In this document: one piece after another, positions 1-64,000 of the stretch
How the letters are laid out: every line of letters starts with the position of its first letter
Numbering within the stretch: the stretch's first letter is position 1
Source of the DNA: Paraphysomonas bandaiensis
Lineage: Eukaryota > Protista > Chrysophyceae
Reading direction: 5' to 3'
Length of the DNA stretch: 64,000 bases
Assembly (NCBI GenBank): GCA_965644295.1
Contig: CBFFRP010000242.1
Location: 124,001-188,000 of the forward strand
The notes under the pieces: generated by a model
What the model was told of the DNA's origin: nothing
The model's database searches: none
Seen by the model: the letters and a program-made list of their open reading frames with translations, nothing else
Program-made: the position numbers and the translations under genes

Positions 1-4
1 TCTT

Positions 5-52
5 GCTACTAATCTGGTGCTGATTCTCGACACCTATTGCTAAGAATAAGAC
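5..52. repeat. Dispersed ~48-bp repeat, copy 1 (other copies 603..652 direct, 1042..1088 inverted)
   Basis: gctactaatctggtgctgattctcgacacctattgctaagaataagac aligns with gctactaatctggttctgactcttgaatgcctattgataaataaacagac (603..652). Positions 29..52 match the reverse complement of 1042..1065 at 22/24. Confidence 0.75.
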
Positions 53-602
53 TCTCATATACACTGTGTTATTATATATATTGAAAGATTTGATCACAGG
101 AAAATGGTTGTGAATGTGTTTATCCCACTGGTATCCAACTATCTTCTTTCTTCCATGTGTTCCCTGCTACTGGCTAAGACCACAAGAGGGCCGATTCCGA
201 CGCTTCTCCACTGTAGATCAAAACATTTTGCAAGCCCTTCATCCACATACCTCCGAGCCACTGGGCACAAAACGCCAAACCCAGAAGGGTATATTACTGC
301 TTCCCCTGGTGCCTACCGTAAGGCACATAAGGCAGTCCCCGATGCAAACTTAACAAAGTATATGTGTAGTCTTATGCGTTCCAGTGTGGTAGTAGTAGAC
401 AAAGATCACTACTTTAACTTGTCATGCTGTACGTTGTACAACGTACCCTACATACGCATCTATGAATATAGCGAGAGTGGTCGCACCTTCAAACAATTCT
501 CGTAGCGCGAAATGGTAGGATATCAGGGTTTTTACTAGAGTTAGTAAACTGTATCTACTTGAATAATAGATGCTTATCTAGCTTGACTAGTTTGTCCAAA
601 TA

Positions 603-652
603 GCTACTAATCTGGTTCTGACTCTTGAATGCCTATTGATAAATAAACAGAC
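603..652. repeat. Dispersed ~48-bp repeat, copy 2
   Basis: Direct imperfect copy of 5..52 (shared gctactaatctggt.ctga.tct.ga...cctattg.taa). Confidence 0.7.
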
Positions 653-932
653 ATTTACTTTTCATGTTTTTATGAAGGCAGTTTTATGTCTAAAAGTTTG
701 TACAATTTTTTATGATGTTTTCAATGATATGTTTTGTACAGTTAAATGAAGTTGTATTTAACATCATAAATCAAGAACGTTTTAAACTTGATGAAGTAGG
801 ACAATAACAAAATTACAAAAAGTTAAAAAATAATGATTTCAGCTGCAGTCTGTCCTTAGTATAACCGACTACACAAACACTACAGCTTGGATACAAATAT
901 ACTCTCACACTCTACAGAGATACAACACAATC

Positions 933-1088
933 CCTCAACAAAGTCAGACTCTGGGATAAGTACCCGAGATATTTCTCCGGGAAACTAACGAATTTTTTGT
1001 GCACACTCATAGCCGAATGCATGTTCGGCACGGTAGTTAATGTCTTATTAATAGCAATAGGTGTCTCAGTGTCAGAACTAATTTAGCA
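933..1088 (+). repeat. Dispersed repeat family 'CCTCAACAAAGTC', copy A (probable non-autonomous DNA-transposon relic)
   Basis: Begins cctcaacaaagtcagactc..gggataagt.c.gagatatttctccgggaaac as in 3380..3452. The segment aattttttgtgcacactcatagccgaatgc matches the reverse complement of 57430..57460. Its distal part (1042..1088) is the inverted copy of the 5..52 repeat. Confidence 0.7.
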
Positions 1089-1266
1089 TTGCAATTTAAC
1101 GAAGCAGTGCTTAACTCTAATATCCTACTATTTAGCGCTACGAAAGCTGCTTGTGCGTCACCGCAAGCACTAAGGTGCAACCACTACTGCTCTATTACTC
1201 AAAGCAACGCAATGAGAAAGCATAATGTTGATATACCTGACATCAGCTGACTTCAGGATTCTTGAG

Positions 1267-1535
1267 TGTTGAGTTTTGCTGTTTAAGCAATTAAAAGCTG
1301 TAATTCTAAGATATTGGAATTATGACGGTTACTGGAGAATACAGTAGTGGTTAACTGTATTATGAGAAGTGATATCATGACGATGTAAGATCGTACTAGA
1401 AATGAGTGGTAGTAGAGATAACGTGATATATTGCTTATTATATTTATTATAATCTTCTCTCATCTTAACTTGATTCATGAGTGAATACACGTCCAGTTAA
1501 CTTAGTAAATCATCCAATTGTTTCATAACTTGACA
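1267..1535 (+). repeat. 5' LTR (269 bp)
   Basis: tgttgagttttgctg...cataacttgaca, TG/CA termini, ~97% identical to 3068..3336. Confidence 0.95.
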
Positions 1536-1549
1536 TGGTAGCGGATGGT
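1536..1549 (+). other. Primer-binding site of the LTR element
   Basis: TGGTAGCGGATGGT immediately after the LTR's terminal CA. TGG is complementary to tRNA 3'-CCA and the rest resembles the complement of initiator tRNA-Met. Confidence 0.8.
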
Positions 1550-2022
1550 AGTTGGAAGCAACTGCTGAAGTGTGACCATTGGAATGGAACTGGACAGAGA
1601 AGCAGGAGTACTGCTTTTTGTATAGTAGAAACATACAGTATATAGGATATAAAACCAGTATTATTTTTGAAAATCGGGGTTTTTCATACGAACATAAGAC
1701 AGAAAAAGTAGACTGGATTGATGATGTATGAACCCTCTGGAGAGACCCCGTATAATTATCAGAATGATGTCTACTATCGCGTGTGGATGTAGTGTGAGCA
1801 CGGTGATTCAGTTATGTGTCTGATTGTGTGGATTGGGGTGCAGTGCTATCGATGGAGGTGCGAGTGATCAGGAGTCGTCTCCATTGTGTTATATATGATG
1901 AGAGTAGTTCCTCATGAGATAGATGGAGTGCTATCGATGATGAGCTTGTCAAGAGTGACCCACTGGTTCGAGCTGTTGCAGAGTTCGGCCATCGTATAGT
2001 CGATATAGACGTGTATAACCGC

Positions 2023-2331
2023 CGGCTGTACTAAAAACCTCGTTCTTGTGACGACAAGAGAGGTGGGTCTTCATCTACGCCGGCTTCGTGGGGAACACAC
2101 AATAAGTCTATTCGGCGGATGAGATTCCAGGGAAGAGAATGCCCCTTCGTACTTTGCCAGAGAGTAGTGCGGGTGCTGTATCTAATGAGACGGCTGTACT
2201 ATAAAAACCTCGTTTTTGTGATGAAAAAAAGGGGTGGATCTTCATCTACACGCCGGCTTCGGGTGGTGCGCCCAATAAGTCTATACGGCGGATGAGATTC
2301 CAGGGAAGAAAATGTCCCTTCGTACTTTGCC
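2023..2331. repeat. Internal tandem duplication (~140-bp units, 2023..2158 and 2191..2331) in the LTR element
   Basis: Both units run cggctgtact..aaaaacctcgtt...tcttcatctac.gccggcttcg...caataagtcta..cggcggatgagattccagggaaga.aatg.cccttcgtactttgcc. Confidence 0.9.
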
Positions 2332-2878
2332 TAGTGATACTGTGTATACTAAGTCTAGTGAGATCAGCGTGAATCGTGTCTGTGAGACTGTACCTGCTGA
2401 GTCTAGGGAGACTTGTGTGGTAAGCGTACGGGTGTTGACTAGTGTGTCCACCCTGGGTGAGGTAAACTTTCTCCATGATGAGGAGATTGTCAATCTGTGT
2501 GATGACAGTGACTGTTCTAATAACTAACATAATATGTCTAATTATAGAGAGACCAAGGCATAATATATGAGAAGTTTGTTAATTGCGTTGATTTGCTTCA
2601 GTGTGTAAGTAGCAGGCTGTGTCTGCTGGCATGCAGGAACTGGTGTGGCTTCGGGGGGTGTTGGTCGAACTGGGACTTCGATTGTACGAATCCACTCCAT
2701 TCTTCCTGACAGCCAGAGCGCACGTAACTTAGCGTGTTGAATGATGTGGTGTGATTGATCTCAGTGACGAGGATAAGAAATCATACGTGCTGTTATCAGA
2801 GACAGAAGATCTTTCAGATGTGTTGTCTATGGTGAGACTTGCTGAAACGTCGGAGTCATACGTCCACCGGTTTGTCCT

Positions 2879-3050
2879 ATGAGGTTTTTTGGTGGTTGCG
2901 TATCCGTCAGTTATGTCTTGTGATGTAAGGATTCAATCTACAGCATATCCGTCAGTGCGATGTTGTGAAGATTCAATGTACAGCTCATGAGGTCTTGGTG
3001 GTTGCGTATCCGTCAGTTATGACTCGTGGTTTGACAATTCAATGTACAGC
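2879..3050. repeat. Three short tandem units upstream of the PPT
   Basis: Three occurrences of tatccgtcagt...attcaat(g/c)tacagc; units 1 and 3 also share gaggt..ttggtggttgcg. Confidence 0.85.
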
Positions 3051-3058
3051 TTTGAATT

Positions 3059-3067
3059 GAGAGGGAG
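3059..3067 (+). other. Polypurine tract of the LTR element
   Basis: GAGAGGGAG abutting the TG of the 3' LTR. Confidence 0.8.
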
Positions 3068-3336
3068 TGTTGAGTTTTGCTGTTTAAGCAATTAAAAGCT
3101 GTAATTCTAAGATATTGGAATTATGACGGTTACTGGAGAATACAGTAGTGATGAGCTGTATTATGAGAAGTGATATCATGACGATGTAAGATCGTACTAG
3201 AAATGAGTGGTAGTAGAGATAACGTGATATATAGTTTATTATATTTATTATAATCTTCTCTCATCTTAACTTGATTCATGAGTGAATACACGTCCAGTTA
3301 ACTTAGTAAATCATCCAATTGTGTCATATCTTGACA
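3068..3336 (+). repeat. 3' LTR (269 bp)
   Basis: tgttgagttttgctg...catatcttgaca followed by TSD ttgag. Confidence 0.95.
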
Positions 3337-3354
3337 TTGAGTTCTTAAGTTGAG

Positions 3355-3511
3355 CAGCCCGGATGCTTGACTTCAGCACCCTCAACAAAGTCAGACTCGC
3401 ACCGTTTCGTGGTATTCTAGGGATAAGTGCCGGAGATATTTCTCCGGGAAACCAACACCAGCCGCATATATAGTCAGCAGATAATAGTGTTACTTGTGTG
3501 AACGTCTTTGG
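3355..3511 (+). repeat. Dispersed repeat family 'CCTCAACAAAGTC', copy B
   Basis: 3355..3378 is identical (24 nt) to 57290..57313. 3380..3413 matches the reverse complement of 57499..57532 at 31/34. The segment gtgttacttgtgtgaacgtctttgg matches the reverse complement of ~57381..57405. Confidence 0.8.
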
Positions 3512-4011
3512 ATATGAATAAATACTTCACACTTCACATCACATTCATGTAACATCGTAACATCTGGTCAACATCTGCTATCATGGATATCTGTTTATCA
3601 AATATTCACCACTCACTGCTATATCTTATATAGTCATACATCAGCAACTGAATTTACTTCCTTTGTAACTACATTCACAAGTTACAAGTATGAGTTGGTT
3701 TCACCTCACTTCAATTACACAATATATATCGTATCATACAACAAAATCTAACAAACGCTAATCATACACAAAAGATGTTGACAGTTTGTACAACTGGTGT
3801 TGTACAATTTGTCCATCCTACAAAGGAACTGAAAAGACAGCTCGAACAGTTTGTAACAGAAAAAAAAGACCATCTACAAAATGAATATATTTATTACTAT
3901 GAAGTTATTATATATATTACGATTATTATTTCATACACAAGGCGATAACATAAGTTCAACTAAAATCACATTCTTCAGTATGTATAACTAAATAATTTCT
4001 GGGTGGTAACT

Positions 4012-7000
4012 CTAGATTTTCGCGGTTGCAGTGACTTTTGTGGTCGTGATCAAGCAATTGGAGTCTGTGTGACTGCAAAATTGACCAGACCCCATCGCAT
4101 TCCTAGCTAACACGCGAATGTAGTACACACGACCAGGAGTCAGATTCTGTATGGTGTAAGAAGACCCTGTCGTTGTGTGCTTTCCAGAGTCGAACCCCTT
4201 GAAGTCTGCACGCTCATTGTACTCAATCAAGTACTCAGTTATCGGAGTGCCACCATTTGATACAGGCAAACCACCTCCTATAGCAGTTGGGCAGTCATCG
4301 GGTTCTTCCGCGGTACCAGAGCATGGAATCTGATGCCACGGGACGCGCGGACGCTGCCAAGTAACATAAATTTGTCCACTTGATGCACCACTTGTAGCGG
4401 CAATGGTGTGAGGCTTACCGGGAATCTGCAAACCTGGTTTGGCGAAGTTCGGCACAGCATTAGCAGCAACACTTGGCCCAGCAGAATTAACGGCAAACAC
4501 TCGAACATAGTAAGTACGCCCCTCTGTCAAATAAGGGATAGTATAGGAATTAAATTCCGTTGCGTCTAATGTCACAGAATCTTTGTGCGGTTTAGATACC
4601 ACTCCGTTAAACCCTGGTGTAGTATCCCACTCCACAATATAGCTTTCCACCGCATCGCCCCCATCATTTTCCGGTAGACCAAACGAAACAGTCAACATCG
4701 AGTTAGAAGTGACAGCCAAGACCACGTTGGTTGGCGCACTGCTGGCTTCATACGGTTGGAGCGAGGACGGTGTACTAGAGGCAGCTGCACCATAACCTTG
4801 AGAGTTGTAAGCCATCACTCGCACAAAAACAAAGACACCTTGTTCAAGATCTGTAATAGTTTTGAAAAATGGTGCACCACCTTCCAAATACGTCACAGAG
4901 GTTGTCTTCGAATCGCTAAAATCACTGTTTACTGAATACTCAATCAAATATTCAGTAATCGTGTCCCCCCCATCACTATCTGGTGGATTAAATGTCACAC
5001 GTAAATCACACTTTGAGACTGTAGTCAATACAACAGAAGTTGGAGGTCCGGGAACAACCATTGGCTTCTGAGCAGAGGGGGCAACTTGAGGTAAACTAAA
5101 ACCAATTGAATTGTATGCGAAGACGCGGGCAAAATAATACTCTCCAAGTGTGAGGGCCTTATCATCAGGAACAACATGGGTTCCTATGCATTCGTCAAAA
5201 GACTCACCATCAACAAGTTGAGAAACTGTCAAACTTGCAGTAGCACCAGATTCAGTCCGCATGTTGTTTTCATAAACAGCGAGGGTGAAATCAAATGGAT
5301 TAGATGGTGAATTGTCCAAGAAGGAAACTCTCCAGGTGTAGCCATTTGTGGCATCTGGTTCGTCTCTGTCCACCTCAACACCAAGGACGATGGCTTCCGT
5401 CAAGAATTCTAACTTACTCTCTATCGAGCCAGAATTCTTCCTACGCGATAAACTGCAAAGCTCGCTATCAATACAAGCAACTCTTGAAGATGCCACAGTC
5501 CCTCTTCCACCAGAATAACGCAGGACCGTGGCTGTTGCAAGCGAAGAAGGACCATCATTGGGAAGGAATATATCACTGTCAAGTACAATACTGGTAGATC
5601 CATTCACGCTAACAACGTTAAATATCTGATCAGGGTACTGTTGCGACGACAATCGCACTCTGTCGTTCACGAAAAGAAGCTCACCAACATCAACACTGGG
5701 GACCAACGTGTCAGATCCATTGGTAATTGCTACCGTGAATCCAGAAAGTGTGGTCATAAATCCTACCTCGTCCGCTTTCGTTGCCGTCGCATCATAGGGA
5801 ATGAAGTCAGTAAAGTAATCGCGATTGTTAACAGAAAGAGAGAGTCTGAAGTTACCTTCAATAATAGGATCATCCACTAAACCAGCCGAATTGATCTGAT
5901 ATACCGTATGAATATTAGACGATTCACACATAATTTCATTGTAGATAGCAGTGGAGAAGTCTTCAACATTATCCAATTCCACACGGTACTTCAGAATCTC
6001 AGCGCCTCCATCAGACACAGGCGGGTTGTAGGACACTTCTAACGTACTTGCAGAACCGAAATTCACATCTACGGAAACATCTGTTGGAGGTTGAGGCTTT
6101 TGCTTTGGAGGTGTGGCGGAGAGTTCTGCCGGTTTTGTTGTTGGTCCAATTCCATAAGCATTTATGGCAGAAACAGAAACAAAATACTCTGTCCCAGGAA
6201 CAAGGTTCTCAATCACAAACGATCTATCATCCTTATCAACAATGCGCGCGTTGTACCCAGCTGGCATCTCACCAGGGAAAGCATCAGATACCTTGAAACC
6301 TGTAACATCAATAGAGTTGTCACCATCCGCAATAGTGGCAGTCACTTCAGTCGCACTGGTTACAAGATAGGTGTCGTCAACATAGATGGCAGGCATGTTA
6401 CCAATGTCACCAGTGAAAGTAATTTTCCACTCATAACCAGCATACGATGTTGACATATCCGTCACATTAACAAGTTCCTTTGTAACTGAAATCTGTCTGA
6501 TGGTGGAGAGCTGCTCCAATGCTCGTTCCATGACTTCTTCTGAGCAATCAGCAGGTAGGTAATGGGTGAACACCTCAGTTCCATTAAAAGCTAGACGGAA
6601 AAATCCATCCAACTTGTCCACATCATTGTCACCAACCGAAAGTATAGTTAAAACTTGAATTTCAGAAAATCCACCCACTCGACTTCCACTCTGCATCTCG
6701 ATGATATCAATATACTCCCCAGAATCTGCAATAGGTGTACCTAAGAATGGAACCATATCACCCTCGTTGAAATCCGACTCGAATGTAACTCTCCATTGGT
6801 ATCCCTTTCCAGGTAACAGTTCGCGAGTTACGGATACATCTCCAACGACGAAGTCATTTCCATCGTCACCAAAGTAGCCTATGTTGATTAATTCGGCTCT
6901 GAGATTAGCAGCCTTAATATTGTAAGGAAGTAGCCCAGTGACTCCACCAGAATCAGAAGTTGGTCCAAAGTTCAAAAGGAATGATCCGTTGACTGTTGGA

Positions 7001-10000
7001 GGGAAGACGTCAGACAAAAACCTAACCAGTTGAACTTCACGTATTGGCCTCTCTTCCCACCACTCTACTAGGTATCCTGTGATGGGAGACCCTCCATCGG
7101 TGTCAGTGCCAGATGCAGCAGTCCATTTCACAGTAAGATCAGTGATAGGGGTATCTTGCACAGTTGCATGGGAAAGTGAAACAGAGGCCGGCGCATCTGG
7201 TTCACCAGCAGGTGTGACTGCAAATGCAGTCCTAGTGGTGGGACTAGTACCGTTCACATTAGACACTGATACTCGAACCCAGTATGACGTTCCGGGGTTC
7301 AAATCATAAATTTCATATACTAGAGGACCATTGGAATATAACACTGGCACATTGTCGTAAATCACAGTTGCATTACCATAAGCGGACGTCTCAAATGTTT
7401 TCGACTCATCCCACTCAACATACAGATCCAGTATATCACTTCCACCGTCGCTCACGGGTGGCGTAATCAATATCTGTATGTGATTCTTACCAGATACAGT
7501 AGCAGTCACAGTGACAGGAGCACTGGGAGGTTGATCAGATGGAATAGCAGAGGCACTTTCACTCCACCGTGTATTATCAGGAACTTCACCTGTCGGATCA
7601 GTTTGTTGCACAGGAATGGAATTCCGAGCAGCAACACGAACATAATACCTCACACCAGGTGTCAAGTTGTCAATAATGTAATTATAAGGTGGGGTAATGC
7701 TTAGTGCAGTTCCAACGACTTCACATTCGCCAAAACCAGCCGTCGCACAAGTTGCATCATCAGATTGTGCACTACTGAACTCAATATCCGTGTCCCACTG
7801 AATGGTATAGCGATCAATCTCGCCACCATCGGCTGCAGCAGGAGGCATGAAGAAAGCCTTGATTTCAGTTCCTGATAAAACATCAAGAACAACTGAAGTA
7901 GGAGCACCTGGAATTTCTTGCGGCGTCTGCGCAACATAGTCTGTGTAATCACCGAAACCAGCACCATTATGGGCGCGGAGACGCAAGTAATACTCAGTCC
8001 ACGCGTCCAATCCACTAACATAAGTGCAGTTTCTACAATCATCAGAGCGAATAGAAACAGTTGAGTCGAGGGGATTTAATCCATGCTTCTGACTAGATAA
8101 AGGAAGAACAAAGTCTGTTTCAACACTCAAGAAAGTCACAGCCCATTCGTAACCACGGGCATATCTGTACACAGCTTCACTAGCTGAGTATTCACCCTTG
8201 AAATTAGTAACCACAGAAGAATCGGTACTCAATGCCAATGGCAATGTAGTATCAGAGCCAGCAAATGTATCGGCCACCTTGTACCAGTCATCACCAATGC
8301 GAATCAATTCACCCGCCGGAAGATTACTAAAATCACAACTGTCCTCAACACATTCCAGTTGTTGCATACCAGGAACGGCAACTACTCTCGATCCAGTTTT
8401 CAATGCACTGAAAGTACGTGACACTAACACTGTATTGATATCAGGAAGAGCTTCAAGAGCATGCCGTACATCGGCCGCAGAAGCTTCTGCTGAAATAGGA
8501 TTAGTGGTAACAGAATTATAAGCCAGTTGGAAGTATCCAGATGCAGATTGTCCGAGCACAGCTGCAGATTGTTCTCCGAACAAAGAAACAGCTGCCACAC
8601 GAACTCGTTGAGTATCATAATGAGCATGGACCGATATAACTTGAGATACAGCCGATTTAGAAGATCCAATTTCGACAGAGTAATAATCAATAGGAGAACC
8701 GCATATTCCCTCTTCTACTTGAGAATGGCTGCAATGAACAGGAGCTTCGATAGAAATCTTCAGAGAAGTGCCAAGCGCATCAGAACCCTTGACAGTTTCG
8801 AAAACACTGACAACAGCTCCGACGCCTTCTAGGGAGTTATAATACGGGATCAGAGGGGGGACATCACCGTGTACACTTCTGAATGTGACTAAGAACGAAC
8901 TTCCACCTTCAGTACCAATAGCAGATCTGGAGACATCTACTAGCCCAATACCAGCGATATTCTCCAGAGCAGCATCAACTTCTGAAGCAGTGACATCGTA
9001 GTTCAAATCAACTGTAACAGCTCCTCGATACTCCAAGTTAAACTTGCCACCGAGATAATTACCATCTTGGACCGTTGTAACAACAGCAGTCACACCAGAA
9101 CCAGTCAAAGAGTTAGAAATCTTTAGCGGATCAACATTACCGATAGCACTGAGCCACGTAATAGTCCAAACATATCCACCTTGGTTATCAGGTCCTGACC
9201 TGGAAACACTAACATCACCCACTCCATTGAGTAACTCCAACGCAGCCTCCATTTCAGATGCTGATATATCTGATGCCAAGAGTTTGCTCGCTCCCAGCAA
9301 GAAGTAACCACCAATATAATTTCCATCAATTACTGTGTTCTGATAGCAATTACCAAACACACTTGTCAATTCAGAATTCATGCCGCAAGTGAGATCGTAA
9401 ACATTTCCCATGGCTTCCTCGAATAAGACTGTCCATTGCAAGCCCAAGCGATCGTCTGACAGAGATCTTCTCGTATTGTCAATCTTCACAAAACTCGGTA
9501 GAATAGATAGCTGATAGTAAAACTCTTCAGCGCTAGTATCACCGGCAACCATATCAAACCCTGCCTTATCAATTGTTTCCTGCTCTACAGAAGCATCGAA
9601 ATATTCAGATTCCTCAGAATCAAAGTCAGTAAGAACACCCTGCAGGAAATGAGAGAACTGAGTACATACACTTCCGTCACCCATAGTAACTTGCAAAGTA
9701 CCGGGATAAGTTGCGTTGTCACCAGCACCCGAACGGTCATGCATAGCATTGCCATCAAAGAAGACGCTATACACATATCCGTAGTCGGAAAGAGAATTAC
9801 CATTACCATATCGCTCAACAAAGACAGAGTCAATATTTGAAAGATCCTCCAAAGCTTCCGTTAATGTTGCGGCAGTTGCATTCCAGTCAATGCAAGAGGT
9901 TGTGGTCGTCACACCAGCATACTCGAATGTTAGTTGGTACTGCCCTTGGGCAATATAGGCATCAGCGGTAACATATATGGTCTGAATTTCAGTATCAGTA

Positions 10001-13000
10001 CCGACAGTCATATCGTTATTGAGAGTTGCCACAGTCATAGTGGCATCATTAGTCAGAGAGACAAGAGGAGAACAGGTAACCAACTCGAGTTCCTGCACAT
10101 TTCCAGCAACTAGGTTCCCAACAAATGACACAGTCCAACCATACCCGAAATTAGAAGAATACCCTCCTGCTCCGGACCTGATAACATCAACATCATCAAT
10201 ACTGTCAAGATCCTCCAAAGCATTTTCCACAGTTTCAGCAGAGGAATCGAAGTCTAGACACACCGTGGTCTCATTCAACAATACAAAAGAGTCGTTGTAG
10301 TAGAAATACATGAGCTTAAAAGATCCAGATGACACAATGCTCCCAGATTGCAACCTAACAGTTTGAATCTCAGGGAAACGGACAGAGAAATTTCCCACAA
10401 CGGTCTCTGTCTCAGGGGTAGTCAACACAATCTGTTGGGTTTCAGCGAAAGGAGTTGCGGCTGTGGTAACGGTCTGAATCTCATCCACATGAGTGGCGGC
10501 CACCACAACTTCTTGCACTTCATCAACAAAAGGAACAGCGAAGGCCAAAAAGCTCTCCTCGTAGGTAACCTTGCTGTAAGGAATGGCACTATCCTGGGCA
10601 GAAAACGCTGTCTCAGAATTATCGCTGCTGTAGCCATGATAAGTTCCACGGGTATATGCATCTACTCGAATACCATACTCGATACCCGTGAGTAGATCAT
10701 GGAGCTGATGGTCAAGAGGATGGACACCTGTAACGACGTTATCGTACACAGACATAGTAGTGCCTTCAGATAAATATTTAGTGGCTGATGCAGACATAGC
10801 TGGAATATCTCCTAAGTTGGTATCAAACGTAATGGCCCAGTAATTACCGTTCACCTTATAAATTGGTGCACGTTCAATGGATGAACCTTTGTAAGTGGTT
10901 GAAACGCCGGCATCATCTTTCCTAGCTAGTGGAATATAGAACCGCGACAACTTAGTATGTTCAGCTCCATCCAACACATGTTCCATATCGATAAGACTGG
11001 AGAAATCGTAAGGATCGTCCAACATACAGCCGTTTGAATCATTGTATGATATTAAGAAGTCGTTGATATTCGCAGCAAATGTTTCTGATTCCCAGTATAT
11101 CGAATATACATAACCTCCAGCATTGTTGATCAAATCTTGACCACGAGTTACAGTCAAGCAGGCGTCGGGAGTTGAGCATAGGCCAGCAGCCACGTCGGCA
11201 AGCGCGGCTTCCACCTCATAATCATAGGAGTCCCAGTTAACACAAGTGGACGACCCGATTGACGTTCCATTAATTACAAAAGAAAACGACAGGACACTCT
11301 TGCCCAATGATGCAGGATTCCGGGTACTCAATTTGAATATCTCAACTGTCTGCTCTTCCACACGATACTGAAGAGGAGTCTTATACGCTTCGGCATAGCC
11401 GTTCGATTCTCTCAAATAACCACTGTCAGCTGTGTACGGTATATCACGAGGAGTTCCACTGCGAGGAGTGTAAACTGTAATAGAAGCGGAATCAGGGAGT
11501 ACATTGTCAACAGAAACGCCAGCAAACGTCCAAGAAGAACCCACTGCATGGCCGTTGGCACTATCAAATGTAACAGACACACCATCCCTCAAGTAAACAG
11601 ATACACCTGCAGTAATATTCTGTGGGTCTTGAACGGCAGGGAAATTCTTAGTCCACCACACGAAAGCGTCGTAACCGTGAGAAAAGATTATCGATACAGT
11701 GAATACGTCGTCACCCACAGCCGTATTGTTATAAAATCCAGAAACTTTAAGATCATTGTTCGATGTGGACGAGTTAGCTGAATAGTACAAGGGCTGAGAT
11801 ATGTCACCGTCATACAGAACTTGTAACTCCGCCATGTTTCCCTTTAACGGGGCCACAAAGGAAATGTAATACAAGAAGCCATACCCTTCCTCCTTAGAAC
11901 CACTCCCGGAAGCAGTAACAGAAACGTAGTTCGCTGTGGGGTCCAATCCAAATGCATCAGCAACAATAGAATTGATAACAGTCTGAAAATGAGATGTATT
12001 CTTTTCCCACGACAGTGCAGCGCTCACAGTTGTGTTACTACCATCGAATACAAACTTGAACACATCTCCATTGGACCTACCAACAGCTTCTGATGAATAG
12101 AATAGAACCGTTTGGGTTTCCAAGCCATCACCATCAACAATTGTATCAACATCAAGAGACCACCTCATACCATTAAATTGAGATAAACTTTCGTTACATC
12201 GTGCAGCAACTATGGCATCAACGTTAGCAAGGTGTGGTCCAACGAAGAAAACGTCATAGTAGTAGGAATCTTCACCCTCTTGCTTTACCTCAACAGAGAA
12301 GTCAGGAATGCCACCTTCAAGCAGATAAACATCGAGGAGTGTTCCATTATATCCCACAGCAACATCAATAGTATCATCCAAAGTAATTTCCGTATCGCTG
12401 TCTCCAGTCTGCGCACCAATCACTACAAAAGTCTTTAAAGGAGTCGTAGAACCAGGAACCCGAATGCGATCACCAATCTGCAAGCTGCCAAGAGTAGACG
12501 CAGTTGTATACACCACATTACTGCCGGGGAGAGATATGTTCAACTGTAATGTATCGAGAGCAGTTTCCACACCATTGAAATCTGAGCACCCACCATAAGA
12601 ACCCTCATCGATTACACGGAAGGACGGTAGAGAGCGGCCAAGGGAATCACTTCTACCAAAAGTTAATTCTGGGCCATTAAACTTAAACGTGTACTGATAA
12701 CCATAGCCAGATGTCACAGTACCGTCACCAGTACGTCGAATTGTAACGTGATCATCATCATTTGCACCACCATCACTATTGAAATCGATCGAAAGAGCGT
12801 CAAACGCCTCCTGCATTTCCGACGCAGTAGCATGATAACTAATACAATCAGTGATATATTCCGAACCCTCGAAAGAAACCATGAGTTTGTAATACCCTCC
12901 CGAACCTTCCATTATTGCTGCATCAGCCGTGGAAGTCAACGAAAGCACGGTTGCCGTAGAATTTCCAGTACCGTACCGCGACGCTATAGCACTTAAGTCG

Positions 13001-16000
13001 TGCTTCACAAACATATCAATTCCAGTATCTCCAACAGTGACATCAATAGCTTCCTGGACGGAGAATAAACTCCCACTATCAATGCTTGTTACCGTATACT
13101 CTAAATCAGACCCATCAAGGATGATCACATCGCCCACCTCGATAATACCAAAGATACTCGATGAGGTCGAAACTTGCTCAGTTGACAAAATCGTAGCGGT
13201 AGGTGGAAGCTGGTGTTGGTATAATGCGGGCAGGTCATTCAACATGTCTTGCACATTGGACCCTTCCGCTCCCCACTCAATACAATCGGTTGTGCTATCG
13301 ATAAGAAGTGAACCAGAAGATGCGGTGATAGTAAAGAAACCACCGTCGATATAGCCAGATTCCACATTGGTACGAACACGTTGTACTTCAGTGTAGCCAC
13401 CTTCAACTCGAGTGACCACAGTTACAGTTCCTTCAATCGTATCAGATGGACAGGCGGAAGCAGTAAGTTCAACAACATTACCAACCACGGACTCCCCGTT
13501 AAAGTATATAGAGAAAACATAGCTCTCCCTTGATATACTCACAAGACGCGTAACCATTACGTCACCTTCCCCGACAGATTCCATACTGTCGAAGAAAGCT
13601 TCCATTTCATTCGCGGCGGTCATTTCGCCAGATAAGGGACGGGAGATACAATCAGTGCTTTCAACATAGCCACCGTGGGTAAAAGTCAACACAAAGTTTC
13701 CACACTCAGCAGTGGCATTAGCACAATCAACAGACACAACCTGAACCTCAACACCAGTCTTCAGTAATTCGTAATTATCCGCCCCTATGCGAAGTTGCTC
13801 TTGAGGAAGAAGAAGAGCAGCAGATTCAGATTCAACAGTCAACATTGGACTTCCAGACGTAACACCCACAAGACTATAGAACTCAGCTCCGTCAATAGAT
13901 TGCAAACTATTTTCCGCATCTACGTCACCTAGACCTAAGCCACCAACGCGGAATAAATCTCCAGGTGAGATGAATTGACGAATATCAGGAGGACACTGGT
14001 CAATATCTCCACACACTGCCTCTGTGGAATCATACTCGACGACCAGTACATTGGCATCCCTATCCGCACGGACAAATAATCCATCCACCTTTTCCATTAA
14101 CCTAAACTCACCAGTGGTTGCGACTTCACCAATGCTGGACAGCGATTCCAACAAATACTTCGCTTCCAATGGCTGCTGGTTATACCGAATAGGTTCTGTG
14201 GTGACACCATCAAAGGTCAGAGTAAACGTACCATCGATAGGAGTAGACCCCTCGGCGTAATTCACAGTTTCCACCGTACTATCAGTACCTTGAAGGTCGT
14301 CTGCATCAAAAGTAACAGTGATAGGATCAATATTACCAGATCCAGGAGGGAAAGAGAACCCGGCGTAAGTGCCAGGATTACTCAAAAAGAACACTTGCCA
14401 CTCATACCCACCACGAGTTCCGTCTTCAACCAACACATCACCCCAACCACCACTTTTTGCTGTGGGGTACTCAGATCGTGAAACATGAACAGCGCCAACA
14501 GTTGTCATTTCTTCAAATTTACGTTTCATCCTAGATGAGGACTCGTCATACGCAACAAGTCTACTTCCAGTAGGAGAATGTAAATCTATTGTGTATGTGC
14601 CACCAAGCCCTTCTGATCCCTTGACGAGTTCATAAACATGAGGGGCATACCGAACATTGTCCGTCGCATTCTCCTGGACAACAACGAGGGTAGGAATATC
14701 ACCAGCACCGGGAGGGGTATTTCCAGGATTGTTGACGAAACGGATTTCATACTCAACAACACCATACTTTCCAATAACTTGCCGTGTGACATTTACGACA
14801 TGATCACTTACACTCTCTAGATAACTCTTAAACGACGTGTTAGTGTAGTCATTAGATCCCTCAGGAGGGGCATTCCAGAGAAGATCTGAAGTGGAGTATG
14901 TCTCGCCGTCAACATAAAGCACAGAAAACCGGCCACGTTGAACCACACCATGCTGCACTCCTGCTTCTTCCGCAGTCATTCCATATCGTTCCCCTTCAGC
15001 AACAGTAACAATAGTTGACGTCCAATTAACGTTATCAGAGGCACCCAGTTTGCAGTTTGTAATATTTAACCCTCCTGGTGTCCCAGGATTGGGTATATCA
15101 CCTTCGTCGAAAAAGTACAACGTAATAACCTGACCATTTGCAGCAGAAACAGTATCTGAAGAAACTGTGACGTCAACACCACGAGATGGAGCATTGAGAG
15201 CAGAAATGTTGTTATGCAAGTATTCTTCAATCACTTCAGCTGGAGAATTCATCCAAATACAATCAGTAGAGTCTCCCATCAACGAAAGAATATACGATTC
15301 GGAATTCATGTCAGTGTCGTGCAGAACATCATGAATGAAAATTCGCTGTACTTCTTTAGATCCTGATGGCTCATCAGTGGCAGCATTATCACCGTCGAGA
15401 ATTGTAACTCTAGTACAGTCATAAGTGTTCACGTCATTCGACAGGCAATTTCCTCGCAAAGAAGACTCATCGTACTCTAATTTCGGTACATCGCCCGGAG
15501 AGTTACAGAGGTTGTAAATGCTATCCTTCTGTTCACATTGATCACCCCACTGACCACCAGGTGAGTCCTTGTCGCGCAAAAACGTAATACTCCACGTATA
15601 ACCTCCGTTCTTTACATTAACATCAGATCTGGACACCTCAACATCACCAATATTTGCCATATCCTCTAATATTTCCTCCATGGAGGTACCATCACCACCA
15701 GAATCAGTAGCAGTGGCAGGTGCATTATGTGCTATATTAGCAGATGTGATAGAATCCTGAATGTTAATTACAAGATGATCAGTTGTGTTGAGCATAAGGT
15801 TGAAAGTTCCGTGCAAAGGAGCAGTTCCAGGAACAACCTCCTCTACTGAGCAACCATCTGTAGGCATAGCACCATTGGTAGTGTATAATGATGACGCAGT
15901 ACAAGATATCATATCCTGGTTCCCGACATTCTTTCCCCATGCCTTCGAATACCCACTATCCCAAACTGCATCCCATGTCGTTCCAGATCCAACCCAGTTT

Positions 16001-19000
16001 CCAGGAACAAAGTCACTGTCATGAGTAATTGTAGGATCAGCCCATTGATTAGATGCAAAAGTGATCGACCACACATAGCCGAACACTTGGGTAGATGGAG
16101 TGGTCATTGGACCATCTCGAGTAACAATAACCTCAGACGGTGAGATAGAAGCAAGGCTATTTAATTTCTTCTGCACTTCAATTGCCTCAGCATCATATGG
16201 GATCGCACCAGTACTATAGCCACCGAATACAAGCTGGAAGGCTCCTTGAACTTGAGAACCTTTCCTGTATTCTTCCACGTTCACACCTGCATTTACGACA
16301 TAGGAGCCGACATTGCATTCAGAGCTGTCTACACACAACTCACCGACTCCTAGATCTGAGGCAGCAGTCGAGGTTTTCGTGATGGAAGTTGTGACCGCTT
16401 TAAACATATTTGTGTCGCCACCAACGGTTTCACCAGTGAATTCAACAGAGTACGTGTAGCCCATGACATTGTTTGGCTCCGCAGAGCGAGTAACATCAAA
16501 CAAATCCTCATTTCCAAACATGGTGTACAAAATGTTTTCAAACTCTGATGCATTCAATGCCTCGCCAGTAATTGGACTTACAACAGGAAACGCAGTAGAT
16601 CCCGATGATATGGTGGCGCCACTATGGTCAACCCAAGAAAGCCCAAAAGAACCTCCAACTTGATTGCCCTCAATAGCGGTTCCAGGATCATCAAGATTCA
16701 GAGGGTCATTCTGGGTACCAATAGAAACGACTGGAACATACGTGACATTACTAGAATTCAATGCGTTGACCACTCCCATTGGGGGAATGTCGCCATTTCT
16801 GGAAACAAAGGTTATAGTCCACACATAACCACCAGTCCACCTATTGTAACCTGAAGGAATATACACTGAACGGACAACCTCCACATCACCAAATGTATTG
16901 TTCGCACTTGAAAGGACATTGGCAAGACTATCAGCATCAATATTCCATGGAACCATATCAGCGGTGTCAACGACAGGTACACCGTTGTATGCATGTGGAA
17001 ACGTTAGATTCAATTGATAGGTGCCATCTAAAAACGAGCCCGGTTGAGCAGTACTCACTATACAGCTAACATCATTGTTAGAATTAGTCGAGTTCAAATT
17101 AGAGACGTCACAAGTCATTTCGTTCAAATCACCGTGCTGTTTGTGAAAAGTAATACTCCAAATATAACCGACTGTATCAGAACTGGAGTCGTAATAACGA
17201 CGGCTGACTTCAATAGAATCGGAATCATCATTGATTACATCGGACAGCCCTCTAAGCTTAGTGACAATTTCATTAGATGTAGCAGCTTCATCAATACTGA
17301 AAGTCGGGTTCACTCGGAGAGCGTTACACGCTTCACTGACACCATCGAATTCCTCAGGATCAGAATAGAAAAAACCAACCTCGGCATCAGTTGTTTCGAA
17401 ATCATCAGAGCTGTATCTCGGACTAATCGTTGCGTTGTTATCAGAAGATTCTAATGCAATAATCTGGTGGTATGAGTTCTGAATACGAATGAACTGAAAT
17501 AGCTCTAAATTACCGTCGACAGACACAACCCTTGTGCCCTCATCGGATACATTGACCGACACAGGAACAGTGCGAGACTCACACTCATACTCAAGGTAAA
17601 ACACACCATCAGGCTGGTTGCCTTCCACAAGAGTATGCGCAACATTGCCCTCGCTGCGAACATCTCCAATCGTAACATCAAAATTTGCATCCGAATACTG
17701 TGTCAAGTACGTCGGCGATCCACTAGTGTAAACAACACTAGAATCATACACTTCCAACGCTGGAACGTTTCCGCGTGTATAATCACTTACAAAAGTAACG
17801 TTGAAAGCATGCAAATAGATTCCATTTGTCCCAACATCGAGCACATACGCAACTTTTTGAACAACAACGCATTTGCCACTACCATCCGTCATAAAGCTCG
17901 CGCCAGTTCCAGACAAGGAACACAACTCACTTTCAATTGCAGACACACTATCTGTCAGCGATATGTCATTCGTCATACACGTAGTATCTGAACACGAGTA
18001 GCCCGTAACACCAGCATCATCCAAGGCGATCGTACACCAGTTCGTATCAGAGTTGTCAACATCCGTACCACATTTATAAGGTTCAAACTGGAGCTTAAAT
18101 GTACCACTTATGTTAGCCTCTACAGCCGGACAAGGGTCACCTAACGCACACCCTGAAGTATCTGCCCCTGATACTATAATTCCAAAGATTTGCACTTCGT
18201 TAACCCGAGGTGTTGAAACCTCAACAACCTGAATTTCAGGTACATCCTCGACATATGTTTGTACGAGCTGCACTTCAGCAACGTGAGTGCCAGTCAACTC
18301 AATAGTCTGCACTTCATTTACGTCAACTGCTGTGGTCGTAACCCTCTGTACCTCATTCGTAACATCATCACAATGAGTTGTAACAGTCTGGATTTCATCC
18401 TTCTGGTTGACACGGGTACGAATTATTTGGCGCTCATTTGTCACTTCGGCAGTCATGCGAATGGCCTGAACTTCCATATCAACATCTGATGCCGCAACAA
18501 CTGTCTGGACTTCAGACACAACTGGAAGGTCAACGACGTCATAAAAGGCAAAATCAGCTTCATTTGAATACATCAACCTATATTTCTCCAAGGTGGCGCC
18601 ACCGTCACGTACAGGATAGTCCCACGAGGCGAACAGAGAAGTGCTGCTGATAACATCTAAAGTGACATTCTCAGGGGCACCAGGAAGCTGATCAACTGTC
18701 GTAACTCCACACACCGCTTTGCAAACGCAGCAAGCTTCATCTGCAGTTTTCCCGACACTTCTTTCTCCAATCTTGTCAGCATTGTCTACAGCCCCACAGC
18801 CGCAATTTTCGCCACTACTACACTCACCTTTGCGTGCGTCTAACATAAAAGCATAATCAGCGCATGTGTTGCCATTGAAATCTTCCCAGCTGTCAACATC
18901 AATAAAAGCATACCCAGCGACACCTGCCCCCTTACTATTGAACGCAGTGACGCGGATGAAGTACTCTCGCCCCGGCAAAAGTACAGTTTCTTCTACTCCA

Positions 19001-22000
19001 GTAAGGATATCCCGTCCACCGATGAGATACTCTAAACTCTGAAGGTTATATAGAGTCACCGCGGTTGCAGGAGATGCGAAGTCGTCACGCAAATCCCATT
19101 CAACAACATAGTGTGAAACTGGTGTTCCTCCATTACCGCCATACTCGCATGCATCAGAATTCGGAGCATCCCACTGAACCAAAATACCAACATCTGATGT
19201 CGACATCGCACGGATATTCACAGGGGCTCCCGGGGCACGGATTTCACCAATCGCTGACCTGGGAGACGGAAAGCTGGCTTCAGACCATTTGTATCCGTTA
19301 AATGCATAAACTCTCGCATATCTCGGCACCTTGCTCGATGACGCTGCAATATCAATATCATGGCAAAACGAAGGCCCATCGGTAGGGGATACCATAATTT
19401 CAGCAGTATGTCCACTGACATCCATATTCCTAAAATCGGCAGTAAGATCCCATTGGACTTTGTACTTCGTAATGGTTGCACCACCATTCGAAATAGGAGC
19501 GTGCCACACGACTTTAAGACGTGATGCAGACAATGCAAACATGGTGGCATTGAACGGAGCAGAAGGGGAAGTTTTAGGAGCCACAAAAAGCGGACTACCA
19601 ACAGCAAACTTGGAATACCCTTCATCGTTATGAGCACGGACACGAACCTGATATTGTACTCCCATTTGTAGTCCAGAGATTACTGTTGAACGCACCTCAG
19701 AACCGGATACAAACTTAGAACCATAGTTATCAGGTACAACACCATCATGAGCTGTAGATACACCCGCCCTAGCAAATGGACCAGCAAGTGAGACATCATT
19801 TACGTACATATCAGGCAAGTCAAAGAGTTCAGACAAAAATGTAACTCTCCAGTCATATCCAAAGCCATTGCGGAAACGAACCACAGACACATCACCAATG
19901 GTAGAAAGTTGCTCTAGCGCAGCTTCCATTTCGAGAGCTGTCAGATCATGTCTCAACGGATGGGTTGAGTCCCCCATAAAGCCAACTCTAAATGTACCAG
20001 ATAGTGGTGCAACACCTTCACGAAGAGTATGTACTTTAACAATAGGATTAGTACCAGCCCAATTATCGGATGACGAAGGGATCAGCTGAGGCAAGTCACC
20101 AACTTGAGTCGTGAATGTCACATCCCAAGTGTAACCATAAGTCCATTTGTACACCTTGGCATTAACTATATCCTCTTCATCGAAAGACGCTGCATTGAGG
20201 TCACTGTCCCCCAAGTCTACATAGTTCGAATCAACTGTGACTAGGTAAAACGGAAGGTTTGAAATCCAAACTAGATCTCCTCTTTCCAACTGCGAAGTTG
20301 ACCCCGCTAATACAAACGCTCGTGTACTCCCAGAAGTAACGTTAAACCGAAGACCTTGAACAATCCTACGTGAATACTCACGAGTGACCTCAACTTCGCC
20401 AATTGTAGATAAGCGAGCAAGTGCTAGCGCAACAGAATCTTCCCCCACGGCATTCGCATCCCAAGCAATGTTGTCAGTCGTTTCACCATCAAATTCAAGG
20501 CGGAAAAATCCAGCTAAATTATTTTCGTCTGACTCGACAGTGATACGCTGAATCTCATCGAGAGAACCTGAGGAAGAAGTCGTAATCACTTGAACTTCAT
20601 ACTCAGGCACTGAAGTGTAAGACTCCACAAGGTACCCATCGGTTAAATATTTTTGAGACGTCGAGTCAGTCCAAGACACACTCAAAGCAGATGATGATGA
20701 AACAGAAATCAAAACCATAGAGGGTGCTGGAGGCTGTCCCAAAGCAACAGCAGTAGATACTGAAGATACGAGTGAATACCCTCTGTTGTTGTAAGCAGTA
20801 ACACGTGCAGAGTACTCTGCTCCTGCTTCCAAGGGCCCCAAAAAGATCTGAAGAGGGGATGTACCTTTAATTTCCTCAAATACTACAACTTCAGCACTGG
20901 ACGCCGGAGTCAGATCTTCATAAGACACTGTCATCGGAGGAAGGTTCCCAGCTCCCTGAACCCTCTCGTTCTTCTGGTGAGTAAACGTAACTTTCCATGC
21001 ATAGAGTTCGTAGTCACTGTCGAGAACCTCGCGATTAACGTTGACAGTGTAGATAGTGTGTAGAGACTCTAACTTTTGCTTGAAAGACACAGCGGACTCG
21101 TTATGAGAAATGAGATCTGTATCATAACCCTCCATATTCAGCTTAAACGACCCATATATTCTAGACAAAGCAGTGCACTTAACAGTCTGGACCTCATATG
21201 TATATGAGCCAGGAACAACATCACCAAAGCCCCTTGTTACTTCCTTGACTGTCATACGGGGATCGTCCCCGGCCAACATTGAAGAATCAACTTGAAGTAG
21301 TCCAACGTCACCATGCACACCTTGGAAAGTGACCATCCACTTGTAGCCCCTGTTAAAGACAGACCGCGTGACAGTCACAGGAGCAACAGCCACATGTCGA
21401 GTGCTGACGAGAACGTTTAGAGCGATTTCAAGATCATAGGCGGATATGTCATGAGCAAGGTCAGCTGTCATTTTACCACCAAATGCCAGAGTAAATGTTC
21501 CGCCACGGGTTTTAACAGCGTCACCTGCTCTGTAGGATATCACAATCTGTTGAACTTCAGGGACGATTGAGTATGACCTCGACATGTAATCATCACCTTC
21601 TGGGTCAAAGTTCCGAGAAGTATCCCACTCAACAACGTAGGTGGTGATTGGAAGACCACCATCGTGCTGAGGAACTTGGTAGCTCAGAGACAACGAGTTA
21701 CCACTTCGGTACTGTCCAAAAACTACACTCTGTGGGCGTCCAGGTAAACCACCAATGTGCTCAGTTTGTGCAGATACGAGAGAAGATGGCGATGATATAA
21801 ACTTTGAATTCATTGAGCGCACTTGTGCAGTATAGTTGCGGGAATCATCCAAAACAAGATATCTGGGTGAATATCCCGCAAATACCTCTGCCTGTCGAAC
21901 TGTATCGACGGCAATCTCAACAGCCGACAAATTCGATGACTGGATCGTAACCTGGGGAATACCATCATTTGTTCCATACTCACCCCAAAATGCAATTGAG

Positions 22001-25000
22001 TACACATAGCCATACGAATACGGGGCAGTTAAACCATCACCGACTCTTTTCACAGTTACCTTGTCCACATTCGGCAATGACTCCAAAGCGTTCTTCCACT
22101 CATCGCTTGTGGAGCCATAGGCAAGAATTGTTGAGTTACTATATTGGCCACCGTAACTCAGCTGGAATGTGGAACCCATGTTGTCCGCATTGACCGAAGC
22201 ACTAGAAGACGCACCACGGAATGCAACAGTTTGTATTTCCGACAGAGATCCCAGCACATATTCTCCAGGTGCAGAACCGTCTGTTCGATGTACACTGACC
22301 TGAACATTAGTTCCACGCCAGTCCGACTCAACAGCAACACGTGCTGAACGTATGTTCGCACTGGCAGCTTTGAAAACGATACATCTCTCATAGCCATAAG
22401 CATGCCTGAACCCTGTGGCAGCTGTGAACGGCACACGAACTCCTTTAGCATAATTCTTCCCATCAATAACAGTGAATTGCAACTGATCCTCCACAATCCA
22501 TAATGAATCACCATCCGACATCACTTCTGACCATGATTCAGATGTCAGCAACTCAACATATTCGTCAAATACATACACATCTTTGTCTTGCCCAGTAACA
22601 GCTTCTCCATGATAAGGCGGATCAATAGTTGCGCAAAACATATTCAAGCATACCCAGCTATCAGTTACGTTGTACAGGTCCCCATCAATGTAATAAAAGG
22701 TTGATGAGTTCATCTCCCTTGTCGTGACAATTGAGGTTGAACCGACCATGGCAGTGTCTAGCATGTTATCACCAAGAATAGTCACGCGCCCAGGTAATGC
22801 ACGCTTGGAGTAAGACATCACTCTAAAGTTCGCCACGTCACTGATTACGTCACTACCACTACCCATTACCTCACTCAAATGAATTTCAGTGTATGAAGAG
22901 TTTACTACTTCGAAGCCTGTGACATACCTACCAGCAGTAGTGCTTCGGTAGGTGTCGAAGACAACGTCATCGCCAACATGAATACGATCAGAAAGGTTTG
23001 CTGCTACACCGATCACAGATGAATTTTCAGTTATCAGTACATCATATCTAGCATAGGCAGGTTGCATATTGCGTCCATACCCAAGCATTGTCACCTTACC
23101 AACATTGGTTAAATTGTGGAGAGCATTCATGAGAGCGGCATCCGACGCATCCCATGACAAGGGGATAGTACTTTCATCACCTAGCAGTATCCTGAAATGA
23201 CCAGATATATCGTCTTTATCAGCAACAATCGATATATTGAGCATTTGGTAAACTCCAACAGCAACATCAGTGCCAGTAACATGCTGATCATCTATAACCA
23301 TCGCCTCTACATCACCAAAACTTCTCGGAAAAGTTACAACCCAGGCGTGGTTATTGACATCTTCCCCCAAGTAATGCTTCGTCACAGATACACCATTGAC
23401 ACCGCCCATTGCATTAAGTACACTAGAAACATCAGCGGCGTCAGCGTTAGCCGATATGGCATCTGATTTCATGCCGTTCAAATAGATATAAAAGTATCCG
23501 TCTGGTATTCCTGTAGAATCAAGCACAATAGTTTGAACTTCAGGAGATCCATGCAGACATGGAATTTCTTCATCTACAGCTATAACGCTAACATCTGTTG
23601 TCGAGAACTGTTTAGCGCTGCAAGATGCAGCATGGGATGTCCAGGAATTTCCATTGTGGACAGTACTCACTTGGAACAGTGGCCATTCCAAAGTTGGTGC
23701 CAAACCCTCAACAAAAATATGCAAATCCCTGATGCTCCTTGAGTAAACATCGCGAACACGCTCCTCAATGAAAACATCTCGCACAGAATCCAAACTTTCC
23801 AATATAAGCTCCAACTCATTTGCACTGACATTGAAATCGATGCAAGATGTCTGCTCTTCGCCAACATTTAGACGGAACGTACCAGTTCCAGGACCATCGT
23901 TTGATGTGTCGTGAGAGATACTCAAAACTTGGTGCTGCGTGAATGACCCAATACCAATACGCTCACAATCCGAGTAAACCCAAACTGCACCGTAATCTTC
24001 TGGAACCTTGGTATGAGTGCGATTAATATTCGAAAAGACAAACTCGTGCGTGAGAGATTCTGATGTTAGCATTGACGTATCCACTGTGATTTCTCCCGTG
24101 GCCAAACCGCCTATACCGTGTGTCAATAGAATGTCGTACAGAAACCCCTCACCAATACTTGCATTAAGCGGGGTAACTGTTACTTCAGAGTCACTAACAG
24201 ATGGAAGGAAGTTAAATGCCTTCTCCACATCCGCAGCAGTTGCGCCAAACGGTAGAAGGGCAGTATCACTACCTTGGAATGAAATCCTCCAGAAGCCACT
24301 AGAATCTCTCATGGCACCTGCATTATAGAGAACAAACGAGTGAACGGACCGCACATTGAAGTTCGAATCAGAGGTATACTCCAGTAAGTATTTCTCAATT
24401 GATGATCCACCATTATCACCAGAGATAGCAATATCAAATTCGAGCTGACTTGCCGACACTGGTGACATAGAGGAAATAGCTGACCTTCCAGGCTCGCCAA
24501 GAGCGAGCAAAGACAAAGGGTTAACCCCAACACCATTATTTTGAACTTCACTAGACGATACTCCAGAACCCGCCGAGTTCCCAGCAGTTATTTCGACAAT
24601 GTATTGCGCACCTGGAATTAGGCCCGTAAATTCCTCCACTGTATCGAGAAGAGAACCTTTGACTATTTCGTTCACTTTTACCACCAGGCCGTTGCCTCTG
24701 AGGGAACCACCAGTTGCCGGCACTTTGTACTCCTCCCACTGGGAGCCGTCAAGCCTTCTGAGGCCACCATACTGAGGAGTAATATCGTCCACGAAAGTAT
24801 CCACTGTGATAAGTGGAAGATCGCCCAAATTCGACAAGAAGGTTATTGTCCATTCATATCCTCTAAAGGTTTTGTCACTATGTTCAATGGTCTTGCGTTG
24901 AACATTCACATCACCAACAGTTGACAAGGATTCAAACTTCGTTTCAAAGTCTTTAGCCGTTTCATCTGCTCGGAATAGCACCTTCACTGAAGACAAGTTG

Positions 25001-28000
25001 AAGTCAAGAGCGAAATGTCCAAATAAGAGACCATCAGAAGCTTGAACTGACACAGTCTGAACTTCGAAAGTACGGGATGATATCGTCCTTTCTTCAAACG
25101 TGTTGTCGAAAGATGGAGCTTGCCCTGCACGCAGGAGAACCCTATTAACATCGCCATTGAGAATGCTGCCACCAACTCCGGCAGACACTGTGCACGTTGG
25201 CCAGGTGGCTGAATCTGGAACCGTGGCTAATGTAGTATCGCTTTGCGTCACTACCGTTCCATCATAGTTATCAACTAAAACCCAAGTACTCTCATTATAA
25301 TACACCGAAAATGGAGAGTCCGGCATGGAATAGAATCTACGACCATTTAAGAAGCGGTCAGACACATAAATGCCATCTACATCACTTAAGCACGAGATAT
25401 TAATAGCAGAAGACGAATAATCTGTCACATCAAAACAAGTAATATCTCCACAATATTCAGTTGATCCTGGAGTTGATGTGAAGGACACGGTCCAACTATA
25501 CCCGTTGTCCTCGTTGGGTCCATACCTTTCAACATCAACTGTTCCAATCGCCGGAATGAACTCCAAAAGAGAATCCATTGCTAAAGTAGTTGCATCGTGT
25601 GAAACAATAGCATTCTGCTGTCTATAAACAGCTACCCTGTCGAAATCAGATGGTACTGCAGAGTCAAGCATTATACCAGAGGCATTAACATTGGTAACAG
25701 TGAAATACGACTGAACTGAAGGCAAATAACCCGCCTCGCGGCCTTCGACGTACACGCGATCATTAGCACGCAGCTCAGATGTAACATCCAAATCCAAAGA
25801 TAAAAATGATTCACCACTAGCAAAGTTAGCAGCTCCCATCAATGTATCGGATACATAAAGCGTCTGATTCAAGGCCCCTTGAGTGTGGTATGGAATGAAC
25901 GAGGCAAAAATATCATTGACAGATGCAATCATGAGTTCCTCATCTCCAACACGCACAACGACACCAGGGGCCAGCAGCGCATTCAATGAGGCAGAAGCAA
26001 CAAGACTTCTTTCGCCAGGAATAATGGTTACAGTGATAGGCATATCGGCATCATCAGAAGCAATCTTATTCATGTTTCCTCGGAAACCGTAACGAACCTC
26101 AAAATGTCCAGATATAGCGGCATCATTGATAGCACTGGTCAGCACTTCAAACTTTTCAGGTACAAAACCAGCGTGACCAGGAACAGAAGTCGATACAAAA
26201 GCTGTCGTACCTCCGCGAGACAAAATCGCAGTTTCATTATCACCATAACATGAAATCCAATTAACTGCAAGCTGAGGAACATCACCATTTGAAAGGTATT
26301 CGCCATCGAATTCGATAACAGCCACACGAGTCACTTCAGTAGACGAAACTGAAACAGCTACAGAGTCAATCATATCGAGCTCCTCAATTATAATCTCTAA
26401 TTCAGCAGCAGAAACAGATGCTCCAAAGCAGCGGGTAGTTTCGTCACCGACAGAAAGTGCTAGAGAGGCAGAAAATGCACCACTGTTATCACCGATGACC
26501 AGCTTTTGTACCTCATGCACCGGCGTTGCTATATTAACAGTAAATGACTCAACACTAGCACCGTTAGATCCCTCAGCTCTAAGAGCGGGAAGGGTCCAGT
26601 CAACTGAAATCGAAGTGCTTGTCTGATGGGTAAGATGCCCAACACCAATGTATTCAGGAGACTGGATAGCAGAGTGACTTACAGGTGAACTTGGATAGCC
26701 TTCGTATACATATGGGGAACACATCACATCACCCCAAACTTCCTCAAAGCAAGCTTTAACTCGGATGAAATACTGCACACCAGCGACAAGATCATCAAGG
26801 ATGACATGGTTATCAGTCATATTCACAGTTCTAGAATGCAGAGGTTTAGTATTTGATGCAGAACAAATCGTCGCATCACACCACGAAATAAACGAAGGGT
26901 TCGTATCGTACTCTACAATATAAGATCCGTTCACGACATCTTCCTGAGGGAATATTGGTTCGTCCCATGAGAGTTTCAAACTCACCGTCGCGTATTCCAA
27001 TGACGGTGACTGAACAGTTGACACAGAAAGATTAGTTGGAACTGAAGGAATATGCGTGTAGCCAACAATTGGGAAAGTTGCAGGGTACGCATAATCAGAT
27101 AAGCCAATCGAGTTGATAGCCTGTACACGGAAATAAACAGGAGTATTGACAAAGGTGGCATCAGTGATGACTGTAGAATAAACCGGGACACCAGTAACAA
27201 ACGGGGGAATACCGGCAACACTTTCGTAGGCTTTCCCTGGGTTCATTTGCACAATGGGTACATCGCCACTTCGCATGATAAACGACACGAGAAAGGCAGT
27301 GGACGTACCAACGCAATCATGTTCGCCAGCATTACCAGTTCCAATAATTTCGACTGACACTTCACCCACACCAGTCATAGCCTCAAACGCATCCGTAACA
27401 GAAGCAACTGAGGCACCCGAGGAAACATTTCCGCTGAATCCGAAAATGGAAATTGTTGTGTCAACAGAATCACAAAAATACAAGGTCTGCTGCTCCTCAA
27501 CAGAGCCAACGAAAACAACTGCAGTGTCATCACTGAAACAAGAAGTTCTATTTGCTGAGTCACATGCCAACAAGTAATCTCCAGTCGCACTGAAGTGGTG
27601 TCGCACCATATGCTCATACGTACTACGACGAATATCATATTGTGACCCGGCCTCGAGAACCTCATGAAATGTAACCATCCATACGTACCCACGGTCCATA
27701 CCACATGTATTCTGCCCAACTTCTTTTGAGCAAAATAATTCACGACTAACCGAGACGTCACCAATGGAAGAAAGACCTTCGAGGGCAGTCTCCATGTCAG
27801 TCGCACTGATATTGTACTCAAGCTCGTCAGTGTGCTGACCACGGAAATGTAACACAAAGGTACCCATTGGGTTGAATCCATGTCGAGTAGTCATGGTAAC
27901 ACTCTGAATCTCGTGTCTCAAAGAGATATCAGAACTCAATATGTTTGAATCGTACAACGGTTCGCCATTCGATCCCGAATCAAAAGATGGAGAGGTATCC

Positions 28001-31000
28001 CATTGAATTTTGTATGATGATATTGGTTCACCACCATCCTCCAACGACGGATTAAAACCGACAACAAGAGAACCATCGGATGCAGCACTAACAGTAACAT
28101 CTTGTGGAATGCTAGGAACTTGACTGGAAGGTTGCTTACTAGCCGGAGTTGAAGACTTCTGAGCACCAATGCCGTAGCTGTTCACGGCTGCAACGGAGGC
28201 AAAGTAAGAGACGCCTTGCTTTAAACCACCAACAGCGTACTCCTTAACAGATATGACCTCAACATTAGGAGATATTTCAGCAGCCATTTCCAATCCATTC
28301 ACAAACATAAGGGGCATATCAGCCTGTGTCCAGGGGTCAAATCCTGAGAAAGTAACCATCCACGAATATCCATTATATTCCACCTTTCTTGAAACATGGA
28401 CATCAACAACCTTCGTTAATACTTCCAAGGCATCCTGCATTTCATCAGCTGTACAGTCAAAACTCAGATAGTCCGTAGTCTGCAAGCGATACACAGGCAC
28501 AACAGAGTCGTGGGCGGTGCCAACCGTAAAGTCGGCCGTGAAATCATTACACCCATTATAGCCTGTATCGATGACAATAATGTTAGGGACGTTACCACGT
28601 ACAAGGTCACCAGTAAATGTAATCGAAAATGTCAACATTCTGTCAGATTTCAATTCGCGAGATACTTCGATCTCGTCAATGGAGGCAAGTGAAACGAGTT
28701 CATTTTCCACCTCCTCAGCCGAGGAAGATAGTGTAAGACAGCCATAGTCACCTCCAATCTCTGTGACATAAGTGGTATCATTACGGAATCGAAGGCGGAA
28801 ACCAGAGCTAAGTTCATCATCCAACATTCCATCAGGCGCGGTAAATGTTATCACCTGTACCTCATAAGTTGAATGTTTGAGAGAATGGTAAGAAAGAGAA
28901 GCCGGCTCAGTAGGATCGTCAGATTTTGCCAGGAAAATCACAGATTCACCATCCAAAGTCCCATCGCGAACTCGGAAGGTCTCACCATCGTATGGATGCC
29001 CCACTCTAATCCAATCACCTTCTTCAAGATCAAAAATCTGCATGTCCTTTGTTCTGTCGTCATTTTGTATTTGAATCCAAGATGCTCCAATGATAGGTCG
29101 TTGAGCACCACCAATAGACGTGTCCAGTTTGTATACAGGAATTTGAGGCAATAGGTGCGTATCAAATCCAGCATCAAAAGCTTTAGGTACGAACGGATTA
29201 TCTAATCGACAAAGTGGGATAGAATTTCGAGTAAGATTCCCATATTCATTTTCATAGTTCATATCACGATTCATACATACCCTGAACTCTTGCCCTTTAA
29301 TTCTAATAAATTCACCAGGAATGAGGTCATTAATAAACGACTCATCTCCCATGCCGGGAATACTGACATCAGACTTAACCGCAACAGTAGCATTATCCAG
29401 TATATCAACATATGCATGCAAACTACCGTTATACCCAACGTATACCGTATAGTCGCCAAAAAAATCTCCAAGCGACAATCTGAATCGAGCATCATCATCA
29501 AAAGGTAATGTATGTGCTGACGTAACAACTTTTTGCACTTCATGGGTAACTGGAATAGGTATCTTCGTCACACCGGTACTAGAAGATATCGACAGTTCGT
29601 AATTAAGAATCTCATCGCCATTATCGTAGGCATCTTGGGTATATGTGGCCAATATACTAGAACCAGAGTGCGCCTTAATTGTCAGTTTTGAAGGTGAAAA
29701 AGGTTTACCAGCAGGAACAGCAGTAACAACCTCAGAAAATACACCATCTCCACGATCATTCGTGGCAAGAACACGGAAATACCAAGTCGCACCAGTATCT
29801 AGCTGGTCAATAACAGTTGACAGAGGTGACTCCGATGCAGAAACCTCTACATATTTGTAGTTATCAGGGGCCACACCGTCACGCAATAAGCTTACGTCAA
29901 CAACAGGATCGGGTCCAAGAAGTTGACGGTTATTCACAACCAGCATATCCTGGTCACCTACATCTGTAACAAAAGTTACAGTCCACGAATATCCCTGTCC
30001 AATGGAAGTACGATCAACTTCGATTTGGCCTATTGCTGGCACATTTTCCAAAGCAGTGCGTAACTCATACTCATCGGCATTCCAAGAAATGGGATTAGTC
30101 TTCGGACGAGTAAATATTTCAGCTGTGTTAATATATTCACCTGTGACTGAAGAGGCTATGACAGGTTCAACCACATATATTCTCCAAGATGACAAGAATG
30201 CAAACTCTTGCACAGTGTATTCGTTACCTTCAACCATAATCTTATCACCAGCTTCAAGGTAAGAAGACAGATCTTCAGATGTATTGAAATATGTATACAG
30301 AGCACGACCATCAACAGTACCAGGAAGTTTGACAGAGTACTCTTGAAGGGCAATAGTAAAGGTACCCGAAGTGACGTTAGTATCCGCAGTAGACAAAATT
30401 TGAACTTCAGTGTCTCCGAAAAATGACGAATATCTCGTGGCCAAACTACTCTTAGTGTACGCATCAACGCGGTACGAGGATATCGAGGCCGTGGAGGTCG
30501 GTGCTATCCAAGACACTTTCACACTCTGAGCATCAACCACTGCAGTTGCGACCATTGACGGTGCATCAGGCGAGCGACGGGGAATTTCACTACTTGGGCT
30601 AGTCAACGTAAATCCCCCACAAGACATTGGAGAATTCATATTTGTCGTACAATCACCGATAGAATTCTCAGCAGATACACGCACATAGTACGTCTTACCC
30701 GGAATAAGACCTGGAATCTCATACTGCTGACCCATCAAGAGTAAATCGGCCTTCGAAGAGGTATTATCAAAAATCGTTTGTCTTAAATTAGGCCCTTGTA
30801 ATGAAAACTCACTAAGCGAAGCCGGAGAATCACCAACAGTGAAAGTGTAAGGTATCATGTCATCAGTAGTAATAATCACAACACGTTCCCCAGTCAACAG
30901 TTCTCGGATAGTATCAATATTACCATCATAACTGACAACTGGTTCAGTAGAATGCAGATCATTGGGATCGAAGTCGATCCGACTAACGCAAGCCAGACAT

Positions 31001-34000
31001 AGGACTTTGTACGCTGGTATAGCTGCACTACCAAGAGCAGTGTAGGATGGGCCAGTCTCGAATGACGAATCAATATCCCATTCAATATTGAAGTGTGTAA
31101 TCAATGACCCACCGTCGAAAGATGATGGACCAATCTTGACAAGTATCGACGATTCTGACGCAACAAATATATGAGGAACATCCCAAACACCTTCTTGTTG
31201 AGTGGGCTCCGTGGGTTGTGTAATTGGCACCGTTAAGGACAACGGGGCGGTCAACCTGCGGACACTATAGCCAAGATCATTCATAGCAGCCACGCGTGTG
31301 TAATATATTTGGCCTGGAATAAGGTCCTGAATCAGGAAATTTTGAGCTCTGGATTCAACATCAGCAGTTACCACCATCCACGTATAAAATCCCCGACTGT
31401 CGTCATAAGATGCATTTTGTGTAATTTCGATTGTTGGAGTAGAATCCATTCCGCCACAAACAAAATTTGAATCAACAACTTCAAAAGGAGGGAGATTGAA
31501 TACTTCAGAAAACGTAACAGACCAAGTCCTTGCTCCCAAAGCCTCCGTGACAGTAACTTCTACATCTGCAATGTTCGGAATGTTCTCGATAATTCTCTCA
31601 AATTCATAGGCCGTAGAATTAACATTAATATCAGCAGACACATACGTCCCACTTACAGGTGATTCACCAATATGATAGTGGATACCGTCATGATGCTGAT
31701 TCTCCGCATTGACTGTAGTCATGCTCAGTGAAAAAGTATGCAAACCAGTTTCATTCACACAAGGAACAGTAACTTCCATGACCTGCGGTACGACTGTATC
31801 GAATCCAATCTTGCTCCACTCAATTAAATAACTTGTAATCGAATCACCACCGTCGCCAACGCTATCCGTTTCGTCAATGATGGGATATTCCCACGATACA
31901 TTTAGGGAGCGAGAATATACAACTAGAGAGTCAGCATTCACAGCAGTTTCCAGAGTTGGATTGTAAGGTGCGTCAGGAGTTTGGTGAGGTTTTACTGGGA
32001 AACTTAACGAAGGTTCCCCATAACCGCCTGAGTGGTGCGCAATCACTCGGACATAATACCAAGTGCCCATTTCTAAACCAGTAATATTGTAGTAGGTTTC
32101 CGACGTTTCCGCCGAAGATAACGTTGTCGGATCATTGAAGGATGCTTTAGTATCCCATTCCACCCTCCATTTATCAATGGATTGGCCATTTGTGTTTTCA
32201 GGCTCCTCGAAATATATAAATGCAGACTCACGAGTAAAAGATCGGGAAGTATCAACTGTTGGGTAATTCGGAACGAGCAAGGGTGACGGACCAGGTAACC
32301 CACGAGCAAGTATGTACCACTCATTCTCCTCAGCACACTCATCCAGACCAGAATAACAAGTTGGAATACACATCTGTGCACCAGCAATGAAATCTCTTGC
32401 CATACGAACCTCCGTCGTGTCATGGTAACCAACAAATGCAAACCATCTAGGACCAGATGCACCTTGGTCATTATGCTGCCGAACCCGTACCGCGTACAGG
32501 GTCCCAGCGTCAACATCAATCAAGTACTCGAATGACTTATTGCTACCAAACTCGTCGGCTGTTATCTCAACCGACATAAACGTCGAATTTTCATACTCAG
32601 CCCACTCAATACTATACTTGGTGATAGCACTGCCGTAAGTTTCTCCCTCAGCCCATGTTACTTTCAGTACACTGCCATCAGAAGTGGGTACGGCCCACAC
32701 TTGAACATTAATGGGAAGCCCCGGCGGTGACCTTGGTACAATAGCTCCAAGATAACCATCATCAGAAACAACGGCGGTATTACCAGGTCCCTGACCAACC
32801 TTGTTAATCGCAATAACACGAACAAAAACGGACTCCCCATGGGCAAGGGAACTGGCATCCATTAAGGTATTCACGTACGCTTGGGCAAGTGTTGTCACCT
32901 CACCGTCAGTCGTTAGATCTCCACAAGTGTGGCTAAATGACGCATCTGCGTTGGACAATATAACAAGCTCTTCAACATTATCGAAAAACATCTCCCCTTG
33001 GAAAGTAACGATCCATTCATTGCCATACATTTTCTCCTCTTTAGTGACATCGAAAATATCATTGTACAGTGGATACATCGACTGGAACATATCTTCGAGG
33101 TAAGAATCTACGTCGCTATAGCTCGCATCATACGATAAGCACGTCGAGGGCGCGGGGCTATGATAAGCTATTATTGCTTTCGTAAATCCACCCATAAAAG
33201 GTTCATGAAGTGTAATATTTCCAGCAGAATCATCCGCAATGATCTGAAATACTGTACCAGCAATTCGCAAGAAATCACCAACAGCATATGTCCCATTGAA
33301 GTCAAGGATACTGACTTCAGGACTACCATGTCGAGCTTGCAGGAAAATATGGTTTGTGTGTTCGCCAACATAGAGAAGTGCAAATTGTCCGCCATCGAGG
33401 AGCTCGCCATTACCGCTTGCGAGAGTCACTTTCTGTACTTCTTCACCAATAGTGTACGAGCAATTATGATTACAAGTAACGTTAACCATATCTTCTTCGA
33501 GCATTCGAATATCGTACCAAGTAGAGTTAGAAAAACTAGACTTCGTCGACCATTCAACACGGTAATGTGTAGCAATAGCAGGAGTATGTTCACCCTCTGT
33601 TGACGTAACAAAACCAAATTGATCATGAGTAGGTTGCTGCCACGACACCTCCAAACGGTTAGCCACTTCCTGGTAACTGAGCTGCACATAGGGGTCAACT
33701 GGAATATAGAGAAGCTGATCAACAGGTTGAACACTGCAGTGAACTGGCATTGTATCACACATTGTGTCATTAATTGGCCATGCCTGTGTTGCATAGCTTA
33801 CTCCATAAGAGTTAATAGCAGAAACTCGAACGTACACCTCACGCCCTTCCAGCCCCACAATTTGATAAGAAAACTCATGCAAATCAGTGAAGTTAGCAGC
33901 AGTTTCGACAGCTACCACCTCAGAGAATGAAGTGCGATTGGTTCGAATAAAGTAAGGGCTGTAGTCCCACTCCACCAAAAACTTCGTAACAGGTGTCCCG

Positions 34001-37000
34001 CCAGCATACACAGGACTACTCCATCTGACACCAAGTTCAGAGTTAGATACAACCGACAGAATCACATCCTCAGGAGCACTGGGGAACGTCAATGATGTTA
34101 TAATAGAGTTAGAAACTTGACTTCTACCAGTAACCACAGTACTAATTGTCACCTCTTCTAGTAGAGTAGCAGAATTCACTTCCATCTCAACTTGATTATC
34201 CAAAAAATAAGACTTGACAAATGTAACATGGTAACGAATTCTCGTGGCATTGGTATCAATACCAGAGAGATCATATCCACTTTCAGATGATTCATCTACT
34301 CTGGAGACAAGAACAGAGGACACTGAATCCAGGTTCTGAAGAGCTGTTTGAACTTCACTGGCACTCGCTAGACCTCCGATCGGAGAAGTTTCCTCAGACC
34401 TAAAACCGTCAGACAGCTCCAAGGTGTATGTGCCAGTAATAAGAGCAAGACTGGACGCTTCGACAGATATAACTTGAACTTCGGCCCATTGAATTTTCGA
34501 CTCAGCTAGAGTATAGTGGCTATAACCTTGCATGTTGTACGCTGAAATTCTAATATAGTATGCAGTATTCGCCTGCAATTCAGGAATAATATAGTGATTG
34601 ACGTCAGAAACAAAATCAGAATTGGCATTTTCTGAAAATGACTCTTCCGTATCCCACTCAATTGAATAGCCAGAAATTGTCGACCCACCGTTCTCTTCAG
34701 GAGCACTCCAGGAAACTAGAATTTCAGTATCTGACAAAAGAGACGTGTATACATCGCGTGGTGCAGATGGGGCTGACAGTTGCGGCGAAACAGAAAGGGT
34801 TCCCATCGCAGGCACACTCCAGAAATCATCATTATAGCCCGAAACTCTGCTCACGTATCGCTGGCCATGATTCAAACCTTCAACAATAAGATATGTCGGT
34901 AAATGCTCTGCAACAAGGCGTTCAACATATGCCATAGCATTCGATCCTTCAAGAGTTCCTCCAGAGGCAACAATATCGCTACCAAAGCCAGTACTAACGA
35001 GAAGAGACTGATAGTGTGAGTCTAAAAATGTTACCGTCCATGTACGACCGTACGCTTGTAATGGCCCTGTGGTACTTAGGGTGTGATCAGTCATAGTGAC
35101 CTCCACATCAGTAATCGTCAACATACTCTCGAGAATATACTCAACTTCCACTGCTGAGGAGTACACATCGATAGCCATTGATACTTCACCAGAATTAACA
35201 ACATAAAAGTACCCGAACAGGTCAGTTGACGTGCTATTGACAGTGATAGATTGCACACTATTGACGCGCGCGACTTCCACATCCCCTAAGGCTCGCTCAT
35301 AAATACCAACTGTGCCACTTAAAAAGGTAACCGCACCTCCATCTGTATTGCCCACAACCTCCACCGCAGCGTCAGGTCCAACAAGGGTATTACAACTCAC
35401 TGACATTAACTCTAAATCACCAACATTATCAACAAAACGAACAATCCAACGAAGGTTATACCCTGTACCAGATCCAACTTCCTGGGTGACAGAGACATCA
35501 CCAACAGTAACAAGCGATTCTAGAGCTGACTCTACTCTTCCAGCCGTAGCATCGTAAGGAATTGCACTTGTTGAATAGCCACCAAATGAGAGACAGAAAG
35601 CACCGGAAAGACGCGTGGTTGAAGCAGAAACAGATACAACTTGTACTTCAGGAATAGAAGGAGCATAATCATACTCTACTCTATACTTGCTGATAACTGA
35701 ACTTCCAAAATCGGTGGGCGCACTCCACGAAATACGAAGTGCTTCGTTGTTGACAGGTGAGATTGAGATATCAATGGGCGAGCTAGGCGTTGAAGAAGGC
35801 CGCACAAGAGCAGGAGTACTACCCTTAGTCTTTCCATAAGCTTCTCCGACCCCATTCCACGCAGATACACGTACGTGGTAGTTGAGACCCTGATTAACAC
35901 CATCGATAATATACCTAACAGGAGAACTTGGATCCTTCACCTCAACCACAGCACTACCGTAATATCGACTCTCCATAACGGGAACCATTCCGCCAACCAC
36001 TTCTTTGTAGTAAACATGAATAGTCGCACTACCGTCATCACTGTATAGCTTTGAAGAATCAACTGCCAACATTTCCACATTTCCCAAGTTCTCCACAAAA
36101 ACAACAACCAACGTGAACCCAGTGCCTAGATCAGCATGATTCTGTCTTCGAACAATAACATCGCCCAGACCAGGAAGCAACTCTAACTGTGCTTCGATCT
36201 CAGCTGCTGAGACGTCAAATAACATTTGCGGGGTCGATTCTTCATTCCAAGATATGGCAAATGTTCCATTCATCTCACCACTGCTTGCTTCGACTTTAAG
36301 ACTTTGTTGTTCAAAGCCAGCCATAGCGTCGACAAGGGTAGTAACGGTGACAGCACCACCTGTGCCGGTAAATGTGGAGTACTGTCCGTACGATGATACA
36401 TCAGATGAGTTGACAGTAGAATTGAACTCCGATGGGTACGAGCCATCAAAGTTTGACACCCCCATTTGTGGAACGTCGAAGAAGGATCCACTACTCCACC
36501 ACTCAGAATTCAAAAATGTAACCGTCCACGATAAGCCTCTCTCGGCCTTGGCTTCAGTGCGCGTTACAATTACGTCACCGACGCTAGGAAGGGCTTCAAG
36601 CAGGGCCTCCACTTCATCTGCAGCCGAGTCAACCATGATCGGCTCCGTGATAAAATCCCCAAAGGACAAATAAAAATATCCACCTAAATCATACAGATCA
36701 GCAGAAGTAGTGACCTGCTGAACCTCATAAGGAGAATAAAGGAGTGATTTAGATGGGTTCATGAGATCGTCTTCGGAATAGGCCTCAGCACCAAGTACAT
36801 CCCATTCAACTTTGTAATGAGTAACAGTAGCTCCACCAGAATCAGCACAAGACTGAATATCAACAGCAATATTATCGTCATTGGCGGACGATACATACAC
36901 CTTGGAGGGAGGTGATGGCTGAGTTTTAGGGGTCTCGAAGAGATTATCTGGCTTTCCAGCTACAATAGAATATCCATACGAATTATATGCAAAAACACGA

Positions 37001-40000
37001 ACGTAATACGGAGTTCCTTTCACCAATCCAGATATAGTGTATGAACAATGAGCAAGAGTACAGTTCTGTTCATTGCTGACCATCTTGTGATGAGATCCAA
37101 CAGGGGAGCCTCCATTGCTGTTAAAAGTAGGGTACAGATCCCATTCAATTTTGTACTTCGATATTCTGTCCCCACCATCAGACTCAGGATGCATCCATAG
37201 AAGTTTCAGAGAATTTGCACTAGCTGTCAAAAGATACACCTGCAATGGATGTGACGGCTTCTGCTCAGGAGGAGCTAATTGTACTGGTGAAGAAAGCTGC
37301 GGGGTGCTAATACCTTCAGCATTGATCGGACTAACCGAGACGTAGTACAAAACACCAGGCTCCAAACCTTGAATGGTGTATGCGTAAGAAGAAACACCAG
37401 ACACAGCATCTACGACATCAGTTCCATATCCATGAGGAAGAGGTCCAACCTGTGTCGTAGTCACAGCTGCGTGGACACTTCCAGTTGCAGCTACGACCCC
37501 AGAGGCGTCCACAGTTAGGTCAAAGTTATTTACAGTTGGGAAGTCATGACTGAAGGTCACATTCCAAACATAGCCGTAGCCGGTAGAAGCTACAGATCGG
37601 AAAACTTTGACAGCCCTAATGTCGGCAAGTGCCTCCAAAGCAGTGCGAACAACATCAGCACTAGAATCAAAAGGGAGATAATCTGTCACATCCCCAGCAT
37701 AGCTCAATCTAAATGTTCCTTCCATATCAGAAGCAGCCGATACTTCAATACTTTTGACTTCTTTAATATCATTTGTGTCCCACCATTCTACACGGAACTG
37801 CTCAACATTGGCACCATTGACATCAGCTGGAATTTTGAAAGAAACTTTGAGCGATGTGCTCGATTCCAAAACGGATACCGCGTCCGAAAATGGGATTGTG
37901 TTGAGTTGTACACCTTTCCCGAAAGGTATAACATCAGCCTTTGATCGTGGCTGAATATCAAAAGTTCCGTACTGCTCAAACTCGGCCATTCGACATTTAC
38001 CGCGACCCATCTCATTGATTCCACAGACTCGAACATTGTACGTTGTACCTGGAGAAAGATTACTGATATTATACTCCAGAATCCTTCGAGAACTGTTGTC
38101 GTGAATTCTCACAGAATCGAAATCGTCAACATCGGCAATGAATGATCCACAGGTCGATTTACAAGCACAACATGCCTCATCTGCAGACATCCCAGCGCTA
38201 TTGGGCCCAATGTAGTGGTTGTTGTCAGCGGCTCCACATCCACATAAAACGCCTGTAGTACATTCTCCCGTGCGCGCATCTGCTAACTGAGCATAGTGAT
38301 CACAATCATGACCTTCGCTATCCCTCCAGCCTTCAGGAGTGTCAAAAGTACCTAGTTCATCCCATTGTACGACGAATTGGGTAACTGGCGACGCCCTATC
38401 TTCCGGATAGTAAATATATGACCAGTATGTCATCAATGAATTATCCGAACCAGCAGCGCGTAGAGTTTCAGCATACGCAGGCGCATCAGGAACCTCCATA
38501 GGCTTAAGTTGCTCCACAGGGGAAGGAACTCCGGTCCAACCCTCATCATTAACTGCAGATATGCGAACATAATACCCGTCGGTAACGGCGGAATCCTGCT
38601 GGACACCCTTAATGATATAAGAATAGTGACCAGTTGAACCAATATTCATATCAACCTCATCATAAGGTGACCCAGACTTCCCACCATCAACAAGAAATGC
38701 ACCACCAACAGCACTCTCATTCGCTAGACAACTCATTCCTCCAGAAGTAGAATTTACACCATCAGCACATATAATGTACGTATCACCACCAACAGATCCT
38801 ATTAGGCCAGATTCATCAAGAGAAAGGGTACCCACGTCACCAAGATTAGTTAAGAAAGTCACAATCCACTCATGATAATCTGCTGTTTCAGAGTATCTGA
38901 CTTCGACATCACCGACATCAGGCATGCGCTCCAGCACATACTCAATCGTGTGTCTCGACGCATCGTAGTCAATAGCATACGGGTACATATTTCCACTCGG
39001 GGAGTACAACATAAACGTACCATCATACACGTCATTGGAAATCTTAATTGTTTGGATTTCAAATGGCCCGTACTCCAAATCAGCACTATACCATTCAACG
39101 ATATAATCAACAATTCTAGATCCACCATCATCTTCCGGTGCATAGAACGTAACGAGAATATTGTCCCATGATTGTATATGTAGTGAAACATTTTGCACGA
39201 CTGTTGGTTTCCTTCCAGTTGGCGCAACAACGTAAGGAGAATCTGCAATTTCTTCCACGGACGGGAAAAGCCTAGAATTTGGAATGACTTCATATGGTTG
39301 AGACTGAGAAGACCACGCCAATGTGAAAGCAGCAACACCAGTGTTCTCTCTGTACTCAATCTTAATCTCAGCTAACTGACCGGCAACTAGACTATGTGGA
39401 GTATGTGCAGTAAAGAGTGTGGTCTCCTCTTTATTCTCCAAATCATTGTCGTACTGATCAATGATTAATTCGTCGTTTATCCACATACGAACCCCGTCGT
39501 TGACAGTGGCAGCCATTTCATAAACTTCCGAAAATGCAGGAAGAATGTAACCCGTCCACCGAATAGAGATGTAATCCTTACCGGTTTCAGTAATAGTGTC
39601 ATCACTTGACCACCAGAAATCAACGATAGAGTCAATTCTAGTCATTATTGGGTCGCCATACATCCACCTATTGTTGAAATAATTGCCGATAAGACCATTA
39701 CCAACAGCTTTTGCAATAGTGAGGTTATAATTGCCAAGACGAGGGGTGTTGTAAGTAACTTCGTAGACACCATCATCCAAGTATTCTACAGCACCTCTGT
39801 TGTCAGCCTGCCCGGAGAGACTGGCCATAAACACCTCGCCCACCCTGCCTCCAACGCTGCGCACATGCGAGCCAGAGAGTTCTGTACCAGGACAATGATC
39901 ATTCTCAACTGTGACAATTGCACCCGTTCCTTCAAGGAGAAGTCCCTCTGCATACAGAGCAGTGGGATACTCATCATAAGATTTAAATACAACGGTCCAA

Positions 40001-43000
40001 ACATACGCCTCATTAACAAATGGACCAGTCCTAAGTACCTCTACGTTGTAAACGCCTTCAAATTCTTCCAATGCCGCCTTCATATCATCCTCATCAACAT
40101 TGTACCTCAAATCAGGGGTACGCTCATGATCTCCCATTTGAATATAAAACGTTCCACCAAGAGTATCCTGTGCCGATGTACGTATTACTTGGTAGGTAAA
40201 TATGTCACATGATGTCAGCATCACAGTGGCATTTTCGTTATTCGAATCCAGTAAAGCAGCATGATCGATTTCAATGGCAGGCAAATCGCCCAGGTTCGAA
40301 TCGAACGCCAATATGTATTGGTATCCTGAGCGTGGGTGCTGGAATACTGCAATGTCATCCTGTGTATCACGAGAGTAAGGACTTGATAGAGTGATTATAA
40401 AGTTACTCGTATCGACCAATGCCACAGTGTATACAGGGCCATTCGTTGCATTCCATAAACGAATCCAATCACCGACTTCGAACACAGCTGACGGGTCAGA
40501 ATCGAAAGATAAGTAAGGCGACCCTTCAACAGCGTCACACGTTAATCCCGTTTCCATTTGAACAGAATTTGTAGTCACAGTTACTGATCCTAACGATGGC
40601 AGAGATTCCAGAGCAGCCTGCATGCCTGCAATTCCAACTCTGGCGCTGACGTCCACAGTGTGTCCTCCATATGTTAGAGAAAATGACCCAGTCAGATTTC
40701 CCGATGCCGCGGTTTCAATAATCTGAACTTCATTAACAGGGCCATAATGAACACGATTGTCAAACTCGTCCCTGGCTTCAATCATGAAAGATGTGTCATC
40801 AAGGTATATTCCTGTCGAGAGGCCATTCCTCCCAGCTGTCGTCTCCTGATGAATTGCAGTACACGACGCAGCATCTACAGTAATTGCTTCAACATGAGCT
40901 GTAAAAGGTCCTTCGCCTGCAGTCAACTCAACAACGCCAACATCTGAGGTCGCTATGCTATCGGAAGAGACCACAATGAGAGGCAGATCGCCAATATTCA
41001 TACGGTGAGAGAGTGTTGATCCGATGCCAGACTGGAAGGTTACAGTATAGCTGTTGACCTTACCTGTACCAGATTTTTCCACATCAACACTGCCAACAGT
41101 AGTCAAATTTTCAAGTGCAGCTCGGAATTCATCACTTGATGCATCCCATGACAACATATTAGTACTATGGCCACGAAATGAAAGAGAAAATTCGCAAGCA
41201 AGGTTACTGTTAATATCAACGCAAGTTGTGCCATTTATAGTGACCTCTTGAACTTCATTGACGAGAATAGTGTTCACAAACGGCCAGTAAACCTCACTCT
41301 CATTCTGGTGGGCTTTGATGATGGAACATTGGCCCTCTTCAATAATGTCCACAGTGATAGGAACTGTCCCCTCACTAATCACAATAGGAAGCATATCACA
41401 TGCCGTATTGAATGTAACTAACCACGCCGAATTCAGTAAGTCTGAAGTTTGGCTAAAGGTGACTGTGACATCACCAACGCCCTCCAACTCTTCGAGGGCC
41501 TTTTCTACATCTTCACCATTGGCATTCCAAGCAAGCCGCTTTGTCACAGGACATGGATTGATATCAGTACAGACACCGTACGAGAGTGTAAAATATCCGG
41601 ATCGCTCAGATAAACTATTCCATCCTGTAGAAATATTCTGCACTTCGAGTTGCTCGCCCAACATCACAGCAATTGTATACGTTCCACTTATAACTGGAGT
41701 GAACACCACATCATACGTGCCTCCGAAATCACTGTTCCCAGAATACGTAACCTGACCATCAACTGCAATCATTTCATCGTCGAAATCTCTTTCAGCGATG
41801 AAGGCATAAACCTTGTAAATATCTCTTTCTTGCGAGTGAAGCCTGTTATTACCCCACGCATCCTTCGACTGAATTGTAAATTTAGACGGTTCACCTGTAA
41901 CACCGTACACAAGGCCCTGGCCATATGCAGTTGTAAACTCTGCATTAGTCACAGCGGGACTGGTGAACATCGTGAACGGAGAATCAATAATATCAGCAGC
42001 AGCACTGCCCTTTACCACTTCAGTTACTCTGTGAATCAGAGAATTCCCACTAACATCATCATCATTGATTGCGACCATTTCCAAGTCGGCATCCATATCA
42101 AAGAATTCGATAGTAAACGCACAATTCTTATCATCACAATTCGTGTATTCCACAGAAATATCACCAGTATTGCCTAACTCCTCTAAAGCTGATTCTATAC
42201 TTGTCACAGGGCCCGCAATCGCTATTGGTGCTGTGGTTTCACTCACTACATAACCACCAACTGCAGCTTTCACAGTTATAGTAAAGTTGCCCCCCAGATT
42301 ACCTTCAGATTCGAATTCAACAAATTGAATTTCATTTACAGACGCAACTTGGAGATTGATATGGTAAAATCCACGGACATGTGGAGTATATTTGACAAGA
42401 TATTTACCAGCAGTGCAATTCGAAATTTTATAGATAGATGCGTTGGTCATGGAATCACCAATAAACGGTCTCGCAAGCGGAACAATAGTAGACGTAAACG
42501 ATGACTCTTCATTTAAATCAACCATAATAGCCTCAGACATAATGTACAATGTGTCACCGCGTTCAACGAAGTCCGTAAAGTCAACAGAAGTGTTTGTCAA
42601 GAAGGAATCGCCAAATAAAACACTCGCATAACCTATGAACTCCCACCCAAGGGGTTCAATAGTAAAATTGACATGCTGAACAAATGATTTATTGACGTCA
42701 TTGACACGACTGAAAGAGTTATCAAAACCAGCCCAATCGGCAATACCAGCAATCGATATATTCCACTGCTCTTCTCCCCAATTAAATATGTTGTTACCGA
42801 AAGTGTCACGAGCTTGGATGATGAAGGAGCACTCCTCAAGGGCAGTACACTCCGTAAGACCGGACCCGGACGCGGATGACGTGCTAGCTTCAACATCTCC
42901 AGGATACACCTGAACTGTAACTGGGCTGTTGATAATATGGCGCGAGTACGATAAATACTCTCCAGATAGTGCCTGCGTTCCTTCAATGCCAGGGCCAGAC

Positions 43001-46000
43001 CAGGTAACTTTAAAGGACGCATTATTCTGGGCGTGATAATAGATAATTTCAATGGCGTTTAAGTTGTCAGCTTCTAACTCTACTGTAAACTTCATCGATT
43101 CAGCACCTAATGGCACGGAGTTCACAAGCTTAACACCGTTGATAGATAATTCAGCACCAAAATCAGAATGAACTGTAAATGTGTAAGCGCCAGATGCTGG
43201 AGATGAAACATAACCAGACCACTTTACACTGAAGTAATCATTAGGAAACTTTCCACTGTACAGCTCATCATAAGGGAGGGCGGAATACATTCCCCAATCG
43301 AACTCTATAGTTTTATCCAGTCTTGTGGAATCACATCCACATTCGGCAATAGTTAAATCACAGAAAGTAATGTCCCCAAAATACCATGATGTAGAGTAGT
43401 TTCCAAGGCGCAGGCCATCACACCAATATGGGTCATGATACACTCCATCGTGCAAGTGGGATAGTGATGCCAGTACAGGATCGGAAAGGTCAGAATTCTT
43501 GTAATATGTTGCCAGCAATCCACCACGAGTTATGAGCTTCAATGAAATATCGTACGATCCAGCGGCAGTAGGATCGTAAACCATGGTATAAATTCCATCA
43601 GTATACGGCTCCCTGTTCAAAACTTCGATGTCAATCGACACTTCTCTGCGTCCAATATCTGCATCTGACTGACACTCATCAACAGTTCCTTTCATGGTCA
43701 TCACAAATTGGCTGTCTCCATCCAGAGGTCCATCAAGCTCATTACCAAATCGATCACGCAGCTGAATGGTGAAGTACTCTCTCACGCCCTCCCTATTGAC
43801 GCGTGATATGTTATGCGTGGTAGTGGCTGAATACTCTAACGCAGGAGAAACAAATACACCATCAACGAGGTCATTTGCCACATCCACATTTTCAATTGTA
43901 ACAAATACATCGTAGTTTCCCTTTATGGTAGGTGTATACACTATTTTATACAGGCCAAGTTTTCCTTCCACAGGTTCAATTGAATCAACCCCTTCAACAA
44001 TAGGATGAATTTCAACCACCATCGATTCGTTCGGGCTAACAACAGAAACAACATGCATTGTAGGCAATGCATGCTCTGGCCGTACAAAAGTTATATTAGA
44101 CCAAGCACCGTCACTGGAGCATATCGCAGTCGCACTCCCCGTCACGTTTACAGCATAAGACTCATCAAGTCCGTGACTTAACGCATTTTCCAACTGAAGT
44201 GGAGTGATAGATGCATCGATAACAACGGTATCATTCAAGAACTCAAGAGTGATAACACCGCTATCTCCACCAGCACAATAAAATCCCTGAACCTCTTTCA
44301 TTCCAATATGATGATTTTCAGTGCGATGATTCAATGAGATTGCAATGCTGTTCAAGTCATCGTAGTTCAATCGGTTGTTGCCCTCATAGCCCTTCAAAGA
44401 TTCTATGATAGATACAGTAGGTCTACTTTGATGGTGAATAGGACTTTCCACAAACATCAAATTGTCAGTTACAGCTCTCAGGAGGGGCTCATCCCCAAGA
44501 GACGACGGACAATTTCCAGATGCTACGCCGTCAACATTCTCCGAGCACTCTGCATCAAAGAATACAGTCCATGTTGAAAACAAATCCACTGGAATGTCAT
44601 AAAAAGCAGTACCATCAGCAGCTAGAGGAATGCCGACACCATTTTTTACTACATTAATATTTCCAATCGAATATAATGCTTCTAGAGCACTCTCAACTTC
44701 CTCTGCAGAAGCATCAAATGATATGTCTACAGTTGTTTCACCCTTAAACTCCAGATTGAATGTACCCCAAAGAGGATATACTCCTTGCAGGGTACCCATA
44801 TCTTCACTCAATTCAACAGATAAAGATGACACAGGGAGCGTTGACGAGGCAACAACTATATCAGGAACATTACCCTTATAGTAGTTGAATTGGACATACA
44901 CCGTTGCGTTGTGATTACATATCGAGGACAGGTCTCCGTCAGAACGAGTGATTGTCACATCTGCGACATTGGCAAATGCATTTTCAGCTTCTGCTAAGGT
45001 GGAATCAAAGTCAATTGTGGTGGTCTCTACGCCACCAACAGAAAGCCTGAAGTCACCAGAGGAGGCCGAACAAAGAAGTGCTTGTACCTCTTGCCTGAAA
45101 GGCGCATCGCCAGGTGTATATTCTGTTACTCCAGCTACGCCTGAATCAGAAGACACCATCATAGGAAGGTTTCCGTTCAACGACAAGAATGTTACCCTCA
45201 ATGGTGTGGCGGCAGTTAAGGTACCAGTAACGGGTTCGTCATTCTGATCAGTAATACTAACCATACCAATTGTCGTCAAATTTGTGAGCGCAGACTCTAA
45301 CTGGGCAACAGTAGTAGTCCCCACCGTCATCACTGATGTAGTCTGTCCGCGAAATGTCAATGTAAAACTACCACCAGTACCTACGAAGGTCAATTCCTGA
45401 ACTTCTTGAACAAATTCGGTCACAAATGCAGATGTGATGATGTTCTGAATCTCAGTCTGCCGGGTGTCTTTCGCTTGGATATACACCTCAACTGGCTCAC
45501 CAGCTACTCCTCCAGCCAACCCGGACCCATACGTTAAAGAAGCCGTCGGATCCACAGGAGCATTGGAAACAAAAATAGTGGTAGGACTACCAGATATGTC
45601 CACACCATTATTGGTGATACGAACTGTATATGTACCAGTGTGCCAAAGGGTAAAGGACACAGGGTACACACCTCTCTCTGCCGGGCGAGAAATCGACAGC
45701 TCATCGAAGAATGACGTATCACCAGTTGAGGGAGCAACCAATGTCAATTGGTTTCCAGTTGGTTCACCAGAAGGGGGGCGAGATTGCCAAACATTAAGCA
45801 TGCTAAGGAATTGAACCTTCCAAGTATATCCCTCGTCAATGAGTTCAACAACAACGTCCAACTGAAAATCATGAAGAGACTCAAGAATAACTTCAAGACC
45901 ATGTGCAGTAACGTTGGATGAAATATCCGCCGTAGTCTTGCCACCAAATGACAGTCTAAAGTATCCACTTGTCGACCTCGATGCAGCCGTAATATAGTCA

Positions 46001-49000
46001 ATCGCAGTCGACCTTCTATAATAGTCGTTGGATTCATGTTGCGTAAACTCGACAACGAAATAATCGGATTCACCATTCCCATAACCTATAAAGTGAGATG
46101 TATTATCACCCATTCGAAGGTTACCAAATTCATCTCTTGCAGAAATAGTAAACGAATTCTCTATTCCTGTAACGGCATAAGCAAGGGCCATATCTTCACC
46201 ATCATCATAAGTCGAGCTCGGGGCATGCAGATCATTGTGCACCACAGTCAAAATAGGATTGTCTAACGAACAAAAACTAGGATGACGATAAGATTTTATT
46301 CCATCATACACGCGGTCGAATATATAGGGTGCCGAAGCACTCTTACAAGTTTGAAGTGGTTCAGCAATACCATCGCTCGATTCAAGCGTGACAGCAACAT
46401 CGTAATTCCCAGCAATAGGAATAGTGTAGTGTACAGTGTATGTACCATCACCATGGTCGTCAACATTTCCGATGTATTGAATTTCAGGATTGCTTATAAG
46501 AGTAAAAATCGCACGGAAGTCATCACCGCCAATAATTTGGTTGTTACCATACGCATCTTTTGCTTGAATATAAAAATATCCGAATTCGCCAGTGACCGCC
46601 TCCAAAAGGTAATCCATTTGCTCGAATGACGGACTCTCAACTTCAGAAAGTGAAGGCACAGTTGGACCAGGATTAACAGTAAGATGGAACGGAGAGCACT
46701 TATTGTCTTCACCCCGACCACAATATATGTCGCGCCCACCCATTTGAACAAAAATCTGGTAAGGACCAGAGGCTAATGGTAGGTATGAAGCCTTAAACAA
46801 ACCTCCACCCATGTAATCTAAGTCCGCATAGTACACGGTGTTGCCAGCAGCGGCGCCATCGATTCTCACAGACAATAGATCAGCAGGATCTACCTCTTCA
46901 AAGTCAGTAGTTTTATTGTTTCCCTTCGAATCTTTAGTTTGAATGAAGAAATGGGTTGGAGTACCAGTAATTGCGAGTGCAAGTGAATCACCGTAAGCGT
47001 CAGTATATGGATACTCTGCAGCACCAGGAACAACAGTTGTACCAAAAGGGCTTCCAGAAATATCACTGGCATAGTAAAACTGGGATGCAGGAATTACTTG
47101 TTTTCGAATGGTTGTCGACGAATAGCTTAACTGAATAGACGCAGCACCTGTGATTTCACGATACTCGATTGCGATATCGTAGTAAGTACCCATCTCAAGG
47201 TCAAGCATTACTCTGTTTTCAACACAACAAGCATCCCACATATCAATAACTAATTCGTGATCGATATAGAGTCTGGCGCCGTCATCGGCATACAAATAGA
47301 AAGACACAACTTCTGACTTAGGCACACGAATTTTTCCAGCCCATTTAATGCTAACATAGTCGTATGAGTCGTGGGTTAATAGTCCAGTTGACCAATCAAA
47401 ATTTATGACTGGGTCTATACGTTCGATACTTGGTTGCCCATAGAACCATTGGTTATCAAAGTACGACGCCGCCAAACCTCCACTTAGGAGCTGTACAACC
47501 TTAACATCATACTTTCCAGGGATATCAACGATGTATTGGCCGGTATAATCAGGGTTTCCTGGAATCTTTTCCATTGCTGCTAAACGGGGATTCGATCCCG
47601 TCAACGTATCTCCATTGCCCGCAACAATTTCTTCAACATACACGGACGCATCAGATCCTAGCAGACGCTCTGCAGATACCCCTAAATTCTCAGTATCGCC
47701 AATCAGTGACCTGTACGTTATGAGCCACGAAAATCGTCCGTTTGAGTATCCAGTTCGGCTGACTTCCACATCACCAACAGAAGGCAACGATTCCAAGGCC
47801 GAGTCCAATTCTTCTGCCGTGCTATCGTACGGAACAGCGACAGTATCGTTACCAAAGTATAATATGATATCGCCATATAATGGAGTCGGGGCGCCACCTT
47901 CAGTCCACAATCTCTGGATCTCATATCTGTAATCACTAGGTTCCATCATCCGAAGATTTCCTACATTCTGAGTAAAAGTAACTGTCCACTTGAATCCATT
48001 GCCTTGATTTTCTCTGGAAACCTGAACACGACCAACACCAGAAAGATCTTCAAGAGCGTCCTTCATGCTGGCAGCACTGGCATCGAAATCAATATCAGCT
48101 GTGTACTCATCCTCAAAGAATATAGTAAAAGTTCCGTAAATTGGACTCACTCCTTTTATAGCTTCAACAACTGTTACATTTGCCCCTGTCGTGGAATCAA
48201 TAACCATATGGTTGACGTCACCAACGGGAGAGGTGAACCGAACGGTATAGGAAACAACTGTATCCCCGCCATACAGCAATTCAGCGGACTTGGATACATC
48301 AGCCAACACAGGAGCTCCATCAGGACCGATTAAATTATTGATAGCACCGGCTACATCCTCGGCAGACGCATTGTAAGGCAAGTACGTAGTATTCTCTAAA
48401 GAACTGAACAAGTTGATACTAAATTCCCCACTTGTGTCGTATGAAATAGTAATAATTTGCTCCTCATTAACAAACTCCTCATCTGCAGCAACAGTAATGG
48501 TCTGCACTTCGGTGACACCTTTCTGTACCTCGCTAATAAGGACACGATCATTTAATGTCGACATATCCGGGACATCACCAAGGTTCGCAACGAAAGTGAT
48601 CATAAACAAAGTTCCATCGTCAGTTTCCTCTTTGGAAACATCAACACTGTCAACATTAGGTAGACTTTCAACAGCAACCTGAACAAGGTACGCAGTGGAA
48701 GTAGAGTTGAACGCAAGTGTCTCGTATTCAAGGGTTGATTCAGGAGTAAGGTAGTCAAGTAAAAACAAAGAAGCGTTCTCTGAGTTTCCGGAAGGGAAGA
48801 ACACACTCACGACTTCATAAACCACCGGGTTATATGTAGCCACCCCTTGATCACGGTACCATTCGCCATTGCTGTATGTCTCAGTGAAAAATTGGTCCAA
48901 CCCAGCAAATCCAGCAGCTGTAGACACCTCTCGCAATACTGAACCGGAAGCTTTCTTTGGCTCAATAGTAAATTGATTGCGGTTGCCTTTCAAAAACTCT

Positions 49001-52000
49001 GACACACTGACATTGCAATTAGCATTGAGTGAGAGCGGAACGATATCAGCTACGTCACCAGAGTCGAAAATGGTTACACGCCAGTACGTTATGTCTTGGG
49101 AGGCATTGACATCAACAGTGCGCTGCACATCAACTGCACCCATCATCAAGCTATTGACGAGCACAGCTTCGAACTCGTTAGCCGTATAGTTGTTCCAAAC
49201 AGTGGCCCAATTATCTGATCCCCAGTACAGACGAAAGACAGCATCGCTACAGCCAACAGCTGTGATAATCTGCTGCTCGTCAACATCATCCGTAATGCCA
49301 ATAGTTAATGAGGAGCCAGACGCCGTTGTGTAGGCCGCACTTGAACCAGAGGTTGCTATCACGGTTGGAGAAGCTCCACTGAGAACACCATCACCGAGTG
49401 CATTAAGGGGTGCCACCTTAAAGGAGTAAGACATATCCGGCACAAGGTGAGTTATGGTGGCTGCTCTTACATCCGGAATACCAGTGCCATCATAAACAAG
49501 GACAGCATCAGAACCTGCCTGCTCCTCCGTAACCCTGATGGAAACGTGGGAGCTAAGAGGAGTAAGACGACCGGGGGTAGCATATAGCATTGGTAAATCA
49601 CCAGCAGCAGCGTCAAACGTGATAATCCACTGATAGGCACCTCTATCCTCACCATTGATCAGATTCTCTACTCGCTCAACAGTAACATACCAAATACCAG
49701 GAAGATCTTCCAGACTGACTTTCATTTCTTCGGCACTAACATTATATGGCATATCAATAGTCATGGCACCATTGTAGGATAGAGTGAATGATCCGCGGAT
49801 AGGACTTGTGAGCTTCTGCAGTACTTGCACAGATGCCACAACTGGGTGGTCAGGATCAGCAGCAAAAGCACCATTCGAATTTTCAAGATTAGAAATGTCA
49901 ATTACAATTAAATCCAGTTCTTCAGAAAACATGCCGAAATCGATTGTCCAAGACCGAGTTAGAGAGCCACCTTCAGTCTCAACGATAACTGAAACGTTTG
50001 CGTCATCAAAGCCAGCAGAACTCAGCACAGATTCCACTGCGAGCGCAACTTCCGCCTGTGTTGCCACATAAGACAAGTCTTCTGAAGGTATTCCAAACAA
50101 AGAAAGGGTAAAATATCCACTGGTTGCGTTTGTCACAGTAACCTTTTGAATTTCAGCGACTCGTTCGTCCACAGAGGTTGTGACCATTTGAATTTCTTTA
50201 TGCACTGGGTTTGGATTGGCAAGGGTGTTGAGACCAACGCCGGGAAACATATACACTTTGTAACCAGTAATTGGAGTACCACCAGTGCTGTTGTAGGCAG
50301 GCATCGGCCAATTCAGACTAATTTCACTAGCTTCGATGGAAGTCATACGCGGTTGGACATGTTGGTAGGTGTTATTAGCGAAAGCATCAACGCCTGCAAC
50401 AATACCTGCCACAACAGACAAAATTGGACTACTCGCCGAACGACCAATTGCGTTGACAGCGACAACGTAGAATCTATATATATCGCCCTCGTTTAGGCCG
50501 CCAACGGTGTACTCCATGACCAGGTCTCCAGATGCTTCGTCGACGATAGGAATAAGAGTTGAAAGAGAAACTTCAGTGTATGTGCTGCTCCCAGGTTGAG
50601 AGTAGTAAAGTAAGTAACGTGTGATCTCCGATCCCCCGTTATCAACTGGCGCTAGCCACCGAACTGTAATCGCTGTATCCCCATATACTTGGGATCCAAT
50701 ATTCGATTTCGCATGACGGTATGGCATCGGCGGGGCGAGCGGTACACGAGGGCTTCGAACTGCGAAGACGGCCGGTTCACTGAATGCACCATAACAAGCT
50801 TTGGTATTGTCGGTGGCTTTGCAGTAGTTCATTGCTCGCACAAAAAACTGGTAGCTTTTTCCCGGTTCAACACCAAGTGAGGTCGATGCTTTAATGACAA
50901 ATGACGTAGTGGGGTTATCTGTACCGTCAAACACTAAACGACGATTACCGCTTGCCCAGTCGTCCATCCAGAGCTCAAACCCCATCACAGTCGCGCCTCC
51001 ATTCTCTCTCGGATAATCCCACTCGACTTCGATAGAAGTAGCTGTACTTTCAACTAGGCGAACACGTGGCGGAGCTCCAGGCGGATTGTTCGTGGGAATC
51101 TCGAACTCAGGAGTAGTCAGAGCAGAAAACCCATAGCCTTGCAAATTGTGTGCAAAGACACGAACGTAGTACGCATTCCCAGATATCAAGTTATCCATGG
51201 TGTACACATATGGTGCAGATCCTGACAGATCAGTGACAATATCTTGACATAGACCACTGGCACTACCCTCACAGACATCAGGCCCGACACCTCGCAGAAT
51301 TTGCTCAGTGGCAAGCATATCTGCAGTACTTGTGTTGTACCCTGTGATTCCTAATTCAGGTACATCACCAACAGCACACACATCAACACCATCCACAATT
51401 TTGCAGCCGTCGAATGTGATAAGCCATATATACCCATTTTGCTTTTTTGTTCTAGCTACTGACACTGTCCCAATAGAATTTAATTCATTTAAAAACTTTT
51501 CCATTTCACTGGCCGACGCATCGACTGGAATGGCATCGGTTACTTCACTGAATGTTCCATTAGAGTACGAGAGCGTAAAATCACCATCCAGAAGAACCGA
51601 TCCAACCTCTACCTCGGTAACATTGACAAAAGTTGAATTACCAAGTAAGTTTGTAGTGTCTGGAGTTAACATTTCCAAGTCACCAGCACCAACTGGGAAC
51701 GCACCGGGCATTGAATTGAAGGTAACGCTCCATGAGTATTCATTTTGCACAGATGGGCCAGTTCTTGATACAGTAACAGTTCCAATGTTGGGAAGAGCTT
51801 CCAAGCGGGTCTTCAGTACGGTTTCGGCTACATTATAATCAATAGGATCCGTGGTATGACCGCGGAAGGTTAATGCAAAAGTACCAGTGATTTCATTTCC
51901 CCGTACAGATCCCTCGGGAGCAGACCCTCGGTCAGTAAGAGATTCCATACCATTCGTCAGAACAGAGATTGTGACATCTGTACCTGTCAGACGATTAAAA

Positions 52001-55000
52001 TAACTCTCAACCTTGAGATCTTCTACATCGCCCCCTAGATCAGCATGTGAAAATGTTACGCGCCACTGAACGTCGTGAGCACTAACAAGATCAGATGAGT
52101 CAACGAGCTCAACAGTAACACCATTAGAAGGAATGGTATCGAGGGCAATCAGAGCTTCCTCGAGCTCAGCAGCTGTTGCTGTACCAGAAATATCCTCAGA
52201 AACAGAACCACGGAAAGAAAGACGGAAATATCCACCGATTCCAGCATCGCCAGCTGTAGACTCCGTTATATCAATTCGGCGAAGGCCTTGTAGATTATTG
52301 GTGTAACCATTCATGAGAGGTAAATCACCAGACATATCCACGACATCATCAAACGACACTTCGAATCCACTACCAGCGGGGTAGTCGGCATCAAGGAAGC
52401 AGGCAGTAGTAATTCCATTAATATATGTGACGGTCACACTGTTGATGATTGCGATATCCTGAAGGGCCCTCTTAACATCATCGGCTGTGGCACTCGCCAA
52501 AATGGTAGACGAATAGTAGCCGTTGAACTCTAATCTGAAACTACCTCCAGTGGCATCGCACTTGATATGTTGTACTTCTGTGGCACTAGTACCCCCAAAT
52601 CCAGTAGAAATGTAAACCAGCTGAATTTCAGGAATCACTTCAGTTGAAGACGTTATCACCTGTACTTCATTAACTACAGAACTGAGAACACTGACTTGTT
52701 GGATTTCTTGAGCAAAGGCCGCACTACCATATTCAACTCTATAGAAGGTAACATCATCCCCACCATCGAGAAGCGGCGGACTAAAGGCAACCTCCATCGA
52801 GGTTCCGTCTATCACTTCAAGTGTGGGGTCAGTGGGACGACCAGGACGCTGGGGTTCCGGAATAGCGTAAGGCACATCAGCAAAGGCGAATGGACCCTGA
52901 CCAACTGAGTTGATAGCTGATACACGGAAGTAATATGCGATGCCTTCTTCAAGATCACTTACAGTCAAAGACAGGTCACTCAAATCCGTAACTATTGCGC
53001 TTCCTAATGGAAGACCATTACTGAGGTCCAGACTATCGAATGGCGGTGCAACACCAACACGATCCACGGCAACAACACCAGATGCCACGGTTCCAGTCAA
53101 GTCTAAACCATCCAAGACAATCATATCGACGTCACCTAACTCAGTGAGAAATGTAACAGTCCAGGTAAACCCACCATTTTCATCAGCCATCGATCGCTCA
53201 ACTACGACATCTCCTATGGTATCCAACGCCTCCAACGCTCTTTCAACCTGTCTAGCACTCGAATCAAATGGAATATAAATCGACCGATCGTTACGGAAGG
53301 ACAACGCAAAATAACCACCAAGAGCCTCGCTGGTGCTCGCACGTACTTGCGAAGTTGAGATGGTGACATAATCTCCCACATTGGTGTTATTTTCATCAAC
53401 GACATATGCATCAAGTAATGGAAGTTCTCCGGCGTTAGTATCAAAAGTTACAGTCCACACACATTCACCGTTAGCAGACATATCACTGGCTGACACAGTT
53501 ACAGTTCCAACTGTATCAAGTAGTTCGAGCTGAGCTTTGATGGCATCTTTCTCACCATTCACTAATGTCCCTGTCGAAACAGTATCGTGTCCCGCAACAG
53601 ATGAGGTACCTATGCTTCCTGTAGAATCGGTAACAGTATTCTTGGACTGCACAGTTAGCTGTTGGAGATCTCCTATGGTGCTGATGAAATCGACAGTCCA
53701 AATGCACCCCTGTGTTATGCCTGTAGTAACAGATGTCACTAAAACATCATCAAAATAAGATAGTAACTCCAGTTCATCTTCAATACTAGCCGCAGCCAAG
53801 GTGCAATCACCATTAGCGCTTGGGTTTGCTTCAATCCAACCAGTAACCTCATCCACATACTTCAATCGAAAAGTGAGGTACTGTGATACTTCGTAATCAC
53901 CACCGGAAGTTGTAGTGTCAATGGTTGAGGAAGTGATGGTTTGAACTTCAGTCACCGCAGATACACAGCTTGAATTAGATGGCAGAAGAGGAATGGTTGA
54001 GGTGTTGTGCTCTCCGTAGTTCAGGAAAAAAGAAGTTGTTTCATTAATATGAGAGGATGCTGACACCGTTATTCTCTGAATTTCCTTCCAAGTACCCTTT
54101 CGTACTTCAACAACATCAACGCGGGAATTCAGACCATTCAAATTCGAAGTGTCGGAACTAAATGCAGAGAGGTCCCCTTCATGAGTGCGGTTGTAGTCAG
54201 CAAGAAACTCAACTGTCCAAGTGTAGGCGAGTTCACCATCTGGTCCACTGCGAGAGACTGATATAGTTCCCGTGGGTATGGTATCAAGATCCTCCAGAAA
54301 AGCCTTCATGTCGGAGGCGGTAGTATTGAAGGGGATGTCCTCGGTTGTGAGCCCGTTGTATGTAAGAGTAAACGATCCAGAAAGTTCATTACCATCTACA
54401 GAAGTAATGTTAACTCCAGGCACCCCACCAGTTGACGTGACAGTTAACCCACTGTAATCTGCTGTGAGCATCTCTACATCACCATCGTTCATATCGGATG
54501 TGAATTCAATCGTCCACTCGTACCCATGCTGATTGTCGACAGCTGACCGAGTTACCTCCACAGACCCGATAGTGCTCAGTGCCTCCAGTTTCTCTCTCAT
54601 CTCTGCCTCAGATGCGTCGTAGTCAATATCACCTGTGGTCTTTTCCTCAAAGGTCAAGCGAAACGTTCCTCCAAGAATATTTCCATCTGTGACCGTTTTG
54701 ACCTGGGCATCGGCGGACCCAAACGGCGTGAGCTGCGCGGTATGAACACGCATCTGAGGTACATCGCCCATGGAAAGGGGAAATACCACTACATACTCAT
54801 ACTCAGTCGAGTCGATAATATTATGAGTAACCTCAACATTCCCAAAAGGAGCAACGTTGTTTAGCTCATTAATGATATCCTCAACAGATTCACGAGAACC
54901 AGAGGCTGGGTAATTGACCTCTATGTACCCTGAATATTGTAGACTGCCACCAGTTGCAGTGGTATCGAGTTCAAGGAAAAAGTAGCCATTGGTAGCATCA

Positions 55001-55435
55001 GTAACTGTGATAACTTGAACCTCATTAACTGGGGTGGCAAAAGTCTTCACAACTTGAACTTCGTTGACATCATCAGCATAAGTAGAAATTGATTGAATTT
55101 CGTTAGGTCCAATGTAGTTGGATGTCGTAATGGTTTGAATTTCCGAGGAACCAGGGTCCGTATCCCACTCAACCTATTAAAAAATTAGCCATTTAATTCA
55201 TAATGATGACCTTGTTATACCTTGTAGCTATGAATGGCAGAACCTCCGTCAGAGAAAGGAGAATTGAACTCAGTGAGGATGGAATCGCCACTGATAACAG
55301 TCAGGTCCAAGAACGGAGCAGATGGTACATCTAATTAAAGCAAATTTACGACTATAAATAAAAATCACAAGGTGTACCTAAACTGTTGATGATAGTTGCT
55401 GTCGCCAAACACAGCCATGAGGCAATACGAAACAT
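4012..55435 (-). CDS. Giant secreted modular protein, 17,109 aa (FN3 / filamin-like / PA14 / EVQ-repeat); exons 55435..55378, 55330..55221, 55173..4012
   Basis: The 17,012-codon ORF extends in frame to an AG acceptor at 55174-5. Two 47-nt GT-AG introns (55174..55220, 55331..55377) give MFRIASWLCLATATIINSL-DVPSAPFLDLTVISGDSILTEFNSPFSDGGSAIHSYKVEWD, a signal peptide followed by the first FN3 half. Exon lengths 58+110+51162 = 17,110 codons including stop. Repeated FN3 motifs (P.DGG..I..Y.VEW / L.PG..Y.VRV.A.N..G). Confidence 0.93.
18706..18888 (-). other. 8-cysteine module, copy 2, in the giant protein
   Basis: WEDFNGNTCADY...ECSSGENCGCG...TADEACCVCKAVCG; 34/61 aa identical to the copy at 38146..38328. 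Confidence 0.85.
38146..38328 (-). other. 8-cysteine module, copy 1, in the giant protein
   Basis: WRDSEGHDCDHY...ECTTGVLCGCG...SADEACCACKSTCG. Confidence 0.85.
39267..39700 (-). other. PA14 domain 3 in the giant protein
   Basis: GLIGNYFNN...RIDSIVDFWW...DYISIRWTGYILP...VNDGVRMWINDELIID...IKIEYRENTG...LAWSS...EVIP. Confidence 0.85.
42950..43525 (-). other. PA14 domain 2 in the giant protein (with Cys-rich insert)
   Basis: GGLLATYY...RLDKTIEFDWG...DYFSVKWSGYV.SP.SG.YTF.VHSDFG..L.ING...IEIIYY...VTWSGP. Confidence 0.8.
47075..47481 (-). other. PA14 domain 1 in the giant protein
   Basis: GGLAASYFDN...RIDPVINFDW...DYVSIKWAGKI...YADDGARLYID.ELVIDMW...YYDIAIEYRE.TG.A.IQL.YSS...KQVIP. Confidence 0.88.
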
Positions 55436-57289
55436 TGACGGCCTTGCAAAGGAAATGTTAATAAACAAGTAATTAAACCAGTAGTAATTACATTCCGCCG
55501 AAAACACACAATCGTTAATCAAGATGATATTCGATGTGGAATATTAATGATGGTTTCAATCCACTTCGAAGTGTAAATATAATTTAAAGGCCCACGTCAA
55601 TGTTGCATGCAAATTACATACGCCAGCGGATTTGCAACGACCTTTTGCTATGAATACATCTGCATCACAAACGACGGATAAAACGGATTTCACAATCTGA
55701 GAGTATCTTGAACGGACACTGTACGATATGACAAAAGTAGTCCAGTTCCGTTGAAAGAGGAGGAGTTTGATGTTACTATTTTGTCGTTTTTTTGTGTTTT
55801 TTGTGCTGCATATATTCTGTATGTATAGCCTTGTACGATTGTTCCTACTTTGGACGACTGCAGAGCGTGAACTGGTTCGAGTTCGTATCTAGATATGGGA
55901 AGAAAACATCCCCAAATGACTTAATGAGAATTATTGGATAGAATGTGACTCCTCATTTTTAATAACTCACTCACTTATTTTACTTTAAAGTGTTCTATTC
56001 GTCAGTAAATAATGGAGGGTGAAACGAATAGTAGGGCTGGCAACAGTGTTGTATCACCCTCTGGCCTGAGAGATACAATGGACAATCTAAATAAACGAGG
56101 TGCACCCTATAGCGCGGATGATTTTCTGCGGGGTACTACCGCGAAAGCGTGCTATGGTTGTGATGTAATCCAGATATCCAAACTGGTGAAACGTAGGGAC
56201 TCAAGGACTTCTGCTCCAGCCCTGTAGTTGTGATATCGGCGGTATCACAACTTCTTGGTCAATCTATAATGTTATTCTACGACATTATATTATACCTTTG
56301 TATAATAGCTAATGGCTATATTATCTAAGTTAATGTAGACGTAGTGTAACGCTTAGATCCTGTCCTGCTGCTGTGTGTAAGTGATAATAAAAACTATACA
56401 ATAGGAATTGCGTCTGCGTTGCTACAATCTGCGACGATGGTATGTAGCGACAATATAGAATATAGTACGCTTATCACGTTTCCGAATATGATGAATTCCC
56501 TTCCACAACTGAATTTCTACCAAGCCGTTGTTGACTTATCGAGAACAATAGCATTTCATACTGAGCAACGAAAGGACCACTTGTATCCCATCACTCCTGA
56601 GAATTCGAGAATATCTTGCGACCAAGTCCGGTGAAGTTCCACTACCTTCGTCATCTCATGGACCCCACAACGACGCCATCAGAAAACCAGCACTGCATCA
56701 AAGCACTATGTTCTTATCCCCATTTAGTCTCAAAAAAATCTATTTTTGACCTGATTTTGTCTCAACAGGGCGCTCATATTAGCACCAGGCAAATATAGAC
56801 ATTCAACTTCTATATTCGGTTCAACAGAAGTTCACTTCTATCTTTATTATGATATTGACAGCCGTATGTATGTGATATCATTATTGTTTATAGTTTATAG
56901 TACACTATTATAGAGAAACCACAATCATGAGCCTAATATCAAGAGCAGATCATCTAACACTCCAAGTTATATACTGCTCTTGAAGATCATAATGAGGTCA
57001 GTGCAAGTGATCCGTCTTCATATCCATGACTTCGAAACAACTTCAAGAATACTACAGGATCGTTTAAGTACCATATCTGATGCTATATAGGTGGTTAGGA
57101 GCAGTGGCACCCAGTTCTTTCAGGGTTTGGGCCATATCGTGCTTCTCAGGATATTGTGTGCCTCATATCATACACACATCTTTCGACCAGGTGCACTTGC
57201 AGAGGATAAGCCTGCTGTATATAAATGTGATGATGATGGTACCTAGTAGGTAGTGAACGTGTGATTATAAATAATAGGCGTGTTAGAGT

Positions 57290-57532
57290 CAGCCCGGATG
57301 CTTGACTTCAGCAGGAAACCCAATACCCCTGATGCAATCGAGGTGGACCCATTCCCGGATACTTGCTTATTCGTCAAGGCCCAAAGACGTCTACACAAGT
57401 GACACTTATTAGTGTTTCTTGTACCACACAAGCATATGGCTATGAGTGGGCAGAAAATTATCTGCAGATTATAATGAAAAAGGTCCCCGGTACTTTTCAC
57501 CACGAAAAGGTACGAGTCCGACTTTGTTGAGG
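57290..57532 (-). repeat. Dispersed repeat family 'CCTCAACAAAGTC', copy C (inverted relative to A and B)
   Basis: Its reverse complement begins cctcaacaaagtcggactcgtaccttttcgtggt and aligns to 933..1040 and 3380..3511. Confidence 0.8.
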
Positions 57533-58310
57533 TATATTTTACCTGGACGGTAGACTTCTATATATCTCTATTTTTTCTGAGCTATGTTGCATTGTTTTAA
57601 CCTCTACGTAACTATATGCGAGGACATGTTATGACTTCTCCAACCCGTTTGAATCAAATATTATTTTGACGAGAACGAGGCGGATCATAATTTACAGTGA
57701 GCCTATTCAACCATTCTGACTATAGACTTTATGATTATATTTTTATTATTAGATAAAAACACGGCATCAGGACATACTATTAGATCGAAATTCTGAGCCA
57801 AAACGTCACTATTTAATTCAAATCCTGTGAATCACCATTGAGAATGCTGTCTGTACTCTTTTATTAGTTCTCACTCAAAACCTCATCATAAAGTGCTTTG
57901 AAATATGGCCCCACTTTCAATACAAAAATTTTGCCTGACATTGCATTCCTTTGGAACTACATCGTGCTTACCAATTTCTGGTGTTGTGAGCGGAGTACGA
58001 CAACGGAATCACACAAGCTCTAATGGTTAGCATCTCTCACATCTCTGAAACTGTAATAACACATAACTGCCTTTTACTGTAGTGGTCACAGGCTGGACTG
58101 CTACAGGAATCTTGAAAAATTCCAAGGAAAAGTTCAGAGAAGCATCTCACGGAACACGAGAAGCAGCAGTACAACAATTACTGACTTTACATGGGCGTGT
58201 ACACTTATCTTTCCGCCTGATTGTTTATTATCATTTGTAATTTTAAAATCGCCGCTTAAATAACCTTAACCCTAAAAATGTGCATTCAATTTCAAAGAGA
58301 CTCTTCACCT

Positions 58311-58388
58311 CAGGGTCTGGTAACCGTTAATGGTAATGCCATTAAAATTGCCGGGAACTGGACTACCATTAATGGTTACCAGGCCCTG
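58311..58388. mobile_element. 78-bp hAT-type MITE
   Basis: 25-bp terminal inverted repeats CAGGGTCTGGTAACCGTTAATGGTA / TACCATTAATGGTTACCAGGCCCTG (2 mismatches). Flanked by a perfect 8-bp TSD CTTCACCT (58303..58310, 58389..58396). CAGGG termini with an 8-bp TSD are typical of hAT elements. Confidence 0.9.
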
Positions 58389-58540
58389 CTTCACCTAACC
58401 TGAGAACCTAATACACAATGCTAAATTTAAATCGTCTAAACGTGCCTTCAGAAGTCATACATGGAACAGTTCAATATTATTCAAGTACAATAGCATCATT
58501 CTACTCGGACTAGTATCTACTTTTCAATGCTCTTCAAACT

Positions 58541-60364
58541 TTAAACATCATCGATATCTATCGCGTTATCATCTACAACCCTAAGCTGTTGAAAAGACGA
58601 AGTGTTGCTACCCTCCACCGGAGGAAAATTAGAGGAAAACTGTTGATCATTCTCAAAATCTATCACATCGTGTGGATACGATGAGTTTAGTGGTGGAGGT
58701 GACTGTCGTTGATTGCGAATTGTCCAAGACGGAGGAGGCATAGGAGGGGGAGGAGGATTCATGCCTGCATGATATGGCACAGAAGGGGGTGGCGCCGATG
58801 GAGGGGGTGGATTACTATATCCCCTAGCAACAGGATGGGCTGAGTATTCGCCATGAGTATTGGACTGATTTTGTATATGCTGATCACAAGGGCGGGTCCA
58901 GATATGATTTAGGCCAAGTGCAGATAAAAATTTATCCGTCTGAGGGTTTCCTTCAGAATGAAGTTGCCTGCCGTAAGGTAGGTCGCATGTATTGATATTA
59001 GGCACTCTCATACTCCCATAAGCCCTTCGTATCATGTCTGAGGCTTCGCTGATTTCCTGTAAGTAACAATGTCATATTGATGTGTACGCGACAACAAGTG
59101 CTTCCAACCGATTGCGTGACAGCTTCTACAACGGCAGGCATTTGCACTGGTCCATTAGAAGTGCAGAGCAGAGAGTGGGTCTTACGGAGAATGGCAACCC
59201 ACTGCGGGTCGTGCTGAATGAAATTCCCATCATTCGGTGCAGTGCGGGTCTTGACAACTTTCATTATCTGGAGAAAGTCTCTGTAAATAACCACACTACA
59301 AGTTACGACATAAAACACAAATCCAAAGTGTCCGCACCTCCCAGGAAGCACTTTATCAAGAGCAAGAAAACGAGTGCTTGTGGGTTTTAAGGCTTCTGCA
59401 GGGCGTGATATATTGTCAGTACCTTGTACATTACCCTTGACATCAGAGACTCCTGAGGAATCCTCGGTCAACAACTGTTCGTGTGAATAAATAGCTGCGA
59501 ACTTGACGTGCAAGTGAGCCGAAAACCACAGTGATGGTCGGAGGCCGCGTAATAAGTGCATAAGGGGAGGACTGCCCATCGAACCTGAATCCATTTCATC
59601 TCTGAAATATGGCTTTCGCTGTAGCAGTCTCTCTTTGTCACCGTATTCCCATATATCCGTCGGCCAATCATGCGAGAGAAATATGTCTACACGGCCAGTA
59701 ATTTGTGCCATGCGAAATATTTCCAGCTCTCTTTGGTGATAGATGCTGCGAAGCGTGTCTGGCGTGTACGGCGGTAGCTCAAAGTGGCCAATACGATAAT
59801 GACGTTGGTTAAATATGCCAGAGATGCCAGCAATGCGAACACCTCCAAACCATACCACACCTAAAAGTCACGATTAACAAAACTTACCTAATTGTGCATA
59901 CAATGCACCTTGACGGTTTTACCTGCAAATCCCATGAAATATATATTCGGGGCAACGTAACCTCCGTAGTACAAGCTATGCAAGATATTGGAAGCCTCGT
60001 GATTACCACCAATAAATATCGTCGGTACATATGCCACTTTCTCTCCAGTAACATACTGATGAAATGTATTCTACAACAAAACCCATTGTAAAAAATAACA
60101 CTGCTATTCCAGCACACATATACCAACTTCCGATACTTCTGAGGAACAGCAACACACTGCAAGTCTGTGTTGGTCCGCACGCACTCGAAGTCACCACATA
60201 CAAGCAAGAGATCAACTTTCGGCCCGCCTCTCTTTTCAGCCTCGCGTATGGTATCATATATGATATCCAGCTCCCCTGAAAATAATCCATAAGGGTAAGT
60301 GAATGACCGATATGGCTCCAATACCATGGCAGCAACCTTCCACTGCAATATTTAAATATTCCAT
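58541..60364 (-). CDS. DBR1: RNA lariat debranching enzyme, ~516 aa; exons 60364..60325, 60275..60124, 60070..59923, 59860..59338, 59280..59109, 59056..58541
   Basis: The spliced product has the Dbr1 metallophosphoesterase motifs [74 protein letters not shown] and NPQT. Five GT-AG introns of 49, 53, 62, 57 and 52 nt keep the frame (1,551 nt CDS). Confidence 0.96.
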
Positions 60365-60685
60365 GTCAATTGTAGAGTATAGAATGAATCTCTGTATATG
60401 GGAAACGAGGAAGAGATTTCACTGTGCTTTTTACTTCGTCCTTGTTTGGTAAGGCAGAAGTTCATTGATGCATGGAAGTCTGCAGATAGCGGCAGGGAAA
60501 GTTTTTTACAGGTGTACGTACGTACAGGAGAATTATAAATACAGATGAAAACTACCGCTGACCAATCATATATGTTGTACCAAGTATTTAGGGTTATGGT
60601 TCGCTGATATTGTCACAAAGTCAAAGTGTAAGATGAGGTGATCACTTTGTAAAGGTTGCTATCACTTCATTGAGCTGCTAATAAT
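60365..60685. promoter_or_regulatory. Putative bidirectional promoter region (321 bp between divergent ATGs)
   Basis: DBR1 ATG at 60364 (-) and propeller-gene ATG at 60686 (+) are head to head; tataaat at ~60534. The regulatory role is inferred from geometry only. Confidence 0.5.
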
Positions 60686-63314
60686 ATGGCTCCTAATCAT
60701 GGTGCACTCTTATTTTCCTTCCTTTTGGAAGCTGTTTTAGTTCACTCAACGATAAGTAACAATGGAACTACCACGACAACGTTTGTGACCCTTGAACCAT
60801 TGGAAACAGTTAATTACAGCTTATATGGAGAGGGGATGGCTTACGATACCGAACGGGATCGTTTTATTCTGGGAAGTTTGCAATTAGGAACTCTAATATC
60901 TGTACCACGGTCTACACTATCTGAAGGAAGTGTTTCATTTGATACAGCAGACATCACGTTTTTATTAAGTGAGCGTCCTGCATCATTTAATGGTAGCAAT
61001 TTTCTTGGACTTGAGATGGATCCTCATAATAGTAATACTCTGTGGGGATGTGTTTCATATGGTGACTATCATACGTATGGTGTTGCCAAGATAAACTTGT
61101 CCACCAACTTTGTCGAGTTTTTCGATATGTCGCATCTTGTACGCACTATTCATTATTCTGGACAGAAACCGACTGACTTATATTTAGGCTAATCCCGAAA
61201 CAGGAAGTCACGCTGTGTTCAATGATTTGACTCTTGATTCAAGAGGCCAATACCTGTATATTACAGACACTTGGTATGTACGGTCATTGTCCCAATACAT
61301 GTGGATAACTCTCATTCACCACCTAGGGGATACCAGGTACTTCGAATGGACGTTTCTTCAGGTAGCACAGAAGTGTGGGGTAATGGTACAGCATACTGCA
61401 CGGACTGCTTATCAACTGAGCCTCACTATGATGGCCCGAATGGGATTGCATTGGCATGTGTGACACATATGGGACATGTGCCTGAAAGTTGTTACCAGGA
61501 GTGCGACAGAAACGATGAATTCTTATTAATAGCCCTTGGAGCTTCCTCTAACACTCTATTAAAGGTTAATACTTCGATGCCTTTTATAGAACCGGATGCT
61601 ATTTTGGTGAACAATAACGCTGGGTATCTGGAAAGTATGGTAGGTAACAACTATTTCCTTTCCATTGCAATGAATTTATTCGGTAGTATACAGGATGCGA
61701 TAGCTCTCTCATCTGACCATACTACCCTTTATGTTCTTGGAAACGGTGTAAACTCATTGTTTGCTCTTACGAGTAGTGATAACTGGGTCACTGCAACGCT
61801 CCGGGCGACATATAATGCGGCTTGTCCGAAGTTTCAGCCCTCTGCGCTGTCAATAGTGCGAGGGCGTGATATAACTGTATATTGTACAAATGGATTTGGT
61901 GCCGCTCCGTATCCACTGACAACACTCACCAATGCTTTTGGTAACTAAAATAACACTTTTCAATGCTATATGAACGTAAACATATGTGTGCATTGAGTTC
62001 TGTGGTGCTTGATATCCTTACGAAATATATTTCTGACTGATTCTTTCAGAGAGAGTCAATGCTGTGCATGGTTTGCAGCTAAATATTTACAATATGGTTG
62101 GCGAAGGAATAGAGTATGATGGTGGAGTTAAAGACCGTCTTATCGTAGGTTCAACATCAACTGGATCTATCCGTGGAATTCCGAATACTGACTTCATAGG
62201 TAAGTATAATGAGTGGCCTTTGGTATTTTATGAAAGTTTTAAGCATGCTGATTTTTGCAGGAGTCAAACATAGCGATCTAGATACACATGAATACTTCTC
62301 AGGCGGAGGGAGCATACCAATCACATCTGTGAAAGGTCTCAAAATTGATCCCAGTGATAGGTGTTTGCTCTGGGTTGCTGTGTCCAGTACGCCGATAGGT
62401 AAGCGGTAGTGCAAGCACATCAGTTTTTGTAAAGTACGTGTGTTGCAGGCGTAGCACTTTTTGACATCTGTTCGTCATATTACTCTTCTGAACCTAGTAC
62501 TTTTGTTAACTTATCTTCATACGGCAATCCTTCGTACGGGTCATCTCCCAACGATATTGCCGTTCATGAATCTATTTTGTATGTTACAGATTTTCAGGGT
62601 GGCTATCTCTGGTCAATACGCAATCCAACATACAGCAGCACTGCATATGTTAGCATATTTAAGAAGTTTGAAGTGTCAAGCCACCCGAATGGCATTGAGA
62701 CGACAGGTGATCTTCTGTTGGTGAGTTTGTCGGCGACTGGCAGCCTATGGGTATATAATTTAAAAACTGGTAAACAATATTTTGTTGATATTCAATATCC
62801 CGCATCGACGATGAATTTGAATGGCGATGGCCTTCGATTTGATGCTAACCACGAAGTACTCTATGTAGCACGTCATAGTTACGATTCAGTAATTGCTTTA
62901 GTTAGCTGTGATGAATGGCGGACAGCATATTTGGCAACAGATTTTTCGGCCAATTGTTTCTCGACGCTGGGATCTCCCAGTGTAACGACCCTTGCAATGG
63001 CAGGTAGCAATTTGTGGGTATTTTGTTCCAATGACTTTGGTACTGGCCCGTACTCTATTAACAGAATCCAAAATGCATCTGGCCAAGTATACTCTGGAAA
63101 TACCGCTTGTTTACCAACTGACACAGAAGATTCTGTTGGCTCTGGACACAGCCACAACGACGACAGTGTTGTTCAACAACCGCTATTTTGGAGCACTCTT
63201 TTTCTGGCAATTAGTTTAGCAACAGTTTTATGTAGCATTTATTACGTCACTTTGTACCACAGTTTAAATGGCGAAAGCGATACCACTACAAGTTCGTTGA
63301 TTCAAGGCACTTGA
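60686..63314 (+). CDS. Type-I membrane protein with two tandem SMP-30/gluconolactonase-like beta-propellers, ~750 aa; exons 60686..61138, 61188..61273, 61327..61639, 61694..61940, 62050..62199, 62261..62398, 62449..63314
   Basis: Six GT-AG introns (49, 53, 54, 109, 61, 50 nt) join the ORF fragments into a 2,253-nt frame. N-terminal signal peptide. Duplicated motifs GEGMAYD/GEGIEYD, GLEMDP/GLKIDP, NDL..YITD/NDI..YVTD, GPNGI/HPNGI, DAI/DGL, SSDNW/SCDEW and CTNGFG..PY/CSNDFG.GPY. C-terminal hydrophobic helix LFWSTLFLAISLATVLCSIYYVTLY. Confidence 0.85.
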
Positions 63315-63653
63315 ATGTATGTAATCTTGTAATCACTTGTCTCTTAATGAACATTAATACTGGTATATAACTAAAATAAGGATATTCTATGTTCTATGAT
63401 AAGTATTGAGTAGAATCATGCGTAAACGCAAAAAATATAAATAAGAATAGAAAAGAAGCTCTGAGAGTGAAAATTGAACGTGATGCAACGGGTATGTTGT
63501 ATGCTGAGTCACCAACTTACCACTATAATGATTATTAAAAATGAAGAAAAACTGTCCATTTACATATAGATATACTCCACGCAGGGAGTGACAGCATCTC
63601 ACTTGTGCGTGCATGACTACATGTCATACACTGCTTACTGTATTTCCGTACAA

Positions 63654-64000
63654 TTACTCCAAATCCTGAACCATATTCATATCGAAATTGAGCCCAAAAG
63701 TAGTCGCCCCAAATAGCTTTCTCTTTTGCAGTCCAGTAGAAGGTTCCTTCTTGAGATCGGAATTATCTGAGGCTAATGCATGCTGAACACTGTTCTGATT
63801 CAGCACATTTTCATCATTTTCTTGCACACAATTGATGTTTTCACTCTGAGACATATCAAGGAAGTTTTGCAACCGAGCTATTAACTCATCCTTCCGTCCT
63901 GAACAACAGTTAGCTGATAAACGATATTTTTGTTGCTGTGTATACGTACCACTCACTGGAAGTGATCGCTCCGACAAAAACTTTTTTAGTTCAGGAACTT
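63654..64000 (-). CDS. SAP-domain protein, 3' part (gene starts beyond the window); intron 63899..63949
   Basis: Removing a 51-nt GT-AG intron gives VPELKKFLSERSLPVSGRKDELIARLQ, a canonical SAP motif. It is followed by a low-complexity tail with a basic QKRKL motif. Confidence 0.8.
   Translation of the reverse strand, partial: VPELKKFLSERSLPVSGTYTQQQKYRLSANCCSGRKDELIARLQNFLDMSQSENINCVQENDENVLNQNSVQHALASDNSDLKKEPSTGLQKRKLFGATTFGLNFDMNMVQDLE

What the first reader, a model, noticed from the sequence alone, without database searches (positions are those of the whole stretch)
4012..55435. A 17,109-aa (~1.8-1.9 MDa) secreted protein whose signal peptide is hidden behind two micro-introns
Seen: the ORF track's GTG start is not the real start. 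Two 47-nt introns add a Met-initiated hydrophobic leader and complete FN3 domain 1. The chain is acidic, Ser/Thr/Val/Gly-rich, full of N-x-S/T sequons and paired cysteines, as expected extracellularly. From recall, similar oomycete and brown-algal proteins are auto-annotated 'titin-like', but this one shows no I-set Ig arrays, PEVK or kinase. Inference: an uncharacterised giant cell-surface or matrix scaffold (coat, lorica, adhesive or prey-capture fibre).
Basis: partly seen in the sequence, partly recalled or inferred. Interest (0 to 1): 0.85.

Follow-up and report, generated by a model that had tools for sequence, protein, structure and literature searches.

The report
Giant branched protein of flagellated stramenopiles
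This gene makes a 17,000-residue secreted protein that is predicted to fold into a branched tree rather than a simple chain; relatives occur from water moulds to diatoms and kelp, and it is a good but untested candidate for an unidentified part of the hairy flagellum these organisms swim with.

Summary
The gene is real, on the minus strand: three exons, 17,109 aa. Two 47-nt introns add a signal-peptide-like leader and half of FN3 domain 1; orthologs begin the same way. No RNA reads were obtainable. The introns are ordinary-sized here and sequons are at chance level.

Architecture is the main result. About 35 FN3 domains are mostly split, with about 75 copies of a ~100-aa repeat inserted, often nested. 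AlphaFold models (pLDDT 94-97) rebuild one FN3 from halves 500 residues apart and one repeat from parts 200 residues apart. The repeat matches the CTE-like domain of phage Bxb1 virion proteins and also occurs in mastigoneme-family proteins of this genome.

Collinear orthologs span stramenopiles; oomycetes split the gene into two secreted halves. The probable Phytophthora ortholog is abundant in zoospore membranes, about twice as high in flagella. A 'flagellar titin' is reported in brown algae (identity unverified). None was named from zoospore-less downy mildews (uncontrolled).

Best reading (0.55): an extracellular scaffold of the flagellar surface or hair system. It is not titin. First-stage notes on this window also saw the nesting; the findings index covers only this genome.

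The parts
55378..55435 (-). Exon 1: ATG and 19-residue signal-peptide-like leader
   Evidence: 9-residue hydropathy 1.2-2.4; orthologs carry leaders at the same place
55331..55377 (-). Intron 1, 47 nt, GT..AG, phase 1, GC 0.26
   Evidence: not confirmed by reads
55221..55330 (-). Exon 2: N-terminal half of FN3 domain 1
   Evidence: aligns with N-termini of 8 orthologs
55174..55220 (-). Intron 2, 47 nt, GT..AG, phase 0, GC 0.23
   Evidence: homology of P0001 also starts at the first exon-3 codon; not confirmed by reads
4012..55173 (-). Exon 3: 51.2-kb single exon, 17,053 aa plus stop
   Evidence: tiled end to end by overlapping collinear homologs; only one weak in-frame intron candidate
55443..55491 (-). 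Possible third intron (49 nt, GC 0.27) in the 5' leader; splicing would create an in-frame ATG three codons upstream
   Evidence: unverified
52879..52965 (-). C-terminal half of FN3 domain 1, about 740 residues after its N-half
51094..52851 (-). Module 1: split FN3 carrying an arm of four nested CTE-like (EVQ) domains
39214..49056 (-). Filamin-repeat region (at least 6) with inserted PA14 and CTE-like domains
   Evidence: Pfam; motif positions
47074..47478 (-). PA14 domain 1 (possible glycan-binding tip)
   Evidence: PF07691 E 2e-21
42949..43524 (-). PA14 domain 2
   Evidence: PF07691 E 3e-15
39259..39699 (-). PA14 domain 3
   Evidence: PF07691 E 5e-22
26640..26720 (-). A/B junction (exon-3 aa about 9,490-9,510): linker between two FN3 domains where oomycetes split the gene into two secreted proteins
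19576..20742 (-). Module 2: split FN3, two nested CTE-like domains, small beta-rich domain inserted in the inner one
10594..18684 (-). Long arm: one FN3 opened by about 2,650 residues, beginning with nine stacked EVQ strands
   Evidence: pairing inferred, not modelled
4015..5061 (-). C-terminal tandem of three FN3 domains; no transmembrane or GPI-like tail

Best explanation
The gene encodes one secreted, soluble glycoprotein of about 1.85 MDa that folds as a branched scaffold. A backbone of about 35 FN3 and at least 6 filamin domains (roughly 150-200 nm if extended; my estimate) carries side arms. Each arm forms because the chain leaves a loop of a backbone domain, lays down one beta-strand per domain going out, and completes each domain coming back. 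Arms are stacks of CTE-like (EVQ) domains, some tipped with PA14 or small beta-rich domains. The out-and-back path staples both ends of every arm, which suits a load-bearing spacer or cross-linker. Its most likely site is the outer surface of the stramenopile flagellum, as an accessory part of the tripartite-hair (mastigoneme) system: hair base, link between hairs, or fine coat, held by protein or glycan contacts rather than its own membrane anchor. Shown here by computation: gene model, split-domain fold of two modules, domain homologies, distribution. Inferred: secretion, whole-molecule shape, location and role.
For: Fold. Order of strands and bodies such as (ssssBBBB), (ssBB), (sB). The repeat matches Bxb1 gp23 at E 3e-38, and gp23 itself shows a nested order. 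The same repeat lies in mastigoneme-family EGF proteins of this genome (41-68 bits), one of which matches the Ochromonas tubular mastigoneme chains of PDB 9UFE at E 1e-18 to 1e-24; OCM6 gives a weak hit at the equivalent position (E 0.36). Named orthologs come from lineages with flagellated cells: Phytophthora, Plasmopara, Pythium, Albugo, Saprolegniales, Ectocarpus, Choristocarpus, Thalassiosira, Chaetoceros, Cantina; none was named from Peronospora, Hyaloperonospora, Bremia or pennate diatoms. In P. parasitica zoospores PPTG_04587 ('Titin', 10,566 aa) has counts 181/22/359/374 against 679/557/289/504, the same direction as the three mastigoneme proteins (PMC12223298 supplement); the expected length of the Phytophthora A-half is about 10,470 aa. 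A 'flagellar titin' is reported as present in all brown algae (10.1101/2024.02.19.579948). SPRG_03974, the B-half ortholog, rises from 0.03 in mycelium to 6.7 in sporulating mycelium and 16.4 in cysts (PMC5771568).
Against: No localisation exists for this protein. PPTG_04587 was matched by length, name and leader only, not by sequence; its enrichment (about 2.2-fold) has no ratio listed in the paper's table, replicates 3 and 4 show little difference, and I inferred the column order from the mastigoneme rows. The brown-algal 'flagellar titin' could not be tied to a locus. The absence in non-flagellate taxa has no positive control and most hits are unnamed. The repeat also occurs in several other giant proteins of this genome, so it is not specific to hairs. 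The giant was not found among the 9UFE shaft chains (one search tested one module only). Saprolegnia expression fits a cyst coat equally well. No RNA evidence from this organism.
Confidence: 0.55

Rival explanations
1. A cell-body coat or adhesive of the motile cell and cyst: stored in vesicles, released on settling, binding glycans through PA14.
For: SPRG_03974 peaks in cysts and was proposed as a hooked-hair or adhesive candidate (PMC5771568). Three PA14 domains. The probable Phytophthora ortholog is also abundant in the cell-body fraction.
Against: Higher counts in the flagellar fraction. Conserved in centric diatoms and brown algae, which have no such cyst spines (from my knowledge). Expression already rises at sporulation. 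That paper offered no localisation.
Confidence: 0.25
2. A luminal template or chaperone scaffold on which hairs (or scales) are assembled in the ER or Golgi, not part of the mature surface.
For: Leader without anchor. Hairs begin assembly in the perinuclear continuum (PMC2108286 abstract). Shared repeat with hair-family proteins.
Against: No ER-retention signal at the C-terminus. The probable ortholog is recovered with isolated flagella.
Confidence: 0.1
3. A cytoplasmic, titin-like linker between hairs and axoneme, as suggested for the brown-algal 'flagellar titin'.
For: Statement in 10.1101/2024.02.19.579948; FN3 halves resemble titin FN3.
Against: Conserved N-terminal leader on both oomycete halves and most full-length A orthologs, paired cysteines, PA14 domains, no transmembrane segment, no I-set, PEVK or kinase.
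Confidence: 0.05
4. A lineage-specific structure of this organism (lorica, scale matrix, prey-capture fibre).
Against: One copy of this gene found in the genome, with collinear orthologs across stramenopiles at 30-63% identity and a tree that broadly follows the species groups.
Confidence: 0.05
5. The locus yields two or more shorter products (separate transcripts or cleavage near the A/B junction), so no 1.85-MDa chain exists in vivo. Compatible with any role above.
For: Oomycetes encode A and B separately, B with its own leader.
Against: No stop, leader or intron at the junction here. Six other proteins and one metagenome contig run through it, including a transcript-derived protein (P0015) and a brown-algal gene model.
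Confidence: 0.15

Closest known systems
Stramenopile auto-annotated 'titin' / 'similar to titin isoform N2-B' proteins (SPRG_04153, SPRG_03974, PITG_01932, Albugo CCA13958, Ectocarpus and centric diatom orthologs)
   Same: Collinear orthologs, 30-55% identity over thousands of residues, same split FN3 modules and N-terminus.
   Different: Here one 17,109-aa chain; oomycetes have two genes (about 10,500 and 7,400 aa). I found no structural or functional study of any member.
Mycobacteriophage Bxb1 CTE-like domains (capsid, tail tube gp19, tail-tip cage gp23; PDB 9D9X, 9D93)
   Different: One to three copies in the virion proteins, about 75 here; the nesting point follows strand 1 here but falls mid-domain in gp23; eukaryotic secreted context.
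Tubular mastigoneme proteins (Ocm/Mas/Sig; PDB 9UFE)
   Same: Family members in this genome carry the same repeat after their EGF head; secreted; similar distribution.
   Different: The giant has no EGF head, is 20-80 times longer and was not found among the solved shaft chains.
Animal titin / twitchin
   Same: Giant size; FN3 domains of titin-like sequence.
   Different: Secreted leader, split FN3, no I-set Ig, PEVK or kinase; branched rather than linear.
Giant modular adhesins and coat proteins (bacterial repeat adhesins, fungal PA14 adhesins, fibrocystin-like proteins; from my knowledge)
   Same: Long secreted beta-domain arrays with lectin-like PA14 modules.
   Different: Those are tandem arrays, usually anchored; this one is recursively nested and unanchored.

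Membership tests
Titin/twitchin | I-set Ig arrays | tested here: not met
   No I-set hit in Pfam scans of all of exon 3
Titin/twitchin | Kinase domain | tested here: not met
Titin/twitchin | PEVK segment | tested here: not met
   At most 37% P+E+V+K per 100 aa
Titin/twitchin | Cytoplasmic, no signal peptide | tested here: not met
   Hydrophobic leader conserved in orthologs; SignalP not available
Stramenopile 'titin-like' FN3/PA14/filamin giants | Collinear homology over the whole length | tested here: met
Stramenopile 'titin-like' FN3/PA14/filamin giants | Leader followed by split FN3 domain 1 | tested here: met
   exon by exon
Bxb1 CTE-like domain | Fold match | tested here: met
Bxb1 CTE-like domain | Sequence-profile homology | tested here: met
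   E 3e-38 to gp23, 3e-5 to capsid; PHROG 10909 and 2839
Tubular mastigoneme shaft proteins (Ocm/Mas/Sig) | Cysteine-rich EGF-like head | tested here: not met
   No EGF hit in the giant
Tubular mastigoneme shaft proteins (Ocm/Mas/Sig) | Shared CTE-like repeat | tested here: met
   Clear in this genome's family members; weak in OCM6, E 0.36
Flagellar-hair system component | Located on the anterior flagellum | not testable with these tools
   Only indirect proteomic leads
Flagellar-hair system component | Lost with flagella | tested here: inconclusive
   No named hit from zoospore-less downy mildews in two length bands; no positive control
Membrane-anchored adhesin | Transmembrane helix or GPI signal | tested here: not met
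   Highest 19-residue hydropathy 1.67; polar C-terminus

The most novel reading that the evidence does not exclude
An ancestral pan-stramenopile protein of about 17,000 residues, built by recursive domain insertion from a module shared with phage virion surfaces, forms the still unidentified base, anchor or fine-filament layer of the tripartite flagellar hair, and the same module is used in the hair-family proteins themselves.
Probability: 0.3. Interest if true: 0.92.

Novelty: new variant of a known kind. Interest (0 to 1): 0.78.

Why it matters
It corrects a widespread mis-annotation ('titin') and gives the family a testable structure: a single chain that folds into a branched scaffold, at a scale and nesting depth I have not seen described. 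It links a phage virion surface domain to stramenopile hair-family proteins. The solved hair structure lists only OCM-type chains, and to my knowledge the proteins of the base and anchoring layer are unknown; this family is a concrete candidate that can be tested in Phytophthora and Ectocarpus. The oomycete fission marks a natural functional boundary in the molecule.

Tried and rejected
The spliced, joined protein was not searched or folded; exons were tested separately. Mutual-information test of strand-to-body pairing: inconclusive, alignment too shallow. NCBIfam: no hits. Fold of the small beta-rich insert: not identified, FN3 hits filled the lists and Atlas scores were only 0.81. Fu et al. 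2014 and the Bxb1 paper were not held; the brown-algal supplement did not list the titin locus. No PITG_01932 expression data found. Sequon enrichment rejected. Retained in-frame introns in exon 3 rejected as a general explanation. Assembly chimera rejected: overlapping homologs tile the chain. 18S rRNA was found but could not be classified. One PHROGs call failed on a frame slip and was corrected; two contig look-ups exceeded the length limit. The tree is the quick search, not the finished careful one.

Full report
Numbering: amino-acid positions count from the first codon of exon 3 (add 56 for the full protein). All structure statements come from predicted models.

1. Observation. The gene is on the minus strand. 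A stop-free frame runs from 55173 to 4015, 17,053 codons. Upstream lie two 47-nt GT..AG segments, 55377..55331 and 55220..55174, much poorer in GC than their flanks. Exon 1 (58 nt) and exon 2 (110 nt) keep frame and give 17,109 aa in all. Such AT-rich GT..AG pairs occur once in the 51-kb frame and three times in the 330-nt leader. Exon 2, translated alone, is the first half of an FN3 domain and aligns with the N-termini of eight orthologs, most of which have a hydrophobic leader just before it. Without exon 2 the FN3 C-half at aa 737 has no partner. I searched the exons separately and left the joined protein out. The introns are ordinary here: the DBR1 gene next door has 49, 53 and 62 nt introns. 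Sequons are at chance level; cysteine clustering is real. There is no transmembrane or GPI-like segment.

2. Domain content. Pfam finds FN3 throughout, three PA14 domains and filamin repeats, and no I-set, kinase or EGF domain. Most of the chain is a repeat with no Pfam model. Profiles built from the protein itself find about 75-80 repeat bodies, 60 first strands (EVQ motif; about 1 expected in shuffles), 34 FN3 N-halves and 31 C-halves. Repeats are only 25% identical on average, so the array is old. A further small beta-rich insert occurs at least 7 times.

4. What the repeat is. A profile of 29 copies matches Bxb1 gp23 at E 3e-38, the capsid at 3e-5 and the tail tube at 0.08; PHROGs, Foldseek and tblastn agree. 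PMC13252515 calls these CTE-like domains. In gp23 three N-halves precede the C-halves, a solved precedent for nesting, cut at a different loop. In this genome the repeat also follows the EGF head of several mastigoneme-family proteins (41-68 bits); one of them matches six chains of the Ochromonas tubular mastigoneme, PDB 9UFE, and OCM6 gives a weak hit at the equivalent place (E 0.36). It also occurs in other giant proteins of the genome. The direction of any phage-eukaryote transfer was not tested.

5. Relatives. Collinear orthologs occur in Thalassiosira, Chaetoceros, Ectocarpus, Choristocarpus, many oomycetes, Cantina and unnamed metagenomes. Overlapping homologs tile the whole chain; the own-genome search found no second copy. 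In oomycetes the A half stops after an FN3 near aa 9,450 and the B half (about 7,400 aa) starts with its own leader near aa 9,510; in Pythium oligandrum unrelated genes lie upstream of B. Six other proteins and one metagenome contig run through the junction. A quick tree places the split oomycete clade among fused forms, so fission is probably derived. Two searches with the Phytophthora B half, covering 1,265-12,900 aa, named Phytophthora, Plasmopara, Pythium and Saprolegniales but no Peronospora, Hyaloperonospora or Bremia; no positive control was possible.

6. Literature leads. SPRG_03974 is the B-half ortholog; PMC5771568 lists it as cyst-expressed and a candidate for hooked-hair bundles, without localisation. 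In the P. parasitica zoospore membrane proteome (PMC12223298 supplement), PPTG_04587 ('Titin', 10,566 aa) has counts about 2.2 times higher in the columns where the mastigoneme proteins are enriched, with no ratio listed. Its length fits the expected A half, about 10,470 aa, but I could not compare sequences. A brown-algal genomics preprint mentions a conserved 'flagellar titin' thought to connect mastigonemes to the axoneme; I could not obtain its locus. If it is this family, the leader argues that the link is extracellular. No paper describing the architecture was found.

7. How it most likely works. The protein enters the ER, folds each arm as the chain returns, forms local disulfides and is exported without an anchor. 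A backbone of roughly 150-200 nm (my estimate from domain counts) presents stiff arms, some tipped with lectin-like PA14 domains. I think it most likely acts as a spacer or cross-linker on the flagellar surface in the hair system (0.55). Rivals: cell or cyst coat adhesive (0.25), luminal assembly scaffold (0.10), cytoplasmic linker (0.05), lineage-specific structure (0.05); separately, processing into halves (0.15).

8. Verdict. A real gene of a family that is known only by a misleading automatic name. It fails the titin membership tests and is not a shaft protein. The nested branched fold, the CTE-like identity of the repeat, its presence in hair-family proteins and the oomycete fission appear undescribed in the papers I could search. 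I had noted the nesting before seeing two first-stage notes on this window that say the same; they are not independent support. The label 'chrysophyte, Paraphysomonas' comes from unchecked notes. Novelty: new variant of a known kind. Interest 0.78.

Noticed in passing
G000:C184, minus strand, frame ending at 36490: A 13,038-aa open frame with 28 CTE-like repeats in the part fetched, an IPT/TIG-like start and a hydrophobic region near the C-terminus; orthologs in Aphanomyces stellatus (P0035) and metagenomes.
   Followed up: partly
G000:C645:41408-68314 (-), C53:26240-36547 (+), C378, C169, C123, C352, C65, C355: Further giant open frames (1,259-8,969 aa) carrying the same repeat without FN3; the module is a general building block of this genome's large proteins.
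   Followed up: partly
L009 (C272), L028 (C406), L030/L031 (C457), L033 (C94): Mastigoneme-family EGF genes that contain one or two clear CTE-like domains; a homology between hair-family proteins and a phage virion domain that I did not find described.
   Followed up: partly
PDB 9D93 gp23, residues 268-594: The phage protein shows three N-halves followed by C-halves, that is nested CTE-like domains.
   Followed up: partly
window 58544-60365 (-): DBR1 lariat debranching enzyme gene with introns at 60324..60276, 60123..60071 and 59922..59861 and a proline-rich tail.
   Followed up: partly
window 55443-55491 (-): Third intron-like segment in the 5' leader of the giant gene; splicing would create an in-frame ATG.
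   Followed up: partly
P0195/P0198 and P0197/P0025: Plasmopara halstedii and Phytophthora citrophthora each have two B-half paralogs on contigs of the same length, suggesting a duplication in Peronosporales.
   Followed up: no
P0047: A close ortholog is filed under Sphagnum balticum, probably a stramenopile contaminant in that assembly.
   Followed up: no
window 60674-63314 (+) and 63654-63977 (-): Three open frames without Pfam hits and one with a weak SAP domain hit.
   Followed up: no

What the first reader, a model, noticed from the sequence alone, without database searches (positions are those of the whole stretch)
14100..18519. Matryoshka repeats: N stacked 'EVQ' strands followed by exactly N strand-less bodies
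Seen: the basic repeat is an E(V/I)Q strand plus a body (GxFxLxF..T..I...A..V...LE.L..IG.V.V.R...G..W.VTF...G....L). At 18519..18181 nine EVQ strands are stacked at ~13-aa spacing. They are followed by nine bodies without a separate strand of their own (ISGTFKL, PDGVFYL, LDGTYQL, VGGSFGL, VQGAFQL, LHGTFNL, QRGRFSV, LGGTYTI, IDGTFTL). The count matches elsewhere: 4/4 at the N-terminus (~55145), 4/4 (~52710), 2/2 (~50185), 2/2 (~48510), 2/2 (~45453), 2/2 (~20600) and 3/3 (~10520). Inference: each domain is inserted after the first strand of the previous one. The chain would run out as an extended strand and return, each body capturing one strand by intramolecular strand complementation, giving a double-tracked, mechanically locked stalk. 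I know of no description of this architecture in a eukaryotic protein; it is the best candidate for a new system in this window.
Basis: partly seen in the sequence, partly recalled or inferred. Interest (0 to 1): 0.92.

Follow-up and report, generated by a model that had tools for sequence, protein, structure and literature searches.

The report
Nine-deep nested domains in giant protein
A 17,000-residue secreted protein of a marine stramenopile (the group of golden algae and water moulds) builds side branches by running its chain outward, leaving one strand per building block, and completing the blocks in reverse order on the way back, nine levels deep, deeper than the deepest nesting named in a 2026 survey.

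Summary
Observation confirmed. The stretch lies in a 17,053-codon exon of a secreted FN3/filamin/PA14 protein with about 77 copies of a ~100-residue domain. First strands and domain ends balance like brackets in all 31 clusters (24 of 154 tokens hand-placed); a blind parse of 122 homologous clusters gives r=0.90. Two AlphaFold models support last-in-first-out pairing: a 4/4 cluster (pLDDT 96.5) is nested, and with nine strands but six bodies strands 1-3 stay disordered. A relative balances 28/28 from a 14-strand stack. Corrections: the cluster is 15/15, closes near 10,730 and sits in one FN3 loop, so it is a side branch; the domain is known (Bxb1 capsid/gp23 extension, mastigoneme proteins, FliD-like); this is recursive domain insertion, not pilus-type strand donation. 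Nesting is known to six levels; I found no description of this family's architecture. Function is inferred (surface fibre or adhesin); a Saprolegnia orthologue is cyst-expressed. The scan noted the same grammar earlier on another piece of this genome (s1-448339).

The parts
55378..55435 (-). Exon 1: start codon and signal-peptide-like N-terminus
   Evidence: read from the sequence; GT/AG introns in frame; not confirmed by reads
55221..55330 (-). Exon 2: first half of the first FN3 domain
4012..55173 (-). Exon 3: 17,053 stop-free codons; FN3, filamin and PA14 domains plus about 77 EVQ domains; no C-terminal membrane anchor seen
18525..18685 (-). First half of the FN3 domain that hosts the nine-deep nest
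   Evidence: sequence
18170..18519 (-). Nine stacked first strands S1-S9, 13-14 aa apart
   Evidence: S4-S9 are strands at pLDDT 76-92 in the model with six bodies
17630..18111 (-). Body 1, completes S9 (tip of the branch)
   Evidence: contiguous with S9
17038..17613 (-). Body 2, completes S8; carries a small beta-barrel (about 17356-17583) in its hairpin
   Evidence: structure match range 97..493 and barrel matches 315..390
16666..17031 (-). Body 3, completes S7
   Evidence: ranges starting 80-83 and ending 617-622 (two rows run on to 686)
16258..16659 (-). Body 4, completes S6
   Evidence: ranges 67-71..755-757
15823..16251 (-). Body 5, completes S5
   Evidence: ranges 54-58..896-903, Z up to 14.2 to Bxb1 gp23
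15370..15816 (-). Body 6, completes S4
   Evidence: S4 ordered in the model; partner inferred from order
14960..15354 (-). Self-contained EVQ domain (own strand) between bodies 6 and 7; absent in two distant orthologues (P0063, P0044)
14614..14940 (-). Body 7, inferred to complete S3
   Evidence: not modelled
14245..14607 (-). Body 8, inferred to complete S2
   Evidence: not modelled
10730..14238 (-). Body 9, inferred to complete S1; split after its helix by five further EVQ domains and several barrels
   Evidence: not modelled
10618..10720 (-). Second half of the host FN3 domain
   Evidence: sequence
53166..55143 (-). N-terminal nest, depth 4 (6/6)
   Evidence: four strands and four matching bodies by eye in the full-length orthologues
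51364..52731 (-). Pure 4/4 nest, modelled as nested
49632..50196 (-). 2/2 nest
47730..48816 (-). 2/2 nest with flanking units (4/4 island)
44103..45453 (-). 2-strand stack with an inner unit, plus one further unit (4/4 island)
19854..20598 (-). 2/2 nest
8898..10521 (-). 3-strand stack with two domains inside the first body's hairpin (5/5, depth 4)

Best explanation
The repeat is one ~100-residue alpha/beta domain whose two ends lie side by side, so it can be plugged into a loop of another domain, including the loop after its own first strand. Repeating this gives N first strands followed by N bodies: the chain runs out as an extended strand, one domain length per 13 residues (about 4.3 nm, inferred), turns at the innermost domain and returns, each body closing around its strand in reverse order. 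Each nest hangs from a loop of an FN3, filamin or other host domain, so the protein is a long backbone with side branches of encoded length (about 40 nm for nine levels, inferred). Supported by computation: counts, nesting order in models, antiparallel pairing of the first strand with the WxVTF strand. Inferred: tip-to-base folding, dependence of each body on its strand, branch stiffness. Most likely role (about 50%): a secreted, glycosylated surface fibre or adhesive scaffold whose branches act as spacers.
For: Bracket balance in 31 of 31 clusters; blind parse r=0.90 over 122 FN3-bounded clusters, exact match 32 of 61 against 14.6 expected, maximum 25 in 10,000 permutations; P0021 returns to baseline after 28 openings and 28 closings from a 14-strand stack, then 15/15 (four strand calls scoring under 5 ignored). 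4/4 model pLDDT 96.5, pTM 0.84; single-domain matches span only S4+B1, S3+B2 and S2+B3, apart from one poor row. Nine strands with six bodies: residues 1-41 (S1-S3) disordered, S4-S9 ordered, ranges nested. Covariation in 443 intact domains is strongest on and beside the antidiagonal of an antiparallel pair. Orthologues differ by whole balanced blocks (9/9 against 7/7). Role: signal peptide, three PA14 regions, 160 N-glycosylation sequons, D+E 13% against K+R 5%; orthologue P0090 is Saprolegnia SPRG_03974, highest in cysts and listed as a candidate hair-bundle or adhesion protein (PMC5771568).
Against: No experimental structure. Pairing was read from aligned ranges, not from coordinates. The outermost pairs (S1-S3 with bodies 7-9; S1 with body 4 in the 4/4 model) were not resolved. 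Covariation favours nested over in-order pairing only weakly (59 of 87 stacks; deep stacks inconclusive). Homologous clusters are not independent. No localisation or knockout data were found for this family; the Saprolegnia paper itself says its analysis cannot establish the bundle components.
Confidence: 0.85

Rival explanations
1. Same nested structure, but the protein is part of the tubular flagellar hair (mastigoneme), for example a lateral or terminal filament or a length ruler.
For: The same domain occurs, un-nested, in this genome's mastigoneme-like genes, which match PDB 9UFE at E down to 7e-40; the domain profile hits 9UFE chains weakly (E 0.18 and 0.53). The family spans oomycetes, ochrophytes and Cantina. 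Saprolegnia expression rises in sporulating mycelium and cysts (PMC5771568).
Against: No EGF repeats were found in the parts of the giant protein scanned; none of the 9UFE chains is a giant protein; a Phytophthora zoospore vesicle proteome with mastigoneme proteins does not mention fibronectin proteins in its main text.
Confidence: 0.2
2. In the cell the strands are swapped between chains: stacked strands of one molecule are captured by bodies of another, cross-linking a meshwork.
For: Strands must wait up to about 2,600 residues for their body; single-chain AlphaFold cannot show swaps.
Against: Exact within-chain balance, linker lengths that fit return along the same track, and confident single-chain models.
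Confidence: 0.08
3. Stacked strands form their own sheet or solenoid, or pair in order, and bodies fold alone; equal counts are a by-product of duplication.
For: Covariation cannot exclude other registers in deep stacks.
Against: Unpaired strands are disordered in the model, and the first three, not the last three, are the ones left out; aligned ranges are nested; intact copies use the strand as part of the domain.
Confidence: 0.04

Closest known systems
Mycobacteriophage Bxb1 tail-tip cage gp23 (PDB 9D93) and capsid/tail-tube C-terminal extension (9D9W, 9D9X, 9D94); phage Patience accessory protein (8GIU)
   Same: Same domain: profile E 9e-39 to gp23, 2.5e-5 to the capsid; Z 10-14, rmsd 2-3 A. 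In gp23 three first halves precede two second halves, which implies three-deep self-nesting (inferred from match order).
   Different: gp23 nests at another loop (after the helix), so it has no strand stack; depth 3; a virion protein.
Geovibrio thiophilus flagellin D4/D5 and FliD D2/D3 (PMC11532411; PDB 9AU6, 5FHY, 6KTY)
   Same: Similar fold (Z 5-6, only middling); the paper states that D5 is a duplicate of D4 inserted in one of its loops and that D4 is related to FliD D2.
   Different: Two levels of self-insertion; bacterial; no sequence similarity shown here.
Contractile tail sheath 'Russian doll' domains (PMC6088184)
   Same: Domains inserted in one another; PHROG tail sheath match for 4 of 28 repeats; Z 6-7 to sheath outer domains.
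   Different: Up to four different domains, not one repeat iterated.
Cyanobacterial RNA polymerase RpoC2 Si3 (PMC13114784)
   Same: Recursive insertion dominated by one small domain family.
   Different: Unrelated fold, intracellular, six levels (deepest case named in that survey) against nine here and 14-15 in P0021.
Stramenopile tubular mastigoneme proteins (OCM; PDB 9UFE)
   Same: Carry the same domain between EGF repeats.
   Different: Small proteins, domain intact and not stacked in the copies examined.
Streptococcal antigen I/II stalk and donor-strand complementation in chaperone-usher pili (from memory)
   Same: Out-and-back single-chain stalk (antigen I/II); a strand completing a sheet (pili).
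   Different: Helical stalk without repeated domains; pilus strands come from another subunit and complete an Ig fold.

Membership tests
Bxb1 capsid/gp23 extension domain family | Sequence profile similarity over the domain | tested here: met
   E 8.9e-39 (gp23), 2.5e-5 (capsid)
Bxb1 capsid/gp23 extension domain family | Same fold | tested here: met
   predicted model Z 11-14, rmsd 2.0-3.1 A over 87-121 residues
Bxb1 capsid/gp23 extension domain family | Part of a virion protein | tested here: not met
   intron-containing eukaryotic gene with signal peptide, FN3, filamin, PA14; domain homology only
Recursive (Russian-doll) domain insertion | A1-B-A2 order with the inserted domain itself a host | tested here: met
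   nested aligned ranges in two AlphaFold models and bracket balance
Recursive (Russian-doll) domain insertion | Experimental structure of the discontinuous domains | not testable with these tools
   no solved member of this family found
Donor-strand complementation (chaperone-usher pili) | Incomplete Ig fold | tested here: not met
   best fold matches are alpha/beta domains; Ig matches only Z about 3
Donor-strand complementation (chaperone-usher pili) | Strand supplied by another subunit or chaperone | tested here: inconclusive
   single-chain models and within-chain balance favour the domain's own strand; swaps between chains cannot be modelled here
Titin (database label of orthologues) | Tandem I-set Ig plus FN3 array with a kinase, intracellular | tested here: not met
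   no I-set or kinase family in the roughly 13,600 residues scanned against Pfam; signal peptide present
Tubular mastigoneme proteins (OCM/Mas) | EGF-like repeats around the domain | tested here: not met
   no EGF family in the scanned parts; present in separate genes on contigs C457 and C406
Tubular mastigoneme proteins (OCM/Mas) | Localisation to flagellar hairs | not testable with these tools
   no data found

The most novel reading that the evidence does not exclude
An old stramenopile family encodes tree-shaped single-chain filaments by a bracket grammar: branch length is set by the number of stacked strands (about 4.3 nm each), branches are stiff two-track rods that fold from tip to base while strands wait unpaired for up to thousands of residues, and they build a visible surface structure (cyst hairs, flagellar-hair filaments or attachment threads) whose dimensions can be read from the gene.
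Probability: 0.3. Interest if true: 0.88.

Novelty: new variant of a known kind. Interest (0 to 1): 0.72.

Why it matters
It extends natural recursive domain insertion from the six levels named in a 2026 survey (PMC13114784) to nine here and 14-15 in a relative, with one repeat and a countable rule. That gives a clean system for asking how very long-range contacts fold in the secretory pathway, a natural template for branched single-chain protein design, and a structural reading of giant cyst-expressed proteins of water moulds that databases mislabel as titin.

Tried and rejected
Pfam, NCBIfam: no family for the repeat. Covariation test of register: first pass favoured nesting (62 of 87) but a stricter version was weak and inconclusive for deep stacks, so it is not counted as strong support. 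Eighty bacterial loci with the domain showed plain tandem copies and no stacks; the one bacterial nest is P0137 (Chloroflexota MAG, 8/8 counting one degenerate strand; my early note said 7/7). The Bxb1 paper (PMC12124961) and a paper for 9UFE were not available, so gp23 nesting is inferred from match order. Ten literature searches found no description of this family's architecture; most subscription papers are not covered. Assembly artefact rejected: bodies are divergent, and contigs from four other runs match 13500-19000 at 99% or more without joints. The spliced model was not searched as a joined sequence.
Full report
The gene. The window holds one stop-free frame of 17,053 codons on the minus strand, 55173 to 4012. 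Two short upstream exons with GT/AG introns add a signal-peptide-like start at 55435 and the first half of an FN3 domain. Pfam finds FN3, filamin and PA14 domains but nothing in the finding's region. The genome is 62.6 Mb and encodes tubular mastigoneme homologues, so the host is a stramenopile; its 18S stretch looks chrysophyte-like to me from memory, untested. Contigs from two marine metatranscriptomes and one transcriptome cover 27 to 30 of 30 bins of 13500-19000 at 99% identity or more without joints, consistent with transcription and no intron, although DNA carry-over is not excluded.

The observation. Shuffled copies of the protein give 0.015 close strand pairs. Treating each first strand as an opening bracket and each WxVTF strand as a closing one, all 31 clusters balance, for 77 domains, maximum depth 9; 24 of the 154 tokens were placed by hand. 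The nine-strand cluster is larger than reported: a complete unit sits between bodies 6 and 7, and body 9 is split by about 1,080 residues and closes near 10,730, where the second half of the host FN3 resumes. The domain accepts insertions at five places: after the first strand, at the hairpin tip, before the helix, after the helix and before the last strand.

Blind test in homologues. A fully automatic parse of 122 FN3-bounded clusters from 168 homologues plus this protein gave a correlation of 0.90 between surplus strands and surplus bodies; 32 of 61 stacked clusters matched exactly against 14.6 expected by permutation. Orthologues are not independent, so distinct architectures matter more. 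P0021 opens with 14 strands, contains nested stacks of 3, 4, 2, 2 and 2, and returns to baseline after 28 closings, where its interrupted NHL-like host resumes; its second cluster is 15/15. A paralogue on contig C184, with an IPT/TIG-like host, balances 7/7, 5/5 and 9/9 by eye. Its relatives P0087 (9/9) and P0124 (7/7) differ by one contiguous block of three strands and three bodies. A Chloroflexota protein has 8/8 near-identical copies, but 80 other bacterial loci show plain tandem copies. Strand spacing across homologues is 13 residues in 299 cases and 14 in 111, about one domain length as an extended strand (inference).

Structure models. The 4/4 cluster folds at pLDDT 96.5 and pTM 0.84 with all four strands ordered. 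As a planned test I folded all nine strands with only six bodies: nesting predicts S1-S3 left out, in-order pairing predicts S7-S9. Residues 1-41 came out as coil at pLDDT 40-47 and S4-S9 as strands at 76-92; ranges give S8 with body 2, S7 with 3, S6 with 4 and S5 with 5. In 443 intact domains the first strand covaries with the WxVTF strand mainly along an antidiagonal (Z up to 14), as for an antiparallel pair; matches to RRM-like folds suggest it is an inner strand of the sheet (inference). Covariation within stacks only weakly prefers nesting.

What the domain is. Its profile matches Bxb1 tail-tip cage gp23 (E 9e-39), the Bxb1 capsid extension, and weakly two chains of the tubular mastigoneme structure 9UFE; the model matches the Bxb1 domains at Z 11-14 and tail-sheath, FliD and flagellin outer domains at Z 5-7. 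So the fold is known and has a history of being inserted: sheath domains are described as a Russian doll (PMC6088184), Geovibrio flagellin D5 is a copy of D4 inserted in its loop (PMC11532411), and the order of matches in gp23 implies three-deep nesting at another loop. A 2026 survey names six levels in cyanobacterial RpoC2 as its deepest case (PMC13114784).

How it most likely works. Each nest is a hairpin at the level of domains, hanging from a loop of a backbone domain. The innermost domain is complete first and the rest should zip back to the base (inferred). Tension along the backbone bypasses a branch; only load on the tip would be shared by the two tracks, so locking is a hypothesis. 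The family occurs in Saprolegnia, Aphanomyces, Phytophthora, Albugo, Pythium, Thraustotheca, Aureococcus, Phaeothamnion and Cantina. P0090, which keeps the nine-strand stack, is Saprolegnia SPRG_03974, nearly silent in mycelium, highest in cysts and listed as a candidate component of the hooked-hair bundles (PMC5771568). With signal peptide, PA14 domains, 160 sequons and strong acidity, a surface fibre or adhesive scaffold is my best reading (about 50%); a flagellar-hair part is the main rival (about 20%).

Verdict. Real, conserved and well supported computationally; a new, much deeper variant of recursive domain insertion built from a known domain, with unproven function.

Noticed in passing
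window 38184 and 18744 (minus strand): Two copies of a ~70-residue cysteine-rich module, one inside and one next to an FN3 domain; no Pfam match; absent from orthologue P0002 at the second site but present in P0003.
   Followed up: no
window 17356-17583 and many other sites in exon 3: A small beta-barrel is repeatedly inserted into EVQ domains; fold matches (Z 5-6) include phage tail-tip, decoration and ATPase N-terminal barrels.
   Followed up: partly
G000:C184 about 47800-58500 (L013, L014): 13,038-codon paralogue with IPT/TIG-like host and cysteine-rich repeats; nests of 7, 5 and 9.
   Followed up: partly
G000:C457 140400-142600 (L019) and C406 219100-220500 (L022): Mastigoneme-like EGF genes with intact EVQ domains.
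   Followed up: partly
G000:C53 (L015), C123 (L018), C645, C378, C169: Further large open frames (1,477 to 8,969 codons) with EVQ domains; C53 and C123 show small stacks inside propeller-like and other hosts.
   Followed up: no
P0137 residues 785-1580: Chloroflexota MAG protein, multicopper-oxidase-like by eye, with an 8/8 nest of near-identical copies: a recent, probably independent origin useful for studying how nests grow.
   Followed up: partly
window 58541-60348 (minus strand): Intron-containing lariat debranching enzyme gene (Pfam DBR1, E 4e-11).
   Followed up: no
window 60686-61948 and 62577-63314 (plus strand): Two secreted-looking, propeller-like genes without Pfam match; the second ends in a membrane helix.
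   Followed up: no
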